In this document: positions 1 to 64,000 of the stretch, in pieces | How the letters are laid out: every line of letters begins with the position of its first letter | Position numbering within the stretch: position 1 is the stretch's first letter | Translations under genes and position numbers: made by a program | NCBI GenBank assembly: GCA_965243205.1 | Contig: CBDEUK010000002.1 | Location: 32,001 to 96,000 of the forward strand | Source: Gammaproteobacteria bacterium | GTDB lineage: Bacteria; Pseudomonadota; Gammaproteobacteria; Eutrophobiales; Eutrophobiaceae | Length of the DNA stretch: 64,000 nucleotides | Reading direction: 5' to 3' | The notes under the pieces: model-generated | Told to the model about the DNA's origin: nothing | The model's input: the letters and a program-made list of their open reading frames with translations, nothing else | Databases searched by the model: none

Positions 1-745
1 AATGAATAAAAATTGGTAGTGGTTTTTCTTTTGGTTTTAATAAATCCCAACGACGTAGTTGTTTTTCTAATTGAAACTGTTGTGATTTTGTGAAATGCCA
101 TTGTTTGACCATAGATTCATAATGTTTAGGTTTTAGGTTTGTTTTAGCAATTTCTTTTGCTAGAGACGCAATTCGATTGGTATAACCTTGAATAATTGGC
201 ATTTTATTTTGAATCAACTCGGTGACTTCACTTTTATCTATTTTACTAAATGGTTTAGTGCGATTATCTGAAACAATTTTAATAACATGTATCAATTCAA
301 AATTCGAAAAACGAATGGCTGAAGAATAAAAACCACTGGCTTCCATATCAATTAATGAACCATTGTATTCTTCAGAGGGTTGATCCACAGTAATACATTC
401 TGCTTTGTTATGACTGACATCAAAACAAAACTGTGGATACCAACGTTGTTCGCTGGCCTTATCAAACACCCTGCTGGCGAAGTAGAGTTCGCCGAGTTCT
501 GCATGGCCATGACCAGCGATACCGATATTGATCCAGGCTTCTCCAGGCTTACAGTCAAACAGAGAATAAGTGTAAGTAACCGCTGATGCTGAGGCTAATT
601 TTCCTAAACCACTCAACGTTAACGTGATAGATTTTTCATAATTGGTATAGACATCAAATGCATGTTCGCCATTCAACTTATCCAAATCAAAACCTTCTAT
701 AAGAGGTATTGCTTCAGCGAGGAATGCACAAACAAAATGCAGCAT
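1..745 (-). CDS. Nucleoside phosphorylase / MTA-SAH nucleosidase-like protein (3' end runs off the window; missed by the ORF track)
   Basis: Manual translation from ATG at 745 is open to position 1: MLHFVCAFLAEAIPLI...SGLGKLASA...WINIGIAG...IDMEASGF...IKIVSDN. The DMEA and K-x-V-S-D motifs fit the PNP/UDP phosphorylase fold. Confidence 0.7.
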   Translation of the reverse strand, partial: MLHFVCAFLAEAIPLIEGFDLDKLNGEHAFDVYTNYEKSITLTLSGLGKLASASAVTYTYSLFDCKPGEAWINIGIAGHGHAELGELYFASRVFDKASEQRWYPQFCFDVSHNKAECITVDQPSEEYNGSLIDMEASGFYSSAIRFSNFELIHVIKIVSDNRTKPFSKIDKSEVTELIQNKMPIIQGYTNRIASLAKEIAKTNLKPKHYESMVKQWHFTKSQQFQLEKQLRRWDLLKPKEKPLPIFIH

Positions 746-779
746 GTGTGTAATATCCAATTGTTATTATTGAGTGTGT

Positions 780-1598
780 TTATAAATACTGTGCGTATCG
801 TTTTTTATAATCGTTATACAGTTCTATATTATCTCGTTTCTTGGCGCCAGTCAGAAGAATACCTAGCTTTTCTTTCATCATGGCTTCGGTGAGTGACCGT
901 TGTTGGGCATTGAGTGTATCTGAATTTAAACGTTTTTCTAAGGCTACAATGCGAAATCTATCCATTCCCCAATGTTTTTGAGAAAGTTGATCATCATGAC
1001 CACCATATTTGATGATTAATGGTTCATCAATAAACAAAACGGAATGATCTGAACATATTCGTAACCAGAGATCGTAATCTTCACAAGCGGGTAAATTTTC
1101 ATCAAATAGCCCAATTTCATTAAATAGACTGCGATGTATCATCACAGCAGAAGGTGAGATACAACAAAGTGGAAGGCAATATTCATAAATATTTCCACCG
1201 TATTTTTGATGTTTATGTTTAGGGTTTACACGTCTGCCGTTTCTTACCCAGATTTCATCGCTATGAATTAATCTGAAGCCAGGGTTTTGTTGAATAGTTT
1301 CTAGTTGAGTTTCAAGTTTATTGGGCAACCATTCATCATCAGAATCCAAGAATGCCAGCCACTCTGATACTGATTCTTGAATTCCAGTATTTCTCGCAGA
1401 GCTGACGCCTGAGTTTTCTTGATGTATGTATTTGATATTATTGTAGTTATTTTGAATTAGCTCACTTGTTCTATCAGTGGATCCATCGTCAATGACTATA
1501 ATTTCATCGGCTTGATGCGTTTGTTTGAGTACCGAATCCAGGCATCGTTGGATGGTTGCTGAACGGTTAAAGGTGGGAATGATTACGCTAATAGTCAA
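780..1598 (-). CDS. Glycosyltransferase family 2
   Basis: ISVIIPTFN, VIDDGSTD, FLDSDD and EDYDLW motifs; TTG start. Confidence 0.9.
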   Translation of the reverse strand: MTISVIIPTFNRSATIQRCLDSVLKQTHQADEIIVIDDGSTDRTSELIQNNYNNIKYIHQENSGVSSARNTGIQESVSEWLAFLDSDDEWLPNKLETQLETIQQNPGFRLIHSDEIWVRNGRRVNPKHKHQKYGGNIYEYCLPLCCISPSAVMIHRSLFNEIGLFDENLPACEDYDLWLRICSDHSVLFIDEPLIIKYGGHDDQLSQKHWGMDRFRIVALEKRLNSDTLNAQQRSLTEAMMKEKLGILLTGAKKRDNIELYNDYKKRYAQYL

Positions 1599-1679
1599 TT
1601 TGAGAACCAGATACTAAAGTTTTGTAAATAAATGGCCGAAAAATAATTGTTGATAATAACTTTCGTTAGGGAGAGCAAC

Positions 1680-2054
1680 ATGGCGTATATTTTAGCCGTA
1701 GATGATTCGAAAACAATTAGAGATCTAGTATCTGCAATATTAATAGATGCTGGTCATCAAGTGGACGTAGCTGAAGATGGTGTTGAAGCTATGAAATTAG
1801 CACGTCAAAATCAATACCATTTGGTTCTATCGGATGTCAATATGCCGAATATGAATGGGAACAGCTTATTAAATAAATTGCGTAATATGGAGAATTATCA
1901 ATCGATTCCTATTTTAATGGTAACCACTGAAGGCGATGGTTATAAAAAAGATAAAGCTAAAGGGGCTGGAGCTTCAGGCTGGTTACAAAAACCATTTGAT
2001 GGTGAACGTTTAAGCTCTGCAGTTAACAGCTTACTTTCCAAACAAGCGGCCTAA
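1680..2054 (+). CDS. CheY-like single-domain response regulator
   Basis: ILAVDDS, LSDVNMP, TT and KPF receiver motifs; RBS GGGAG before ATG 1680. Confidence 0.88.
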   Translation: MAYILAVDDSKTIRDLVSAILIDAGHQVDVAEDGVEAMKLARQNQYHLVLSDVNMPNMNGNSLLNKLRNMENYQSIPILMVTTEGDGYKKDKAKGAGASGWLQKPFDGERLSSAVNSLLSKQAA

Positions 2055-2114
2055 AACTTTCTAATAGAATTCTTGTGTATTGCTATGTGGTTTTAAATCA
2101 CGTAGCGTTACACT

Positions 2115-2876
2115 ATGAATTTTCATCGATTTAAAAATAAAAACGTTGTTGTCACTGGTTCGAGTAGTGGTATAGGTCGAGGTCTAGCGCTTGCTTATGC
2201 GAATGAAGGGGCCAATGTTGTTGTTAACTATTGCCATTCCAAAGATAAAGCCGAAGAAGTTGTCAATTCAATAAAATTAAACGGTGGCAATGCGATTGCC
2301 ATACAAGCCGATGTTTCAAATTCAAATCACATACAAAATTTAATTACTGAAATTCAAAAAGTTTTTGGAACAATTGATGTTTGGGTTAACAATGCTGGCG
2401 CTGATATTTTAACTGGTTCAGCAGTCAATTTATCGTTAAGTGAAAAGCTTGAACGTTTAATTGAAGTCGATTTAAAAGGTACAATGAATTGTTCTTGGGC
2501 GATAGCACCTATCATGCAAGAACAAGGTTATGGCGTTATTCTTAACAACTCTTGGGATTTAGCTATTCATGGTTTTCAGGGTAGTAATCCACAAATTTTT
2601 GCAGCAACGAAAGCGGGTATCTTAGGTTTTAGTCGTTCTTTAGCAAAAAGTGTTGGGCCAAATGTTAGAGTGAATATTATGGCACCTGGTTGGATAGCTA
2701 CAGAATTTATTGAAAATGATATGGCGGACGATTATTACCAAGCACGTATCAAAGAAATCCCACTGGGGCGTTTTGGAAAGCCTGAAGATGTAGCTGGTGT
2801 TGCTTTATATTTGACCTCTGACGATGCAGCTTATATCACAGGTGAAGTAATAAATATCAATGGTGGATTAGTGTAG
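2115..2876 (+). CDS. SDR-family NAD(P)-dependent oxidoreductase (FabG-like)
   Basis: TGSSSGIG, NNAG, and C-terminal ITGEVININGG. The catalytic YxxxK reads FAATK. Confidence 0.88.
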   Translation: MNFHRFKNKNVVVTGSSSGIGRGLALAYANEGANVVVNYCHSKDKAEEVVNSIKLNGGNAIAIQADVSNSNHIQNLITEIQKVFGTIDVWVNNAGADILTGSAVNLSLSEKLERLIEVDLKGTMNCSWAIAPIMQEQGYGVILNNSWDLAIHGFQGSNPQIFAATKAGILGFSRSLAKSVGPNVRVNIMAPGWIATEFIENDMADDYYQARIKEIPLGRFGKPEDVAGVALYLTSDDAAYITGEVININGGLV

Positions 2877-2910
2877 TTTTTACTTTTGAAAAGTAATTAA
2901 ATTATATTTT

Positions 2911-3320
2911 CTTGTACTTTTCTTTGATGAGCAAAGAAAAGTACCAAAAGAAAGCTCACCCCGAATGACATGACCTTATGGTTTCCTTCGTCATTCGTTA
3001 TCACAACGGGTCGCTTTTACGCGATGTCCTATCGCGGAAAAGCTAAGTTTTACTTCCTGTAAAACTTTCCCTGTTCTATCTCATTCCTCAGCATATCATA
3101 CGGGTACTAGTCGGTTTTACTTATCTCCTATGAAATGCTGAGGAAGGAAATATTTTTAGGTCATCAAAACAAGGATGTTTTGATGAGTGCGACCGCGATA
3201 GGACATCGCGTGAGCACGGGCCGTATAAAATATTATCTGACGAGGGAAGCGCATTGCGCCATTGAATGGAGTGCCTTTTCTTTTGGTTCGTTTTCTTTGG
3301 GCAAGCAAAGAAAATGAATA
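2911..3320. repeat. Composite intergenic repeat, copy 1: two inverted ~200-nt units with terminal TTTTCTTTG...CAAAGAAAA hairpins and GGA-loop hairpins
   Basis: 3121-3320 is a near-identical reverse complement of ~9966-10165. Terminal hairpins at 2914-2944 and 3287-3318. Confidence 0.85.
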
Positions 3321-3326
3321 AACAAT

Positions 3327-3842
3327 TTAATAATGTAATAAAGAATGCACGTCGTATTCTTTTAATAAATCTCTGCCATTTAAAAAATCCAATTCAATGA
3401 CAAATGCACAACCGGCTACTTGTGCTCCTAGTTTCTCCACTAATTCGCAACTTGCGGCAGCTGTTCCACCTGTTGCAATAAGATCATCGACTAATAATAC
3501 CTGGTGAGATGATTCAACAGCATCAATATGCATATGTAGTTCAGCTGAACCATATTCTAAATCATAAGAAACGCTTTCAGTTCGATATGGGAGCTTGCCT
3601 GGCTTGCGCAATGGAATGAATCCTACGTCAAGTTCTGCAGCTACTAGTGAACCGAAGATAAAACCACGTGATTCCATGCCTGCGATCACATCAATGTTTT
3701 TTGTTCGATAGGGCTCAGCTAATGCTTTTACAGTATCTTGTAATGCTTGCGCGTTTTTTAACAATGGAGTGATGTCTTTAAATTGGATGCCTGGTTCTGG
3801 AAAATCCGGTATGTTACGAATATGCGCTGCGATGTGTTCCAA
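3327..3842 (-). CDS. apt: Adenine phosphoribosyltransferase
   Basis: PDFPEPGIQFKDIT, RKPGKLP, LEYG, and the PRPP motif VDDLIATGGT. Confidence 0.96.
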   Translation of the reverse strand: MEHIAAHIRNIPDFPEPGIQFKDITPLLKNAQALQDTVKALAEPYRTKNIDVIAGMESRGFIFGSLVAAELDVGFIPLRKPGKLPYRTESVSYDLEYGSAELHMHIDAVESSHQVLLVDDLIATGGTAAASCELVEKLGAQVAGCAFVIELDFLNGRDLLKEYDVHSLLHY

Positions 3843-3935
3843 CTATTTTCTCCAAATATTGTTCTTGAGTGAATGATAATGAACTCATAAGGTATAGTGC
3901 AAACTAATTTCAACAATTAATAATTAAGAGTAATT

Positions 3936-4604
3936 ATGATCGCGTTTGAACAAATTTTAAATCGGACTGCATCACGTTGTGATGGCTTAGCGGAAGTTGA
4001 AAAAGAATTACCAAAACCAAAATCACTAAAACAACTACAAAAACTCTCCGATGCAGAATGTTTATCATTAATGTCGTTAAGAATATTCAGAGCGGGTCTA
4101 AAACACAGCGTAGTTGATGCTAAATGGCCAGCTTTTGAAGAGGTGTTCTCGGGATTTAACCCTGAAAAATTACGTTTATTAAGTGATGATGATATTGATG
4201 GCTTTATGCAGGATACGCGTATCATTCGTCATTTTGGTAAGGTGAAATCCGTTAGAAGCAATGCGCAAGCGATAATAGATATACAAAATGATTATAAGTC
4301 GATGGGTGATTACCTAGCTCAATGGCCAATCAATGACATAGTTGGTTTGTGGGCAGATTTAAAAAAACGTTTTTCACAGTTAGGCGGAATGTCAGGGCCT
4401 TATTTTTTACGCATGGTCGGTAAAGATACGTTTATATTTACCAATGATGTCGTTAAAGCCTTAAATCAATTTGAAGTGATAGATGGCGAGCCGAAAACAA
4501 AGAAGGTGATTGCGACTGTACAAGATGCCTTTAATCAATGGCATGATGAATCTGAATATCCATTATGTGCTATGAGTAAAGTATTAGCGTTATCGGTTGA
4601 TTAA
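3936..4604 (+). CDS. DNA-3-methyladenine glycosylase I (Tag)-family protein
   Basis: IFRAGL, KWPAFEEVF, IIRHFGKV, LKKRFSQLG motifs. Confidence 0.8.
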   Translation: MIAFEQILNRTASRCDGLAEVEKELPKPKSLKQLQKLSDAECLSLMSLRIFRAGLKHSVVDAKWPAFEEVFSGFNPEKLRLLSDDDIDGFMQDTRIIRHFGKVKSVRSNAQAIIDIQNDYKSMGDYLAQWPINDIVGLWADLKKRFSQLGGMSGPYFLRMVGKDTFIFTNDVVKALNQFEVIDGEPKTKKVIATVQDAFNQWHDESEYPLCAMSKVLALSVD

Positions 4605-4606
4605 GT

Positions 4607-6790
4607 TTAGTTGATTGAGTTACTACCCGCGGTATCTGCTGCTGCTGTTAGTTTGCTTAAGGTCGTGTAATCAATTTTACCAGTGCCTAGTACAGGTAAC
4701 TCTTTAGCGTATAAAATATTTTTGGGGATAACTAACTCTCCATATCCATGTTCTTGGACAAAGTTTTGGTAGGTTTTTCGATCAACATCGTGATTGACTG
4801 ATACTAAAATTATTTTTTCACCTTTACGGTCATCTGCTAGATTAACCGCAGCAAGAGCAGAATCTGGCCAGATTTGTGTGGCGATTTCTTCAACTAATGT
4901 TAATGACACCATTTCTCCACCAATTTTAGCAAAGCGCTTTGCTCGACCGAGTATAGTGACGTAACCGTCTTTAATTTCAGCAATATCTCCAGTGTCATAC
5001 CATCCTGCACCCAAAGAGCATTCAGGAAACTGAATCACACCAGGTTTATCATGTAATAAATAACCTAACATGACATTAGGCCCTTTCACACATAAACGAC
5101 CGCCTCGTTCTATGCCTTCAACGGGTAATATTTGAGATTGCATTTCGGGTACCAATTTCCCAACACTCCCAGGTTGATTAAACATAGGGTTATTTACGGA
5201 TATGACAGGGCTGGTTTCCGTAACACCATAACCTTGATAAATACGTTTTCCATATTTTTCCATGTATAAGTGTGATGTATCTTCACGTAATTTTTCAGCC
5301 CCAGCGACAATGTATCTTGCAGAATTAAAATCATAAGGATGGGCATAGCGCGCATAACCTTGATAAAACGTATTGGTACCAAATAAAATCGTTGCGCCTA
5401 ATTCATAAAATAATTCTGGGATAATTCGATAATGTAGTGGTGTTGGATAAATAAACGTTTTCACGCCAGCCAATACAGGCGCTAAAAAGCCAGCTGTAAT
5501 TGCAAAGGTATGAAACATTGGTAAGCATGTAAAAACAAGATCTGAAGCATTAAAATCTATATTGTGATAAATCTGTGCGGTATTCGATAAGATATTTTTA
5601 TGAGATAAAACGACACCTTTAGGAGTTCCTTCAGAACCTGAAGTAAATAATATTACCGCAGGTTGATTTGTATCCAGGTTTGATATTTTATTTTTATAAC
5701 TGCGAATTATGAATAAACTTTGTAGCAATCCGTTTAATTTATCTTTTAAAGTAATTTGATCTCTTAAATCTTCAAGATAAATAATTTTATAATCTTGTTC
5801 CAGTTCTTGGATAACCGATTCTAATCCCGCTTTTTCAATAAAGGCTTTGGCTGTACAAATGGTTTTAATTTGTCCAGTTTCTAAGGCTTTCACAATATTT
5901 TGTAAACCTGCCGTGTAATTTAACATAGCAGGGGTACGACCTAAAAAATGTAGTGATAAAAATGTGACTGGTAGGGCAATGGTATTAGGTAATAAAACGC
6001 CTATAGATGATTCTTCATTGAAGTTAGCTTCTAATTTATTGCCAAGTACGACTGCTTTGAGCAATGCTTGTTGGTAGGTGATCGTAGCGCGAGTAATATC
6101 TTCAAAGATAATTCGTTTACTACCATATTGTTTTTTTGCATTAATAAAAGCTTGGAATAGTGTAATTTCATTGTTAACGGTATTGAATGAAACTTTATCC
6201 ATAATAGCTTGCATTTGGTTTGCAGCTTCTTTTCTACGATCGTGACCACTGAGGTTTGGATCAATACTAATTTTTTCAGGTGGCAAAACGGTAATAGTAA
6301 TTTTAGGAAAGAAACGAACATGTCCACGGTCTTTGACATATGAGAAAGGCGTATGTTGAGTACCATCAAGTGCTATTGGCAGGATGTCGGCATTTGTCTT
6401 ATCAGCAACTAAGCCAGGTCCTTCATAAACTTTCATAATTCTTCCTGTCGTCGTTAAACGTCCTTCAGGAAAAATAACAGCCTTATTATCTTCTTGAATA
6501 AATTTGATCATCGATTTTATCGATAATGGATTGTTCGCATCCATTCGAAATAGATCGACAAACTTTAGAAATAAAGTGAATTTAGGATCTTTAGAAATGT
6601 TGGTGTTGATCGCAAAGGTTGGTGTTTCGGGCAGCCATAAGTAGAGTAATAGACCATCTAAAAGAGAGGTATGATTGGCAACGATCAGTACACGATCACC
6701 AGCTTTTTGATAATGTTCCATACCGCTGACTTCGACTTTGTATAAAAGCCGAAATAAACAACGTAATAGGTATTTAGCAACATTAATCAT
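4607..6790 (-). CDS. aas: Bifunctional 2-acylglycerophosphoethanolamine acyltransferase / acyl-ACP synthetase
   Basis: N-terminal PlsC domain (NHTSLLD, FPEG) plus AMP-binding domain (FTSGSEGTPKG, GYGVTE, TGD). Confidence 0.9.
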   Translation of the reverse strand: MINVAKYLLRCLFRLLYKVEVSGMEHYQKAGDRVLIVANHTSLLDGLLLYLWLPETPTFAINTNISKDPKFTLFLKFVDLFRMDANNPLSIKSMIKFIQEDNKAVIFPEGRLTTTGRIMKVYEGPGLVADKTNADILPIALDGTQHTPFSYVKDRGHVRFFPKITITVLPPEKISIDPNLSGHDRRKEAANQMQAIMDKVSFNTVNNEITLFQAFINAKKQYGSKRIIFEDITRATITYQQALLKAVVLGNKLEANFNEESSIGVLLPNTIALPVTFLSLHFLGRTPAMLNYTAGLQNIVKALETGQIKTICTAKAFIEKAGLESVIQELEQDYKIIYLEDLRDQITLKDKLNGLLQSLFIIRSYKNKISNLDTNQPAVILFTSGSEGTPKGVVLSHKNILSNTAQIYHNIDFNASDLVFTCLPMFHTFAITAGFLAPVLAGVKTFIYPTPLHYRIIPELFYELGATILFGTNTFYQGYARYAHPYDFNSARYIVAGAEKLREDTSHLYMEKYGKRIYQGYGVTETSPVISVNNPMFNQPGSVGKLVPEMQSQILPVEGIERGGRLCVKGPNVMLGYLLHDKPGVIQFPECSLGAGWYDTGDIAEIKDGYVTILGRAKRFAKIGGEMVSLTLVEEIATQIWPDSALAAVNLADDRKGEKIILVSVNHDVDRKTYQNFVQEHGYGELVIPKNILYAKELPVLGTGKIDYTTLSKLTAAADTAGSNSIN

Positions 6791-6881
6791 GGTTTGTTAT
6801 TCCAATATTATTATTATCCAGCAAACATCTTTGCTATTTGAAAAGGAAAAACGTCATTACTAATGACACTATAGTGTTTTT

Positions 6882-8576
6882 TTAAGCGCCTGTTGGTTTT
6901 TTATCTGTATAAACATTAATGTTCTGACCGGGTTGTAGATAACGGCCATTTGCTAGATTATTCCAACGCTTTAATTCTTTAACACTTACTCCGAATTGTT
7001 TGGAGATTAACCATAATGAATCTCCGTCTTGCACTTCATAATCAACTTTGTATAAGCCGTTTGAAGATTTTTTCGAGGCGATTTTAATGTTATTGGGCGA
7101 AGATTGATCTGGTTTGATTTTTATGAGTAATTTTTGACCTAGGCGTAAGGTAGAACGACGATTGATTCCATTCCATCGGCATAGTTGAGCAACACTCACA
7201 CCATAATGACGACTGATGTCCCAAAGATTATCTCCACGCTTAATGCGGTAAATATAATCATTGCCATCGTTACTGCGTTTTAAACCTTTATATCTTCGAG
7301 AGTCTTGGCTGAGTGTATACGACTCTGGAGATCGTTTGGAAGTTGGAATTAATAGAAATTTTCCTGCACGAATTCGACTATTTTTTAAACGATTAGTCGT
7401 TTTGAGGGCATGTACATTCGTTCGATAAATCTGCGCAATTTGACTCAGAGTTTCGCCAGATTTAATTTTATGTTTACGCCAAGTTAAACGCTCGCTTTCT
7501 GGTAATGATGCTAATTTTTGGGTAAAAGAATCAGCGATATTGACGGGTATTAATAATCGATGTGGCCCATTAGGAGCCGTTGCCCAACGATTAAAACCTG
7601 GATTGAGTTGATAAATACTATCCATATCCATTTTCGTCATATCAGAAACAATTGCTAAATCAATTTGGTTTTTGATATCGACAATCTGAAAATATTTCTG
7701 ATTGCTTATAGGTTTAAATTGCACATTATGTTTTTGTTCATGAACTAAAATTTCTGCTAGTGCAATTAAACTAGGTACGTAATGCCGTGTTTCACGGTGT
7801 AATTTTAAATTCCAATAATCAGTGGGTTTTCCTTTTTTAGAATTATTTCTAATCGCTTTTTGAATATTTCCAGGACCTGCATTATAAGCAGCTAGGGTTA
7901 AAGGCCAGTCACCATTAAACTGCTGGTTTAACTGTTTAAGATATTTAATTGCAGCGTTCGTACTTGCCACAATATCCCGACGACCGTCGTACCACCAATT
8001 TTGTTTTAAACCAAACTGTTTACCAGTGGCAGGCATGAATTGCCAAAGTCCCGATGCTCGGCTAGGAGAATAGGCAAACGGTTGATAGGCACTTTCTACA
8101 ATCGGTAATAGTGCTAAATCAATCGGTAGGTCGTTTTGTTTGAGTTCATGAATAATGTAATGCAAATAGGGCGTTGCTCTATCTGCAACACGATCTAAAT
8201 ATTCTTGATTCTTTTTGTACCAACGAATTTTCTCTTGAACCGCAGGGTGGTTAATTGGTCGTTCAAATTCAAGTTCGCTTGCTATCACTTCCCATAAATT
8301 TGTTGCTTGAATCGTTTCTTCTGTTTCTTGTAATTTGAAATCTAATGCACGTTTTTTCTTTTCAATACGCGCTAACGATTCAGAATTAATGGATTTACTC
8401 AATTTACCTGATGGATGAACGACATAGACTGGTTTTTTCTCAGGTATAGATTGTTTTGAGGTAGATTTTGTAGGGGAAAAATTACAAGCACCTAAAGACA
8501 GAGATGCTATTATTATAATTATTAATTTACGAGTATTTAATATCAGCATGGAAGGCAATGCTATGGCTTGCAGCAT
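6882..8576 (-). CDS. mltD: Membrane-bound lytic murein transglycosylase D (SLT + LysM repeats)
   Basis: VESAY, GLWQF, AAYNAG motifs, three LysM repeats, lipobox LGAC; usual position next to yafS-rnhA. Confidence 0.9.
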   Translation of the reverse strand: MLQAIALPSMLILNTRKLIIIIIASLSLGACNFSPTKSTSKQSIPEKKPVYVVHPSGKLSKSINSESLARIEKKKRALDFKLQETEETIQATNLWEVIASELEFERPINHPAVQEKIRWYKKNQEYLDRVADRATPYLHYIIHELKQNDLPIDLALLPIVESAYQPFAYSPSRASGLWQFMPATGKQFGLKQNWWYDGRRDIVASTNAAIKYLKQLNQQFNGDWPLTLAAYNAGPGNIQKAIRNNSKKGKPTDYWNLKLHRETRHYVPSLIALAEILVHEQKHNVQFKPISNQKYFQIVDIKNQIDLAIVSDMTKMDMDSIYQLNPGFNRWATAPNGPHRLLIPVNIADSFTQKLASLPESERLTWRKHKIKSGETLSQIAQIYRTNVHALKTTNRLKNSRIRAGKFLLIPTSKRSPESYTLSQDSRRYKGLKRSNDGNDYIYRIKRGDNLWDISRHYGVSVAQLCRWNGINRRSTLRLGQKLLIKIKPDQSSPNNIKIASKKSSNGLYKVDYEVQDGDSLWLISKQFGVSVKELKRWNNLANGRYLQPGQNINVYTDKKPTGA

Positions 8577-8653
8577 CTGAGATCAAGTGAAATACGGTTA
8601 ATAATCTTCAAAAATTGATTATTATAGTAATTCAATAACTTACATTACTTATT

Positions 8654-9451
8654 ATGGTTGGAAATCAATCAACATTCAGTGTACCTAAAGTCCGTTTACG
8701 ACAACGATTAAGTCAGTGGTTTCGTCAAGAACCGGGTAATGGATTGAGTAATTTAGAACATGCGCATCTGGATCACGCTTTATCAAATCTGTTTGGGTAC
8801 CATATTTTACAAGTTGGTAACCTGAATAATGTGAGTTTGATTTCCAACAGCCGTATTTCGCATAAAATTATCTTGGATTTTTTTCGCGATAAAGATCCAC
8901 GGTCACAAACAAATTTAGTAGCAGATAGTGAATATTTTCCTATCGAATCAGAAACAATGGATGTTGTTGTCATGCCGCATACTTTAGAATTCGAATCTTC
9001 ACCGCACCAAGTATTACGAGAAGCCAATAGGGTGTTGATTGGTGAAGGTCACGTGATCATCACTGGATTTAATCCATGGAGTTTATGGGGCTTTTGGCGT
9101 TTGTTATTAGCTTGGAAAGATGAACCACCATGGAGTGGAAAATTCATCGCATTAAATCGAATCAAAGATTGGTTATCACTGTTAGATTTTGAAGTGATAG
9201 AAAGCCAGCATTTCTATTTTAGACCACCATTTAAAAATGCACGTTTAATGAATAGCCTTTTATTTATGGAAAAGATGGGAAAGTATTTATTACCTTTTCT
9301 AGGCGGTGTTTATATTATCGTTGCTCGTAAACGTGTTGATGCTGTCACTCCTATCAAACTACGTTGGAAAAAACGTCGTCGTCTGATCTCTGCTGGTTTA
9401 GCGAAACCTTCTACTCGATTACATTCATCAAAACGATTGAATAAAGAATAA
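8654..9451 (+). CDS. Class I SAM-dependent methyltransferase (YafS-like)
   Basis: [11 protein letters not shown]...[12 protein letters not shown]...GFNPWSLWG; syntenic with rnhA-dnaQ. Confidence 0.85.
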
Positions 9452-9471
9452 TAGTCGTTAGCATACACAGC

Positions 9472-9909
9472 ATGTCTAAACGTGTAGAAATATTCACTGA
9501 CGGCGCATGTCGTGGAAATCCTGGCCCAGGTGGTTGGGGTACTTTACTGAGATTTGGTGAAACCGAAAAAGAGTTATACGGTGGAGAAGAAGATACCACG
9601 AATAATCGTATGGAATTAATGGCTGCTATTAAAGGCTTCGAAGCCTTAACGGAAAAGAATCTGCGAGTTGCTATCACGACGGATTCAGTTTACGTAAAAA
9701 GCGGCATTACAGAATGGATTAAGAACTGGAAGGCAAGAAACTGGAAAACTGCGAGTAAAAAGCCTGTTAAAAACGAAGATTTATGGCGACGTTTAGATGA
9801 ATTAGTTTCTGAACATGATGTTGAATGGTTCTGGGTCAAAGGCCACAGTGGTCATGAAGAAAATGAACGGGTAGATGCCTTAGCGAATAAGGGTATTGAT
9901 GAGTTGTAA
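9472..9909 (+). CDS. rnhA: Ribonuclease HI
   Basis: [30 protein letters not shown]. Confidence 0.97.
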
Positions 9910-9965
9910 ATACTTTTTTTAAAAAAGCATTCACAACTTTTTATTGTTTTATAAAATAAATTTAC

Positions 9966-10366
9966 TTGTTCATTTTCTTTGCATGCCCAAAGAAAACGAA
10001 CCAAAAGAAAAGGCACTCCATTCAATGGCGCTGTGCGCTACCTTCGTCAGATACTATTTTTAACGGCACGTGCTCACGCGATATCCTATCGCGGTCACAC
10101 TCATCAAAACATCCCTGTTTTGATGGCCTAAAAATATTCCCTTCCTCAGCATTTCATAGGAGAAAAATCTACTTTTACCCGTTGAGTCTTGCCGAATACT
10201 GAAACAGGCATAGTGGAAAATTCACATGGATGTGAATTTTAATGAAGCGAAACAGGAGGTTTCGTCTGAATGACACGTAATGACGGTTTCAGGATGAGGA
10301 AAACAAGACGACCGGGTGTCTTTGTCTTTGGTTACTTTCTATTGGACAAGCAATAGAAAGTAACAA
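9966..10366. repeat. Composite intergenic repeat, copy 2 (same family as 2911-3320)
   Basis: Left unit matches the reverse complement of 3121-3320. The right unit is diverged but has the same hairpin layout; terminal hairpin at 10331-10364. Confidence 0.85.
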
Positions 10367-10410
10367 ATAAAAACATTTATATTAATTTCAAAAATCAATA
10401 AACTAATTAC

Positions 10411-11130
10411 ATGAGACAAATTATCCTCGATACTGAAACCACAGGTTTAGAACACAAACAAGGTCATAAGATCATTGAGATCGGTTGTGTTGAAATGATC
10501 AATCGTCGTAAGACTGATAATAACTATCATCAATACATAAATCCTGAACGTGAGATTGATGATGGTGCTATTGAAGTTCATGGTATTACCAATGAAGCCT
10601 TAGCGGATAAACCTAAGTTTCGTGACATTGCACAAGAGTTTATTGATTACATTCGAGGCGCGGAGTTAGTGATTCATAATGCGCCTTTTGATGTTGGTTT
10701 TATCAACGCTGAACTTAGTGCGATGGGACGACAATGGGGGCAGGTTGAAGATTACTGTACGGTTGTTGATACGCTGACCAAAGCTCGAGAAATGCACCCA
10801 GGGCAAAAGAATAGTTTGGATGCTTTATGTAAACGATATGAAGTTGATAATTCACAACGCGATTTACATGGTGCATTACTAGACGCGCGTATTTTATTAG
10901 ATGTTTATTTAGCAATGACTGGCGGTCAAGCTAAGTTGATGTTAGATGCAGAACAAGAACAAACGAAAACATCTGACTCAATTGTTCCTTTGTTCAAAGG
11001 CGAACGACCGAAATTAAAAGTAATTAAACCCAACGATGAAGAGAAGGAAGCACATCAAAAACGTATGGAGTTGGTGGAAAAGGAGTTTGGTTCAGAGCCA
11101 ATTTGGTATCAATTAGAACTCGATAGATAG
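10411..11130 (+). CDS. dnaQ: DNA polymerase III epsilon subunit
   Basis: LDTETTG, HNAPFD, HGALLDA exonuclease motifs. Confidence 0.97.
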   Translation: MRQIILDTETTGLEHKQGHKIIEIGCVEMINRRKTDNNYHQYINPEREIDDGAIEVHGITNEALADKPKFRDIAQEFIDYIRGAELVIHNAPFDVGFINAELSAMGRQWGQVEDYCTVVDTLTKAREMHPGQKNSLDALCKRYEVDNSQRDLHGALLDARILLDVYLAMTGGQAKLMLDAEQEQTKTSDSIVPLFKGERPKLKVIKPNDEEKEAHQKRMELVEKEFGSEPIWYQLELDR

Positions 11131-11158
11131 AACACTATCGAGTTCATATAACGAAAAA

Positions 11159-11482
11159 TTATTCTGCTTCAACGGCAGCTTTAGCCATCGTTTGTAATTC
11201 ACCTTTTTGATATAGATCTAACGTAATATCACAACCACCTACCAGTTCGCCTTTGATAAAGACTTGAGGAAAGGTCGGCCAGTTAGAAATGGCAGGAAGA
11301 TTCGCACGTACTTCTGGTTCAGCGAGTACATCAACGTAAGCAAATTCCACATCGCAGGCTTTTAATGCTTCAGATGTACGCATTGAAAAACCACATTGTG
11401 GAAATTGTGGGGTGCCTTTCATAAAGATAACGACTGGGTTGTCATCGATCGTGCTTTGAATTTTTTCTTGGATATCCATCAT
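11159..11482 (-). CDS. grxD: Monothiol glutaredoxin Grx4
   Basis: PQCGFS, WPTFPQ, GGCD. Confidence 0.96.
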   Translation of the reverse strand: MMDIQEKIQSTIDDNPVVIFMKGTPQFPQCGFSMRTSEALKACDVEFAYVDVLAEPEVRANLPAISNWPTFPQVFIKGELVGGCDITLDLYQKGELQTMAKAAVEAE

Positions 11483-11561
11483 TTACCTCAAAATGGGTTG
11501 AAATTGCCATGAATTGTAAGGTTAGAGCAAGACTCAAGCAACTTTGTTCGATTTTTCCAAT

Positions 11562-13082
11562 TTAGTTGCTAAAACCTCCACCTCCAGGTGTTTCTATACG
11601 CAGTGTATCGCCTGATTCTGCATGAAAGTTTAATTTTGAGTGTATAGGCTTATTATTTAAATAATTAATACCTGCTTGTCCTGAACTACCTCCACGAATT
11701 CCCCAAGGATGGGTTTGTCGTCGTTCAGTTAACAAACTGACAGAAGCTGGTTTTAAAAATTCGTACTCACGAATTAAACCGTTACCACCTGCATATAATC
11801 CAGTTCCACCTGAATCTTGTCGAATCGAGTATTGTTGTAATCGTAACGGATAATAACGTTCTAATATTTCTATTGGAGTATTAGAAGTGTTTGTCATGTG
11901 AGTTTGCACAGCGTCGAAACCATTTGAATTTTGATGTGCGCCCATACCACCCGCTAAGGTTTCATAGTAATCCCAATCATGGCTGCCCATAGCAACATTA
12001 TTCATTGTACCTTGACTGGCAGCTGGTATTTTTTCTGGAATTGCTTGAGCTAAAGCACCCAATAACACATCAACGATACGACTACTTGTTTCAACATTTC
12101 CTGCGGCCACGGCTGCGGGTGCTTTTGCATTCACTAAGCAACCTTCAGGAGCGATGATATCGATGGAATGAAAACTACCTAAACAAGGCGGTGTATTTTC
12201 TGGCATTAATGCATAAAAACAATAATAAACTGCCGCAGCGGTAACTGATAAAGGGCAATTAATATTTCCTGTAACTTGTTTAGCCGTTCCCGTGAAATCT
12301 ACAGTGATATTATGTTCTGATACGTTTAAAGAAAGCTTTATAACAATCGATTGATTACCATGACCATCATCGTCCATAACATCTTCAAACTGATAGATTC
12401 CATTTTTAATTTGCTGTAAACCAGATTTTGCCAGCTTAAACGCATATTGATTAATGGCCTTCAATGAATTTTCAAATGTTGTAATACCAATGGATTGTAA
12501 CCATGATAATAAACGTATTTGCGCACGTTGGTTGGCACTAATTTGTGCAATTAAATCGGCTTTAACATGATGAGGATTGGTTGTTTTAGATAATATGGAA
12601 TTTAATAATGTGTTATCGAAATCTCCAGCACGCTTTAATAAGCCAGGTGAAATAATAATGCCTTCATCTTCTAAACGAGTTGCTAATGGCATAGAGCCTG
12701 GAGTATCAGAACCGATGTCAGCGTAATGAGCTCGATTCGCAGCGAATGCGATGAGTTGTTCATTGAAAAATATCGGGCTGATAATTGTTACATCAGGTAA
12801 ATGAGTTCCACCTAAAAATGGATCATTCACAATCAACACATCATCTTGTTGCCAATCGATGTCTTTGACAATTTTTGTCATGGCAAAGGCCATGCTGCCT
12901 AAATGAACGGGGATATGAGCCGCTTGTGCGCATAAACCTCCGTCGCGATCAAAAATCGCACAAGAATAGTCTAATCGGTCTTTAATATTGGGCGAAAAAG
13001 CAGTTTTTTGTAACGTCGCCCCCATCTCTTGGCAAATAGCCGACAGTTGTGAAATAAAAAGTGTAAGTTCAATCGAATTCAT
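11562..13082 (-). CDS. Hydantoinase B / 5-oxoprolinase family protein
   Basis: SPNIKDRLDYSC, HIPVHLGSM, GGTHLPD, TPGGGG. Confidence 0.92.
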   Translation of the reverse strand: MNSIELTLFISQLSAICQEMGATLQKTAFSPNIKDRLDYSCAIFDRDGGLCAQAAHIPVHLGSMAFAMTKIVKDIDWQQDDVLIVNDPFLGGTHLPDVTIISPIFFNEQLIAFAANRAHYADIGSDTPGSMPLATRLEDEGIIISPGLLKRAGDFDNTLLNSILSKTTNPHHVKADLIAQISANQRAQIRLLSWLQSIGITTFENSLKAINQYAFKLAKSGLQQIKNGIYQFEDVMDDDGHGNQSIVIKLSLNVSEHNITVDFTGTAKQVTGNINCPLSVTAAAVYYCFYALMPENTPPCLGSFHSIDIIAPEGCLVNAKAPAAVAAGNVETSSRIVDVLLGALAQAIPEKIPAASQGTMNNVAMGSHDWDYYETLAGGMGAHQNSNGFDAVQTHMTNTSNTPIEILERYYPLRLQQYSIRQDSGGTGLYAGGNGLIREYEFLKPASVSLLTERRQTHPWGIRGGSSGQAGINYLNNKPIHSKLNFHAESGDTLRIETPGGGGFSN

Positions 13083-13189
13083 TGATTTTTATAGTATATA
13101 GGGGATGAAAGCTGTTCATGACCTAAGTATAATGAAACCTGTTTTACGCTATTATATCTAGAATTATACCAATCTGGGGGAACGTTGAG

Positions 13190-13777
13190 ATGAATCCACT
13201 TAAATCTGTGTCAGGCACAATCATATTAGGTTTTGTGACGGCTATTATTATTTCTTTGGTGCTGACTGGAGAATTTTCTATTAATAAATGGTCATTAGTT
13301 ACATGGTTACATGTATTTTTTGGTGTGATTTGGATAGGTCTTTTATATTATTTCAATTTCGTGCAAGTTCCTGCTGTTGGTGAAGCGGCGGCAGATTCTG
13401 GTGGTCCTGGGCCTGCAGCAATCAATAAATACGTTGCTCCAAGAGCATTATGGTGGTTTCGTTGGGGAGCATTGTTAACTTGGTTAACAGGTGCCGCAGC
13501 TTTGGAAGTTTCTGGGTTTGGTTTAGTAAAAGCGTTTACCTTACAACCTGGTGTAGAGATCATTGGAGTGGGTGCTTGGTTAGGTACTATTATGTTATTC
13601 AATGTATGGGTATTGATTTGGCCTAATCAGAAAAAAATTCTGGGTATGGTTCCAGCCAGTGACGATGAAATAGCTAAAGGAAAATTTACTGCACTGATGG
13701 CTTCTAGAACCAATACTTTTTTATCAATACCAATGTTGATGTGTATGGTTGGTCAGATGCACCAATTACCAATTTAA
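13190..13777 (+). CDS. Urate-oxidase N-terminal (PuuD-like) membrane protein
   Basis: WLHVFFGVIWIGLLYYFN, WWFRW, IMLFNVW.IWPNQKK, ASRTN. Confidence 0.8.
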   Translation: MNPLKSVSGTIILGFVTAIIISLVLTGEFSINKWSLVTWLHVFFGVIWIGLLYYFNFVQVPAVGEAAADSGGPGPAAINKYVAPRALWWFRWGALLTWLTGAAALEVSGFGLVKAFTLQPGVEIIGVGAWLGTIMLFNVWVLIWPNQKKILGMVPASDDEIAKGKFTALMASRTNTFLSIPMLMCMVGQMHQLPI

Positions 13778-13800
13778 TTATTAATTATAATTTTACGATT

Positions 13801-13826
13801 AAACCCGGCCTATATGGTCGGGTTTT
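13801..13826 (+). terminator. Probable intrinsic terminator
   Basis: Hairpin AAACCCGGCC-TATAT-GGTCGGGTTT followed by a T-rich tract. Confidence 0.55.
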
Positions 13827-13880
13827 CGCTTTTATTGAACTAGTATTTTTGAATAAGAAAACAAATTTATTAAGATAGCA

Positions 13881-15053
13881 ATGAGTCATTTAATGGCAAA
13901 TTATAAACCTTATCCAGTTACGTTCACTCATGGTGAAGGTGCTTGGTTAATTGATGAAAAAGGTAATCGATACTTAGATGCCTTAAGTGGTATTGCTGTT
14001 TGTGGATTAGGTCATGCGAATAAAGCTTTGGCTACTGCTCTGCATGCGCAAGCGAATACCTTAATTCATACCTCAAATTTATATCAAATTGAATTACAAG
14101 AACGCTTGGCGGATAAACTTTCCAAACTATCAGGTATGGATAAAGTATTCTTTTGCAACTCAGGTGCCGAAGCTAATGAAGCGGCAATAAAGTTATCTCG
14201 TTTACATGGACATAAACAAAACTTTCAAAGCCCCAAAGTCATCGTGATGAACAGCAGTTTTCATGGCCGAACTATGGCGACGTTAACGGCAACGGGTAAC
14301 CCTAAAGTTCATAATGGTTTTGCTCCATTAGTCGAAGGTTTTATTCATGTGCCTTATAACGATATTGCAGCTATAGAAACCATCGCAAAAGAACACAATG
14401 AAATTGTTGCCATCATGTTAGAACCTGTACAAGGTGAAGGTGGTATTAATGTTCCTGATATGGGTTTTTTAAAGGCCATTCGAGAGTTATGTGATCAAAA
14501 CGATTGGTTAATGATCGTAGATGAAATTCAGACTGGTATGTGTCGTACAGGTAAATGGTTTGCGCATCAACATGAAGCCATTAAGCCTGATGTTATGACA
14601 TTAGCAAAAGCGTTAGGTAATGGTGTGCCGATTGGTGCATGTTTGGCGACTGGTAAAGCAGCTGATTTATTTCAGCCTGGTAGTCATGGTTCTACCTTTG
14701 GTGGTAATCCATTAGCTTGTAGAGCTGCTTTAACCGTCATTGAAGAATTAGAAAAATTGCACGCAAATACTCAAGCAAGTGAACTAGGTCAAACTATGCT
14801 TGAACAATTTAAACAAGAATTAGCTGATGTTTCTGGCGTGAAACATATTAGAGGTAAAGGTCTAATGCTCGGTATAGAGCTAGAAAAACCATGTGCAGAA
14901 TTAGTGACGATGGCTTTAGAAAAACATTGTTTGATCAATGTAACGGCTGATAAAGTGATTCGTTTATTACCGCCTCTGATTATCAGCGGTGAAGAAGCAA
15001 ATCAAATTGTTAATATCGTTTCCGATATTATAAAAACATTTTTAAAAGAGTAA
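13881..15053 (+). CDS. argD: Acetylornithine aminotransferase
   Basis: Class III aminotransferase motifs NSGAEANE, FHGRT, DEIQTG, AKALG, HGSTFGGN; upstream of argF. Confidence 0.93.
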   Translation: MSHLMANYKPYPVTFTHGEGAWLIDEKGNRYLDALSGIAVCGLGHANKALATALHAQANTLIHTSNLYQIELQERLADKLSKLSGMDKVFFCNSGAEANEAAIKLSRLHGHKQNFQSPKVIVMNSSFHGRTMATLTATGNPKVHNGFAPLVEGFIHVPYNDIAAIETIAKEHNEIVAIMLEPVQGEGGINVPDMGFLKAIRELCDQNDWLMIVDEIQTGMCRTGKWFAHQHEAIKPDVMTLAKALGNGVPIGACLATGKAADLFQPGSHGSTFGGNPLACRAALTVIEELEKLHANTQASELGQTMLEQFKQELADVSGVKHIRGKGLMLGIELEKPCAELVTMALEKHCLINVTADKVIRLLPPLIISGEEANQIVNIVSDIIKTFLKE

Positions 15054-15061
15054 TCGATTCG

Positions 15062-15964
15062 ATGAAACCCAAACATTTCCTTACATTGAATGATCTTTCT
15101 CGTGATGCATTTGTAAAGTTGGTCGAGGATGCTATTCAATTAAAACATGCCGTTAAGTCGGGTGAGATGCAGCAAAAACTACCTGGCAAAGTCATGGCGA
15201 TGATTTTTGAAAAATCATCAACTCGTACACGTGTCTCATTTGAAACAGCGATGGCACAAAATGGTGGTCATGCAATTTTCTTATCACCCGATAACACACA
15301 ACTAGGCCGTGGTGAACCAATCGAAGATACTGCAAGAGTATTATCGGAAATGGTCGATATTGTCATGATTCGAACTTTCGAACAGAAAAAAATAGAAACC
15401 TTTGCTGAATACGCTTCAATTCCGGTGATAAATGGTTTATCAGATTCATATCATCCCTGTCAGTTATTAGCCGATATGCAAACCTATTGGGAACATCGTG
15501 GTGATATCGCAGGTAAAACAGTCACATGGTTAGGTGATGGCAATAATATGTGTCATTCTTATGTGAATGCAGCGCATATTTTAGGTTTTAATTTAAATAT
15601 TGCTTGCCCTGAAGAATATAAACCTGATTCAACAGTCGTTGATTTATCACAAGCTAATATCAAAATTACACAAGATCCAAACGAAGCTGTCGAAAACAGT
15701 GATTTAATCGTTACTGATGTTTGGGCCAGTATGGGGCAAGAAGAAGAAGCCAATGAACGCTTAAATATATTTAAATCTTTTCAAGTGAATCAAGATTTAA
15801 TGTCGAGAGCAAAACCTGATGCATTGTTTATGCATTGTTTGCCAGCTCATCGAGATGATGAAGTGACTGCAGAAGTGATTGATGGTCCTCAGAGTGTAGT
15901 GTGGGATGAAGCCGGAAATAGACTACATGCACAAAAAGCTTTGGTAGAATTATTGCTATTATAA
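15062..15964 (+). CDS. argF: Ornithine carbamoyltransferase
   Basis: STRTR, HPCQ, SMG, HCLP. Confidence 0.96.
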   Translation: MKPKHFLTLNDLSRDAFVKLVEDAIQLKHAVKSGEMQQKLPGKVMAMIFEKSSTRTRVSFETAMAQNGGHAIFLSPDNTQLGRGEPIEDTARVLSEMVDIVMIRTFEQKKIETFAEYASIPVINGLSDSYHPCQLLADMQTYWEHRGDIAGKTVTWLGDGNNMCHSYVNAAHILGFNLNIACPEEYKPDSTVVDLSQANIKITQDPNEAVENSDLIVTDVWASMGQEEEANERLNIFKSFQVNQDLMSRAKPDALFMHCLPAHRDDEVTAEVIDGPQSVVWDEAGNRLHAQKALVELLLL

Positions 15965-15990
15965 AAAATTCTAATCGAGTAACTAACTAG

Positions 15991-16743
15991 ATGCATTTCT
16001 TAATTAGTAATGATGATGGCTTCAGAGCAACAGGTATTGTTGAATTAGCCAAAGCAATTTCAAATATTGGTTCTATTACTGTAGTAGCTCCTGATCAAGA
16101 TCGTAGTGGTGCGAGTAACTCTTTAACGTTAAATTCACCACTAAGACCACAAATTGCTGAGAATGGATTTTATTATGTCAATGGAACTCCTACTGACTGT
16201 GTTCACTTAGCGATTACAGGTTTGATTGAGCAAGATTTAGATATGGTAATCAGCGGTATTAATTCTGGGCCAAATTTAGGTGATGATGTTTTATATTCGG
16301 GTACGGTTGCCGCAGCAATGGAAGGACGTTTTCTAGGTAAACCGGCCATTGCTTTATCATTAGCGGGTGAAAATCCAACGCATTATGAAACAGCTGTGCA
16401 AGTTGCGCTTAAAATTATTCCTGAATTGTTAAAAGCTGAAGTTTCTAATGACATATTATTGAATATTAATATTCCTGATGTTTCCCTTGATGAATTAGCT
16501 GGTTTTGAAGTGACGCGTTTGGGTAATCGTCATAAATCTGAACCTGTGATTCAATCTAAAGATCCTAGAGGTAAAGATATTTATTGGGTGGGTGCTGTTG
16601 GTGCTGAACAAGATGCGGGTTCTGGCACCGATTTTTATGCGATTAAACAAAATAGGGTTTCAATTACACCACTTTCAGTCGATTTGACAGCGCATAAGCA
16701 GCTCGATAACGTATCTGAGTGCTTGAGAAATTTAATTCCATGA
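15991..16743 (+). CDS. surE: 5'/3'-nucleotidase SurE
   Basis: [28 protein letters not shown]. Confidence 0.96.
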
Positions 16744-17399
16744 ATGTTAATCTGCAAGGCATCGGAATGACTTCACGTCGTGCACGCAATCGTTTACTTG
16801 AAACGTTGCGCGAGATGGGAATTCAATCTGAAATAGTCTTGGAAGTGATCAGTAATATACCAAGACATATTTTTGTTGATGAGGCTCTGGCATCACGTGC
16901 CTATGAAAATACCGCGTTACCGATTGGTCATAATCAAACTATTTCACAGCCATATATTGTTGCTCGAATGACAGAGGCGCTATTAGAAGGCGGTAAATTA
17001 GAAAACGTTTTAGAAATTGGTACGGGTTGTGGTTATCAGACGTCAGTTTTAGCTAGTCTAGCGGATAAAGTCTTTAGTATTGAGCGTATTGATGCTTTGT
17101 TGGAAAAAACGCGAGAACGTATGCGTTTGTTAAAATATTACAATGTTCGAATCAAACATGGAGATGGTAATATTGGTTGGCCAGACAGAGGTCCTTTTGA
17201 TGGGATTATTGTTACGGCGGCACCATTAGGTGTACCTGAAAAATTATTAGAACAGTTAACCATAGGAGGTCGCTTGGTTATTCCAGTAGGACAATCGGGT
17301 AAACAACAATTGCTACGCATTACTCGTACTGAAACAGAATACGAGCAAGAACTTTTAGACTCTGTCAGTTTTGTACCGATGTTAGATGGCAAACAATAA
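16740..17399 (+). CDS. pcm: Protein-L-isoaspartate O-methyltransferase
   Basis: [17 protein letters not shown]; ATGA overlap with surE. Confidence 0.96.
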
Positions 17400-18351
17400 T
17401 CTTCAAACTTATATTCTGCCTTTTAAAAATCTCTCTTTACGAGCTGTAAGTTTATTTGTTGCCTTACTCGCGGTTTCATTTAACTTTGCTTGCTCAAGTA
17501 AGGTCGAAGTGCCTGTTTCAAGTCGAGAGTTCAAAGTTGATAAGAATGCACCATCAACATCCTCACCATCAGGATATGATTCAAGTCCTAGAGTCGTTTC
17601 CAAATCAGCAAAGCCTTTCACGGGAACGTATATTGTTGAATCTGGAGATACTTTATACTCAATAGCTTGGCGTTACGGATATGATTTTAAAGATGTTGCT
17701 ACATGGAATGACATTGATGAACCTTATATTATTTATCCAGGACAAAAAATCGATCTTAAAGCTAAGCCTAAAGCAGTTACCAAGCCCAAAAAATCTTTAC
17801 AACCAGGGCCTATTATCTCTAAAAGTGAGAAATCGGATAAAAAAACACAAAAGAAATCAAATCTACAACCTAAACCTGTTTCTAAGAGCCCCTCAAAACA
17901 AAAGACAGCAACTGAAAAACCAAAACAAACAGTTGTAACGAAAAAAAATACAACAAAAGCTAAACCAAAACCATTGCCGACAGGAAAAGTTAAATGGCAA
18001 TGGCCTACTCAAGGTAAATTAGTTCGCTCAAAACAATTAACGTCTAAAAAAGGTATCGATATTAGTGGTCGTATTGGTCAACCTATAAAAGCGGCTGCAG
18101 CTGGAAGAGTTGTTTATAGTGGTAGTGGCCTTCTAGGTTATGGTAGGCTTATCATTATCAAACATAGTGAAACCTATTTGAGTGCGTATGCTCACAACAG
18201 TGAATTATTGGCTAGGGAAGGTGATAACATCTCCATTGGTCAAACAATTGCAAAAATGGGTGCCAATAATAATGGCCAACCGTTGTTACACTTTGAAATT
18301 CGTAAGAATGGTAAGTCCATTAATCCTCTTAAATTATTACCTAAAAGATAA
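17386..18351 (+). CDS. nlpD: Lipoprotein NlpD (LysM + M23 domain)
   Basis: Lipobox FAC, Lys[24 protein letters not shown]; between pcm and rpoS. Confidence 0.92.
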
Positions 18352-18376
18352 TCACTAAACTTCAATTATTTATCCG

Positions 18377-19402
18377 ATGACGAAACAGAAAAACATGGAA
18401 ACAGAAAACGATAAGACCAATAAAGCAGAAGTTTCGGAAGAACTTGATGAAACTATGGATATGGAAGACGTTGAGTTATTGGATATGGAAAATGAGGATG
18501 ACACTGAGTCAGATTCAGATAAAGATGAACCTGAAATAACAGCTACCGCTCCTGTATCCAAGGGTGACCTTGACGCAACGCGTTTATATCTTAATGAAAT
18601 CGGTTATTCACCGTTATTAACAGCTGAAGAAGAGGTGTATTACTCTCGCAAAGCTTTAAAAGGTGATGAAGCAGCACGCAAACGTATGATCGAAAGCAAT
18701 CTTAGACTTGTTGTTAAGATTGCCCGTCGTTATATGAATCGTGGCTTAGCACTATTAGATCTAATTGAAGAAGGTAATCTTGGTTTAATACGTGCTGTTG
18801 AAAAATTCGATCCTGAACGAGGCTTTCGCTTCTCTACTTATGCGACTTGGTGGATACGCCAGACAATTGAGCGTGGTTTGATGAATCAAACACGTACTGT
18901 GCGTTTACCAATCCATGTGATTAAAGAAATTAATATCTATCTTAGGGCTGCACGTGAGTTATCTCAAAAGTTAGATAGAGAACCTAGTCCTGAAGATGTT
19001 GCAGAGATGTTGGATAAGCCCATAGACGAAGTAAAACGCATGTTAGGACTAAATGAACGTATTTCATCAGTTGATATGCCAAGTCCATATGGAGCTGAAA
19101 AAACACTATTAGAAACGATTCCTGATGAACAAAACACTGATCCATCGCAATTATTGCAAAATAACGATGTAAAAAAACACATTGATACCTGGTTAGAACA
19201 ACTTAGTGAAAAACAATGTGCTGTTGTAGAAAGACGTTTTGGCTTACATGGGCGAGAAGTTGCTACATTAGAAGAAATTGGTGAAGAATTAGGTGTTACA
19301 CGTGAACGAGTGCGTCAAATTCAGTTAGAAGCTTTAAAACGTTTGCGTCAAATCCTACAACGGGAAGGTTTTTCCGTTGATACCTTGTTTAGTGAGTCAT
19401 AA
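18377..19402 (+). CDS. rpoS: RNA polymerase sigma factor RpoS
   Basis: [33 protein letters not shown]; nlpD-rpoS synteny. Confidence 0.96.
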
Positions 19403-19409
19403 ATCCTTG

Positions 19410-19787
19410 CTATATGAACATTGCTGCTGCAATAAAACGTTTTTCAGCAACTAATAAGTTAAAACATCGACAAGCTGCACCCGTATCCATCGCTTCAAAA
19501 CCAATATCTTTAGATTGTAAGTATGCTATGACTTCATTTGATGGAAAAACTAACGATTTACCACTTCCTATGAGTAATAGTTCAGGTTTTTTATCAGTAA
19601 TTTCTGATAAATCATCTAAATTAATATCTTTAGGTGTTACTGGTCGCCATGTTTCAATGATTTTATCTGGAAATAGTATAAATCTATCGGTCATTGTTGT
19701 GTTATTTACAACAATTTTATCTAAATCGTATGAATGAATGTTGAATTCATTATTATGATCAGTATCAAGTTCTAATTTCATTGTCAT
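19410..19787 (-). CDS. Mth938-like domain protein
   Basis: PELLLIGSG, EAMDTGAACRCFNLL.AE.R. Confidence 0.85.
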   Translation of the reverse strand: MTMKLELDTDHNNEFNIHSYDLDKIVVNNTTMTDRFILFPDKIIETWRPVTPKDINLDDLSEITDKKPELLLIGSGKSLVFPSNEVIAYLQSKDIGFEAMDTGAACRCFNLLVAEKRFIAAAMFI

Positions 19788-19842
19788 TTATCAATTAAAT
19801 CGTCATCTATAAGTTTAAATTAAAAAATTGGAGGAAAGTTAA

Positions 19843-20499
<657 letters not shown>

Positions 20500-20771
20500 T
20501 AAAACGTTTATTAAGTAAAAAATTATAAAATATTTACTTAAACGTTAACTTTTTTATAAAAGTTTTATAAAAAATGAATGTTTTTAAAAAAATTAACTAA
20601 CTTTTTATAAAATTTTATAGAAATAGTTAAAGTTTTTTATAAAAAAGATCGTTATTAATAAAAAAAAGTAGAAAAATAAAAAAACATTACTATAATTGAC
20701 ATCGACATTTTGTTTGTTTTTGTTTTTTTATGTTTGTTCCATTAATTGTTGAGCTAAGGGGAGTCTAAACC

Positions 20772-21137
20772 ATGGCAAAAGTCAGCAAGAAAAAACGCAG
20801 TACTTCAAAGAAGAAATCTTCTGTAAGAAGGAAGGTTGCTAAGAAAAGAGTAGCTAAGAAAGCAGCTAAGAAAAGAGTTGCTAAGAAAAAAGCGAAAAAG
20901 AAAGTAACCAAGAAAAAGGCTAAAAAGAAAGTAGCCAAGAAAAAAGCTAAGAAAAAGGCTAAAAAGAAAGTAGCCAAGAAAAAAGCTAAGAAGAAAACTT
21001 CTAAGAAAAAGGCTAAAAAGAAAGTAGCCAAGAAAAAAGCTAAGAAGAAAACTTCTAAGAAAAAGGCTAAGAAAAAAGTAGCCAAGAAAAAATCTAAGAA
21101 GAAAACTTCTAAAAAAAGAAGAACCAAAAAAAAATAG
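20772..21137 (+). CDS. Lys/Ala-rich histone H1-like nucleoid protein (possible +1 extension to 21252)
   Basis: Repeated KKKAK/KKVAK/KKTSK units; RBS GGGGAG before ATG; downstream terminator. Confidence 0.8.
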   Translation: MAKVSKKKRSTSKKKSSVRRKVAKKRVAKKAAKKRVAKKKAKKKVTKKKAKKKVAKKKAKKKAKKKVAKKKAKKKTSKKKAKKKVAKKKAKKKTSKKKAKKKVAKKKSKKKTSKKRRTKKK

Positions 21138-21277
21138 TTCGTCGTTAAGTTCTTCAGCTTCAAAGAAGCGTAAAGAAGCAAGGGCTAAAATACTAGCTCG
21201 AAGAAATAAACGATTAAAACTAGGAAAAAGTTTGGTTACCAAGGCAAAATAATTTTGCCAAGTGTACTCTTCTCTTT

Positions 21278-21309
21278 AAAAACCCTATCACTACGATAGG
21301 GTTTTTTTT
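21278..21309 (+). terminator. Intrinsic terminator
   Basis: AAAAACCCTATC-ACTAC-GATAGGGTTTTTTTT. Confidence 0.85.
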
Positions 21310-21345
21310 ATGGAATTTTTAAGTCACTATTTTAATCATACGTAA

Positions 21346-23625
21346 ATGGCAAAAAAGAAAAGAAAGAAAGTCTCTCGAAAGAAAAAGTCGACTCGAAAAG
21401 TTAAAAAGTCTTCTTTTTTATCTAAACTTAAGTGGTTAATTTTTATAGGAATTTTAATATCACTAGGTATTTATGTTTTTATATTAGATCAACATATTCG
21501 TTCTGAATTTGAAGGCAAAAAATGGCAACTACCGGCACGTGTTTATGCTCAAGCAACAGAAATTTATATAGGCCAAAGCATTAAACTGAATGAAATAGAA
21601 GAAGAACTAAAAAAACTGGGCTATATAAAATCAAATTATTTATCACATCCTGGTCGTTACAAACAGTTATCAGCTAATAGTATTCAAATAACGACTCGTG
21701 ATTTTGAGTTTTGGGATGAATTAGAACCTCAACGATCGCTGCGTATAGACATTGCAGCTAATACGATTGTTAATATTACAGATCTTTCAAAGCAAGAAGA
21801 TCTGGCAGTTATTCGATTCGAACCGTTATTAATTGGCAAAATATACCCTGAACATAATGAAGATAGGGTATTAGTTGACATAGATTCTGTACCTCCAAGC
21901 TTAATTGAAGCTTTATTAGCAGTAGAAGATCGAAATTTTTATCATCATATCGGTATTGATCCTAAAGGTATCCTAAGAGCCATCATCAGTAATATACGCA
22001 ATGCAGCATTTAAACAAGGTGGAAGTACTTTAACTCAACAGTTAGTTAAAAACTTTTTCTTAACGCATGAACGTACACTGAGCCGTAAATTAAATGAATT
22101 TATTATGGCATTGATACTTGAATACCATTATTCGAAGAATGAAATACTCAATGCTTATCTAAATGAGATCTATTTAGGACAAAATGGTGCACGTGCAATC
22201 CATGGATTTGGTACAGCATCTGAATTTTACTTCGCAAAGCCTATAACAGAATTAAATGATGCTGAAATTGCATTATTGGTCTCTATTGTCAAAGGTGCTT
22301 CTTATTATAATCCACGTAAACACCAAAAACGCGTTATAGAGCGTCGTAATTTAGTATTGGATATGATGCATGAACAGGGAATTTTGACCGAACAAGCACT
22401 TAAAACAGAAAAAAAACGTTGGTTAGGTGTGACTAAGCAACAACCTGATTGGAGTGGCAGTGAATACAGTGCGTTTTTAGACTTATTAAAGCAGCAACTG
22501 TTTGAGTTTTACACTGAATCGCAATTACGTACTGAAGGTTTACGCATTTTTACCACTTTAATACCTTCATATCAGAAAAGTGCTCAACAAATTATATCAA
22601 AGCAGTTATCAAAGCTTGAGTCACAGCATGGAATTGAGAAAAACACACTGCAATCTGGCTTAATGTTAACAACAACAGATACAGCAGAGGTTTTAGCCGT
22701 TGTCGGTGCACGTAATAGCAAACAATTGGGCTTTAATCGTGCGATAAATGCTAAACGACCGATTGGCTCTTTAATTAAACCTGCTATCTATCTAACAGCC
22801 TTAGCAGATTATGCAAATTACAATGTATTATCACCTCTAGATGATAGTTCTATAAGTATGAAACAAAAAAATGGTGATGTATGGCAGCCTAAGAATTACG
22901 ATGGTAAAACACACGGCATTGTTCCTATGCATCAAGCCTTAGCGAAATCCTATAACTTAGCGACTATTCATTTAGGCATGGCTTTAGGTTTGGATAAAGT
23001 TATTAAAACCATAAAAAATTTAGGGGTTCAGCAAAATATTCCAGCTTATCCATCGTTATTATTAGGTTCTTTGGATTTATCGGTACAACAAGTCACACAA
23101 ATGTATCAAACCATTGCCAGTGATGGGTTTCAGGTGCCTTTAAACTCGATTAGAGCCATTATGGATAAAGACGGTAACATTCTTAAACGTAAAAATATCA
23201 AAGTAACACGGAGTTTAGATAATAAAGCGGTTTTTTTAACACAATCATTACTTATGAATGTGTTTCAACAAGGTACGGCGTCTTCTTTAAAGTATCGTTT
23301 TCAACATGCAATGCCATTAGCTGGTAAAACGGGTACAACTAATGGTTTACGAGATAGTTGGTTTGCTGGTTTTGGCTCCAACTTATTATCAGTCGTGTGG
23401 GTAGGGCGTGATGATAATAAACCCGCAAACTTGACGGGTGCGCGTGGTGCGATGCAGGTTTGGAGTGAATTAATGTCTAACTTGCCATTAGAGCGATTAA
23501 ATTTACAAACACCCGATGGTATTGTTGTGAGAACTGTCAAAACACTTGATAATCAATGTAATCAAGTATTGCGTTTTCCTTTTATTCAGCAAACAATGCC
23601 GAATGACTCGTATTTTTGCCAATAG
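21346..23625 (+). CDS. mrcB: Penicillin-binding protein 1B
   Basis: TM, UB2H, glycosyltransferase (EDRNF, GGSTLTQQ, RKLNE) and transpeptidase (SLIK, SYN, KTG) motifs. Confidence 0.95.
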   Translation: MAKKKRKKVSRKKKSTRKVKKSSFLSKLKWLIFIGILISLGIYVFILDQHIRSEFEGKKWQLPARVYAQATEIYIGQSIKLNEIEEELKKLGYIKSNYLSHPGRYKQLSANSIQITTRDFEFWDELEPQRSLRIDIAANTIVNITDLSKQEDLAVIRFEPLLIGKIYPEHNEDRVLVDIDSVPPSLIEALLAVEDRNFYHHIGIDPKGILRAIISNIRNAAFKQGGSTLTQQLVKNFFLTHERTLSRKLNEFIMALILEYHYSKNEILNAYLNEIYLGQNGARAIHGFGTASEFYFAKPITELNDAEIALLVSIVKGASYYNPRKHQKRVIERRNLVLDMMHEQGILTEQALKTEKKRWLGVTKQQPDWSGSEYSAFLDLLKQQLFEFYTESQLRTEGLRIFTTLIPSYQKSAQQIISKQLSKLESQHGIEKNTLQSGLMLTTTDTAEVLAVVGARNSKQLGFNRAINAKRPIGSLIKPAIYLTALADYANYNVLSPLDDSSISMKQKNGDVWQPKNYDGKTHGIVPMHQALAKSYNLATIHLGMALGLDKVIKTIKNLGVQQNIPAYPSLLLGSLDLSVQQVTQMYQTIASDGFQVPLNSIRAIMDKDGNILKRKNIKVTRSLDNKAVFLTQSLLMNVFQQGTASSLKYRFQHAMPLAGKTGTTNGLRDSWFAGFGSNLLSVVWVGRDDNKPANLTGARGAMQVWSELMSNLPLERLNLQTPDGIVVRTVKTLDNQCNQVLRFPFIQQTMPNDSYFCQ

Positions 23626-23642
23626 AAAATCTAATTAAATAA

Positions 23643-24248
23643 ATGACTATGAATCGATTGCGATTTTTATTCGCTAGTTATTGCTTATTACTACTCACTG
23701 CCTGTGGTTCTTCTAGAGTTGCTGTTCCTGTAGATGATAGAACCGCCTTACCTGATGAACCAATAGAATTATCCGATTCAGACTTAGCGGATAATTCACA
23801 AATAAGCATAGATAGCTCTGCAGATATAAGTAATCAAGCTAATAAGCCAGAAAGTTTAAAGCTTCAACAAAGCGAATCTCTTTCAAACCAGAGTCAAGCA
23901 ACGGCAAAGCCCGAACCCATTGTGTTAGCAATGTTGAATAAAGCAGAAAAACACATGGCAGCAGGTGAAGTTGAACAAGCCATCGACAGCTTGGAACGTG
24001 CGGCTAGACTTAAACCAAAAGATCCTTGGTTATGGCATTCAATGGCAGTTTTAAGATTACAAACAAAAGAGTGGGGCGAAGCAATTAATCTAGCTCAGAA
24101 ATCTATTTCGTTATCAGGTGGTCAACAAAAATTACTCGCTGGCAATTGGCAAATAATTTTGGATGCTAAAAAAGCCTTAGGTGATGAAACAGGTGTAATT
24201 GAGGCCGAGAAGAAACTTAGATTATATCAACCCGTTTTAACTTCTTAG
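23643..24248 (+). CDS. TPR lipoprotein, LpoP-like PBP1B activator
   Basis: Lipobox LTAC, disordered linker, C-terminal TPR (LERAARL.P.DP.LW); directly after mrcB as in Pseudomonas. Confidence 0.72.
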   Translation: MTMNRLRFLFASYCLLLLTACGSSRVAVPVDDRTALPDEPIELSDSDLADNSQISIDSSADISNQANKPESLKLQQSESLSNQSQATAKPEPIVLAMLNKAEKHMAAGEVEQAIDSLERAARLKPKDPWLWHSMAVLRLQTKEWGEAINLAQKSISLSGGQQKLLAGNWQIILDAKKALGDETGVIEAEKKLRLYQPVLTS

Positions 24249-24258
24249 GGTTATAGGT

Positions 24259-24714
24259 TTATTGTGTGGTAGCTGCCGCTCTGCCGCCACGTTTTTCCAA
24301 ACGAATTAAATCTTCCAAAATACCTTTGCCTGAAGATTCACGGATAATATCGCGATCAGGTTGTACAAACATACGACCTAATAAGGAATCTGATTCCTCT
24401 CCTTGTTGTTGTTTATCCATCTCTTCTTGTAATTCCATTTCCGCTTCGTAATCCATTTGTTCTTGTTCCGCTTGTAAACGTTTCATCAATTCTTTTTGTT
24501 GATACACAATTGAGTTTGGATTATGACTGTGTTTAACAGAACCATTATGTTTATAGCCTGATTTAGGAATGTTCGAGACCAGTTTTCCTTTTGGAGAATC
24601 TTTCACTACATGAAAATGCAAAATTTCGGTATCCGCAGCTTGAGTAATACTGGAAAGAATTGAAAAGATAAAAATTATTGAAAACCTTGAAACCTGTTTC
24701 ATGGGAAACTCCAT
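24259..24714 (-). CDS. Hypothetical exported protein
   Basis: 151-aa ORF with a signal-peptide-like N-terminus (ITQA-A). Confidence 0.6.
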   Translation of the reverse strand: MEFPMKQVSRFSIIFIFSILSSITQAADTEILHFHVVKDSPKGKLVSNIPKSGYKHNGSVKHSHNPNSIVYQQKELMKRLQAEQEQMDYEAEMELQEEMDKQQQGEESDSLLGRMFVQPDRDIIRESSGKGILEDLIRLEKRGGRAAATTQ

Positions 24715-25104
24715 AACTGCGTATTTATTAATAACTTATGCTTAAGAATAACTAAGCTGGATTAAACTGCAAGGAATTTAATAATTGTCCTTTAAAAGAA
24801 TTTCCAGCCAACTTTATAAGCTATTGAAATATAGTTAAAAAACGACCGTATTTGAATGACTATAATATAGAGTAACACCTATATTAATGGATATAGAATG
24901 AGTTCACCGCTTCTTTGCATCCATGCAACCCCGGTATTAGTATTTTCTGATACGTCATGTGGACACATTAGATATAGGATCGATATACTATATTCATACC
25001 CTATCTTATTGATACAAGGAGGTTTTCCTAGATGTTACCTTTTAAATCCTATAATAGTTTAACGGACAAACTGTCCCTTAAAATAAAATATAGTTATGTA
25101 AACT

Positions 25105-25428
25105 ATGAGTAATAACCCACACGAAAAATTAGCAAATAATTTATATATAGGATCGCTAATATTTTTTCCTATATTTTTTATCGTTGTGAGTGTGATAGGG
25201 ACACAGAAAAACAGCATAGAAATAATATCTGTTCCAATAGAAAAACTTAAAAAGTATTGTGTTAATGGCAAATGTTTTATTGAAGCTAAAATTCAAGATA
25301 AAAACACAAGTAAAAAAATAACACTGCCAAACTTTCAAGAATTGAAAGTTGGTGATTTTATTTATGTGGAAAAAACATGTAATGAGTTTAGTACTAAAAA
25401 ACCATGTAAATACAGATTCAAACGTTAG
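25105..25428 (+). CDS. Hypothetical membrane-anchored protein
   Basis: One N-terminal TM segment; its stop codon lies in the GTTAGAT core site that opens the cassette array. Confidence 0.55.
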   Translation: MSNNPHEKLANNLYIGSLIFFPIFFIVVSVIGTQKNSIEIISVPIEKLKKYCVNGKCFIEAKIQDKNTSKKITLPNFQELKVGDFIYVEKTCNEFSTKKPCKYRFKR

Positions 25429-25450
25429 ATTTTAAAAGGAAAAAAATAGT

Positions 25451-25948
25451 ATGGCGTACGATAAAACTGATTGGCATTCTGGAGGAGACTATCCTGAAGA
25501 TCTTCCTCCTGAAAACGGTGGAACTCATATAGGAATGTTCTTAGCTTGGATTATTAAATCACATTTAGAAGGTGTTTTTCATAAAGAAGCAGTAGAAGCC
25601 TTGGAAAAAGTTAGAAATGAATCAATGACTGGTAGAGAATACTTCTCCATGTATTGCGATGAAAAACTATGGGAAGATGATTTAAATGAAGAGGCAAATG
25701 CTTTCGCAAAATTTTATTATCTAGATGGTACTTATTTCGAGGATTATGAATCGATTTTGCTAAATAACCTCCCCACTCTTTATCATATTGAGAATACTTG
25801 GGAGAATTATCACAAACTTGAATCAAGGTTAACTGAGCGCTTTAATGAGTGGCGTGTAAATCATCCTTTTACACCTTCAACTGATGATTCCACTGGTCAT
25901 TCAGATCACGAATCAGAAACTAAAAAAACATGGTGGAAATTTTGGTAA
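25451..25948 (+). CDS. Cassette 1: hypothetical protein (acidic, C-terminal WWKFW motif)
   Basis: 165-aa ORF with RBS AAGGA; followed immediately by attC. Confidence 0.8.
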   Translation: MAYDKTDWHSGGDYPEDLPPENGGTHIGMFLAWIIKSHLEGVFHKEAVEALEKVRNESMTGREYFSMYCDEKLWEDDLNEEANAFAKFYYLDGTYFEDYESILLNNLPTLYHIENTWENYHKLESRLTERFNEWRVNHPFTPSTDDSTGHSDHESETKKTWWKFW

Positions 25949-25949
25949 A

Positions 25950-26007
25950 ACCTAACCAATTATTCCAACCGGCCTTTAACGCGGCCGGCTAAATTCAAAT
26001 GTTATGT
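25950..26007 (+). other. attC site
   Basis: ACCTAAC...central hairpin CCGGCC/GGCCGG...GTTATGT, 58 bp. Confidence 0.8.
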
Positions 26008-26019
26008 GCCGATACAAAT

Positions 26020-26574
26020 ATGAAAGATTTTAAGAAAATTATAAAATCTGAAGCAGAAAAAATGCATAAATTGCATCAAGCAGTTCATATTACATTACAA
26101 ACAAGAAGTAAGGATAGAGCCAATTGGCAAAAGGCATGTGAAGAATTCCATTCATATATTTCTGAAATAGACTCCCTTATATATAAAGTATATGAAGAAG
26201 ACGAATATTCAGATGCTGAATTACTGGAATTTGTAATAGCATTTTTGGAAATTGACCCACTATTTTTTAGATCAGGCTACATTAAGGAAGAAATGTTAAG
26301 AAAAATTAAGCGGTCTTCATTAACACCTAAGCAATTAAGTAGACTGCTCAATATTTTACATCATGCAGTTGAAAACAGAGGTACAAGAGAATTCAAAGCA
26401 TATTGTAGGCTGGCAGCAGTAATCGCAGATAAGAAACTTATTGGAGCCCTTGAAACAACAATAAGACATGGAAAAGGCGCTCAAAAAAGTCGAGCAGAAC
26501 TTATGTTCCAACATATTAATCAACAAAAGGCACATAACAAATCATTCCAGCCGACGGCTAACGAGATCGGCTGA
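26020..26574 (+). CDS. Cassette 2: hypothetical protein (stop codon inside attC)
   Basis: ORF contains FLEIDP.FFRSGY.KE; the cassette starts GTTATGT and ends ACATAAC (exact complement). Confidence 0.78.
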   Translation: MKDFKKIIKSEAEKMHKLHQAVHITLQTRSKDRANWQKACEEFHSYISEIDSLIYKVYEEDEYSDAELLEFVIAFLEIDPLFFRSGYIKEEMLRKIKRSSLTPKQLSRLLNILHHAVENRGTREFKAYCRLAAVIADKKLIGALETTIRHGKGAQKSRAELMFQHINQQKAHNKSFQPTANEIG

Positions 26575-26589
26575 ACTCAAACGTTATGC
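26532..26589 (+). other. attC site
   Basis: ACATAACAAATCATTCCAGCCGA...TCGGCTGAACTCAAACGTTATGC, 58 bp. Confidence 0.85.
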
Positions 26590-26602
26590 ATATAGAAAAA
26601 TC

Positions 26603-27466
26603 ATGAATAAGACACTAGTTATCATTTTGTCAATGGGGGTTTCGATGTTTTCTTTTGGGAGAGATCATAAAGTAATAGATGTAAAATTCTACGAAGGTAA
26701 AGACGAGAAACCATTTGCACAATCAAATGTTCCGGTAGAACAACTTCCAGATACTTTTGAAATTGATACTACTATGCATTTTGGCGAAGATGACTGGAGC
26801 GTATTAGGTGCTGAACCTGCTCAAAAAACTGAATTTAAAAAAAGTGGTAAATTAAATTTATATCTTTCGAAAATCGAAATAACAAAAATTGATCCTAAAG
26901 AACTACTGTATAGCCTTCCGACTATAAGCAATGATATTGCTGGCGTTGAAGATACCAAATCATTAGAAAATGTTGCAGTCCTTCGAGAAGATGATTGGAG
27001 GCAGTTTGAATTTGTAGGAAGAGAGCATGAATCTTCAATAGAAAATGAATTTAAGTCTATCTCTGATATATATAAAAACTATCGTGAAGGCATGGGGTTT
27101 AAGGAGTTACATGTTAGGAAAATGATACCTTCTCCTTTGAGCAAGAACAATCTTACGCTTGAAATGCTTAAGTCATCATTTACTATAGAAAAAATATACT
27201 CTGGAGTAGCATTTAATAATGCAGCTGCAACAATAATAGGAGGTTTTGCTCTATATACTAAATCTGGTTGGCTACTTTGGGGGCAAGTTGATAATTCTGG
27301 AGTCATTTTGACACTAAATATAAGCCAAACTAAAGAATCAAGTATCAGAGGTATTTCCAAAGAAATTGATTCCTTTACAGAAAGAAATAATTTATACCTA
27401 GTGGATTGGCCAAGTCTGTTTTGGAGTGGTCAAGGAAAGCTCAATTTTTTAAAATATGGTGAATAA
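26603..27466 (+). CDS. Cassette 3: hypothetical protein
   Basis: ATG after attC; cassette GTTATGC...GCATAAC (exact complement); contains EDDWRQFEF. Confidence 0.78.
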   Translation: MNKTLVIILSMGVSMFSFGRDHKVIDVKFYEGKDEKPFAQSNVPVEQLPDTFEIDTTMHFGEDDWSVLGAEPAQKTEFKKSGKLNLYLSKIEITKIDPKELLYSLPTISNDIAGVEDTKSLENVAVLREDDWRQFEFVGREHESSIENEFKSISDIYKNYREGMGFKELHVRKMIPSPLSKNNLTLEMLKSSFTIEKIYSGVAFNNAAATIIGGFALYTKSGWLLWGQVDNSGVILTLNISQTKESSIRGISKEIDSFTERNNLYLVDWPSLFWSGQGKLNFLKYGE

Positions 27467-27467
27467 T

Positions 27468-27491
27468 GCATAACAAATCATTTCAGCTGAC
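27468..27491 (+). other. Truncated attC (left half only)
   Basis: GCATAACAAATCATTTCAGCTGAC matches the left half of the 26532 attC; the right half is missing. Confidence 0.6.
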
Positions 27492-27547
27492 TTTATGCAT
27501 TTATGATTGGACATGGCGTTTAGTTTCATCAGCTTAAGATTATACCA

Positions 27548-27799
27548 ATGAATTCAAATATCAATTTTTCTCCACAAGAACTCGAAGCAATGCATTCCAA
27601 TCACAAAATTAAAGCCATAAAATTAGTACGAGAGAGTAAAGGCTTAGGGCTTAAGAAAGCTAAGGACTTAGTAGATGATTACATGAGTCAAAATTCACAT
27701 CTTATCCAAAACCGTCCGAGTTCTGGTGGTTTTCAATTTTTTGTGTTTTTAATATTACTGGTTTTAGTGATTTGGTATTTTATGTTTAGCTCGTCGTAA
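27548..27799 (+). CDS. Small protein with L7/L12 C-terminal-like domain and C-terminal TM
   Basis: KIKAIKLVRE..GLGLK.AKDLVD plus a hydrophobic tail. Confidence 0.7.
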   Translation: MNSNINFSPQELEAMHSNHKIKAIKLVRESKGLGLKKAKDLVDDYMSQNSHLIQNRPSSGGFQFFVFLILLVLVIWYFMFSSS

Positions 27800-27901
27800 A
27801 GTTTGTTGTATAACTTTTCAGCTGAAAATGAATAATAGGTTTTTATCAAATTACTCGACTTATAAACGAGTATTGTAAATAAATGATAAATTATATGAAT
27901 T

Positions 27902-28207
27902 ATGGAAGTTAAAGCTGAAATATTTGAAAACATGATGGTGCTTTCTACTGATACACAACAAGTCACAGTAAAATCTTCAGTGCCATTCACAACTAACAGA
28001 TTGTTAGTAGGCACGTTTGATCCTGCGCTAAATTGTATGAAAGATGGTTTGAACCAATTAGGAGCTGTTGGTTTATTTAAACTTAAGCCAAACATGATCA
28101 TACAACCAAAATCTATGGTTGAAGGTGGTCTTTCAGAAGTAGAAGAACGTTGTTTGTTAGAGTTAGGATTGTCTGCTGGGGCAAGTAAAGTAGAGATCCG
28201 AATTTAG
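27902..28207 (+). CDS. Small YjaA-like (MreB-fragment-like) hypothetical protein
   Basis: F...RLLVG.F, EGGLSEVEER.L.EL...AGA pattern. Confidence 0.6.
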   Translation: MEVKAEIFENMMVLSTDTQQVTVKSSVPFTTNRLLVGTFDPALNCMKDGLNQLGAVGLFKLKPNMIIQPKSMVEGGLSEVEERCLLELGLSAGASKVEIRI

Positions 28208-28212
28208 ATATT

Positions 28213-28500
28213 CTAAAGTTTTTTAGGTGTTTTGCCTTTCAACTGATATGCAAACGCAATCACTTCTGCTACTGCTAAATAGAGTGTTTCGGGAATTTCA
28301 GTTCCTAATTCTACTTTCGATAAAAAATGTACTAAGTCTTTATCTTCTTTAATTGGTACATCATGTTCTTTGGCAATCTTTAATATATCTTCTGCAATGT
28401 AACCTTGGCCTTTGGCGCTAACAGTTGGCGCACCTTCACCATCATAATGTAAGGCAACGACTTGTTGATTAAGGTCAATTATTTCTTCTTGTTCATTCAT
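28213..28500 (-). CDS. FlhB C-terminal-like (EscU/YscU/HrcU family) small protein
   Basis: VALHYD...AP.V.AKG.G..AE.I, EIPE.LY.AVAEV. Confidence 0.9.
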   Translation of the reverse strand: MNEQEEIIDLNQQVVALHYDGEGAPTVSAKGQGYIAEDILKIAKEHDVPIKEDKDLVHFLSKVELGTEIPETLYLAVAEVIAFAYQLKGKTPKKL

Positions 28501-29795
28501 AAGTGTAAATCGATTAACTTATTTGCTTGAATGGATTGAGGCTGGAATTCTGGTTTGTTATGTAAAGTTGTTAATGAGTTTACTTTTAAACCCGCTTTGC
28601 TTAGTTGTTTCTCTAATCCTTCCAGATGTTGTTCAACTAGATCTAAGGTTTCAGCTTGGTCTGCCCACAATGAAGTATTCAATTCGCCATTGAATAAACT
28701 TAATTTAGCATACAGTTTACCTAAGCCTGTCATTTCTAATGTTAATTCTACTGACCACAAGCTTTGTTCTTCTGCATCAGAAGATTTTGTTTCTTGGTAA
28801 ACGGTTAAATCGAGATGATCGATATGTTTTTTATCAAGCACGGGAATCGAAGTGTTCCAAATCGGTAGTTCGACTTTATCAAGAACAACGGCATTATTTT
28901 GTTGAATAATGATTTTACTCAATGCTTGTTCAATAAACTTTATAGTTTCGACTTTATCGAAAAATTTTGGTAACTCTACCACTTGGTTATTATTATTCTG
29001 AGCTGCTTTTGTATTTTGTAATGCCGATTGTTGTTCTGCTTGTTTGGCATTTTGAGTTTCAGGTACGGTTGTACTGATTGGTTTTGTTACAGCAGTTGGA
29101 GTTGCATTTGTATTTGTTTGATTGGCTTGTACTTGCGTATTTTGTGGTTTTTCATTTCCCGTACTTTCTTTCAGTAGTGACAACAGTTTTAGTAAATTAG
29201 CCTTTAAATCATTTTGTACAAGAGTTGATTGTTGTGAACTTACCTTAGGACCATTTGCAATATTGGCTAAATGCGATTCTAAAAATAACCCCGATTGTTT
29301 CAAAGCTTGTTTCAGTCCTTCCTTATTCGATAACTGACTGGGTCCAGCTAAGGTTTGCATCAAGTTTTGTAACTGTTGTGTGACTTGAGTTGGTAATGAT
29401 GCTTTGAGATTTGGCGCGTTCAGTACCGTGTTTAAGGTTTTTACTAATGGCTCGAAATTAGGATTTTTTGGCAGAGTTGTTTTTAAAAGATCACTACGGC
29501 TATTTTGTAATGCAGCTAGCTGATTTTGCTGAGGAGTAGTTTTGGCCTCAACCGCTTTTAAGAGGATAGGATCGTTCAGGCTCTCTACTTTTAATTTTAA
29601 TTGTTGTCCTGTCGCTATCGAACGATCTGTATGTGCCTGAATTTTTTGATTATTTGCCAATAATTCAATTAGATTCCCTCCCAATTTAGCCGTTACAGTA
29701 GCGTTCAAAACCTGTCCGAGTTTCAACGAAATCACAGGTGATTTTGTATCCAGAGCAACGAGGTTTTGAGCTTTGATCGCAGAAGAGATTTCCAT
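28497..29795 (-). CDS. Flagellar hook-length control FliK-family protein
   Basis: ALKQSGLFLE, Q/T-rich linker, C-terminal FliK-like domain; coupled to the FlhB-like gene. Confidence 0.75.
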   Translation of the reverse strand: MEISSAIKAQNLVALDTKSPVISLKLGQVLNATVTAKLGGNLIELLANNQKIQAHTDRSIATGQQLKLKVESLNDPILLKAVEAKTTPQQNQLAALQNSRSDLLKTTLPKNPNFEPLVKTLNTVLNAPNLKASLPTQVTQQLQNLMQTLAGPSQLSNKEGLKQALKQSGLFLESHLANIANGPKVSSQQSTLVQNDLKANLLKLLSLLKESTGNEKPQNTQVQANQTNTNATPTAVTKPISTTVPETQNAKQAEQQSALQNTKAAQNNNNQVVELPKFFDKVETIKFIEQALSKIIIQQNNAVVLDKVELPIWNTSIPVLDKKHIDHLDLTVYQETKSSDAEEQSLWSVELTLEMTGLGKLYAKLSLFNGELNTSLWADQAETLDLVEQHLEGLEKQLSKAGLKVNSLTTLHNKPEFQPQSIQANKLIDLHL

Positions 29796-29875
29796 GCTAA
29801 CGTCAGCGGCCGATTGGCATGAAACTTGAGTTAAACTTTTGAAAATTAGACATATTTATCAAATTTGAGACCTCA

Positions 29876-30784
29876 GTGACAAAGAAAAATCGTTGGTTCG
29901 TGAAACGTGGTTCTACGGTAAAAGGGCCATTTTTAGAAGCGCATATCACTCAATATTTATTATTGGGCCGAGTGCGTGACGATGATGAATTGAGTCAAGA
30001 CGAAGAAAATTGGCAACCTGCTATTTCTTTCAAAGAACTTTATCCGAGTGTGTTATTAGAAGAGCCAAGAGATGAGGAAAAAATTCAGGCTGAACGGATA
30101 AAAATTGATGAACGAGCAAAGGATAGGCGTGCAGAACAAAAACAAGACGATTCAAAAACCAACAAAGATTTATCAGACGAACGTCGAGAAGCTAAAGATA
30201 GAAGACAATCTGAATCTGAAGACATGGTGGAATACAGAGAACGTCATGCTCGAGTGATGGATAGTTTGGTGGAAACTGAACAAACAAAAACTCAACCAAG
30301 AATATTTATTTATCTTGCTGTCGTTATTTTAGTGTTATTAATTCTGAGTTTTGAATTTAAAAATCAATCAGGATTTTATCAGGCAGATTGTTCAGCCAAG
30401 CCAACCATAGAGGTTAATTGGATGAATTGCGATAAGATAGGTAGTGATTTATCGAATCAAGATTTATCCAGTGCGAATTTACGTAATGTGAAATTTCAAA
30501 AAGCAAATTTGCTGGGTACAAAATTAGTGGATGCTGATATGTCATATTCACAACTGAACAAAGCGATTTTAGCTAACGCGAATATGCAAGGTGCAAGATT
30601 AAAAGGCGCTAATTTAAATGGCGCTGATTTACATTACACAAATTTAGAAAATGCTGATTTAAGTTTTTCCGACTTAAGTAACGCTGAGATTGGCGGCGTG
30701 AATTTAACGAACGCAAAGCTAGATAACGTGATTTGGATCAATGGACGTGTTTGTAAAGAAGGTTCTGTAGGTGAATGTTTATAG
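29876..30784 (+). CDS. Pentapeptide-repeat membrane protein with N-terminal GYF_2-like domain
   Basis: WFV...GPF N-terminus, TM segment, then A(N/D)LxxA repeats. Confidence 0.8.
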   Translation: MTKKNRWFVKRGSTVKGPFLEAHITQYLLLGRVRDDDELSQDEENWQPAISFKELYPSVLLEEPRDEEKIQAERIKIDERAKDRRAEQKQDDSKTNKDLSDERREAKDRRQSESEDMVEYRERHARVMDSLVETEQTKTQPRIFIYLAVVILVLLILSFEFKNQSGFYQADCSAKPTIEVNWMNCDKIGSDLSNQDLSSANLRNVKFQKANLLGTKLVDADMSYSQLNKAILANANMQGARLKGANLNGADLHYTNLENADLSFSDLSNAEIGGVNLTNAKLDNVIWINGRVCKEGSVGECL

Positions 30785-30793
30785 TAATAGCGT

Positions 30794-31342
30794 TTACTCA
30801 GAGATAGAAAATGCTTGATAGATAAAGGCTCTTTCAGGACATTCATCTAAATTCATTCCAGCTTTTAATTTAAGTTGTTGCAGAAATTTTTTAGAGTCTG
30901 GTAAGTTTTCCCATACAGCAGGTAAGAATGTAGCTCGTTTCGACCCTGATTCAATCACTAGGCCATCAATGTTCACACGAAGCTTATTTAAAAGATCGAA
31001 TTCATCCTCGAACTCTAATGACTTTGGTTTATTTAAAACTGAAATGCTGATTTTTATTCGTTCGAATTCTTCTATTTTTAAAGGCTCAAACCGTGGATCG
31101 CTAAACGCTGCAGAGTAGGCATTGCGTAAAACTGTATCGGATAAACTCGAATGGGGTTCCATATTACCTATGCAACCTCGTAAATTATTATCTATCTTCA
31201 ATGTAACAAAGCAAGCTAGTGGTTGTTCTAATTCACTGTTAATTATTTCTGGAAAATCTTTAGTGGTTTGATTTTGTAATGCTCGTTCAATACTGAAATG
31301 TGCAAGGCGAAGTAATTGTTGTTGTGATGATTGTTCAAACAT
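30794..31342 (-). CDS. amrA: AmmeMemoRadiSam system protein A (AMMECR1 domain)
   Basis: CFVTL, LRGCIG, DPRF, ATFLP.VW, LKLKAG. Confidence 0.93.
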   Translation of the reverse strand: MFEQSSQQQLLRLAHFSIERALQNQTTKDFPEIINSELEQPLACFVTLKIDNNLRGCIGNMEPHSSLSDTVLRNAYSAAFSDPRFEPLKIEEFERIKISISVLNKPKSLEFEDEFDLLNKLRVNIDGLVIESGSKRATFLPAVWENLPDSKKFLQQLKLKAGMNLDECPERAFIYQAFSISE

Positions 31343-31344
31343 AA

Positions 31345-32124
31345 TTAAATTATTGCGTAAGCACCATATCCAACCACGCGTTCTTTATTGCCTGAAGTAT
31401 CACCTGAATTTTTTATCTCTAAACTTTTAACTTGATAAGAATGTTTTTTTGCATACGTTAATAAACCGTTCAATGGTCTACAGCCGCAAGCTTGTTTTGG
31501 ACCTATATTTTCTATTTGAAAATTTTCAATAGCATCACTTGTGTTTTGATCGACTTGTTTTGCAAATTCATAAGTATGAAAGTGACTGAGATCGGAACTT
31601 ACCATGATTAATGTCTTATCATTCCACAGTAATTCAATAACATCACTCACTTGTTGTGGAGAAGTTTCACCTACGATAAGAGGAATTAAACTGAATTCAT
31701 TTAAACAGCTCTGTAAAAACGGTAAATGAACTTCTAGGCAATGTTCATCTTTATGCGCCTCATCGATGATTTGAATAAAATCCAATTCTAATAATTGAGA
31801 TTGTGCAGCTTGATCAATGTCTATATTGCCTAATGGAGTAGCAAACATATCTGCAGAAGATAAAGCTATACCTTTCACAAACACACGATGCGCAGGTCCA
31901 AGAATCACAACTCGTTCAATGTTTTCTTTACGATGTAAGATAGTTTTATACGCCGTTGCCGCAATACTGCCTGAATATTGATGACCAGCATGAGGTGCGA
32001 TGATGGCTTTTGCTTCAATATTGGTTTCAAGCGATGTATTGAAATAATGTTGAATGGATTCTATTAACTGATTTGAATCAGCGGGATAAAAATATCCAGC
32101 AATGGCAGCAGGGCGTATATTCAT
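31345..32124 (-). CDS. amrB: AmmeMemoRadiSam system protein B (MEMO1 family)
   Basis: R..A.AG.FYP, PHAG, EHCLEV, SSDLSH, VVGY. Confidence 0.93.
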   Translation of the reverse strand: MNIRPAAIAGYFYPADSNQLIESIQHYFNTSLETNIEAKAIIAPHAGHQYSGSIAATAYKTILHRKENIERVVILGPAHRVFVKGIALSSADMFATPLGNIDIDQAAQSQLLELDFIQIIDEAHKDEHCLEVHLPFLQSCLNEFSLIPLIVGETSPQQVSDVIELLWNDKTLIMVSSDLSHFHTYEFAKQVDQNTSDAIENFQIENIGPKQACGCRPLNGLLTYAKKHSYQVKSLEIKNSGDTSGNKERVVGYGAYAII

Positions 32125-32189
32125 AAATAGGGATCGTATGACTAATCGACTATAGTTATTTAAGTATACAAACCATTTAACGATTTGCA

Positions 32190-33278
32190 GTGGAAATTAA
32201 TCAATTACAATCCGTTCATCCAACAAAATACTGGCATCGATTAGAAGATGGTCGAGTTCAGTGCAATCTTTGTCCAAGAGCCTGCAAGTTGAAAAATGGT
32301 CAACGTGGATTATGTTTTGTTCGAGCGGCGGATAATGATGAAATTGTTTTAACCACTTATGGTCGATCCAGTGGCTTCTGCATTGATCCTATCGAGAAGA
32401 AACCTTTAAATCATTTTCTACCAGGTACACCCGTTTTATCGTTTGGTACGGCCGGCTGTAACTTGGCATGTAAATTTTGTCAGAATTGGGATATTAGCAA
32501 ATCACGTGAGATGGATACGCTAGCCGACCAAGCGACACCTGAAAAATTAGCGACAGCTGCTAAGCAAACAGGATGTCGAAGCATTGCCTTTACCTATAAC
32601 GACCCAGTTATTTTTATGGAATACGCCATGGATGTCGCTGAGGCTTGTCGAGAGCAAGATATAAAAACAGTTGCTGTAACAGCGGGTTACATTACCGAAA
32701 AAGCCCGTGAAGAGTTTTTTCAATCGATTGATGCCGCCAATATCGATCTAAAAGCATTTACTGACGATTTTTATCGAAAAATCACAGGTTCAGATTTACA
32801 AACTGTATTGGATACCTTGGTGTATTTAAAACAGGAAACGAGTGTTTGGTTTGAAATTACCAACCTGATTATTCCTGGCGAGAATGATTCTGAGCAAGAA
32901 TTACATAAAATGTGTGGATGGATCGCGGAAAATCTCGGTTTGGATGTGCCTGTCCATTTTTCAGCATTTCATCCCGATTGGAAAATGCTGGATCATCCGC
33001 GAACTCCAAAGTCGACTCTGATAAAAGCCAGAGAAATCGCAAAAGAATACGGTATACATTATATATATACAGGTAACGTGCATCATATCGAAGGCGATAC
33101 GACGTATTGCCCGAACTGTAATGCATCCCTGATCGTCCGTGATTGGTATGAATTACGACAATGGAATCTAGATTCAGGAAATTGTACAAAATGTAAGCAA
33201 TCAATTGCTGGCGTGTTTGAAAAACAACCAGGGGACTGGGGCAGCAAGCGCCAAAGGGTATTAATGAATTCTTTTTGA
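32190..33278 (+). CDS. amrS: AmmeMemoRadiSam system radical SAM enzyme
   Basis: DPIEKKPL.HF.PG, CNLACKFCQNW (CxxxCxxC). Confidence 0.95.
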   Translation: MEINQLQSVHPTKYWHRLEDGRVQCNLCPRACKLKNGQRGLCFVRAADNDEIVLTTYGRSSGFCIDPIEKKPLNHFLPGTPVLSFGTAGCNLACKFCQNWDISKSREMDTLADQATPEKLATAAKQTGCRSIAFTYNDPVIFMEYAMDVAEACREQDIKTVAVTAGYITEKAREEFFQSIDAANIDLKAFTDDFYRKITGSDLQTVLDTLVYLKQETSVWFEITNLIIPGENDSEQELHKMCGWIAENLGLDVPVHFSAFHPDWKMLDHPRTPKSTLIKAREIAKEYGIHYIYTGNVHHIEGDTTYCPNCNASLIVRDWYELRQWNLDSGNCTKCKQSIAGVFEKQPGDWGSKRQRVLMNSF

Positions 33279-33296
33279 ATGAATTGTTACAAGATG

Positions 33297-33330
33297 TTGA
33301 AAATTTAATGAAATATAGTACTATGCGCGC
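33297..33330 (+). promoter_or_regulatory. Sigma70 stable-RNA promoter of tRNA-Met
   Basis: TTGAAA (33297), 16-bp spacer, TACTAT (33319), then GC-rich discriminator GCGCGC. Confidence 0.6.
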
Positions 33331-33337
33331 TCGTTGT

Positions 33338-33414
33338 TGCGGGGTGGAGCAGTCTGGCAGCTCGTCGGGCTCATAACCCGAAGGTCGCAGGTTCAAATCC
33401 TGCCCCCGCTACCA
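33338..33414 (+). tRNA. tRNA-Met (initiator fMet, anticodon CAT)
   Basis: Cloverleaf with GGG/CCC anticodon-stem pairs, CTCATAA loop, GTTCAAATC T-loop, unpaired 1:72 position, CCA end. Confidence 0.97.
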
Positions 33415-33746
33415 AGTAACTAATTGAAAAACAACGATATTTTTCCTATAAAAAATTCCAACTAAGCCTAAACTGTATTTTTTTTAGGCGGAAAGTCCGC
33501 CTAACAAATAATCTCTTCAAAACAATAGCTTGATGGTAGTTTCCTGTAGATCAGATTGTCCTAGAAATACATGGTTTAGTGCTAAACCAAGGCTTTTTAG
33601 AGAAACCTTCAGGCGGAAAAGGACTCAAATTTGCAGTGAACTAGTCGATAAAAACTGAGATAAATGCAACTTTTTTATTGATGCACACAAGGTTTGAGGT
33701 CTAAAATATTATGTATAAAAACACTATACAGAGAGAGGAAAAGGAG

Positions 33747-34046
33747 ATGATTAACATCATCAAGATGCGGATTAGCATCTGCGTGGAACGTGACGAGCAT
33801 AGTTTTTATGCGTATTGCCCGAATTTAAAAGGCGTTCATGTAGAAGGCAACACAGAACATGAAGCTGTAAATAATGCTAGTGATGCTGCAATTGCTTACA
33901 TAGAATCTATGATGGTTAATAAAGAACCGTTGCCTTTATGTGTAGAGAAGTATTCATTAAATCAAGCGTTTAAATATTTTCTAGAAAAGATTTTTAAACG
34001 AAAAACTACCTTTATACAGGATCTGGATCTTAATTTGGCACATTAA
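33747..34046 (+). CDS. hicB: HicB-family antitoxin (short; no obvious DNA-binding domain; alternative start 33711)
   Basis: FYAYCPNLKGVHVEG.T..EA..NA.DA...Y, then EPLP. Confidence 0.85.
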   Translation: MINIIKMRISICVERDEHSFYAYCPNLKGVHVEGNTEHEAVNNASDAAIAYIESMMVNKEPLPLCVEKYSLNQAFKYFLEKIFKRKTTFIQDLDLNLAH

Positions 34047-34309
34047 TGAGTTATTCCAAAAATGTCTGGAATCAACTCAAAAACACGACAGCACAAGATA
34101 TCCAGAAAGCCTTAACCAAGGACGGATGGGAACCAGAAGTTACAAAAGGAGCCATTCAAGCCTACCGAAAAGAAGTTAACGGAAACGTTAATCGAATAAC
34201 TATACATGTTCATCCTAAAAAAACTTATGGCGCAAAATTATTGCAGGGCTTATTAGCGGATATAGGATGGGATGAATCAGACTTAAAACGACTAAAGTTA
34301 ATAAAATAG
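34046..34309 (+). CDS. hicA: HicA-family mRNA interferase toxin
   Basis: AL.KDGW, ITIHVHP, LL..IG pattern; TAATG overlap with hicB. Confidence 0.8.
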   Translation: MSYSKNVWNQLKNTTAQDIQKALTKDGWEPEVTKGAIQAYRKEVNGNVNRITIHVHPKKTYGAKLLQGLLADIGWDESDLKRLKLIK

Positions 34310-34446
34310 CTTTTTTTTATGTCTGAATTTAGGTCAAAAATTTCCGCCTAAAACTCCGTAAGCTATTGATAAAACCACTATGAAAACGGGTGTTTTCCGC
34401 CTAAAAAAACAGCTAAGTAATTGATTTTAAAGGAATGCCGGAGTAA

Positions 34447-34492
34447 CTCATAACCCGAAGGTCGCAGGTTCAAATCCTGCCCCCGCTACCAA
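34447..34492 (+). repeat. 46-bp duplicate of the tRNA-Met 3' end (att site; contains the left 17-bp core of the large element)
   Basis: CTCATAACCCGAAGGTCGCAGGTTCAAATCCTGCCCCCGCTACCAA, identical to 33370-33415. Confidence 0.95.
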
Positions 34493-36139
34493 TTGAACAG
34501 ACGGCTCGAAGTTATCGTTGTCATTAACAGCCATAGCTTCGAGCCGTTTTTCTATCTTTCCTTTGTCTTTCATCGCTTTATCCTCTGTGGCTATCCTCAG
34601 GATGCCTGCCAAGTCGCCATAGAGGTCGATAGACAGCTCGTCCTCACCGTCTTTGGACGAGAGCACGATCTTCTCAATCAGTCCTCGAACCTGTTCTCTG
34701 GCTTCAGCAGCTTTGCCGTCGCTAAGCGCTTTCGTTAGAGCCTCAATCTCAGACCTATATCGACGCGACATAGTGGGATGGATTAGCGGGCGCGGTTCGT
34801 CGTGCTCGTTTTCCGTCTGCGCCGCCAGTTCATCCAGTCTCGCGCTTACTCGTGCCAAATCGTCCTTGATCATTGAGGCTGGAACACCGTCCTTAATCGC
34901 CTGTACGATGTTTTCCCGCTCCTTGGTCAGCTTGGCCGCTTCTGCTTGGCGGCTGGCCAGAGCGGCATTTTGGGCGGCTCTCAGCGCGTTCATGTGGCGG
35001 GCATATTCATCGCAGAAGACCTGCACCAGATCATCCCGCATCAGGTGGCTCTGGAGGGCATTCAGGACTTTGCCTTCCAGCACGCTGCGTTTGATCGTCT
35101 TCTTGTTGGTGCAGACACTCTCGCCCTTGTTTCGGGCAGACGAACAGCCGTAACGCTCGCTGTTGATCTTGGAGTACCCGCCACCGCAGCTTCCACAAAC
35201 CAGTAGACCGGAAAGCAGATATTGAGGGCGCTTTCTGCTACCCAAGTGGCCCGAGCGCTTGTCCAGCGCTTTTTGACGTGCTTTGGCAGCCTCCCAGAGG
35301 CTTTGCGGCACAATCCTCAAATCCGGCACATTCTGGCGTATCCATTCGGATTCAGGGTTAAATCGAGGGACACGGCGTCCTGTAGTCGGGTCTTTGATAA
35401 ACCGCTGGCGGTTCCAGATCAGTTCACCAATATAGAGGTGATTGTTCAAAATGCCCGTGCCGCGTTTGCGGTTGCCATTGATTGTTGACTGTCCCCACGC
35501 CTTGCCCGATGGGCATGGAATTCCGTCTTCGTTTAGGCCGGAGGCTATGGCTTTTGGCGATTTATTCGCATGGGCGTATTCGTGGAAGATGCGGCGCACG
35601 ATTTCCGCCTGATCTTCGTCAATTGCCCGATCCCCGCGAATGGCTTCGCCTTGAGCATTGAACTGCTTGACCACGCGGTAGCCATAGGCAAGGCCGCCAC
35701 CGGACTTGCCATTTTCGACTTTGCCACGCAGGCCACGGCGGGTCTTGTCCGCCAAGTCCTTCAGGAACATGGCATTCATTGTCCCTTTCAGGCCGATATG
35801 CAGTGACGAAATTTCGCCCTCAGAAAGCGTGATGATCTTGACGCCAGCGAACTCCATGCGCTTGAAGATGCCTGCGATGTCTTCCTGATCGCGGGAAAGC
35901 CTGTCCAAGGCTTCCGCCAGCAGGATGTCGAATTCGCCATTCATGGCGGCTGTTAGAAGAGACTGGATGCCAGGCCGCATCAGTGAGGCACCGGATATGC
36001 CTGCATCGGTGTAGCAGTTGACGACTTTCCAATTCTCAGAGTCGGCGCGTTCGGAGCACAGCCGGATTTGATCTTCAATGGAGGCATCGCTCTGAAGATC
36101 GCTGGAATAACGCGCATATATGCTAATGCGTTGTGTCAT
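34448..36139 (-). CDS. Large serine recombinase (integrase)
   Basis: IYARYSS catalytic Ser, LDRLSRD, recombinase domain, Zn ribbon (LLSGLLVCGSCG), coiled coil; C-terminus LVAGAGFEPATFGL is encoded by the antisense tRNA fragment. Confidence 0.95.
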   Translation of the reverse strand: MTQRISIYARYSSDLQSDASIEDQIRLCSERADSENWKVVNCYTDAGISGASLMRPGIQSLLTAAMNGEFDILLAEALDRLSRDQEDIAGIFKRMEFAGVKIITLSEGEISSLHIGLKGTMNAMFLKDLADKTRRGLRGKVENGKSGGGLAYGYRVVKQFNAQGEAIRGDRAIDEDQAEIVRRIFHEYAHANKSPKAIASGLNEDGIPCPSGKAWGQSTINGNRKRGTGILNNHLYIGELIWNRQRFIKDPTTGRRVPRFNPESEWIRQNVPDLRIVPQSLWEAAKARQKALDKRSGHLGSRKRPQYLLSGLLVCGSCGGGYSKINSERYGCSSARNKGESVCTNKKTIKRSVLEGKVLNALQSHLMRDDLVQVFCDEYARHMNALRAAQNAALASRQAEAAKLTKERENIVQAIKDGVPASMIKDDLARVSARLDELAAQTENEHDEPRPLIHPTMSRRYRSEIEALTKALSDGKAAEAREQVRGLIEKIVLSSKDGEDELSIDLYGDLAGILRIATEDKAMKDKGKIEKRLEAMAVNDNDNFEPSVQLVAGAGFEPATFGL

Positions 36140-36338
36140 GATCTAGTCCACCTCGGTTCGGACGATGGGCGACGCACGCATTAAAATCAGCTTCAGCGGC
36201 ACGTCGTGCCATTAGTTTTACGAGCCGGATCAGGCGCTCGTCAGGTGAGATGTGATTATGACTCGCAATTCCATGAGTCTTCAAATCCATCGCCCCATCA
36301 CGTCCGTTTGCCTTGTCCTTTCTTGGAAGCTTGCTCAT
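36123..36338 (-). CDS. Small protein overlapping the integrase start (candidate directionality factor or regulator)
   Basis: RBS GGAGGG before ATG 36338; helical motif RLIRLVKLMARRAAEADF. Confidence 0.55.
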   Translation of the reverse strand: MSKLPRKDKANGRDGAMDLKTHGIASHNHISPDERLIRLVKLMARRAAEADFNACVAHRPNRGGLDHDTTH

Positions 36339-36630
36339 CGCAACCCTCCAAGAAAAAACAGCGAGAGGCATATACATGCTCTCGCTGAAGTTCGGGGCTT
36401 GTGCGCCAGAGTTCGCGGGTTGAGAGCGAGCGTGCGATGGGTGATCCACACGCATACGAACTTGGCGACCAAATAAAAAAGAGCACTGGACGTGAAGCTG
36501 TCCAAAAATGCTCTCTTACCATCCATGGTAGTGTTGAAAACCTTAATAAAAGGTAAATAACAGCCCGAAAACCCGCAGTATTCTGCGATTTTTTGCAAAA
36601 ACTTGGATGTTCGCGGCTGAAATACCATTC

Positions 36631-37047
36631 TCAGGCCGCCTTTTTCAGGGTGATGCGCAGCACAATCCACGCGCCAACGAGTGATCCAATCCACCAAGGG
36701 ATATCGGATACCGAGAATTGTTCTAGGATTGCCGCGAACGCTAACAGCACCATTCCAATCGAGGCATACTCCAAGATGCTGGTGCGTTGTACCGCGTTCT
36801 CTATGCGGTATTCACCACGGCTCAAGATGGGAATCGCTTGGCGCTGATGCACCATGCGTCGCCAGATGAAGCTCCGATACCATGCCTTGAGTGCGCCAAA
36901 GAGAAGTAACCAAGGCGAGGCGACATACAAGTAATACGGCCAGTGTGCAGGGGTATAACGGCTATCGGCATTCCCTAAAACGCCGTATGCGCCATAGGCG
37001 AGTGCCAAGAGCAAAATGATGTTGATCCAAACCCGTTTCATCATCAT
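36631..37047 (-). CDS. Hypothetical membrane protein (~4 TM)
   Basis: Hydrophobic segments; TAATG coupling to the virD4-like gene. Confidence 0.7.
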   Translation of the reverse strand: MMMKRVWINIILLLALAYGAYGVLGNADSRYTPAHWPYYLYVASPWLLLFGALKAWYRSFIWRRMVHQRQAIPILSRGEYRIENAVQRTSILEYASIGMVLLAFAAILEQFSVSDIPWWIGSLVGAWIVLRITLKKAA

Positions 37048-38663
37048 TAGTCCCCGTCGAATACCTTATCGAGTGCCTTGCCGATATCGAAGCCGGCACG
37101 CTGAAAATTGACGGGCGACGCCAGAGGTCGATCCGCATAATGCGGATGGATATCGAACAACGGGCTGCCATCCTTTTTGCGGTAGCGCTTATCCAGAAAA
37201 TACGCGGTCTTGAAACACGCAACCGGATAGGCGTGCGACAGGATGAGAATTTGCGCCGCAGGGTGCATCGTTGTGACTTCATCGGGTGTAATCAGACTAC
37301 GGGAAATCAAGCCATCATCGCGGCTCAAATAGTACGGGTCGGACAACAATCCGGCACGCCGTTCGGCACTGGCGTGGCTAACGGATTCAACTGTACCGAT
37401 CCCGCAAAGGCGCGACGTATATTCGGACGTCATCAGATCGTTCGTTCCGAAGATCTGAATGACGCCGCTATTGGCAACGAAGGTCTGCCAGCGTTGTTGG
37501 TATAGGTCTGCGAGCTGATTGAAGTCCTGTACGATCATGTGAAGTTGCATACCGTATCCGGCCATTAGCCCGTAGGCTGTCTCGATAGTTTCCATGCGCC
37601 CCAAGGCCGCCGCTTCTTCAATCAAGAAGTAAACAGGCGGATCGGGCTTGGTCTTGAATCTCGTCACCGCCGTAATGGCGATGCTGATTAACATCCGCAG
37701 AAAGCGGTTGTACGTGAATAGGCGTCCAGCAGGCAGGACGATGAAAATACTTGTCTTGCCGTTTTCCAACTCATCGAATGAAAAGTCTGTTTCTGACAGC
37801 GCACGCTGGATACGTGGGCTTTCGAGAAAATGTGTGTTTTGCTGTGCCGTGGACATAACGCCGGACAGTTCCTTGGAAGCCTTGTTCAGGATACGCGCAG
37901 CCGCAGCGCGGACATACTCATTGCGGCTCTGCGCCATACCCGGATGCACAAGATGAACATTGTCGTCTTCGTCTTTCTCGAAACGACCGCCGACCATTGC
38001 TTTGAAGTCACGCGCAGACAGATTCAGCAATCGGCGAACTTGGGCAAGGTCACGCGATTTCTTGTCCGTTGGGATCAACGGCAGTGGCGTGGCCGCCACG
38101 TACAGGATCAACCCCATAATCAGGTTGCGGGCTTCGTCGTTCCAGAAGGGTTCCTTAACGCCTCGATCCGTAACTATGCTGTCTGCAATGAGAAGTGCGT
38201 CTTCCACAAAGTCATCTCTGTCAGGATCGAGCCAGTCAAGTGGGTTAAATCTTGCTGGTGACACTCCCAGATAGGAGCAGACTTCATCCCAAGGATCGAC
38301 GATGACCAACTTGTGGCCAAGAACATCGCGACGATATCGGCCACAGATTAGCGATAGTTCACCGTCCTTTACGTCAACACCCAAGAAAGAACCCCAATGA
38401 TCCATACAGCGCGGCGCCGAGCTGGTTAGCAGCTTGCCGCTGCGAGTAGGGGCGACGGTGAGCAGGTGGCGTTGCGTGTTTGAGGTAATAGCGAATGCAC
38501 TTCCTTTGGCATTATCCGGCAAGCCATAGCCGAGGAAAATTTTTCCATTTTCTCCATAGTGACGTGTTTTCAAATGCGCTTTGTCTGCCCAACGGGCGGA
38601 ACCGTGCATGTTCGGATCGCGACTATAAATACGCGCCGCTTCATATTGCTCACGGGTTTGCAT
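37047..38663 (-). CDS. VirD4/TraG-like type IV coupling protein lacking N-terminal TM helices
   Basis: HGSARWA, Walker A APTRSGK, DVKDGE, FNPLD, variant Walker B LIEEAAALG, Q..Q...LY, LITPDEV. Confidence 0.88.
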   Translation of the reverse strand: MQTREQYEAARIYSRDPNMHGSARWADKAHLKTRHYGENGKIFLGYGLPDNAKGSAFAITSNTQRHLLTVAPTRSGKLLTSSAPRCMDHWGSFLGVDVKDGELSLICGRYRRDVLGHKLVIVDPWDEVCSYLGVSPARFNPLDWLDPDRDDFVEDALLIADSIVTDRGVKEPFWNDEARNLIMGLILYVAATPLPLIPTDKKSRDLAQVRRLLNLSARDFKAMVGGRFEKDEDDNVHLVHPGMAQSRNEYVRAAAARILNKASKELSGVMSTAQQNTHFLESPRIQRALSETDFSFDELENGKTSIFIVLPAGRLFTYNRFLRMLISIAITAVTRFKTKPDPPVYFLIEEAAALGRMETIETAYGLMAGYGMQLHMIVQDFNQLADLYQQRWQTFVANSGVIQIFGTNDLMTSEYTSRLCGIGTVESVSHASAERRAGLLSDPYYLSRDDGLISRSLITPDEVTTMHPAAQILILSHAYPVACFKTAYFLDKRYRKKDGSPLFDIHPHYADRPLASPVNFQRAGFDIGKALDKVFDGD

Positions 38664-39702
38664 AGCTACCTCCCGCGCATTCCTGCACGCTCAAGACTTT
38701 CTGCGTCCGGTAAGCGGCGCTGAGGGAGTGAAAGTACCTTGTCAGGTTTTGGCTGATATCAGAGGTACTATGGAGAAAGGCATCTGCCAATCCAGTGAGA
38801 TAGCGGTCTTCACGCAGGCCAAGAAAATAGACAAAAGTCAGCGTATTGTTCTTGGCTGCTTCTACCTGTTGTCGGAGCGCGTCATCGGTGCCGATCTGTC
38901 CATCGGTTATGACAATGACCGCTTTTTGATGATTATCGAAATACGACTGATTCAGACTGTCATAGGCACTGGCGAGTGGGCGATACAAATCCGTCCCTCC
39001 CTCAGCGACCAGTGAATCCAGTTTGAAGTCTCCGGCGTTGCAATTTTGATAAACATTATTGTGATAGCTGTAGCCACTACTGAAGCTGGCAACGGCGCAC
39101 TCCGCTGTTGGCGGCAATCCCTTCAAGAACTCGTTAGCGCTTTGCTGGACATCGGAGACAACGCTGGCCATTGAGCCGGAACGATCTAGCAAGAGCGTAA
39201 AAGCCATTTTCGGCGCGGCGCTGGTAACGGTCTTGTAGTCAAAACAGAGTTTGCGCCCGCCGATGGTATAGACCGCCAAGCTGTCCGCAGGCGGTGAAAC
39301 GAAGTTTCCATTACTGTCCTTGAAGCTGGTGATAATCTGCAAACCGTTGGGGGTCTGCCTAGTCCTGATGATCTCGGACGTACCACCGCTGAAGGCGACG
39401 ACAAGATCATTATCCAGATCAATATCAAAGCCCGACGTTATGCGGATACCACGCGCATCGGTCATACCGATATTCGATACTGTTCGGATCAGGACATCGG
39501 ACGGCAGTAGCTTCGGATCAGTTCTGACTTTCAGCGATATGCTTTGTTCGAAGTCGTAACGGCTTCGAAGAACAATTGTCGGGGCTATGGCCTCAGTGCG
39601 GGACGTGATATTGATCGACGCATCCTGCGCAAGGCTAGCTGCCGAGATTAAGCCACCGACACACAAAGTGCCGATGGCCGCAGAAAGTTTTACACATTTC
39701 AT
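38650..39702 (-). CDS. Exported von Willebrand factor A domain protein
   Basis: Signal peptide (ASLA-Q), MIDAS DRSGS, GGT, VITDG. Confidence 0.85.
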   Translation of the reverse strand: MKCVKLSAAIGTLCVGGLISAASLAQDASINITSRTEAIAPTIVLRSRYDFEQSISLKVRTDPKLLPSDVLIRTVSNIGMTDARGIRITSGFDIDLDNDLVVAFSGGTSEIIRTRQTPNGLQIITSFKDSNGNFVSPPADSLAVYTIGGRKLCFDYKTVTSAAPKMAFTLLLDRSGSMASVVSDVQQSANEFLKGLPPTAECAVASFSSGYSYHNNVYQNCNAGDFKLDSLVAEGGTDLYRPLASAYDSLNQSYFDNHQKAVIVITDGQIGTDDALRQQVEAAKNNTLTFVYFLGLREDRYLTGLADAFLHSTSDISQNLTRYFHSLSAAYRTQKVLSVQECAGGSYANP

Positions 39703-39714
39703 AATCCAGACCCC

Positions 39715-40395
39715 CTATAGCAACGTCTTTAGACGCGAGCGGGTCTGGGCCTCGCCGAGCAGGTCAAAGTCCAATTCGCCGGAACGGGCGCGTCCCAGAA
39801 CGCCAATTGAAGCAAGGTAGGCTTGAAGCATCTGATCCTGATCGGGATGAACCCGCATGATTTTCAGGACGCTCAGCCGATCCGCAAAATTTGCCAAGGC
39901 CAGGTCACTTGGCACTTCTTGAGGCACCTGAACTTCAATTTCCTGATCCGCAGACTGAAACGGCACATGAACTGTCGATCCAAGCCAGTAAATACGCACT
40001 GCATCGGGCTGGGATAGGCTGATCGTGGTTTCGATCTGCTCAAACGCCATGACCAGATCGGAGAAGGATGGCTTGAAGTGAACCAGATTCTTGACCTCAC
40101 CAGCTTGATCCAAGAGCTGGCTTGGGGTTCCCGACCATGCAATGCGGTTCGATGATGCGCTCAGGACGATGTGAATTTGCGCGTCACGCGTTGCCCTGCG
40201 ACGTTCAAGCGAGGTGAGCTGCTGAAGCAGGTTCAGAGCTGTATTCATCGCTTCGTCGCGGTCGTCGTCGGCGACGGTGCCACCATTTTCGATCAAAACG
40301 AAAATAGCCTCAGAAGGCTGCACGACCGGGGCAGAGGTCTGATCTCCGCAGGCAACCAGAAAGAAAGACAGTGAAATGATTTTGAATGCTTTCAT
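39715..40395 (-). CDS. Hypothetical lipoprotein (possibly degenerate vWA fold)
   Basis: Lipobox LVAC; IFVLIENGGT resembles a degenerate beta1-MIDAS segment. Confidence 0.72.
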   Translation of the reverse strand: MKAFKIISLSFFLVACGDQTSAPVVQPSEAIFVLIENGGTVADDDRDEAMNTALNLLQQLTSLERRRATRDAQIHIVLSASSNRIAWSGTPSQLLDQAGEVKNLVHFKPSFSDLVMAFEQIETTISLSQPDAVRIYWLGSTVHVPFQSADQEIEVQVPQEVPSDLALANFADRLSVLKIMRVHPDQDQMLQAYLASIGVLGRARSGELDFDLLGEAQTRSRLKTLL

Positions 40396-40400
40396 GGCTG

Positions 40401-40994
40401 TTACTCCTGTGGTGACTTCAGATTGCGGAAGGCACGGGTGGTGAACATTGCGAGGACGATATTGATCACCGCAATGACGGCGCTCACGCCAATGGCGAGA
40501 CCCTTGTTCTCAGCCAGAAACGCCATGACGCCGCTTTGCTCGGTTTGAATCCCAAAACCCGATGGAGCAATTTCGCGGGCCACCAAGGTGTAGAGATTGA
40601 CGACTTCCAGTCCGATCACGAGGATCAGAATCAAGCCAGCAAAGGTCGCGATGATCTGGTTCTGCGGGTGTGAGAACCATTCTTGCGGATCGTCCAGTAT
40701 TTTCTGCCGATAGACTTCTGCCCAAATGAAGATCGGTGTACCGACCGAAAACGTTGCCAGCAACATCGAGATGATGTGAGAAGCATTGGCATCAGGATCG
40801 ATGGCATCAAATGCTGGGCCTATGACTGGCAGCTCCGATAAATAGGTTTCATTCATCAGACCGATGGTCTCGGTATATACGGCATAAAACATCGTCCACA
40901 TGGAGCCTTCCAGCACCAGATAGAACAATGTGGTGGCGATGGCTGCGAAGCTCGGTGGCCGCATTCCATCGAACGGGGATGCTTTATCAAACAT
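40401..40994 (-). CDS. Hypothetical membrane protein (~4 TM)
   Basis: Four hydrophobic segments; RBS AAGGGGG before ATG 40994. Confidence 0.75.
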   Translation of the reverse strand: MFDKASPFDGMRPPSFAAIATTLFYLVLEGSMWTMFYAVYTETIGLMNETYLSELPVIGPAFDAIDPDANASHIISMLLATFSVGTPIFIWAEVYRQKILDDPQEWFSHPQNQIIATFAGLILILVIGLEVVNLYTLVAREIAPSGFGIQTEQSGVMAFLAENKGLAIGVSAVIAVINIVLAMFTTRAFRNLKSPQE

Positions 40995-41184
40995 GATGCA
41001 CCCCCTTGGCCGACTTGCTGGCAATGTTCAGGCAGCCATGCTGGAAACAGCGCGGGTTTTCACACGTTACCCATAGTTCGCAGCGAAGCTGATCGGCGCA
41101 CGGGTCGGGCGGGGTTGGCTCGTAAACGGGATCGTTTGCCGCTTCAAGCGTGATGAGAACGGTGATGACTGGATAGTCAGACAT
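40987..41184 (-). CDS. Small Cys-rich hypothetical protein, first gene of the operon
   Basis: RBS AAGGAGG; five Cys (C-x5-C-x5-C-x4-C-x4-C); overlaps the next start. Confidence 0.5.
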   Translation of the reverse strand: MSDYPVITVLITLEAANDPVYEPTPPDPCADQLRCELWVTCENPRCFQHGCLNIASKSAKGVHHV

Positions 41185-41369
41185 TTAAAGCCTCCTTGCC
41201 CTGCCAAGCAGGGCATTTGAACGGGTTGTTCGGTTAAGAGGCTTTGCGCAAAGCTCGTAAGAAATACTATTTCAGGCGTAGAAAGCTGGGAAGCGAAAAG
41301 AACACTTCTGGTTAAGTTTAGCGTACCGACGTAAAATGCTAATTCGAATTAGATGGTTAGGTATGCCTC

Positions 41370-41990
41370 GTGCCTAGAAAACAGTGGGATCAGAAAAATC
41401 CGTATTGCAGACGATCAAAGCTCACCAAGGAGGCTTTTGAGCATGTCGTGTTGCACTACTTTATTGAAGTTACTTCAGGTCGAACACGAGACGTCTACGT
41501 TCAGCAGTTGAAGTCTGGGGCTAATGGATTTTCCATTACGCGCCAGACATTGAGCAGATATTTCGACATGATCGGTCAGTACATCTGGGACAATATGATC
41601 GTTCCGACCGATCCTGAGTACGAAGATAAACACGCGCTTGATCCGCTGCTTGATTTTGTCTACGGGAAAATCGAGCGCCTGCCGCGTAACTACAATTTAC
41701 TCTACCGATACATGGACGACTTTCCTGTCAAAGCAAAACATCCAGATTTGCCCGTTCAACGCACACTCATGTTTCATCTGTTGTTACAGCGCTCGAAAAC
41801 ACTGAGAGGCTTTTCGAAAAAGCAGTTCTATCTGGAGTTCAGCCGAATTTTCTTTATGTGTTTCGTTGTTGAACAAAAAGGGCTGGATATGAGTCGTAAC
41901 GATAATTTTCATGAATATTTTATGACGAAGAAGATCAATCAAGTAGCCTACACATGGATGATTAGAATTCTCCGAGAACATCCACTATAG
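41370..41990 (+). CDS. IS1595/IS1016-transposase-derived DNA-binding protein without a recognisable DDE core
   Basis: NPYCRRSKL, ITRQTLSRYF, and C-terminal RGFSKKQFYL...LREHPL resemble IS1016-type transposase ends; no VEVDE motif. Confidence 0.55.
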   Translation: MPRKQWDQKNPYCRRSKLTKEAFEHVVLHYFIEVTSGRTRDVYVQQLKSGANGFSITRQTLSRYFDMIGQYIWDNMIVPTDPEYEDKHALDPLLDFVYGKIERLPRNYNLLYRYMDDFPVKAKHPDLPVQRTLMFHLLLQRSKTLRGFSKKQFYLEFSRIFFMCFVVEQKGLDMSRNDNFHEYFMTKKINQVAYTWMIRILREHPL

Positions 41991-41991
41991 G

Positions 41992-42390
41992 TCAGGGTTC
42001 AAAATCAGGAGAGTCTTCTTCAGCTTCAGCCTTATAGACACGCTCAGCGAATTCCTGAAGATGTTCGGGCAGTTCCCACCCATCTTCTTCAGCGTCTATC
42101 TCTTCTTTCACCTTAAGCATCATATCCACGAGTTTTTGTGGAAACTGATATTCACCGCCTGCTATTTGTTGCGCGAGAGCGAAGCTCTGAAAATGTCTGA
42201 CTGTATCGTTTATTGGTTCGAGTTCACTTATCGCAGATCGAATTTCCGCCATTGAGAGCAAGTTTTTATATGCTTCAAGGTGCTCAGGTATTTCCTCGGC
42301 GCTTTCAAGGTCGGGGTTTTGTCTTGCCCAGTCTAAAAATGCTCTTTTGAATTCTTCTCTATAATCTGAACTTGTGTCTGTATCTGTCAT
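41992..42390 (-). CDS. Hypothetical acidic protein
   Basis: 132-aa ORF with RBS AAGGAAGG; contains two (I/L)PEHL repeats. Confidence 0.65.
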   Translation of the reverse strand: MTDTDTSSDYREEFKRAFLDWARQNPDLESAEEIPEHLEAYKNLLSMAEIRSAISELEPINDTVRHFQSFALAQQIAGGEYQFPQKLVDMMLKVKEEIDAEEDGWELPEHLQEFAERVYKAEAEEDSPDFEP

Positions 42391-42478
42391 CCATAACTGC
42401 CTTCCTTAGTTATGGATATCAGAAAAAGATTAAGAAATTCAATAAAAAAGCAAAGGTGCAGTATGGCCAGTAAACGCG

Positions 42479-42808
42479 CTACTTCTTTGATTTCGTTTCG
42501 GCCTCGGCAATTCGTTCTCTTAGATTTCGCAGGTGATATACGGTGCGCTTGCCTTTCTCCTGCTTTTCGCCGCTTTTCATGTGAGGAATTGTTTGCTCAA
42601 CATAGTCGGCCAGTTTGTCGATGGCTTCGGCGCTAGAAACTTTTCTATCGGAGGGTTGCTGCGATTCAAGATACCTTTTCATAGGCGCGAGGATTTGCTG
42701 GAAAGCGCGCACGTCGATCTGAATTTTCGGAGTTTCCTCAAGCTCAAGGTTATCGGCGATTTTGGAAAGAATTTCCTTGATATCGTTTGGATCAATCGGC
42801 TTTTTCAA
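42479..42808 (-). CDS. Hypothetical protein
   Basis: 109-aa ORF directly downstream of hipA; TTG start. Confidence 0.55.
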   Translation of the reverse strand: MKKPIDPNDIKEILSKIADNLELEETPKIQIDVRAFQQILAPMKRYLESQQPSDRKVSSAEAIDKLADYVEQTIPHMKSGEKQEKGKRTVYHLRNLRERIAEAETKSKK

Positions 42809-42817
42809 GGCAATTGC

Positions 42818-44077
42818 CTATTGTTCAGTCGAGTAGGGGTTTAGAAACTGCCGTCGCCAAAAAAGTTTCTTATCCACTTTGCTGAGTTCTGCTTCTTCGC
42901 AGACCGCGCCCCAATTGTTTTCAATCGTGCCTATCAGGTGTGCGAAGATGGCGCGGGCATCGTCGTCCGAAAGCAGGAAGTGGTTTGCCGCTTCAACACA
43001 GGATTTGAGTTGGCTCATATTATTGTTGCCCGATATCAGCATGGCCTGAGATGCCTCATTGCCTGCCCGCCCTTGCGGGCAAATGTCATATGCAGGCGTC
43101 AGAGTCAGCGATCCACCGTCCCAAAAGGCTGCGTGGTTGCGGGCGTGGTCATCGGTATTGCCGCACAGGATATTAAAAGCGAGCCGTGAGAACAGTTCCC
43201 GCAGCGTGTCTTTCGGATCGGTGAAACGGTGGCGAATAATCTCAGCCAGTGTTTCGTAACTGGCGTATCGCGCCATCATGTCGTCCAGTCCGAGCAACGT
43301 CAGTGCTGATACCATGGCCTTGCGAGACCAGTTTCCGCCTTTTGGTTGACGGTCGAAACGCTCGATCAGCAGCACGTCCTTGTTGGCGGCCTTGACCAGT
43401 TTGACTGGCGCGACATTCAATCCGGCAATGTCCGCCAGCCGCATAGCAATAAATTCGGCTTTGACGACGCTATAGAGGTCTGTACTGGATGAAAACTTGG
43501 CGACGTATTTCCTGCCCTGATCTTGAATCAACGCTTTTGGACGCGCCCCGCCAATGGAGCTGCCGTGGAACAACGCCTGATCCAGCTCAGGCGTCAATGG
43601 AACACCTTTCTCGACCCGTTCAGCGGACTCGATAAGCTCTTCCATACTGACGTTATTTGCAGAGCGCGGCACATACTCAGTTGGGGAGCGCTGAAAATCC
43701 AGCGCACCGATCCGGTCGGAGCCGGATTCCAGCAGATAGGTCAATTCGTCCAGCTCGGCTGTATCCGTATCAGCGCCTCTTAGTCCCAGCTTCTTGTTGA
43801 TAATCACGCGCCGACCCCACGCATCGGGAGCAGCGTCCCGAATACAGCCGGGCATGGTCAAACCTTCGGGCAACGGCAACGCTCCGGCTTGCAACGGCAA
43901 TTCAGGTTCGTAAATTGGCATTGCTGCGGGCTGGCCGCCAATACGGTCGAGGTAGCTCTTACCGTAGTTGAACAGAACATTGCCGTTATCCGCCTCCAGC
44001 CGTCCGGCGACCACTGGCGTGGTTTCGTCCGGCAGCCAAATCCAAACGAAGGCTTCTCTTTCGCTGTTAGAAGTCAT
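42818..44077 (-). CDS. hipA: HipA-family Ser/Thr kinase toxin
   Basis: DAAPDAWGR, DRIGAL, SIGGARPK, ERFDR, NTDDHARN, LTPAYD. Confidence 0.93.
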   Translation of the reverse strand: MTSNSEREAFVWIWLPDETTPVVAGRLEADNGNVLFNYGKSYLDRIGGQPAAMPIYEPELPLQAGALPLPEGLTMPGCIRDAAPDAWGRRVIINKKLGLRGADTDTAELDELTYLLESGSDRIGALDFQRSPTEYVPRSANNVSMEELIESAERVEKGVPLTPELDQALFHGSSIGGARPKALIQDQGRKYVAKFSSSTDLYSVVKAEFIAMRLADIAGLNVAPVKLVKAANKDVLLIERFDRQPKGGNWSRKAMVSALTLLGLDDMMARYASYETLAEIIRHRFTDPKDTLRELFSRLAFNILCGNTDDHARNHAAFWDGGSLTLTPAYDICPQGRAGNEASQAMLISGNNNMSQLKSCVEAANHFLLSDDDARAIFAHLIGTIENNWGAVCEEAELSKVDKKLFWRRQFLNPYSTEQ

Positions 44078-44405
44078 CGCGTACCGCCTTCGATTTCTTG
44101 CGAATGGACTTCGGTAGCAGTGCTAGTTTGTCCTTGGTCTGGTTCAGGTGTTTGGAAAGCGTGGTTTCATCAGCGTCAAAGAGCTTTACCCTGACAATGG
44201 TGGCCACTTCAAACATCGCGCCGATTTCGCACTTAAGGTCGCCTTTTTCAATGCGTTGCAGCAGACCTCTGGAAATGCCCGCACGGTCGGCCACTTCCTG
44301 AGCGGTTAGCTTGCGTTCTTTGCGTGCTTCACGGATCAGTGCGCCAAGCAATGCAGTTGCATCGCGGCTGTATCGAGAATAGGTACGTGTAATTGACTTT
44401 GGCAT
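44067..44405 (-). CDS. hipB: HipB-like XRE HTH antitoxin
   Basis: IREARKERKLTAQEVADRAGIS...RIEKG HTH; overlaps hipA. Confidence 0.85.
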   Translation of the reverse strand: MPKSITRTYSRYSRDATALLGALIREARKERKLTAQEVADRAGISRGLLQRIEKGDLKCEIGAMFEVATIVRVKLFDADETTLSKHLNQTKDKLALLPKSIRKKSKAVRDDF

Positions 44406-44416
44406 CGCTCAAAAAC

Positions 44417-44550
44417 TGATCTGTATATAGCCCACAAAACTGCCTCATGGGCTTTCTATGAACCAAAATAGTAGCTCTGAATGATTTTGTCAAGATAAAA
44501 ATGATCCTTATATAGATCATAAAACGCTTTTGTGATCTATATGTAGTGCA
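44417..44550. promoter_or_regulatory. Candidate HipB operator array (TGATC-N8-GATCA)
   Basis: Perfect ATGATC-CTTATATA-GATCAT at 44501-44520 plus degenerate copies at ~44417 and ~44533. Confidence 0.5.
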
Positions 44551-44553
44551 TTT

Positions 44554-45867
44554 CTAGTGAGTAGAGCTTATCGTCTCCACGACCAGAGCGATCTTCTGAA
44601 GCCATTTGAGCTTTTGCTTCAGACTCGGACCATCCCCATAACGGGGACGGTCGTAGCGATGTCCCATCAACGCAGCCTGAACCTTGTCAGGGGGTTCTAC
44701 GGCGGTCAGTCGATCTTCGAAGCTGTGGCGGAGGCTGTAAACGGTATGGTTTTCGCTCGGCAGTAAGCCGTGATCGCGAAGGTACTTATTCAAATTCGCT
44801 GATAGCTGGTCTGGTTTGCGGTAGTACCGATCAAAGCCGTTGCCTAATTCTCGGAAGGCATAGAGCGAAGCGCCGACCAGCGGAATTTGCCTCTTGCTGT
44901 AGCGATTCTTGATTTCTTTGGTTTCGTCAGGCCGGATAAAAATAAACGGAATTTCAGTATCCAGCCTAATATCTCCGGCTTCAGGGTTCAGGCCAACCAA
45001 CTCGGACGGCCTTGCCCCTGTATCGGCGAACGCAAAAAGGAAATACTTTGCTTCGCTGTTCAACCCCTTCAGATTTTTGTGATTGAGCAGTGTGTTGGCG
45101 ATAAAGTCCGTCTCAAACGGCTTTTTCTCACTGTCACCTTCTTTGAAGTGGATACGAGCAAAGAGCGCGTCCACATCAAAGGGGACATCCTTGTTATCTT
45201 GCGCAAAGGTGAGCAGGGACTTCAGATGCGTTAAATCCTTGTTCGGCGAATTGGGCGACATGCGTTCTTCCTGAAGGCGATCAGCCCACCATGCCCGAAA
45301 TGTCAGGATATGATCGCGGCTGATTTCATCGGCTGATAAATCGCCGCAAACGTTCAGAAAGTTCCGAAACGCCTTGATGCGCGGGTTTCTCCACTTGCGA
45401 AGCTGGTTCTCGGTCTTGCCGATCAGGTTCGGCTTCGTGAAGGCGTAGTAGTCTTCCCATAGTTCATCCAATGGCAAACGTGGCTTGTCGAAGACACCGA
45501 GCAATGCGCCTACTGTTTCCTCGTCCAGTGTTTCTTGCGCGGCGAGCGTGTTGGTTCGGTTGATGATCTTGTGCAGCTCGTCCTGCGCCAATTCATCGAC
45601 GGATTTGTATGAGAAGTCGTAAGCCTGCGCGATCTCAATCGCACGCTGAAAAGCCCGATCTTTATCGTAGGAGGGGCGGTCGGACAATCTCGACCATATT
45701 CTTTCGATTTCTTTGTCGAGAATAGAAGCGCGTTGTATAGCGACGGATTCTGCATCGGTCTTTAACGCTACTTGCAGAAACTGCTTTCCATTGTAGTGTT
45801 CTCGATGTTGTTTTGGTATTCGTCTCTTGTAGTGAAACCATTTCCCTATTTTTATGTATCGCCGCAT
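44554..45867 (-). CDS. Tyrosine integrase (N-terminal arm-binding-like domain)
   Basis: TGARPSE (R), YSLRH (HxxR variant), LMGH, RYG (catalytic Y); N-terminal HYKRRIP...VALKT. Confidence 0.92.
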   Translation of the reverse strand: MRRYIKIGKWFHYKRRIPKQHREHYNGKQFLQVALKTDAESVAIQRASILDKEIERIWSRLSDRPSYDKDRAFQRAIEIAQAYDFSYKSVDELAQDELHKIINRTNTLAAQETLDEETVGALLGVFDKPRLPLDELWEDYYAFTKPNLIGKTENQLRKWRNPRIKAFRNFLNVCGDLSADEISRDHILTFRAWWADRLQEERMSPNSPNKDLTHLKSLLTFAQDNKDVPFDVDALFARIHFKEGDSEKKPFETDFIANTLLNHKNLKGLNSEAKYFLFAFADTGARPSELVGLNPEAGDIRLDTEIPFIFIRPDETKEIKNRYSKRQIPLVGASLYAFRELGNGFDRYYRKPDQLSANLNKYLRDHGLLPSENHTVYSLRHSFEDRLTAVEPPDKVQAALMGHRYDRPRYGDGPSLKQKLKWLQKIALVVETISSTH

Positions 45868-46131
45868 GTGTCAAAAAACGTGTGAAAATTGTGTGAAAAT
45901 TTCAATATACAGCGAATACGTAAAGATACCCTTTACGTCAATGGCTTAATCGAAACACACAGTGAGCAAGCGTTTGGTTTTTAGCGGTGAATGTTGGGAA
46001 TTGTGTGAAAATGGCTCCCCGGGCCGGATTGGAAATGCTCTTTTGAGGCAGGCTAGAGCATTGAAATAGCTTTCTTATTATTCTTCGCTAAGTTTCTGTG
46101 TGTGAAAATTGTGTCAAAAAGTGTGTGAAAA
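45867..46131. other. Intact attP-like site of the tyrosine integrase: tRNA-Asn-like core flanked by arm repeats
   Basis: Seven direct TGTGT(G/C)AAAA-type repeats (triplets at 45867-45899 and 46099-46131, one at 46002). Core 46012-46034 is the reverse complement of TTCCAATCCGGCCCGGGGAGCCA. Confidence 0.75.
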
Positions 46132-46133
46132 AA

Positions 46134-46445
46134 TTATGTCGCTCTGCCCGTCATGAAAATTGTGGATAACCTTTCTTGAGCTACCTGTTTGGCAAGCTGC
46201 AACAGATCGTTTTGGTCTTCGTATTTCTTGACTTCGCGGTGAAGTCTTTCGAATAGTGGCAGGTATTTGTCACCATATTTGCTGACGATCCTCGCAAGTA
46301 ACTGGTACGCCTGAGCAACATCATTATAGTTGATGTCGCCTTTCTCCAGCCTTGCCTCAATTGTAGCGATCAGAGTGCTGCTTAATTCTTGGTGCGGCCT
46401 GCACTTCGATAAACAATATCTAAGACTCCAGTCGCTTCTTGCCAT
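46134..46445 (-). CDS. Hypothetical protein coupled to the AlpA-like gene
   Basis: TAATG overlap; YGDKYLPLFERL motif. Confidence 0.65.
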   Translation of the reverse strand: MARSDWSLRYCLSKCRPHQELSSTLIATIEARLEKGDINYNDVAQAYQLLARIVSKYGDKYLPLFERLHREVKKYEDQNDLLQLAKQVAQERLSTIFMTGRAT

Positions 46446-46768
46446 TAGGTGGCCTCCTGCTGGATAGACTGGTGGTATCGGTGAGGGTTCTTGATCCATT
46501 CGTGCAAGTCCCGCAGATAGAAGGCCTTGTAGTTTGAATTTCTTTTTCTGGATATCTTACGAGGCGCGGGAAAAGTACCGCACTCTATCCGGCGGTTAAT
46601 TTCTCGACGGGATATACCGCAGAGCTTCACGGCCAGCTTTATCGGTATCAGCGCATTGCTTTGAATCATCAAAGCGGCAGTGACTTGCGCTTCAAAATCG
46701 GCTTTGATACTTCTGCCCTTCAGAATCTCTTCCATGGTGCAATCCTTTCGCAAATTAACGAGCGGCAT
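46445..46768 (-). CDS. AlpA-family HTH regulator / excisionase (alternative start 46735)
   Basis: LCGISRREINRRI..G.FP.P..I...AF...DL.EWI. Confidence 0.78.
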   Translation of the reverse strand: MPLVNLRKDCTMEEILKGRSIKADFEAQVTAALMIQSNALIPIKLAVKLCGISRREINRRIECGTFPAPRKISRKRNSNYKAFYLRDLHEWIKNPHRYHQSIQQEAT

Positions 46769-47205
46769 TGCCGCTTATCTTCACTGCACCCATGTCTGAA
46801 AATGAGGCAAACCGTCAATGACGGGAAGTGGTTCGTGCTCTCGAAGAAGCCACACCTCTACCCTAATGCTACGCTGAGTCTCTTAATAATTCGTTAATAC
46901 CTGCCGAAAAATGCACGCTCACAGCGGCTTTCGATCTAGCGGGTCAGTTCAGAGCATGTCATTCAGTCCTTTTGCTTTGCGAACCGAAGAATAGTTATTT
47001 CGTGCCTTATTGCGTGAACGCTACCCGACAGGTGGCTCGAATCAAATCATTTTTCCCGTAAACGGCTGTAAAGGCGATAAATCGCCAACAGCCGCTAACA
47101 GTCCCCCACAAAATATTTTGACACGAGCCTATCTCCTGACGGGTTGATCGCTGTTCACAAGGCCGAAATACCTCGGTTCTTGAAACAAGCAAAAGGAGAT
47201 TACTC

Positions 47206-47436
47206 ATGACAACTCAAGAAAACACTGCAACGCAGAAAGCCAGCTCGAAGCCTACTCATAACCTTCGTAAGAAGATCGGCTACGGCAAGCAAACCGAATT
47301 CGAAACTATCGGTGTCGCATGGGCACGAGAAGACGGTGGCTTCTACGTCAAGCTCTACGGAACGCAGGTCATTGATGGCGGCTTTTACGCCGTTCCAGTG
47401 AAGCAGGATGCAGAAGAGACAGAGAGCGGCAACTAA
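47206..47436 (+). CDS. Small protein with IGVAW motif (DUF736-like, possibly ssDNA-binding)
   Basis: Strong RBS AAGGAG; ETIGVAW...GGFYVKL; followed by a terminator. Confidence 0.7.
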   Translation: MTTQENTATQKASSKPTHNLRKKIGYGKQTEFETIGVAWAREDGGFYVKLYGTQVIDGGFYAVPVKQDAEETESGN

Positions 47437-47449
47437 GCCGCTCTTTTTT
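47421..47449. terminator. Probable terminator between convergent genes
   Basis: AGAGCGGC-AACTAA-GCCGCTCT followed by a T run. Confidence 0.65.
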
Positions 47450-48254
47450 ACTGGAGTTTCGGGAGGCCATTACTGATGACATCTCGAAACAATCCGTCTA
47501 CGTCTGCACTTTCAGAAATTCCCGCAGAGATATTGATCATATGACTTTTTCCGAATTGATCGCCTAGGGTTGTGAACTCACTAGCCGTGCAAGAGTTCGG
47601 GTCATTTTCCCTCAAATTCGCGAGCGCAACATTCGTATGAATTATGCCAATGGAATGACCGAATTCGTGCGTAATTGTGTCTTGCACTTTTTCGAGCAAC
47701 GAAAATCGCTGGCTGACTGTGTGCTCCTGCATGAATCGCTGCGCACCCATGTCTATGCCAATGACTGGTTCAGATAGACTTGAATATGATTTTCTTCCTA
47801 ATTCGTCGAGTTCCTCATTGTCATTTGTTGGGAAACTGGCAAAGCCACTTATATGGCTATTGCCATCAAAAGCAAATATGCGTAGGTCGGGATTCTGGTC
47901 GATAGGTACGAATTCGATTTTCCCTGTGTACCAAAATCCAATCGCTTGCCGCACAGCGTCCTGAATGCCATTGGGGAAAGTGTCTGGCTCGCCCAGATCG
48001 AATTGCTTCTCGTCGAGATAAGAAGATAATTCTTCGGTCATTAGCTCAGGTGGAAAGTCGCCCTCTACAATTGCGATCTTCATTGTAGGGAGCGTCATAA
48101 GAGGCTTACCCGCAGGTTCGTCGCCATTCATCAGAATGCCGTGCTCCAGAACCGCCTGCCTACATTGATCACTAATATTCATAATTATGGATACTGTGAT
48201 TGCACGATCACTGTCAAGTTTTGACCACGGCCTAATGCCCCAGAGCGTTTTCAT
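47448..48254 (-). CDS. Metzincin-type zinc metalloprotease (matrixin-like)
   Basis: HEFGHSIGIIH (HExxHxxGxxH), upstream GFASFP, downstream SHM as a possible Met-turn. Confidence 0.75.
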   Translation of the reverse strand: MKTLWGIRPWSKLDSDRAITVSIIMNISDQCRQAVLEHGILMNGDEPAGKPLMTLPTMKIAIVEGDFPPELMTEELSSYLDEKQFDLGEPDTFPNGIQDAVRQAIGFWYTGKIEFVPIDQNPDLRIFAFDGNSHISGFASFPTNDNEELDELGRKSYSSLSEPVIGIDMGAQRFMQEHTVSQRFSLLEKVQDTITHEFGHSIGIIHTNVALANLRENDPNSCTASEFTTLGDQFGKSHMINISAGISESADVDGLFRDVISNGLPKLQ

Positions 48255-48917
48255 TGTTCGTCCTCGGAAAGGTGTCGGTATATATTCCTATTGCCGTCAG
48301 GTTAGTGCTTGGGGCATAGTCCGGCACAACCGTCATCGCGCATCTAGCATCTGTGTCTAACGGTGCGACGCGAGTGCAGCATAGTTTCGGTTTTGGCGAA
48401 AACCCGTGTCTGCGATGACCGCAAGATGTGTGCGTGTAGTACAAAATCTTCGATTTCGTCCTCCCCGCACCATCTTGGCAAGGGAGATAGCTAGCCGCTC
48501 TCCCGTTGCATCCCTCATGGCCGCTCTAGGCTTCAGCCGCAGGAAACCTGCATCTTCAGGCAAGAGCTGAGTGGTGCATACAAGGCATCGAGCCTTTGCT
48601 GCACCAGCGAACGTGTGGCCGTTCGATCACCATTGGGGAGTCTTCAGCGCTCCCGCAAACCCCATCGACCAGAGCTTGGAGAAGTGCCTCTCCATCTGGA
48701 CTGAACCATGCACCAACCGTCCGCCGTTTGGATACCGTGAACAGGTCGCTGTTCAATCACGACCAACCCTACGCGGATTGGATGCCGTAAGCGTTCTGCC
48801 GCTTAACCACAGCCAAGGAGCGTCCTTGGATGCGTGTATGACCGCTCATTTCGGCTCTAATTGTCTATTCCGTAATTTTCCATTATTCTCTCACCCATCA
48901 TTCGAGTGGATAAAAAA

Positions 48918-49100
48918 ATGAGTGATGAAATTATGACCTTGAAAGAGGTCGCTGAATATCTCAAGTTGAATGAGAAGACGGCATACCGTCTCGCCGCAGA
49001 AAACAAATTACCCGGCTTCAAAGCTGGTGGCAGTTGGCGCTTCAAACGGACAGATATTGAGCAGTGGATCGCCGCTCAAATATCGAATGAAAAAAAGTAA
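48918..49100 (+). CDS. Excisionase-like HTH_17 DNA-binding protein heading the defence operon
   Basis: IMTLKEVAEYLKL...YRL....LPGFK.GGSWRF. Confidence 0.85.
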   Translation: MSDEIMTLKEVAEYLKLNEKTAYRLAAENKLPGFKAGGSWRFKRTDIEQWIAAQISNEKK

Positions 49101-49112
49101 CGGGATAATTTG

Positions 49113-52100
49113 ATGACAGCACTTCAAAAACTACTTGATTCATTTCGAACGGCGGCAGTGACCGAGCGAGAGAAAGGCACATATTTTGAAGAGCTGACAA
49201 GAACATATCTGCGCCATGAAGCGACCTATAGAGACCTGTATAGCGATGTCTGGCTTTACGCTGATTGGGCAAAAGAACAAGGCATTGACGGCAAAGATAC
49301 CGGCATAGATTTAGTCGCGAAAACCAATGGAACTGACGAATTCCATGCCATTCAGAGCAAGTTCTATGCAGAGGACTATCGCGTCCAAAAGTCAGACATC
49401 GATAGCTTCTTTACGGCTTCCGGCAAAAAGCCTTTCACGCACCGCATCATCGTCACGACGACCAATAATTGGAGTGAAAACGCCGAAGATGCTTTGCAGG
49501 GGCAGCAACCGCCAGTCTCAAAAATAGACCTATTTGATTTGGAAAACAGCCAGATCGATTGGTCTAAGTTCCAGCCCAACCAAAAGCCGGTACTGAAAGA
49601 AAAATATGGTCTACGAGCGCATCAGAAAAAGGCGCTCAGTGAAGTTAAGGCAAATCTAAAAAACGCTGATCGCGGCAAAATGATCATGGCTTGTGGCACG
49701 GGAAAAACCTTTACAAGTCTACGGGTGGCCGAGGATTTGGCCGGTAGCGGTAAACGTGTCTTGTTCTTGGTGCCGAGCTTGGCTTTGCTGTCCCAAACGC
49801 TAACGGAATGGACGCAACAAAGCCTTATTCCTCTTCATAGCTTTGCGGTTTGCTCAGACAGCGATATCGGTAAGAAACGTAAGAAAGATGACGATGTTGT
49901 GCAGACCTTTATGCACGAACTTCGCTATCCGGCGACCACGAATGCCAAATCGCTTGCCGATGAGATGGCGAAACGGCATGACGCAGCGCACATGAGCGTC
50001 GTGTTTTCGACCTATCACTCTATTGCTGTTATCAGCGAGGCACAAAAAAAGCATGGTCTTGGCGACTTCGACTTGATTATCTGTGACGAGGCGCACCGCA
50101 CAACCGGAGCGACCTTTGAAGGGGAAGAAGAAAGCAAATTCGTCAAGATTCACGATAACAGCTTCATTCGTGGCAAGAAGCGAATTTACATGACTGCCAC
50201 CCCGCGTATCTATGGAGATAGCGCACAGGCCTCGGCGGAAAAAGACAACGTCGCACTTTGCTCAATGGATGATGAATCCCTTTATGGCAAGGATTTGCAT
50301 GTTATTACGTTTTCCGAGGCGGTCGAACGTGGCCTCTTGGTGGACTACAAGGTCATTGTATTGACCGTAGATGAAGCGCATATCAGCAAGCGACTGCAAA
50401 GCCTTTTGGCAAACGAAAATAATCAGCTCAAGGTCGATGATGCGGCCAAAATCGTAGGGTGTTGGAAGGCACTCAGTAAACAGGATCAGGAAGACGGACT
50501 TGCCGATGATAGTGATCCTATGCAACGCGCCGTTGCATTTTGTCAGGTCATTGAAGCAACAACCGGAAAAAAGACCCACAAAGTCAGTTCAAAGAATATA
50601 GCCAACATGTTTCAGGCTGTTGTGGAGGCGTATCAGGAGCAGGAAGAAGATCACAATACGCTTGTCTGCGAAGCGGCACATGTAGATGGCAGCATGAACG
50701 CTACGGAAAAGGAGGCGAAGCTCCAATGGTTAAAGCAGGAAACCCCTAAAGACACATGCCGAATTCTTAGTAATGTTCGCTGTCTTTCCGAAGGTGTAGA
50801 TGTTCCGGCGCTCGATGCCGTCCTCTTCCTAACGCCGCGCAATTCACAGGTTGATGTTGTTCAGTCTGTCGGGCGCATTATGCGAAAAGCCCCAAACAAG
50901 ACGCGGGGCTATGTAATTCTGCCCGTTGTGATCCCAACCGGTATGGAGCCTTCTAAGGCGCTAAACGACAACAAAATCTACAAAGTGGTCTGGGAAGTTC
51001 TGCAAGCCTTGCGCTCACATGATGATCGCTTTGACGCGATGATCAACAAGCTGGACTTAATCGGAAAAGACAATCGCAAAATGGAAGTGATTGCGATTAC
51101 AGACAAGATTAAGCCGAAAGCAAAGAAAACCACGGGAACGAAAAACAAAGATGCGGGAAAGCGAAGCTATTCGATAGGCGAGAAGGAAGCCGAGTATCAA
51201 CCCAGTCAAAGTGAATTGCAGTTCGAAGTTGGAGAAATTGAACGCGCCCTCTATGCCAAGGTTGTTCAGAAATGCGGCAACCGTAGTCACTGGGAAGACT
51301 GGGCAAAGGACATTGCGAAGATCGCAAAAACCCATATTACGCGTATTACAACCATTGTCACGGATTCAAAGAACAAGAAAGAAGTGGCGGCATTTCAGTC
51401 TTTCGCCAAGGAACTACGGGATGACCTGAACGACAGCATTACGGATGGCGAGGTGATAGAGATGCTAGCGCAACACCTCATTACCAAGCCCGTGTTTGAT
51501 GCCTTGTTCAAGGAGTATAGCTTCGCCAGCCATAACCCAGTATCGCAAGCGATGCAAAAGGTTCTGGATATATTGCAAGAACACAGGCTGGACAAAGAGG
51601 CCGATACCCTTGAGAAGTTCTACAACAGCGTCCAGATGCGAGCGGAGGATATTGATAGCGCGGAAGGGAAGCAAAAGATCGTAGTCGAGCTATACGACAA
51701 ATTCTTCCGGAACGCATTTCCGAGAATGACCGAACGACTCGGCATTGTTTATACGCCGGTTGAGGTCGTGGATTTCATCATTCACAGCGTTAATGACGTG
51801 CTGCAATCCGAATTCGGCCAAACATTAGGAAGCAAAGGCGTTCACATTATTGATCCGTTCACGGGAACCGGCACGTTTATTACGCGGATGTTGCAAAGCG
51901 GGCTTATCAGTAAGGAACAGCTACCTCATAAGTACAAGAACGAAATTCATGCAAACGAAATTATCTTGCTGGCTTATTACATCGCAGCGATAAATATTGA
52001 AGCGGTTTATCACAGTCTCGTTGGCGGCGACTATCAACCCTTTGAAGGCATTTGCCTGACCGATACGTTCCAGCTCTATGAAAAAGACGACATGGTGAGC

Positions 52101-54005
52101 AAGTTGATGGTGGACAACAGCGCTCGACGGACTCGGCAAAAAGAGTTGGATATTCGGGTGATCATGAGCAACCCGCCATACTCCGCCGGTCAAAAAAGTG
52201 AAAATGATAATAATGCAAACATAGCCTACAGCAATTTGGATGGGCGCATTCACGATACATACGCAGCGCATTCAACAGCTACTACTACCAAAACTTTGTT
52301 GGATTCATATATTCGTTCGATGCGTTGGGGAAGCGACCGTTTGGGTGACAGTGGCGTTATGGCATATGTCAGCAATGCTAGTTATTTGGATGGCAACTCT
52401 ATGGATGGATTACGAAAGTGCTTACGCGAAGAATATAGCAGTCTCTATGTATTTCATCTGCGAGGCAATCAGCGCACATCTGGAGAGCAGTCGCGTAAAG
52501 AGGGAGGAAAAATATTTGGGTCTGGGAGTCGCGCCCCTATAGCGATAAGCCTGTTTATCAAAAATCCAAATAAAGAAAAACGCGGGAATATTCACTTTTA
52601 CGATATCGGCGACTATCTAAGCCAAGATGAAAAGCTTGCAATCGTTTCTGAGTTTAAGAGCATAAATGGTATTGCCGCTGATGATGCTTGGCAAACCATT
52701 AAGCCCGATAAACACAATGACTGGCTTAACCAACGAGATGACAGTTTTGACGAGCATATAGCGCTAGGGAGCAAAAAGGATAAGACTGCTAAAGCGTTAT
52801 TTGAAACATATTCACAGGGATTGCAAACGAGCAGGGATGCGTGGTGTTTTAACGCTTCGAAAAAAGTTCTTCAATCCTGCGTCAAAAGAATGATCGACTT
52901 TTACAACTCAGAAATTGTTCGACTTGAAGAATATAGAAAGGAACATCCAGATACAAAAGCTAGCCAATTTGTCACTAAAGATTCAAAGAAAATAAGTTGG
53001 TCGAGTAGCCTTTATCCAAAAGTGGACAAGGGAATTTTGGCTTCGTTATCACTGAAAAGCATCGTCAAATCGCACTACAGGCCTTTTGAAAAACAGTGGC
53101 TTTTTTATGATGACATGTTCAATCACCGACAAAGCAAAATACCGAATATATTTCCGGCAGAAGGTTTTGACAATTTGGTGATTTGTGTAACCGGCACTGG
53201 GGAAAGCAAGGAGTTTTCTGTATTCATCAGTGATTCCATACCAGAGTATAAGACGCATTATAACTGCCAAAATTTTCCGCTAAAAATATATGAAAAAAAT
53301 ACGGAGACCTCTGCCAATGATCTTTTCGCGCCAGAGGCGGGGGAAGAGGATTATATTGTCAAAGACGGAATTACAGATGTTGGGCTTGCGCATTTCGAAT
53401 CGGCTTATCCAAAGGAAAATATCACTAAGGAAGATATTTTCTTCTATATCTATGGCTTGCTACATTCGAAAGACTATCGAACTCGCTATGAAGATAACTT
53501 ATCAAAGCAACTGCCGCGCATACCATTTGTAAACACCGCTAAAGACTTTTGGGCATTTAGCGAAGCAGGAAGAAAGCTTAGTGAATTACATGTGGGATAT
53601 GAAGACGCTGATCTTTACCCAGTAAAGTTGGAGGGCAATCCCAATACCGATAAAGATTACTATGTTACAAAAATGAAGTTCGGTAAGTCTGGCAAAGAAA
53701 AGGACAAAACCACGATCATCTATAACGAGCATATCACTATCAAAAACATTCCGGTCGAAGCGTATGAGTACGTAGTGAATGGGAAGCCCGCTCTCGAATG
53801 GGTCATGGAACGCCAATCCGTTAAGACTGACAAAGCCAGCGGAATAATTAACGACGCCAATCTCTACGCTATTGAAACAGTTGGCAATGCGAAGTATCCC
53901 TTAGAATTACTTCAACGAGTGATAACGGTAAGTCTGGAAACGATGAAGATCGTAAAGACGTTGCCACCGTTAGATATTGACGTTGCCGGTCAGGGGGGCG
54001 CATGA
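49113..54005 (+). CDS. Type ISP restriction-modification enzyme (Mrr-like nuclease, SF2 helicase, N6-adenine MTase, target recognition domain)
   Basis: DTGID...IQSK nuclease, ACGTGKT, DEAH, Q.VGR..R, DPFTGTG, NPPY, LlaGI/LlaBIII-like C-terminus (AYEYVVNGKPALEWV). Confidence 0.92.
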   Translation: MTALQKLLDSFRTAAVTEREKGTYFEELTRTYLRHEATYRDLYSDVWLYADWAKEQGIDGKDTGIDLVAKTNGTDEFHAIQSKFYAEDYRVQKSDIDSFFTASGKKPFTHRIIVTTTNNWSENAEDALQGQQPPVSKIDLFDLENSQIDWSKFQPNQKPVLKEKYGLRAHQKKALSEVKANLKNADRGKMIMACGTGKTFTSLRVAEDLAGSGKRVLFLVPSLALLSQTLTEWTQQSLIPLHSFAVCSDSDIGKKRKKDDDVVQTFMHELRYPATTNAKSLADEMAKRHDAAHMSVVFSTYHSIAVISEAQKKHGLGDFDLIICDEAHRTTGATFEGEEESKFVKIHDNSFIRGKKRIYMTATPRIYGDSAQASAEKDNVALCSMDDESLYGKDLHVITFSEAVERGLLVDYKVIVLTVDEAHISKRLQSLLANENNQLKVDDAAKIVGCWKALSKQDQEDGLADDSDPMQRAVAFCQVIEATTGKKTHKVSSKNIANMFQAVVEAYQEQEEDHNTLVCEAAHVDGSMNATEKEAKLQWLKQETPKDTCRILSNVRCLSEGVDVPALDAVLFLTPRNSQVDVVQSVGRIMRKAPNKTRGYVILPVVIPTGMEPSKALNDNKIYKVVWEVLQALRSHDDRFDAMINKLDLIGKDNRKMEVIAITDKIKPKAKKTTGTKNKDAGKRSYSIGEKEAEYQPSQSELQFEVGEIERALYAKVVQKCGNRSHWEDWAKDIAKIAKTHITRITTIVTDSKNKKEVAAFQSFAKELRDDLNDSITDGEVIEMLAQHLITKPVFDALFKEYSFASHNPVSQAMQKVLDILQEHRLDKEADTLEKFYNSVQMRAEDIDSAEGKQKIVVELYDKFFRNAFPRMTERLGIVYTPVEVVDFIIHSVNDVLQSEFGQTLGSKGVHIIDPFTGTGTFITRMLQSGLISKEQLPHKYKNEIHANEIILLAYYIAAINIEAVYHSLVGGDYQPFEGICLTDTFQLYEKDDMVSKLMVDNSARRTRQKELDIRVIMSNPPYSAGQKSENDNNANIAYSNLDGRIHDTYAAHSTATTTKTLLDSYIRSMRWGSDRLGDSGVMAYVSNASYLDGNSMDGLRKCLREEYSSLYVFHLRGNQRTSGEQSRKEGGKIFGSGSRAPIAISLFIKNPNKEKRGNIHFYDIGDYLSQDEKLAIVSEFKSINGIAADDAWQTIKPDKHNDWLNQRDDSFDEHIALGSKKDKTAKALFETYSQGLQTSRDAWCFNASKKVLQSCVKRMIDFYNSEIVRLEEYRKEHPDTKASQFVTKDSKKISWSSSLYPKVDKGILASLSLKSIVKSHYRPFEKQWLFYDDMFNHRQSKIPNIFPAEGFDNLVICVTGTGESKEFSVFISDSIPEYKTHYNCQNFPLKIYEKNTETSANDLFAPEAGEEDYIVKDGITDVGLAHFESAYPKENITKEDIFFYIYGLLHSKDYRTRYEDNLSKQLPRIPFVNTAKDFWAFSEAGRKLSELHVGYEDADLYPVKLEGNPNTDKDYYVTKMKFGKSGKEKDKTTIIYNEHITIKNIPVEAYEYVVNGKPALEWVMERQSVKTDKASGIINDANLYAIETVGNAKYPLELLQRVITVSLETMKIVKTLPPLDIDVAGQGGA

Positions 54006-56005
54006 GTAATGTCAATATAAAAAGGGCTGTAGAAAACATACGTTCTGGCACGACCGTCTATACGCCGCTTGTCGAGATGATCGTTAATGCGATTCAGGCC
54101 ATCGACAGTAAAAAGACAGAGGACGGTGAAGTTCAGGTAATCGTCAAGCGCTCCGGCCAAGAGGACATAGAAAACAAAATCCCGCCGGTAGAGAGCTTCC
54201 TAATCACGGATAACGGTATCGGATTTACCGATGAAAATCGGGATTCATTTGATACGTTGTACTCAGACTTCAAGATTTCGCAGGGCGGAAAAGGTTTCGG
54301 GCGTTTTACATGCTTACGATACTTTGAGGATTTGCACGTCGATAGCATTTATTCCGAAGGTCAGGCATTCAAACGCCGAAAATTTTCGATGGGGAGAGAC
54401 AATGACATCATTGTTAGTGAAAAAATCGAAGATACAGGCGAAAAGAGTTCTAAAACAACCGTAACGCTTTCATCGGCCAAGGACGGCAAGTTCACCGATA
54501 AGAAGCTATCAACCATTGCCAGAGTCTTGGTTGAGAAGTTGTTGCCGTATTTCATTGCACAAGACTATTCCTGTCCGAAAATATCGCTCATAGATGAGGG
54601 GAAATCGGAGGGCATTATCCTCAATGAGTTCGTCAGCAATGAGCTATCCGGCTTGATTAAGGAGATGAATGTTGCCGATGGCCACTATTCACTGAAAGGT
54701 ACACACGCGGATCATCAATTTTCAGTGCGCGTGTTCAAGTTCTATTCACCCAAGAGCCAGCGTAGCAAGATTAGCTTGGTGGCTCATAGGAGGGAGGCGA
54801 CTGATACAGCTATTCACAACTACATTCCAGAGTTTATCGATGAGTTTTACGATAAGGACGATACCGGATCGGATGACGTCGAGAAAAACTATATCGTAAA
54901 GGCGTATGTGTTTAGCGATTATCTCGATGACAACGTATCGCTGGAACGTGGTGGCTTCGAATTCCAAAAAGACAATGATCTTTTACTGGGCGTTTCTCAA
55001 AGTGATATTGAAAGTGCTGCCGCACAGATCGCCAAAGAAGCTGTTGGCGAAGATATTGTGGCGCGTCAGGAACGGAAGGTGGAGCGTGTTCGCTCATACG
55101 TTGAAGAGGAAGCACCGTGGCACAAGGCGATCATAGCAAGCGTTGATCTATCAACAATGCCGTACAAACCCTCTGATGCGGAAATAGAGGCTTTGCTACA
55201 AAAGGAGAAATACAAGCAAGAGGTTCAAATAAAGGGCAAGGTCAATAAGTTGCTCAATGAAGCCACGATTGACGATCTAAAGACCGATGTGCGCGAGATC
55301 GTCAATCAGATATCCGAAACAAGCAAGAATGACCTCATCCACTACATTGCCTTGCGCCGTGATGTGCTGAACCTCTTCGAAAGAAACTTGGAGCTTGATC
55401 CAGACGGTCAGTATTCGTCCGAAGGCACAGTGCATGACATCATCTTTCCGCGACGGCAAGACGACGAAGGCACATTCTTTGAAGAACACAACTTATGGAT
55501 CATTGATGAACGTCTGAATTTTACCAACTACGTTTCGTCGGACTTGCCCCTCAATGGAGGCAACTCGGAAAGACCGGATTTACTGGCCTACGATAACCGT
55601 GTGCTATTCAGGGGTGACAATGAGGCCAGCAATCCCGTCACAATCTTTGAGTTTAAGAAACCGCAGAGAGATGACTTCGTAAATCCTTCATCCAAGGAAG
55701 ATCCGGTTCAGCAAATCGTCCGGTACGTGAATAGCATTAAGGCCGGTGATTACAAAACACCAAAAGGCCGGAAAATACTGGTTGCTGAAAATACGCCATT
55801 CTATGGCTATGTGGTTTGTGATTTAACCAGCAAGGTAGAAAAGTGGCTTGAAACTGAGAAGGACTTCAAGCCGATGCCGGATGGCCTTGGATGGTTTCGC
55901 TGGCATGGAAATATCAACTTGTATATCGAAGTCATTAGTTGGGACAAAGTTCTGAAAGATGCAGGTATGAGAAACAAAATATTCTTCAAGAAGTTGGGAA
56001 TATAA
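54002..56005 (+). CDS. GHKL (MORC/MutL-like) ATPase fused to a C-terminal PD-(D/E)xK nuclease-like domain
   Basis: E.IVNAI.A, DNGIG, GGKGFGRF; C-terminal RPDL...IFEFKKP...QIVRY; ATGA overlap with the Type ISP gene. Confidence 0.82.
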   Translation: MSNVNIKRAVENIRSGTTVYTPLVEMIVNAIQAIDSKKTEDGEVQVIVKRSGQEDIENKIPPVESFLITDNGIGFTDENRDSFDTLYSDFKISQGGKGFGRFTCLRYFEDLHVDSIYSEGQAFKRRKFSMGRDNDIIVSEKIEDTGEKSSKTTVTLSSAKDGKFTDKKLSTIARVLVEKLLPYFIAQDYSCPKISLIDEGKSEGIILNEFVSNELSGLIKEMNVADGHYSLKGTHADHQFSVRVFKFYSPKSQRSKISLVAHRREATDTAIHNYIPEFIDEFYDKDDTGSDDVEKNYIVKAYVFSDYLDDNVSLERGGFEFQKDNDLLLGVSQSDIESAAAQIAKEAVGEDIVARQERKVERVRSYVEEEAPWHKAIIASVDLSTMPYKPSDAEIEALLQKEKYKQEVQIKGKVNKLLNEATIDDLKTDVREIVNQISETSKNDLIHYIALRRDVLNLFERNLELDPDGQYSSEGTVHDIIFPRRQDDEGTFFEEHNLWIIDERLNFTNYVSSDLPLNGGNSERPDLLAYDNRVLFRGDNEASNPVTIFEFKKPQRDDFVNPSSKEDPVQQIVRYVNSIKAGDYKTPKGRKILVAENTPFYGYVVCDLTSKVEKWLETEKDFKPMPDGLGWFRWHGNINLYIEVISWDKVLKDAGMRNKIFFKKLGI

Positions 56006-56020
56006 GTAGATGAGGAAGCA

Positions 56021-58615
56021 GTGTCCGTCCTGAAAGAAATACTTGAGTGGTCTTCCGAGCGCCCAACTTGGCAGCGTGATGCTTTACGCCGCCTAGTTCT
56101 CAACGACGAGCTTTCGGAGGATGATGTTCGAGAGCTTGGGAAAATCTGCAAAGGGGCGCACGGTCTGAGTGAACAACAGGATGCTTTGCCCCTAACGAAA
56201 GATCATATACCTACAGCAGACACCACCTCATCTCAAGTTGTCCTAGACTCAATCTTTCATCATCGCGGGGTCAACGCGCTGGCCGAAAACCAGACCTTGC
56301 ATTTTTCTCCTGCTCTTACGGTTGTATATGGTGACAATGCCGCAGGTAAGACCGGATACATCAGGATTCTGAAAAGCGCCTGCCGTGCTAGAGGGCAAGA
56401 GAACATACTTGGTAATGTTGTGTCCGGTAGTACCCCTCATACACCAACCGTTTCAATCAAATACAAGATTGGAAACCAGTCGGAATTGCAGGAATGGGCT
56501 GGTGAAGGCGAAGATGATTTTATCGCTCGCGTAAGTGTTTTCGACACTCAATCTGCGGCTGTCTATCTAACAGAGAAAACAGATGTTGCATTCAGGCCAT
56601 TCGGTCTTGATCTTTTCGATAAACTGGTAAAAGCATGCAAGGCTGTTCGGTCAAATCTGGAAAGGGAACAACGTGCACTAAACACAAACGATCTGTTTGC
56701 ATTACAGAGTCAGATACCAGACGGTACGCGGGTTGCAAAACTGCTTACGGGTATTTCATCGTTGACAAAACCAGAGGCCGTGCAGTCACTTTCACAATTT
56801 TCCGAGGAAGAAAAATCTCGCTTTGCATTGCTGGAAAAATCTTTGCAGGATTTGCAAGCCAATGATCCGGAAAAGTTAGCACGGCAAATGACACTCCGTG
56901 TAAGTCGCATACGAACCCTTGTTAAACATCTTCAATCAGTAGAAAGGATTCTTTCGGAAGAATCGATTTCCACAGTGTTCGATGCCAGAACGGAGGGGCG
57001 TCGCAAGAGTGAAGAAGCAAAAAGGCTTCGTGAAGCAACATTTCCAAAAGGAGTGCTTGAGGGAACAGGCTCGGAGATTTGGTCCCAACTATGGGACGCT
57101 GCACAACGATTTTCCGAAGAATCAGCCTATCAGGGTCAAGAGTATCCAGTTGTCGAAAATGATGCCCAGTGCGTTCTATGCCAACAGGAGCTAGATGACG
57201 CAGCGACCCTGAGACTCAAACAGTTCCAGACATTTGTAACGTCTACAACTGAGCGTGAGCTTCGTGAGTTGCGCGAGAAATACGCCAAAGCGAAACAGGA
57301 GTTTGTGGATTTTCAGACCAATAATGAAGTAATCCAAGAGACGATCAAGGAAATCCGTATTGAGGACGAAGAATTTGCGAATGCCGTGTCCACCGCATTA
57401 GATAGCAATGATCACCGTCGCACAAATATCGTAAACGCTTTGAATGAAAATCAGGATATTTCATCGGATTGTCCAGAAATGGTAGCAATATCTGGTGAGG
57501 TTGAGGCATTAGCTGGCCAGCTTGAAGAACGTATTAAAACTCTTAGTGGCAGTATCAAAGCGGACGAGAAAAAGCGCATGGACGCAGAGGTGCTGGAGTT
57601 TCGTGCCCGCAAGATACTAGCGGAGCATGAGGAAATCGTACTTAATGAAATCGAGCGAAAGAAAAAGTTGGCAGCGTATGAGCTATGCCTCAATGATACT
57701 AAGACGCAATCAATTACCCAGAAAAGCACGGCTGTTACAAAAAAATTCGTCACAAGTAAGCTTAAGGACAGTTTCAGCGACGAATTGGAAAATCTTGCTT
57801 TTCGTCATGTTGAGGTGGAATTGAAAGAAGCCGGAGGTACAGAAGGAGTTCTGTATCACAAGCTTATTTTGACTCGCGCACCAGGCGTGGAATTACCGCG
57901 TGTGGTGAGTGAAGGTGAGCAGAGGTGCTTGTCTATTGCAGCGTTTTTTGCGGAATTAAGTACCGCAGATGATCCGTCAGGTATTGTGTTTGACGATCCT
58001 GTTTCATCGCTTGATTACAAATGGCGCGAAGGTGTTGCTAAACGACTTGTCTTAGAATCGCAGCAACGCCAAGTTATTGTCTTTACCCATGATGTTGTAT
58101 TTTTGCTTCTGCTTAAGCAGTTTTCGGAAGAGTTGGATGTTGACCAACTAGATCAACATGTAAGGCAACTTTCTATCGGCGCGGGTGTTTGTGCGGAAGA
58201 GCTACCGTGGGTTGCATTACCGATAAGGAAGAAGATTGGATTCCTAAAAAACCAGTATCAGGGCGCGGAAAAGTTGCATCGAGATGGACACCAAGGAGCT
58301 TACGAAAAGGAGGCTAGTTATATATATGGCCTTCTTCGAGAGGCATGGGAGCGAGCGCTCGAAGAGGTGCTGTTAGGAGGGGTAGTAGAAAGGTATCGCC
58401 CTAGTGTCCAGACGCAGCAGGTTATACAAGTTGCAGACATAACGGACGATGACTGCAAGGCTTTAAGCGCGGCAATGACGAAATGCTCCAAATGGTTGAC
58501 CGGTCACGATCAAGCAGCGGCAGCAAGAGCAGAACTTCCTGAGCCAGATGCTCTAAAGGCGGATATCGAAGAGTTGGAAAACTGGGTATCAGCCATTCGC
58601 AAGCGCCGCAATTAG
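56021..58615 (+). CDS. Rad50/RloC-like ABC-type ATPase with zinc hook
   Basis: GDNAAGKT, coiled coil with CVLC, SEGEQ, FDDPVSSLD, FTHD; C-terminal helical domain (possibly HEPN-like). Confidence 0.82.
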   Translation: MSVLKEILEWSSERPTWQRDALRRLVLNDELSEDDVRELGKICKGAHGLSEQQDALPLTKDHIPTADTTSSQVVLDSIFHHRGVNALAENQTLHFSPALTVVYGDNAAGKTGYIRILKSACRARGQENILGNVVSGSTPHTPTVSIKYKIGNQSELQEWAGEGEDDFIARVSVFDTQSAAVYLTEKTDVAFRPFGLDLFDKLVKACKAVRSNLEREQRALNTNDLFALQSQIPDGTRVAKLLTGISSLTKPEAVQSLSQFSEEEKSRFALLEKSLQDLQANDPEKLARQMTLRVSRIRTLVKHLQSVERILSEESISTVFDARTEGRRKSEEAKRLREATFPKGVLEGTGSEIWSQLWDAAQRFSEESAYQGQEYPVVENDAQCVLCQQELDDAATLRLKQFQTFVTSTTERELRELREKYAKAKQEFVDFQTNNEVIQETIKEIRIEDEEFANAVSTALDSNDHRRTNIVNALNENQDISSDCPEMVAISGEVEALAGQLEERIKTLSGSIKADEKKRMDAEVLEFRARKILAEHEEIVLNEIERKKKLAAYELCLNDTKTQSITQKSTAVTKKFVTSKLKDSFSDELENLAFRHVEVELKEAGGTEGVLYHKLILTRAPGVELPRVVSEGEQRCLSIAAFFAELSTADDPSGIVFDDPVSSLDYKWREGVAKRLVLESQQRQVIVFTHDVVFLLLLKQFSEELDVDQLDQHVRQLSIGAGVCAEELPWVALPIRKKIGFLKNQYQGAEKLHRDGHQGAYEKEASYIYGLLREAWERALEEVLLGGVVERYRPSVQTQQVIQVADITDDDCKALSAAMTKCSKWLTGHDQAAAARAELPEPDALKADIEELENWVSAIRKRRN

Positions 58616-59299
58616 AGTAGCTCAAGGGCATGGTGCCCTTGAAGCCAGTTCATTTTGAATATTCTCGATGGATGCCAGTGCGTTTCTGCGCTGATGAGTA
58701 TCAGGCTCACTTCTCGCAAGTTCGTTAAACGCCTCTCTCAAATATGCGTGCAGCTCGTTTTTGTTCTTGGCTGCCAGTTCAAATCGCGTAACCAGTGTCA
58801 TTGTTACCTCCTGTTCTTGGAGGCCGCGACCATCGCGGCCTTATCAGTGGCCGCTTGTGCGCAGGAGGTCATGATTTGCACCTATGGTCGAAATATATGG
58901 AGAAGCGTGTCCGAACAGGATCGGCACGCTTGCTGGTCTATGGCTTACTGATGCAACGAATAGGTCACTCGAAAAGGCCGCAGGTTGCGGCTGGAAAGGA
59001 TGGAGCGTTACGAGTAATCGGTACGCATTGAAGGACAGTCATCGAAGATGAGCGGCCATCAATGGAAGAGAAGGAAGTATTCACCTTGCAGGTGAGCATG
59101 ATAGATCGAGAAGCAATTGAGGGGCATTGCATCCCCTCTGAATAAAGAAAAATGACGGTTTCCAGCGGAGCCAGACCCTCCGCAATTTTTCTGGATTCTT
59201 TCACCCCCGCCTAGTCGGCCTAGTCGCCAGAGGTTCATGAGCAGCGCACCACAAGCGGTGCTTGTAAGAACCTCAACAGCGAATTTAGGAGCAAAGACG

Positions 59300-59815
59300 A
59301 TGAGTGAAGAAATCAGAATTTATGTGGCAGACCTCGCAGCCTATAACAACGGCAAGTTACACGGCGTATGGATAGATGCGACCCAAGACATTAACGACAT
59401 TCAAGACCAGATTAACGCCATGCTGGCCGAAAGCCCCGAAGGCTTCGCGGAAGAATACGCCATTCACGACTACGAAGGGTTCGGTGGTTATTCTGTGAGC
59501 GAATACGAAGGTATTCAGTCATTGCATGAAATTGCCTGTTTCATTGAAGAGTATCCCGACCTTGCAGGGGAATTGCTGAGCCACTTTGGCGGACATCTTG
59601 AGGATGCCAGAAAGGCTATCGAAGAGAATTATTCCGGTTGCTACAAGTCCCTTGCGGACTATGCCGAGGAACTTACCGAAGGCACCAGCCAGATTCCTGA
59701 AAATCTCGCTTACTACATCGACTATGAGCGCATGGGGCGTGATATGGATTTAAGTGGGGATATTTACACCATCGAAACGGCCTATGAAGAAGTACACGTT
59801 TTCTGGAGTCATTGA
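59300..59815 (+). CDS. ardA: Antirestriction protein ArdA
   Basis: IYVADLAAYNNGKLHGVWID, EEYAIHDYE, YYIDYERMGRD; highly acidic; RBS AGGAG. Confidence 0.93.
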   Translation: MSEEIRIYVADLAAYNNGKLHGVWIDATQDINDIQDQINAMLAESPEGFAEEYAIHDYEGFGGYSVSEYEGIQSLHEIACFIEEYPDLAGELLSHFGGHLEDARKAIEENYSGCYKSLADYAEELTEGTSQIPENLAYYIDYERMGRDMDLSGDIYTIETAYEEVHVFWSH

Positions 59816-59828
59816 TCGCTGAGAGTGA

Positions 59829-59858
59829 TGCCGCCGGATCATCCGGCGGCAAATTTTC
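59829..59858. terminator. Hairpin terminator between ardA and the relaxase gene
   Basis: TGCCGCCGGA-TCA-TCCGGCGGCA followed by T-rich sequence; a second hairpin lies at ~59893-59921. Confidence 0.6.
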
Positions 59859-59945
59859 GTTTTCGTCCTGTTTCAGGGGAGGAAAAAATTTGCGCCGCCA
59901 AGCCTTGTTCCGGCTTGGCGGCCTGTCGCGGCTTACAGAGGCCGC

Positions 59946-61289
59946 TCAGAGTTCCGGCTCCATGTCTATATCGGGATCGTCCATGTCTAGATCGTTATCG
60001 AATTCCCGCTCGAACTCGCCGCGCTGATCGAATTCAAGGTCATGGAGCCAGTTTTTTTCAAGAGCTTCATTGCCCTTGGCCTGTTCCTGCAACGTGAATT
60101 GTGACAGATCGCGAAACAGGTCTTTGCGTTCCTTGTCCTGTTTTTCGCGTAGCAGGTTGATCTGCACTTGCAGGTTTTGACGTTGCGTAAGCTGTTTATG
60201 GATCAGTGCTTCGCGCTCTTTCTGATCGCGTTTGTGCGCCTGCCATGTTTCCTGCTCATTGCGCTTTCTGGTTTTCCAGTAGCGACCGTTGATCTTGTCC
60301 CATAATCCCTTGAAACCTTTGCGAACGCGGGAAGAACGCTTCAGTTCTTCGGCCTGCCAGCGTTCCTGTTGAGTGGCTTCCAGATTCGCACGCTCTTTTC
60401 GCTGCATCGTGACCATTTCCAGCTTTGCAGCCTTGAGCGGCTGCTTTGCCTTTCGGTGTTCACGGGCAAGGTCATCTGTATAGTTCCGAAAGAGTTTGCT
60501 AAGCCTGCCATGGATGTTGGTTTTGATGTCATCGACGGAAGGCAGGCTTTCAGCCTTTCCGAGACGCGCTTCCAGTGCTTTCTTTTTCTGACCAAGCTGG
60601 CGGGTCAGCGAATAGACCTCGCCATGCAGGTCAACGGCGACGTGGCCACGTTTTCCTTTCGCTAGATAGTAGCCTTGCTCTTGCAGAGCATTGGAAAAAC
60701 TCTGTTTGCTGTCCGATATCGCCCAGCTTTCCTGTAATTCGCGCTTGATGTCGGACGGCTTGCGGCCAATGCGTAAAGCCTGTTGCCATTCGGCGCGGGT
60801 GTAGTTAAGAGGGTTCTTGCGGCTTTTGTCCCGAAACCCGTCCGGCATCTGCCAGCCGTTTTCCAGATAGAGCGATTTGGCTATCTCGTTCAGCTTGATC
60901 TTGGGGTGCGAAATATTGATGGCCTTCATTTCCTCGGTATCAATCCGGCTCCAGACACAGTGAGCGTGACGGCGGCCTTCCTTCTCATGGAAAACGACAA
61001 CACGCGGCTGACCTTCCAGTCCGAGCTTCTTTTCAACCCGATCCAACGTGGTCTCGAACGTGTCGATGGAAACCCGCTCGTTCTGCGGAGGGTTCAGGCT
61101 CAGGGCATACATGAATTGCCTGCATTGCGTGCCCTTGGACAGGGCATAGGCTTCGTTCAGTGCCCCCAATACGTCAGAAGCAATAAACCCACGAACCTCG
61201 TGGACATTCACATGCTCGTTTTGCTCGCCGTTGAGCAGGTGTAGCGCCATTTGCCGCCCTCCGGCACGCTGGTTGCCTTTAAGGATCAT
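59946..61289 (-). CDS. Relaxase (MOBP/VirD2-like HUH domain)
   Basis: MILKG..R, LSLNPP, HEKEGRRHAH (HUH), C-terminal coiled coil. Confidence 0.9.
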   Translation of the reverse strand: MILKGNQRAGGRQMALHLLNGEQNEHVNVHEVRGFIASDVLGALNEAYALSKGTQCRQFMYALSLNPPQNERVSIDTFETTLDRVEKKLGLEGQPRVVVFHEKEGRRHAHCVWSRIDTEEMKAINISHPKIKLNEIAKSLYLENGWQMPDGFRDKSRKNPLNYTRAEWQQALRIGRKPSDIKRELQESWAISDSKQSFSNALQEQGYYLAKGKRGHVAVDLHGEVYSLTRQLGQKKKALEARLGKAESLPSVDDIKTNIHGRLSKLFRNYTDDLAREHRKAKQPLKAAKLEMVTMQRKERANLEATQQERWQAEELKRSSRVRKGFKGLWDKINGRYWKTRKRNEQETWQAHKRDQKEREALIHKQLTQRQNLQVQINLLREKQDKERKDLFRDLSQFTLQEQAKGNEALEKNWLHDLEFDQRGEFEREFDNDLDMDDPDIDMEPEL

Positions 61290-61710
61290 CGCTCGACCCC
61301 TCGAATGGCTCTGGTGGCGGTTGCTGGCTTTGCGGCTTCAGCCCCATTCCTTCTATTAAGGTGTCGCGCATCCAGCGAATGGCCGCTACCGCATCATGCA
61401 GGCTTTGCAGCACTTCCTCGTTGACGGGCAGGGAGCCTGAGTTGGCCGCCTTTGCGAGCTGGTTGATGTTGCTGGCGATACGGGATTGCCCCAACGCGCC
61501 AAGCAGCTTGGCCAGCAACTTCTGATCCTGAATCCTTGGCTTGCGGGAAGGCGGTGGCCGGACGCCGTTTTGCAGTATCGCGTCCTTGATAAACTGCCCC
61601 AACGGCTGGCCATCGGCCAGTTTTGTCAATTCAGCACGTTCCTGTTCAGTCAGGCGAACCGAGAACGGCGCTGGATAGGTCTTCTTAGAGGGAGGACGCT
61701 TTCTAGCCAT
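61279..61710 (-). CDS. mobC: MobC relaxosome accessory protein
   Basis: RHH-like SVRLTEQER, and SNINQLAKAAN. Confidence 0.88.
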   Translation of the reverse strand: MARKRPPSKKTYPAPFSVRLTEQERAELTKLADGQPLGQFIKDAILQNGVRPPPSRKPRIQDQKLLAKLLGALGQSRIASNINQLAKAANSGSLPVNEEVLQSLHDAVAAIRWMRDTLIEGMGLKPQSQQPPPEPFEGSSDDP

Positions 61711-61865
61711 TTTTTCGCCCTCCCATTGATGCAGAAGGGGTTTTTCGGTTAGGATTCGCGCCCAGAACGGTGCGGGCTCCCTCTAAGCTAGACAGTAACG
61801 CACTAAGGGGTTGCGGCTTAGAGGCGATATCAAAGGCAGTGACTAACGGTAGATACCGTTGGCAG

Positions 61866-61882
61866 CCTGCCCCCGCTACCAA
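61866..61882 (+). repeat. 17-bp att core (right end of the island)
   Basis: CCTGCCCCCGCTACCAA, identical to 34476-34492 and to the tRNA 3' end. Confidence 0.92.
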
Positions 61883-62006
61883 ATAAATCAACGACTTGTC
61901 TTCAGTTCTGAAACTTTCTGACAATATTGGCAATAAATTTTGTCATATTATTTATAAAATCAAATTGGCACCAAAAAGCTGATGCCAATTATTGTGATTA
62001 ATTTTC

Positions 62007-64000
62007 TCAATGACTTTCAAGTAATACTAATTCAATTAGGCCAATAGATAAATCAATGTAGATTTGATTATTATCGAGTGTTGTTGAGAGCGTGTGATTT
62101 CCAGCATTACCTAAAACTTGTTCAAATGCGCTATAACTTACACCTATAGCACCCATCGAAATAGTCTTATCAATAAGTTCTGCAGAAGGAGTACTTGGTT
62201 CCCATGTAAGTTGCCCTCCATGACTACTGGTAGCAAATCCTATTACCATACTATTATTGTGTGTAGTCGTAATCGTTTCGGAAATAAAGCCATTGGCATT
62301 ATTATCGATATTTTTGGTAGCAGTAGCTCCAATACTTGCAACACCTTCATAAACAAAACAATCCGTACTTAAATAACTTCCTGAATTAACTACGGATATG
62401 CTTAGTGAATTAATTCCTGAAATACCATTTAACGACATGCCATAAATATAGAGGTCATCTCCAGTACTGTTCCCTTGTTTAGGCTGTACATGTAATAGTT
62501 CTGACATAGTTTGCCCTGCATAAGTAACATTTCCTGTTATTGAGTTAGGAGCGGGGAATCCTATGCTGCATAACAAGTAGCCACCTGAACCAGGAGAGCC
62601 AACATCAAGATTTGATGTATTCGTTTGATTTGGATTATTAATAGTATTAAATACTGAGTCGCTGCTAATATGATTTACCAATGGTAGTAACTCTATCAGT
62701 CCAATGGATAAATCGAGAAAGCTTGCTTGGTCACTCAACGTTGCGGAGAGAGTGTAATCTGCAATATTAGAAGTGGCTTGGTCAAACATACCGTATGTAA
62801 CACCAGCACTTCCTATCCATATCGCATCTGAGATGCGTTCTTCAGAAGGATCTGCTGCAGTCCATGTTTGAGTATTACCACCTAATACGCCGTGACTGCT
62901 TGTAACATACCCTACAATCATACTATTTTCGCGTGTTGTAGTAATCGTGTCAGAAATTAAACCTGCATCAGTGTTATCCTTGTTACTTGTTACCGTTGCT
63001 CCAACTCCTGAAATACCTTCATAGACAAAACAATCTGTACCTAGGTAGTCTCCACTGGAAGTTAGTGGGACTGAAAGTGTATTAGAACCACTAACTCCAT
63101 CCAAGGTTATTCCATAAAGATAGACATCATCACCAGTTTGATTATTCTTTTTAGGCATAATGTGTAGTAATTCAGTCATTGCAGAACCTCCATAGGTTAC
63201 TTGCCCGACAATAGAATTAGGCGCAGGAAACACAATACTACAGAGTAAATACCCTCCCTGATTTGGAGTGCCAACGTTAAAGTTAGCTTGTGTGGTTGCA
63301 TTTGTAGTTGCAGTTGTGTCAATGACTGAACCGCTACTGATTAAGTCTGGTAGAGAAGGGTTATCTGGAAGTACAGAAATATTTAAGATTTGTTGGCCAA
63401 CATTACTACCATCAGATACTTGTACAATAACCTCGTAAATATTATCAGCGTTTTGGTCTAGTGGGTTTTCAAAATCAGGCAGAGTATTAAAAGAAAGTTG
63501 AGCAGAGTTACCTGCAGATGAATTAATAGCGAATAATGACTGATCAACTCCACCGCTAACGCTGAAAGATAATGTATCTTCTGGAATATCTGCATCGCTT
63601 GCTTGACAGGTTGTCACGTCGGATTGATTTTCAATAACAGAAAGTTCTATACCGCAATCTATAGTGGGAGAGTTATCATTCACAGGGGTGAGATTGATTG
63701 TTAGTGTTGCTGTATCAGTTGAATTTGTTTGTCCTTGTCCATCATCTGCCATCACATGTACGCTTAATTCTTGTAGTGTGCCTTGATTATTATCTGCATC
63801 GAGTAATGAACTATCTAGTATAGAAATCTCACCATTAGTACTATTTATCTGGAAAGCACCTTCTGGAGATTGGCTAGTTATAGAATAGTTAATCGAATTA
63901 GGGCTATTTATTGTTTCTGAATCAATATCTATGCCCGTAATATGATCATTAAAGTCAAACACAACGGTTCCATTGGCTTGTTCTTCATCAATCGATATTG
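62007..64000 (-). CDS. Large cadherin-domain surface protein (5' part outside the window) ending in two ~215-aa tandem domains
   Basis: Frame is open to 64000 (ISIDEEQANGTVVF...); cadherin motifs VNDNSP, DAD, DFENP.D...DN.YEV; duplicated GGYLLCSI.FPAPNSI...DLSIGLIEL. Confidence 0.85.
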   Translation of the reverse strand, partial: ISIDEEQANGTVVFDFNDHITGIDIDSETINSPNSINYSITSQSPEGAFQINSTNGEISILDSSLLDADNNQGTLQELSVHVMADDGQGQTNSTDTATLTINLTPVNDNSPTIDCGIELSVIENQSDVTTCQASDADIPEDTLSFSVSGGVDQSLFAINSSAGNSAQLSFNTLPDFENPLDQNADNIYEVIVQVSDGSNVGQQILNISVLPDNPSLPDLISSGSVIDTTATTNATTQANFNVGTPNQGGYLLCSIVFPAPNSIVGQVTYGGSAMTELLHIMPKKNNQTGDDVYLYGITLDGVSGSNTLSVPLTSSGDYLGTDCFVYEGISGVGATVTSNKDNTDAGLISDTITTTRENSMIVGYVTSSHGVLGGNTQTWTAADPSEERISDAIWIGSAGVTYGMFDQATSNIADYTLSATLSDQASFLDLSIGLIELLPLVNHISSDSVFNTINNPNQTNTSNLDVGSPGSGGYLLCSIGFPAPNSITGNVTYAGQTMSELLHVQPKQGNSTGDDLYIYGMSLNGISGINSLSISVVNSGSYLSTDCFVYEGVASIGATATKNIDNNANGFISETITTTHNNSMVIGFATSSHGGQLTWEPSTPSAELIDKTISMGAIGVSYSAFEQVLGNAGNHTLSTTLDNNQIYIDLSIGLIELVLLESH

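Follow-up and report, generated by a model that had tools for sequence, protein, structure and literature searches.

Where does a serine integrase gene end when the attachment site of its own element lies within its reading frame? The window analyzed here (i.e., the whole 64,000-nucleotide stretch of DNA) raises this question, since the gene for its large serine recombinase (LSR) reaches the 17-bp core repeat without meeting a stop codon. The initial annotation proposed an excision-controlled switch, in which recombination between two copies of the core exchanges the integrase C terminus and couples the gene to mobC and the relaxase gene.

The core (CCTGCCCCCGCTACCAA) occurs in exactly three copies in the window (none is expected in shuffled sequences; pattern search), and not in the two originally described, although its LVAGAG reading in both ORFs is real (Table 1). 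Likewise, the antisense tRNA noted at the left end does supply the integrase tail and stop, but it is just a 46- to 47-bp 3' fragment, and the intact tRNA lies 1.06 kb to its left. We take two features of this tRNA-Met(CAT) to be initiator-like, namely, its 1-72 mismatch and its GGG/CCC anticodon stem. The islet separating the two encodes HicB- and HicA-like proteins and is probably a leftover of another tRNA-inserting island. A step in G+C content is seen at each end of the element, and relatives in runs X5, X9, and X11 (95 to 97% identity) stop at 61881/61882, followed by three different flanks. The 17-bp identity block is surrounded by a partial dyad (TTGGTAGC ... GCTGCCAA), as judged by sequence alone. 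The region 34493-61882 thus appears to be a 27.4-kb integrative mobilizable element (IME) that occupies the 3' end of a tRNA-Met gene of the initiator type, with the integrase of its own, the flanking direct repeats, and the site-specific insertion that characterize IMEs.

Table 1. Features of the element and its left flank (positions in the window)
Feature	Position	Strand	Remarks and evidence
Intact tRNA-Met(CAT)	33338..33414	+	ARAGORN
Core copy 1	33399-33415		3' end of intact tRNA-Met(CAT): last 16 bases of the tRNA plus next base
Islet between tRNA and element (1.06 kb)	33416..34446	+	Alignment of three repeat copies
HicB-like antitoxin	33711-34046		Islet; Pfam PF15919 7e-7
HicA-like toxin	34046-34309		Islet; Pfam PF07927 2e-8
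attL	34447..34492	+	46- to 47-bp duplicate of tRNA 3' part, anticodon loop to CCA+1
Core copy 2	34476-34492		Inside attL
Large serine recombinase (LSR)	34448..36139	-	PF00239, PF07508, PF13408; phrog_95 integrase 6e-92; homologues
110-aa ORF	36123..36455	-	17-nt overlap with integrase start
138-aa ORF	36631-37047	-	ORF coordinates
VirD4/TraG-type coupling protein (T4CP)	37047-38663	-	PF02534 4e-65, PF12696
vWA protein	38650-39702	-	PF13519
Second recombinase, DUF6538 plus tyrosine-recombinase-like, 437 aa	44554..45867	-	PF20172 2.5e-9, weak PF00589
attP-like site, unused	45880..46131	-	Just upstream of tyrosine recombinase gene
Type ISP restriction-modification enzyme	49110-54005	+	Cargo; Pfam
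HATPase protein	54002-56005	+	Cargo; Pfam
AAA_13 ATPase	56021-58615	+	Cargo; Pfam
ArdA anti-restriction protein	59237-59815	+	Cargo; Pfam
MobA/VirD2-type relaxase	59946-61289	-	PF03432 5e-13
MobC/NikA-like accessory protein	61279-61710	-	PF05713 4e-6
P' arm of attP plus 53-codon tail region	61703..61865	-	In frame with core
attR/core copy 3	61866..61882	+	Right boundary of element; pattern search and ends in related elements

The element encodes a relaxase, MobC, and a T4CP, and it carries a putative oriT; no match to VirB4 or another mating-pore family was found by Pfam searches of 25 ORFs of the element, nine of which had no match at all. The vWA, T4CP, two small ORFs, integrase, mobC, and relaxase genes all lie on the minus strand. 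The 138-aa ORF, T4CP, and vWA genes, co-oriented with the integrase gene, have overlapping stops and starts, and the relaxase and mobC genes overlap by 11 nt. The expectation that circularization would join one co-oriented block agrees with this common strand and these tight overlaps. The 110-aa ORF is kept upstream of the integrase gene in many relatives (tblastn; L001, L002, L010 to L018, and others), has no match in Pfam, NCBIfam, or PHROG, and may be an accessory or directionality factor.

A second recombinase (phrog_1 integrase in PHROG, 2e-20) has homologues of 38 to 42% identity in related elements (tblastn), and in G003 and G001 the homologue adjoins a tRNA gene. The neighboring attP-like site holds five TTTTCACAC repeats around a tRNA 3'-end-like stretch (46012-46030); six matches to TTTTCACAC occur in the window versus 0.88 expected, and five of them fall at 45880..46131. 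Given that tyrosine integrases typically act at the 3' ends of tRNA genes, with direct repeats of at least 17 bp, this enzyme and its site could suggest that the tyrosine recombinase inserted the element and that the repeat in the serine integrase gene is incidental. The data already contradict such an origin, to which we attach almost no probability. The attP-like site is internal and intact, its tRNA-like core is unlike the tRNA-Met core, and its 19-mer has no further copy in the genome. Moreover, the tyrosine recombinase gene is 10 kb from both element ends, while the serine recombinase gene ends in antisense tRNA at 61 of 80 related loci.

The serine integrase has a resolvase-type catalytic domain (PF00239, 6e-25, residues 7 to 145) whose best PDB match is the TP901-1 integrase catalytic domain (2e-14). 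Y8, R10, S12, S13, and Q16 are invariant across 15 homologues, and the R-x-S nucleophile motif is present. The recombinase and zinc-ribbon domains with a coiled coil are also found (PF07508, 2e-21; PF13408, 4e-11), and the AlphaFold2 model of homologue P0053 contains long helices at residues 370 to 417, 422 to 446, and 457 to 474. In the integrated state, the integrase comprises 563 aa with the C terminus ...SVQLVAGAGFEPATFGL*. Its final 15 codons and TGA are read antisense from attL, and the TGA (34448-34450) overlaps the complement of the CAT anticodon; translation agrees with the LVAGAG-FEPATFGL* ending proposed initially. At the right end, the ORF 61703-61933(-) upstream of mobC reads ...YLVAGAG-CQRYLPLV...GGRKNG*. 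The core has the same codon phase in both ORFs, because 34492 is base 1 of integrase codon 550 and 61882 is base 1 of codon 18 of this ORF. The frame would hence be kept in an excised circle, as had been claimed, and the joined integrase would have 608 aa with a 53-aa tail beyond LVAGAG (arithmetic on coordinates).

This long isoform is, by prediction, the native full-length protein, and it is also encoded outside circles. Tandem arrays (G004) encode it, as do relatives inserted beside tRNA-Tyr or tRNA-Ser and adjoining the tyrosine recombinase (G003 and G001), in which the serine-integrase attP stays intact. Since the long isoform is encoded without excision in these cases, the term "excision-controlled" is too narrow, and the original view that this form is special to excision does not hold.

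Of the 61 antisense-tRNA endings, 51 use the LVAG frame and the other 10 the GSGG frame (LVAGAG and IGSGGW are one DNA stretch in two frames). The rest of the 80 genome loci include six with the long tail at mobC, one heterologous tandem, three others, six broken upstream, and three running off the contig; an integrase stop just ahead of the core was found at none of the 80. Among the best 120 database homologues, there were 72 plus 23 tRNA tails, 18 long tails, and 7 other endings.

Beyond the core, the frame that continues the integrase is open to the mobC start in 48 of the 49 loci with a core within 330 nt upstream of mobC, and L106, the sole closed locus, has lost the frame. In the subset selected through mobC alone, 40 of 41 metagenome loci are open. 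At 95% identity, the tails number 39, with a length of about 45 to 60 aa and the consensus ..L.TA.DI.SKPP..ALLS..EG... A profile of 34 tails matched 26 of 1.84 billion proteins: 22 ORFs of 56 to 155 aa, one 314-aa protein, and three longer proteins with six-stretch repetitive matches. In most of the 22 ORFs, the match extends to the C terminus or to within 5 residues of it. The tail motif is context specific, and the 56- to 155-aa ORFs are as expected for ORFs called at attR.

An open frame could also arise as a neutral by-product of compaction, if attP, oriT, and the mobC ribosome-binding site were crowded at the integrase 3' end, conserved stop-poor DNA signals kept the frame open, the additional residues had no role, and the isoforms were equivalent. 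We regard this as unlikely, given that the alternative integrase frame is open in just 3 of the 49 loci and that indels among tails are whole codons. The mean pairwise differences at codon positions 1, 2, and 3 are 0.405, 0.372, and 0.537 (34 tails; Wilcoxon p = 5e-5), and the most variable physical position is unchanged when either wrong frame guides the alignment, which also argues against a by-product. The tail is under protein-level constraint, with a coding-type third-position excess. In the columns L-V-T-A-F-D-I-A-S-K-P-P..A-L-L-S, positions 1 and 2 mostly have a higher majority-base fraction (0.41 to 1.00; at least 0.9 at the best-conserved residues, e.g., D, I, P, and the terminal LLS) than position 3 does (mostly 0.35 to 0.68; up to 0.88 in A37 and L38). 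The absence of early stops after LVAGAG in homologues, on which the proposed switch depended, is thus accompanied by a protein-coding substitution pattern. Furthermore, the LVAG and GSGG classes (25 and 14 distinct tails) return to a common frame (A.DI..KPP..LLS..EG), and this 1-nt compensation, which puts both integrase classes into one tail frame, is not what a by-product would predict. In the heterologous tandem (G004/L010), a GSGG-class integrase runs into an LVAG-class P' arm and is truncated at 576 aa.

Other observations fit a by-product better. The core and P' arm columns vary alike at the three codon positions (0.38, 0.39, and 0.42), i.e., they lack the third-position excess, and conservation extends to every position of the EG and ADYT codons. 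Part of the tail conservation therefore seems to be at the DNA level; the EG and ADYT blocks could represent an oriT nick region or a junction-independent mobC promoter (the window's own tail deviates from the ADYT block, with ANPN). An AlphaFold2 run on the natural long form of P0053 (40-row alignment) gave pLDDT values of <50 at residues 500 to 612, and therefore the tail is predicted to be disordered and not docked onto the enzyme. The two integrated-state tail classes (14 and 2 aa beyond the core) show no relationship to each other, which means that the residues encoded by the tRNA cannot be important in themselves. In their passages on the Dehalococcoides LSR DsiB, McMurdie et al. held the equivalent part to be divergent and unlikely to be functional (PMC3146451).

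The junction with mobC is also conserved. The TAG of the ORF 61703-61933 overlaps the mobC ATG by 8 nt (ATGGCTAG, 61703-61710), as the initial annotation stated, and the tail stop is never more than 9 nt from the mobC ATG in the 48 open loci: 25 have the 8-nt overlap, 16 a 1-nt gap, 5 abutting codons, 1 an ATGA overlap, and 1 a stop 9 nt ahead of the ATG. The mobC Shine-Dalgarno sequence sits within the tail region, which also holds a 9-nt inverted repeat (61780-61788/61816-61824). A simple scan of the 155 bp upstream of mobC (61711-61865, minus strand) detected no sigma-70-like promoter, which is weak evidence. The conserved stop-start overlap would also suit a separate mobC leader peptide, started in or near the core at the TTG or ATG of the LVAG/MVAG codon and loading ribosomes independently of the integrase and the junction. 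The core opens with TTG (ATG in L006, L120, and L125), and gene prediction programs do annotate small ORFs at attR. However, the GSGG-class core has no start codon in the tail frame, unrelated host DNA without a conserved ribosome-binding site precedes the core at attR, and frame compensation is sensible only when reading enters from the integrase. We therefore consider a leader peptide highly improbable.

The geometry, its conservation, the maintained frame, and the constraint on the tail are direct observations, and each prediction of the initial annotation that could be checked at the sequence level held. We consider it likely that the LSR gene is stopless and spans attP, that its conserved tail is lost on tRNA insertion, and that integrase, mobC, and relaxase form a translationally coupled unit in the attP state. 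According to this model, the serine recombinase would insert the element into the 3' end of the initiator-type tRNA-Met gene. In the attP configuration, the integrase would end in the conserved tail, and the overlap or abutment of the tail stop with the mobC start would couple integrase, mobC, and relaxase translationally downstream of the vWA-T4CP genes. Recombination with the tRNA would split the gene at the core, leaving the tail at attR, untranslatable as part of the integrase, and the inserted gene would finish with a few residues from the antisense tRNA. By inference, the full-length integrase is the form that acts on the element when it is free or incoming, the truncated form differs in activity or stability (by analogy with Mx8 IntP/IntX), and restoration of the junction boosts mobC-relaxase translation. 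Since dozens of related islands keep the integrase-across-attP layout, they probably use it.

A bolder and rather doubtful extension is that the tail acts as a state-encoded control module: full-length integrase would be made only from attP, the tail would be required for productive attP x attB recombination, and integration would delete the module. The tail may guard against proteolysis or contact the neighboring relaxosome at an oriT ~100 bp away, and the truncated integrase may be inert or, together with the upstream 110-aa ORF, excision biased. The tyrosine recombinase system would offer an alternative route in hosts without a matching tRNA-fMet. If this extension is true, the element would carry a natural self-rewriting directionality switch in a serine integrase without a classical recombination directionality factor (RDF).

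Attachment sites within integrase genes have precedents. In SSV1-type fuselloviruses, attP lies inside int, and the gene is split upon integration; these integrases are archaeal tyrosine recombinases divided into two large gene parts without a conjugation module, whereas a short tail is lost here. Circularization of Tn916, as Celli and Trieu-Cuot reportedly found in 1998, brings promoters from the opposite end of the element in front of the transfer genes, tying expression of these genes to excision. That coupling is transcriptional and leaves the integrase ORF unchanged, whereas the present junction lies inside the ORF and adds a predicted translational coupling. The closest likeness in gene rewriting is with Mx8 IntP/IntX as described for that phage, where attP is within the int coding sequence and integration yields a recombinant gene whose 3' end is new; the altered Int reportedly stays active with changed properties (PMC6070905). 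Mx8 Int is a phage tyrosine recombinase without a transfer-gene junction, while an LSR on a mobilizable island is involved here and its lost tail runs up to the mobC start.

The initial annotation cited tyrosine integrases only, but att sites inside integrase genes are not limited to these: DsiB is a serine recombinase, and the account of it shows no link to relaxosome genes. In the sections of McMurdie et al. (2011) on this gene, dsiB always overlaps attL and has its stop outside the island, and DsiB was speculated to be fully functional only on the circle or beside a tandem island (PMC3146451). As here, the LSR 3' end overlaps attL and runs antisense into a tRNA-like gene to a stop outside the island. 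DsiB islands, as described there, target ssrA instead of tRNA-Met and also have a small serine recombinase, DsiA. No DsiA-like gene was found here: the integrase-adjacent ORFs have no resolvase domain, and elsewhere in the genome the sole serine recombinase match lies on contig 1 (27% identity). The same sections judge the overlapping part of DsiB divergent and show no conserved tail, coding signature, or relaxosome link; the likeness drawn here is one of layout. The comparative data make the 2011 speculation directly testable, providing residues to mutate and two natural frame classes as controls.

Polypeptides fused to the C terminus of phiC31 or Bxb1 integrase reprogram directionality via intramolecular contacts, as outlined by Olorunniji et al. 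in 2017 (PMC5737554). Those integrase-RDF fusions, as presented there, are artificial and contain a folded RDF, whereas the present tail is natural, short, and predicted to be disordered. Serine recombinases at tRNA-Met or other tRNAs have been catalogued in Alphaproteobacteria (e.g., prophage vB_PamS_Pami6 and Mesorhizobium IMEs; PMC6536676 and PMC8627217), and the relevant parts of these accounts describe no integrase ORF crossing attP. According to the relevant parts of a 2017 IME review (PMC5704250), the IMEs then known with a single serine recombinase were those of Firmicutes, the site-specific serine-recombinase IMEs studied disrupt dispensable genes, and an RDF had been proposed for no serine-integrase IME.

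An enzyme rewritten by its own recombination product would, if confirmed, represent a compact new control of direction or activity and also reveal how the timing of transfer genes is set in mobilizable islands. Serine integrases are valued in genome engineering, where they are prized as tools because a separate factor sets direction. The family described here targets a highly conserved initiator tRNA, with defense and anti-restriction cargo aboard; it is barely described in the literature searched, and it is large and widely distributed. MAGs labelled Oleiphilus and Azotimanducaceae carry near-identical modules (90 to 100% protein identity), and relatives of 95 to 97% identity are present in seawater and wastewater runs.

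The window contains three copies of the 17-mer CCTGCCCCCGCTACCAA, compared with none in 100 shuffles. G+C content is 0.42 to 0.56 between the second and third copies, versus 0.29 to 0.39 in the flanks, and these two copies (attL and attR) delimit an element of 27,390 bp (34493-61882). Contigs from three other sequencing runs that are 95 to 97% identical to the relaxase-mobC end of the element lose their match at 61881/61882, beyond which they carry three different sequences; the core is therefore a recombination boundary in independent insertions. Run X21, labelled as the same species, gave no match at attR, although absence is not thereby proven. The right flank of the element was detected in none of the other 20 genomes searched, which left no empty site for comparison. 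The initial annotation gave the coordinates and reading frames of the junctions correctly, but it overlooked one of the three core copies and the HicB/HicA islet, a 1.06-kb segment between the intact tRNA-Met and the 46-bp copy of the tRNA 3' part. This islet is probably what is left of a further tRNA-inserting island that lay in tandem with the element. Directly to the right of attR lies a large AT-rich ORF with internal repeated segments, which looks like a gene for a repetitive surface protein.

Positions of the main features in the window
Feature	Position	Strand	Remark
Core copy 1	33399-33415		3' end of the intact tRNA-Met(CAT) (33338-33414)
HicB-like gene	33711-34046		in the islet 33416-34446
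HicA-like gene	34046-34309		in the islet 33416-34446
Integrase ORF	34448-36139	-	TGA at 34448-34450
Core copy 2 (attL)	34476-34492		inside a 46-47-bp duplicate of the tRNA 3' part that starts at the anticodon loop
DUF6538/tyrosine recombinase gene	44554-45867	-	
Second attP-like site, unused	45880-46131	-	just upstream of the tyrosine recombinase gene
Tail ORF	61703-61933	-	attR side
Core copy 3 (attR)	61866-61882		only 17 bp in common with the tRNA
Large AT-rich ORF	62007-63962 and beyond	-	directly right of attR

Pfam searches identified the integrase as a large serine recombinase (PF00239, PF07508, and PF13408) and the transfer genes as encoding a VirD4/TraG coupling protein (T4CP), a von Willebrand factor A (vWA) protein, a MobA/VirD2-type relaxase, and MobC. 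The element also encodes HipA with an HTH partner, a DUF6538/tyrosine-recombinase-like protein, and cargo comprising a type ISP restriction-modification enzyme, a HATPase protein, an AAA_13 ATPase, and ArdA. Since no mating-pore family was matched among the 25 element ORFs scanned (9 of which had no Pfam match at all), the element was classified as a probable integrative mobilizable element. The genes for vWA, T4CP, 138-aa and 110-aa ORFs, and the integrase lie at one end and mobC and the relaxase gene at the other, all on the minus strand, in agreement with the co-oriented block described initially; stop/start overlaps within the vWA-to-integrase and mobC-relaxase groups are 14, 1, 17, and 11 nt. 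Two related loci (L001 and L002) in metagenome-assembled genomes (MAGs) labelled Oleiphilus sp. and Candidatus Azotimanducaceae encode integrases with 90% identity to that of the window, together with T4CP (91 to 97%), vWA (93 to 94%), and 110-aa ORF (97 to 100%) homologs. These values point to recent movement of the element backbone between marine Gammaproteobacteria that are only distantly related.

The integrase ORF encodes 563 aa ending in NFEPSVQLVAGAGFEPATFGL, and its TGA overlaps the complement of the CAT anticodon. The tail ORF on the attR side translates as LPILSESFRTEDKSLIYLVAGAG-CQRYLPLVTAFDIASKPQPLSALLSSLEGARTVLGANPNRKTPSASMGGRKNG, and its TAG and the mobC ATG overlap by 8 nt. Positions 34492 and 61882 are each the first base of a codon, so recombination at the core would yield a 608-aa integrase in which LVAGAG is followed by a tail of 53 aa. 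In 80 related loci drawn from species-representative genomes, 51 integrases end in the antisense tRNA as LVAG.GFEP.TF(G/R)L and 10 as GSGG(W/R)I or its read-through. Six are long forms with mobC and the relaxase gene immediately behind, one is a heterologous tandem, and three end otherwise; the remainder are broken far upstream (six) or run off the contig (three). No intact integrase gene among the 80 loci has a stop ahead of the core. The best 120 database homologs (64 to 97% identity) comprise 72 plus 23 tRNA-type ends, 18 long forms (554 to 633 aa), and 7 others. No closed plasmid in PLSDB, searched at the DNA and protein levels, carries the long form; the homologs found there (38 to 54% protein identity, 63 to 73% at the DNA level) never match beyond residue 565 of a 612-aa query.

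Nine alphaproteobacterial relatives (L042, L043, L045, L046, L050, L054, L062, L066, and L070) have an extra in-frame [LM]VAG copy ahead of the attL core, within the last ~190 nt of the integrase ORF, and all nine stay in frame to the tRNA-encoded stop. The extra copy consists of an attP-like P arm, a core, and a short P'-like arm, and five of these loci (L043, L045, L046, L054, and L062) show two clear core copies 51 to 96 nt apart with partly palindromic arms. A mini tandem remnant and a duplicated attP are both candidate origins.

For the tail, 80 metagenome loci were gathered by MobC similarity alone, because loci should not be picked by the property under test. We kept the 41 loci with a core at most 330 nt upstream of mobC and set aside 39, namely, four in which the tail motif is present and no core was matched within the mismatch limit (L083, L089, L108, and L109), one truncated at its 5' end (L119), and 34 with no core and other upstream contexts (L124, L126, and L129-L160), whose MobC proteins are more remotely related, with identities mostly under about 50%. 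The frame that continues the integrase is open from the core to the mobC start in 40 of the 41 loci and, with the window and seven genome loci added, in 48 of 49 (39 distinct tails at 95% identity), the only closed frame being that of L106; only 3 of the 49 are open in the alternative integrase frame. All 48 open tails stop at the mobC start, with an 8-nt overlap with its ATG (25 loci), a 1-nt gap (16 loci), an abutting stop (5 loci), an ATGA overlap (1 locus), or a stop 9 nt before it (1 locus). The expectation that homologs keep the tail open and meeting mobC is thus borne out.

Across 34 tails of at least 52 aa, the mean pairwise nucleotide differences at codon positions 1, 2, and 3 are 0.405, 0.372, and 0.537, respectively (p = 5e-5), and the true third position is still the most variable when the alignment is guided by either wrong frame. 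In the columns of the L-V-T-A-F-D-I-A-S-K-P-P ... A-L-L-S motif, positions 1 and 2 are generally more conserved (0.9 to 1.0 at the best residues) and position 3 is mostly at 0.35 to 0.68; at A37 and L38, position 3 is conserved as much as position 1. The core and the first ~8 codons beyond it vary equally at all codon positions, as the P' half-site of attP should. At the "EG" and "ADYT" codons, all three positions are conserved, which indicates a DNA-level signal and points to an oriT nick region or a promoter; this region presumably resembles known nick sites. A perfect 9-nt inverted repeat within the tail ORF of the window (61780-61788/61816-61824) falls on the codons for ASKP and SLEG and could represent an oriT hairpin. 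Some relatives have perfect repeats of at least 7 nt, with other sequences, at a similar place in the tail. RNAalifold found no consensus structure in the codon alignment of the 34 tails.

A word search with the tail alone matched just the query and one 338-aa fragment, and a look-up of the tail in the ESM Atlas gave no usable match. A profile of the 34 tails had 26 matches among 1.84 billion representative proteins, 22 of them in ORFs of 56 to 155 aa. Most of these 22 matches run to the C terminus or end at most 5 residues short, as ORFs called at attR would show; the others were one 314-aa protein and three longer proteins with six-stretch repetitive matches. The AlphaFold2 model of P0053, a natural long-form homolog 68% identical to the window integrase (40-row alignment), has a recognizable serine-integrase body and pLDDT values below 50 at residues 500 to 612, so the tail is best seen as a predicted disordered segment with short conserved motifs.

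The sequences LVAGAG and IGSGGW are one DNA, TTGGTAGCGGGGGC.GG, read in two frames, and the LVAG and GSGG integrases have 25 and 14 distinct tails, respectively. The spacing from the core to A.DI differs in length between the classes, such that both reach the same downstream frame. When integrated, the classes end quite differently (14 aa versus 2 aa after the core), so the residues that the tRNA encodes are probably of no importance in themselves; what integration takes away is the conserved tail. The genome G004 carries two elements in tandem at tRNA-Met, in which the outer, GSGG-class integrase runs into the P' arm of the inner element, which is of the LVAG class, and ends early at 576 aa; read in the LVAG frame, that arm is open up to mobC.

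At the sequence level, these comparisons demonstrate that the integrase gene spans attP, that integration swaps a conserved tail with the signature of translation for a few tRNA-derived residues, and that, in the attP configuration, the integrase, mobC, and relaxase genes form one overlapping unit that follows vWA-T4CP. Full-length integrase would be made by an element that is free or newly arrived, and the truncated protein may differ from it in activity or stability. Ribosomes ending the integrase could re-initiate on mobC, in which case relaxosome synthesis would rise whenever the junction is present. On the minus strand from the core to mobC, a scan for sigma-70 consensus sites detected no promoter-like site, and a terminator-like hairpin lies in the host flank upstream of this interval; together they hint that mobC might depend on the junction. 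The promoter scans report consensus matches only, and such matches were fewer than in shuffles at 34300-41500.

SSV1, with attP inside int, is a related known case, and in Tn916-type elements the transfer genes are coupled to circularisation. In Mx8, attP lies inside int, and integration changes the C terminus (PMC6070905). McMurdie et al. 2011 (PMC3146451) described a serine recombinase gene, dsiB, that overlaps attL and has its stop outside the island, speculated on its function on the circle, and judged its attL-overlapping part to be divergent. A serine-recombinase element at tRNA-Met in a Paracoccus phage and serine recombinases in some Mesorhizobium integrative mobilizable elements are also on record (PMC6536676/PMC8627217), and engineered fusions of integrases with recombination directionality factors indicate that a C-terminal appendage can reset directionality (PMC5737554). 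Our literature search found no account of the tail of this integrase family or of its link to mobC. New here are the sequence evidence for tail conservation and translation, the two-frame compensation between integrase classes, the fixed stop-start junction of the tail with mobC, and, it seems, a second integration system in the element family.

The long form is encoded in the attP configuration, as first proposed; however, it is not restricted to circles, because elements in the relatives' genomes G003 and G001 also encode it. In G001, G002, and G003, a 13-mer of the core is present only inside integrase genes. The order in G003 is tRNA-Tyr, a tyrosine recombinase homolog (40% identity to that of the window), the backbone via vWA, T4CP, and the integrase, and then the core, mobC, and the relaxase gene; in G001, the homolog adjoins tRNA-Ser, at the element's far end. 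Both relatives have an intact attP of the serine integrase. In the window, the 266 bp upstream of the tyrosine recombinase gene contain 5 of the window's 6 TTTTCACAC repeats (0.88 expected), which surround a stretch resembling a tRNA 3' end (46012-46030); the 19-mer of this stretch has no second copy elsewhere in the genome. The element family thus appears to carry two integration systems. The window element used the serine system for insertion, and those of G003 and G001 seem to have used the tyrosine system instead while still encoding a full-length serine integrase.

A 6.1-kb contig (L022) considered as a circular form was rejected: it represents an integrated element whose attR is at the left end, and the contig termini do not overlap. 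A 1.2-Mb MAG contig of G002 (G002:C2) contains three paralogous blocks, each at least 35 kb long, with 83 to 91% identity, near 28-30 kb, 212-214 kb, and 795-797 kb (L166-L168 and L174-L180). Each has integrase-core-mobC internally, and the tRNA-Met core is found nowhere else in the genome. Insertion of these three long-form copies via the tyrosine recombinase is not supported, because the gene is present only in copy B, outside the block common to copies A and C. Copies B and C carry a segment with a small resolvase-like gene in opposite orientations.

What the first reader, a model, noticed from the sequence alone, without database searches (positions are those of the whole stretch)
44554..46768. 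Second, unused integration module: tyrosine integrase, intact attP for a tRNA-Asn-like target, and AlpA
Between the integrase and the AlpA-linked genes is a core whose reverse complement (TTCCAATCCGGCCCGGGGAGCCA) looks like a T-arm plus acceptor end with CCA. It is flanked on both sides by triplets of TGTGT(G/C)AAAA arm repeats. Arms on both sides indicate an unrecombined attP rather than attL or attR, and I found no second core copy in the window. From memory, the GGGGAGCCA end fits alphaproteobacterial tRNA-Asn better than the E. coli type (CAGAGGAGCCA). Inference: one element carries two orthogonal integration systems (serine/tRNA-Met and tyrosine/tRNA-Asn) and uses whichever target the host offers. 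Use of both could invert or split the element.
Basis: partly seen in the sequence, partly recalled or inferred. Interest (0 to 1): 0.7.

Follow-up and report, generated by a model that had tools for sequence, protein, structure and literature searches.

The report
Mobile island with spare integration system
A 27-kb mobile island entered this marine bacterium's chromosome with one enzyme but carries a second, intact and unused docking system, and a related island was found inserted by that second kind of system with the first left unused, which suggests these islands can choose between two ways in.

Summary
Confirmed and extended. A mobilizable island (34476-61882) sits at the initiator tRNA-Met through a large serine recombinase. 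In its middle lies a complete tyrosine module: an intact integrase, an excisionase-like gene and an unrecombined attP (two arm triplets, IHF-like sites, a core matching a real tRNA-Asn 3' end in 22 of 23 nt; no partner copy in the genome). The same island, also at tRNA-Met with the same spare attP, is in a second gammaproteobacterium; the spare integrase has dN/dS 0.08. The reciprocal state exists in a relative (L010): circularly permuted, at a tRNA beside its tyrosine integrase, with an intact serine attP inside. Limits: L010 uses tRNA-Ser, its far end is not on the contig, no close Asn-core relative was found at tRNA-Asn (0 of 3), and no recombination was seen in reads. In the integrase's clade 19 of 21 sequences have no tRNA beside them (17 scored as unrecombined attP), against 34 of 57 tRNA-adjacent outside it. 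Two-integrase elements are in print; either/or use shown by mirror states was not found in nine searches. This scan noted similar spare attP sites twice on other DNA.

The parts
44554..45867 (-). Tyrosine integrase, 437 aa, N-terminal DUF6538; intact
   Evidence: R286, K320, R380, H403, Y410 invariant in 78 of 78 aligned sequences (catalytic role assigned from family knowledge); model matches lambda Int over its full length
45867..45899 (+). Integrase-proximal arm triplet (45867, 45879, 45890); first copy touches the start codon
   Evidence: identical in G001
45936..45976 (+). Two weak IHF-like sites on the integrase side (45936-45948, 45964-45976; 2 mismatches each to a recalled consensus)
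   Evidence: weak alone (shuffles give a hit in 58% of trials), position +33 to +35 recurs in the clade
46002..46011 (+). Seventh arm-like copy touching the CCA end of the core
   Evidence: identical in G001; role unknown
46012..46034 (-). attP core: copy of a tRNA-Asn(GTT) 3' end (T arm remnant, acceptor strand, CCA), unrecombined
   Evidence: 22 of 23 nt, last 19 contiguous, to tRNA-Asn of L107/L120/L185; CCA about 145 nt before the integrase start, where relatives have their tRNA end
46054..46066 (-). IHF-like site 55 nt before the CCA end
   Evidence: same place (-54 to -56) in 16 of 19 unrecombined clade loci, 0 of 2 tRNA-adjacent ones (consensus recalled, up to 2 mismatches)
46099..46131 (+). 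Distal arm triplet (46099, 46110, 46122)
   Evidence: identical in G001
46134..46499 (-). 121-aa ORF without family hit, repeatedly beside this integrase family
   Evidence: no hit; homologues beside the integrase in many loci
46445..46768 (-). Excisionase/AlpA-like regulator, probable directionality factor
   Evidence: PHROG 2790 and 66; dN/dS 0.06 against G001; role inferred
33338..33414 (+). Host tRNA-Met(CAT), target of the serine system
   Evidence: the upstream host gene and this tRNA match relatives of the host, the island does not
34476..34492 (+). tRNA-side serine att junction (within a 46-nt copy of the tRNA 3' part, 34447-34492)
34448..36139 (-). Large serine recombinase, 563 aa, reading through its att site; the integrase in use here
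   Evidence: Pfam Resolvase + Recombinase + Zn ribbon; 90% identical copy at tRNA-Met in G001
37047..38663 (-). Type IV coupling protein (VirD4/TraG-like)
59946..61710 (-). MobC (61279-61710) and MOBP-like relaxase (59946-61289)
61866..61882 (+). Far serine att junction, end of the island
   Evidence: GC falls back to host level; same end in G001
42818..59815 (.). Cargo on both sides of the tyrosine module: HipBA pair, Type ISP restriction-modification, ATPases (one PDC-S06-like), ArdA
   Evidence: HipBA and the restriction block are not shared with G001

Best explanation
The island is an integrative mobilizable element whose circular form carries two independent attP sites. In a new host one system acts and the other stays whole inside the island. 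Here and in G001 the serine recombinase inserted the circle at the conserved 3' end of initiator tRNA-Met, so the tyrosine attP (arms, IHF-like sites, tRNA-Asn-type core) is left intact in the middle. In a host whose tRNA matches the tyrosine core well enough, the tyrosine integrase can insert the same circle, which opens it at another point and leaves the serine attP inside. Shown: anatomy, conservation, purifying selection, mirror state in one relative. Inferred: that this very integrase is active, that its target is tRNA-Asn, that IHF and the excisionase-like protein take part, and that the benefit is wider host range or escape from occupied sites.
For: Complete attP anatomy at the family's usual distance from the integrase. 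Same island in G001 with arms and core unchanged; integrase dN/dS 0.076 and excisionase-like 0.06, like the serine recombinase in use, 0.088. Mirror state L010: host genes, tRNA-Ser, integrase (59%), VWA, coupling protein, serine recombinase (70%), intact serine attP matching both att halves of the window, mobC, relaxase (60%), in the order predicted by permuting the window's island. L011 has an integrase 97% identical to L010's with an unrecombined attP. L028 is a second backbone at tRNA-Met with a different, inverted tyrosine module and intact attP. A distant family member in G954 is flanked by two copies of the same 17-nt tRNA-Asn end, without the T loop, so the T-loop mismatch in our core need not be decay; L066/L067 show a 14-nt block.
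Against: Only 1 mirror-state locus with both systems; it targets tRNA-Ser, is a metagenome contig, and its far junction is not held. 0 of 3 Asn-core subclade members are at tRNA-Asn. G001's tRNA-Asn shares the last 10 nt and looks vacant but is not used. Only 6 of 19 unrecombined clade rows show a second full-size integrase in the DNA held, and in L012/L013, L022 and L006/L007 it may belong to a neighbouring element. No joint or loose end at the tyrosine core among the rows shown (contigs drop rare forms; 81 loose ends were not shown). dN/dS covers past time and synonymous divergence differs along the island (0.12-1.7), so modules are exchanged.
Confidence: 0.68

Rival explanations
1. Passenger: the tyrosine module came in by recombination between related islands (a cointegrate) and is carried without being used by this backbone; its good state reflects recent use in another element.
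For: Mosaic divergence along the island and a swapped module in L028; the module sits between two variable cargo regions; 19 of 21 clade rows are not at a tRNA.
Against: L010 shows a tyrosine module at a tRNA on a backbone that still has the serine system; integrase, serine recombinase and relaxase have diverged to similar degrees between window and L010 (59, 70, 60%), which fits long co-residence; no long direct repeat flanks the module.
Confidence: 0.17
2. Other job: the integrase and its site serve mainly to resolve island dimers or to fuse with other elements that carry tRNA ends (accretion, cargo capture), not to enter the chromosome.
For: The clade is mostly unrecombined, unlike its relatives (17 attP, 2 unclear, 2 tRNA against 8, 15, 34).
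Against: Cores copy many different tRNA ends with CCA, which a resolution site would not need; 2 clade members sit at whole tRNAs (L010, L030).
Confidence: 0.08
3. Sequential use: both systems act in one cell, inverting or splitting island and chromosome as in tripartite ICEs; the window shows the state after step one.
For: Known for Mesorhizobium ICE3 (PMC8627217, PMC5882170, passages); the host tRNA-Asn shares 10 nt with the core.
Against: No locus with both systems recombined among those examined; two hosts hold the single-piece state.
Confidence: 0.05
4. Artefact: misassembly or chance tRNA likeness.
For: The genomes are metagenome-derived or of unknown make.
Against: Contigs of two runs of one sample span 34465-47389 and 34465-52900 with no difference (probably the source sample); independent copy in G001; a contig of run X2 bridges 45752-46448 at about 91% identity.
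Confidence: 0.02

Closest known systems
Phage lambda Int/attP and tRNA-targeting island integrases (for example IntS/attP of ICEMlSymR7A)
   Same: Tyrosine integrase with an N-terminal three-stranded domain, fold match to full-length lambda Int; arms on both sides of a core, IHF-like sites, neighbouring excisionase-like gene; core restores a tRNA 3' end. Lambda anatomy is recalled; IntS from PMC8627217 passages.
   Different: Here the attP is whole inside an integrated element because another enzyme did the insertion; the integrase is 14-17% identical to the solved ones.
Tripartite ICEs of Mesorhizobium (IntS, IntG, IntM)
   Same: One circle, several integrases, several attP sites, tRNA targets (PMC8627217, PMC5882170, passages).
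   Different: ICE3 uses all three sites in one chromosome and is split in three; this element is mobilizable only, mixes a serine and a tyrosine enzyme, and is seen with one site used at a time.
ICEs, phages and pipolins with two integrases
   Same: 21 ICEs with two or more integrases, six with both types (PMC5587801, passages); staphylococcal phage TEM126 and Gordonia phages with one of each, roles called unclear (PMC6507118, passages); pipolins with IntSXT plus a secondary IntP2 and excisionase (PMC11551731, section 16 and passages).
   Different: In the passages read, none maps an intact second attP or shows mirror integration states.
Integrative mobilizable elements (MOBP relaxase, MobC, coupling protein, defence cargo)
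   Same: Gene content and lack of mating-pore genes.
   Different: In a recent survey 82% of att-delimited islands had one recombinase and serine ones were under 1% (10.64898/2026.01.13.699239, passages; other taxa).

Membership tests
Arm-binding tyrosine integrase | Catalytic domain with R, K, H/Y-x-x-R, H, Y residues | tested here: met
   R286, K320, Y377-S-L-R380, H403, Y410 invariant in 78 of 78; PHROG integrase; fold matches Tn1549 Int, lambda Int, XerA. Tyr stands where His is usual (recalled).
Arm-binding tyrosine integrase | N-terminal arm-binding domain | tested here: inconclusive
   Model has three strands and a helix in residues 4-63 and aligns over all of lambda Int; binding to the repeats not tested.
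attP of lambda type | Arm repeats on both sides of one core, no partner core | tested here: met
attP of lambda type | Core identical to a tRNA 3' end, placed where relatives have the tRNA end | tested here: met
attP of lambda type | Host-factor (IHF) sites between arms and core | tested here: inconclusive
   2-mismatch hits; fixed position in 16 of 19 loci, but any-position hits occur in 39% of shuffles
attP of lambda type | Recombines with attB | not testable with these tools
   needs an assay; no joint seen
Integrative mobilizable element | att-bounded, integrase, relaxase, no mating-pore genes | tested here: met
   all ORFs of 100 aa or more on the main frames were scanned and none gave a VirB/Trb hit
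Integrative mobilizable element | Excision and transfer with a helper; oriT | not tested
   oriT not sought; the same island in two gammaproteobacteria of about 37% and about 53% GC implies transfer
Tripartite/multipartite ICE | Element split in separate chromosomal pieces by several att pairs | tested here: not met
   single piece, one att pair
Tripartite/multipartite ICE | Own conjugation (mating-pore) genes | tested here: not met
   only coupling protein, relaxase and MobC

The most novel reading that the evidence does not exclude
One clade of DUF6538 integrases lives mainly as a plug-in spare integration kit on mobilizable islands. The kit is retargeted by swapping the last 7-14 nt of its core (closely related integrases in L023, L028, L029, L030 carry four different tRNA ends), it gives islands a second way into distant hosts, and islands in this state are the single-piece precursors from which split elements like tripartite ICEs can arise.
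Probability: 0.3. Interest if true: 0.72.

Novelty: new variant of a known kind. Interest (0 to 1): 0.55.

Why it matters
Second integrases on islands and phages are usually written off as relics or left unexplained. Mirror states of one backbone give a direct, cheap test of the idea that they are alternative entry routes. If true, island ends and host range cannot be read from the integrase at the junction alone, the step towards split elements becomes testable, and the family offers tyrosine integrases whose tRNA target may be changed through a short core.

Tried and rejected
Partner att site: none in window or genome or in G001 apart from its tRNA-Asn and two other 10-nt hits that were not inspected. 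Tandem accretion at tRNA-Met as the source of the attP: rejected, the core is Asn-type and no long repeat flanks the module. Reads: only contigs were available; no joint or loose end at the core among those shown, which proves nothing. Intact serine attP pattern in viral contigs: 0; relaxase in viral contigs: 0; serine recombinase there: 2 distant loci without the tyrosine integrase. Class-wide searches found 1 other genome in 400; one search drew the same sample again and adds nothing. Longer stretches of five metagenome contigs were not held. Profile search of solved structures: 0. Plasmid collection: only distant integrases, 35% or less. Second core copy in L017/L037 and 10-11-nt repeats in L041, L057: treated as chance, no arms or tRNA context. 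The IQ-TREE run did not finish; the tree is FastTree. Promoter scan gave no more than shuffles. Papers without bearing in the passages read: PMC12884075, PMC9262239, PMC10121019. Two papers were not held (tripartite ICE 2016; tRNA sublocation 2002).

Full report
Setting. The window lies on contig 2 of a 2.79-Mb, 36.7% GC genome. Its EF-Tu clusters with proteins labelled Gammaproteobacteria and marine bacterium. GC rises to about 50% between 34 and 62 kb. That stretch is bounded by a 17-nt copy of the tRNA-Met 3' end at 34476-34492 and 61866-61882. It encodes a large serine recombinase that reads through the tRNA-side junction, a coupling protein, a VWA protein, HipBA, the tyrosine module, a Type ISP restriction enzyme, ATPases, ArdA, a relaxase and MobC, and no mating-pore gene was hit. 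It is an integrative mobilizable island inserted by its serine enzyme. A 1-kb HicAB islet lies between it and the whole tRNA.

Observation. The integrase is uninterrupted, with the residues expected for catalysis invariant in 78 of 78 aligned homologues (role from family knowledge). Its model (mean pLDDT 87) has a three-stranded N-terminal domain and matches Tn1549 and lambda integrases, the latter over the full length. Seven arm copies surround the core: three, one touching the core, three. Six exact copies in 270 bp compare with 0.0018 expected. The core has no partner in the genome. The downstream gene matches excisionase families in PHROGs only.

The core is a real att core. Among relatives, the integrase typically starts about 130-160 nt behind a tRNA 3' end on the same strand; our CCA lies at about -145. 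The core equals tRNA-Asn ends in L107, L120 and L185 in 22 of 23 nt. The one mismatch is in the T loop, and two relatives with both junctions show identity blocks of 17 nt (G954, the same Asn end) and 14 nt (L066/L067) that leave the T loop out. An IHF-like motif (recalled consensus, up to 2 mismatches) lies 54-56 nt before CCA in 16 of 19 unrecombined clade loci and in neither tRNA-adjacent one; any-position hits occur in 39% of shuffles, so the fixed position is the signal. The exact 17-mer is in 65 of 391 genomes of the phylum, all listed outside the host's class, but also in the tRNA-Asn of G231 within it.

Same island, second host. G001 (record titled Ca. Azotimanducaceae, about 53% GC) holds the island at tRNA-Met with both ends, other cargo, and the tyrosine attP whole; arms and core are unchanged. 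dN/dS is 0.076 for the tyrosine integrase, 0.06 for the excisionase-like gene and 0.088 for the serine recombinase. This covers past time, and dS varies from 0.12 to 1.7 along the island, so modules recombine. L002 (69%) also has an unrecombined Asn-type core, and one contig of run X2 bridges the site at about 91%.

Mirror state. On the minus strand the window reads mobC, relaxase, cargo, attP, tyrosine integrase, cargo, VWA, coupling protein, serine recombinase. L010 reads host genes (38% GC), tRNA-Ser, tyrosine integrase, VWA, coupling protein, serine recombinase, mobC, relaxase. Between recombinase and mobC it has one site that aligns with the inner half of the window's left junction and the inner half of its right junction, that is a whole serine attP. 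L011, from the same metagenome, has an integrase 97% identical with an unrecombined attP. Against over-reading: this is 1 locus, its target is Ser, its far junction is not in the 11 kb held, and its coupling protein and VWA are only 25-34% identical to ours. L028 is a third backbone, at tRNA-Met by a serine recombinase of 81%, with a different tyrosine module (44%) in the opposite orientation and a whole attP.

Family pattern. Of the integrase loci fetched, 78 had enough upstream DNA to score (the rest, about half, were left out), 15 were added, 2 short and 13 near-duplicate rows were dropped, leaving 78 in a FastTree tree. The clade with our integrase (21 rows, support 97) has 17 attP, 2 unclear (attP-like by eye) and 2 tRNA-adjacent rows; the other 57 have 8, 15 and 34. 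Labels were automatic for most and by eye for the 15 added; kin are not independent, and free circles would also score as attP. A second full-size integrase is visible in 6 of the 19 (window, L001, L028 serine at tRNA-Met; L012/L013 tyrosine at tRNA-Lys; L022 tyrosine near tRNA-Phe; L006/L007 P4-like); 13 show none in the DNA held, many being short contigs. Four close integrases (L023, L028, L029, L030; end branches 0.07-0.14) have four different tRNA ends.

Why unused here. Both hosts' tRNA-Asn share only the last 10 nt with the core and differ within the last 14. In this host a serine recombinase gene of another element reads into tRNA-Asn; in G001 no integrase query hit the 10 kb behind it. 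Either 10 nt is too little or the serine route wins. This is open. Contigs from four runs showed no joint at the core, which cannot exclude rare events.

Mechanism and odds. Most likely (0.68) the circle has two attP sites and either enzyme can insert it, leaving the other kit whole. Rivals: unused passenger (0.17), another job such as resolution or accretion (0.08), sequential use that splits the element (0.05), artefact (0.02).

What is known. Elements with two integrases are in print: PMC5587801 (passages), PMC6507118 (passages), PMC11551731 (passages and section 16). Several attP sites on one circle are known from tripartite ICEs, where all are used: PMC8627217 and PMC5882170 (passages). 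PMC8627217 also proposes competition for sites as the cause of integrase switching. I found no paper on DUF6538 integrases, none on serine islands at tRNA-fMet under those words, and none showing mirror states (listings seen). Most subscription papers are not searchable, two relevant ones were not held, and no supplements were read; island tables there could hold such cases. Earlier notes of this scan describe spare attP sites on two other islands; they are unchecked and not counted as support.

Verdict. A real, conserved spare integration kit on a mobilizable island, with comparative evidence that this island family enters chromosomes by either route. New variant of a known kind; interest 0.55.

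Noticed in passing
window 34448-34492 and L010:17740-17989: The serine att site lies inside the recombinase gene: the integrated form ends in 13 tRNA-derived codons, the circle-type form in L010 runs about 45 residues further and overlaps mobC.
   Followed up: partly
window 33415-34446: 1-kb HicAB islet without integrase between tRNA-Met and a 46-nt copy of its 3' part, with short repeats near both ends; absent in G001.
   Followed up: no
G000:C1:12660-15734 (L171): Host tRNA-Asn is followed by another element: a serine recombinase reading into the tRNA and a Xer-like tyrosine recombinase.
   Followed up: partly
L023, L028, L029, L030: Closely related integrases with four different tRNA-type cores; left part of the core alike in three, last 7-10 nt different.
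   Followed up: partly
window 38650-41024: VWA protein and two unknown ORFs (226, 207 aa) travel with the coupling protein in G001, L010, L028, L029; possibly a non-canonical mobilization block.
   Followed up: no
window 48918-49100: Second small excisionase-like HTH gene just ahead of the Type ISP enzyme (PHROG 66, E 2e-13).
   Followed up: no
G000:C2:1023781-1024724: Cluster of five atypical tRNA genes, perhaps in a prophage.
   Followed up: no
G000 ends of C1 and C2: Long arrays of a 279-bp repeat at the right ends of both contigs, with a strand switch inside the C2 array; likely the cause of the assembly break.
   Followed up: no
L015:1500-1710; L017/L037 tRNA-Pro: Two tRNA-like fragments at the island edge in L015, and a tRNA-Pro between mobilization genes in L017/L037, with no integrase found nearby.
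   Followed up: no
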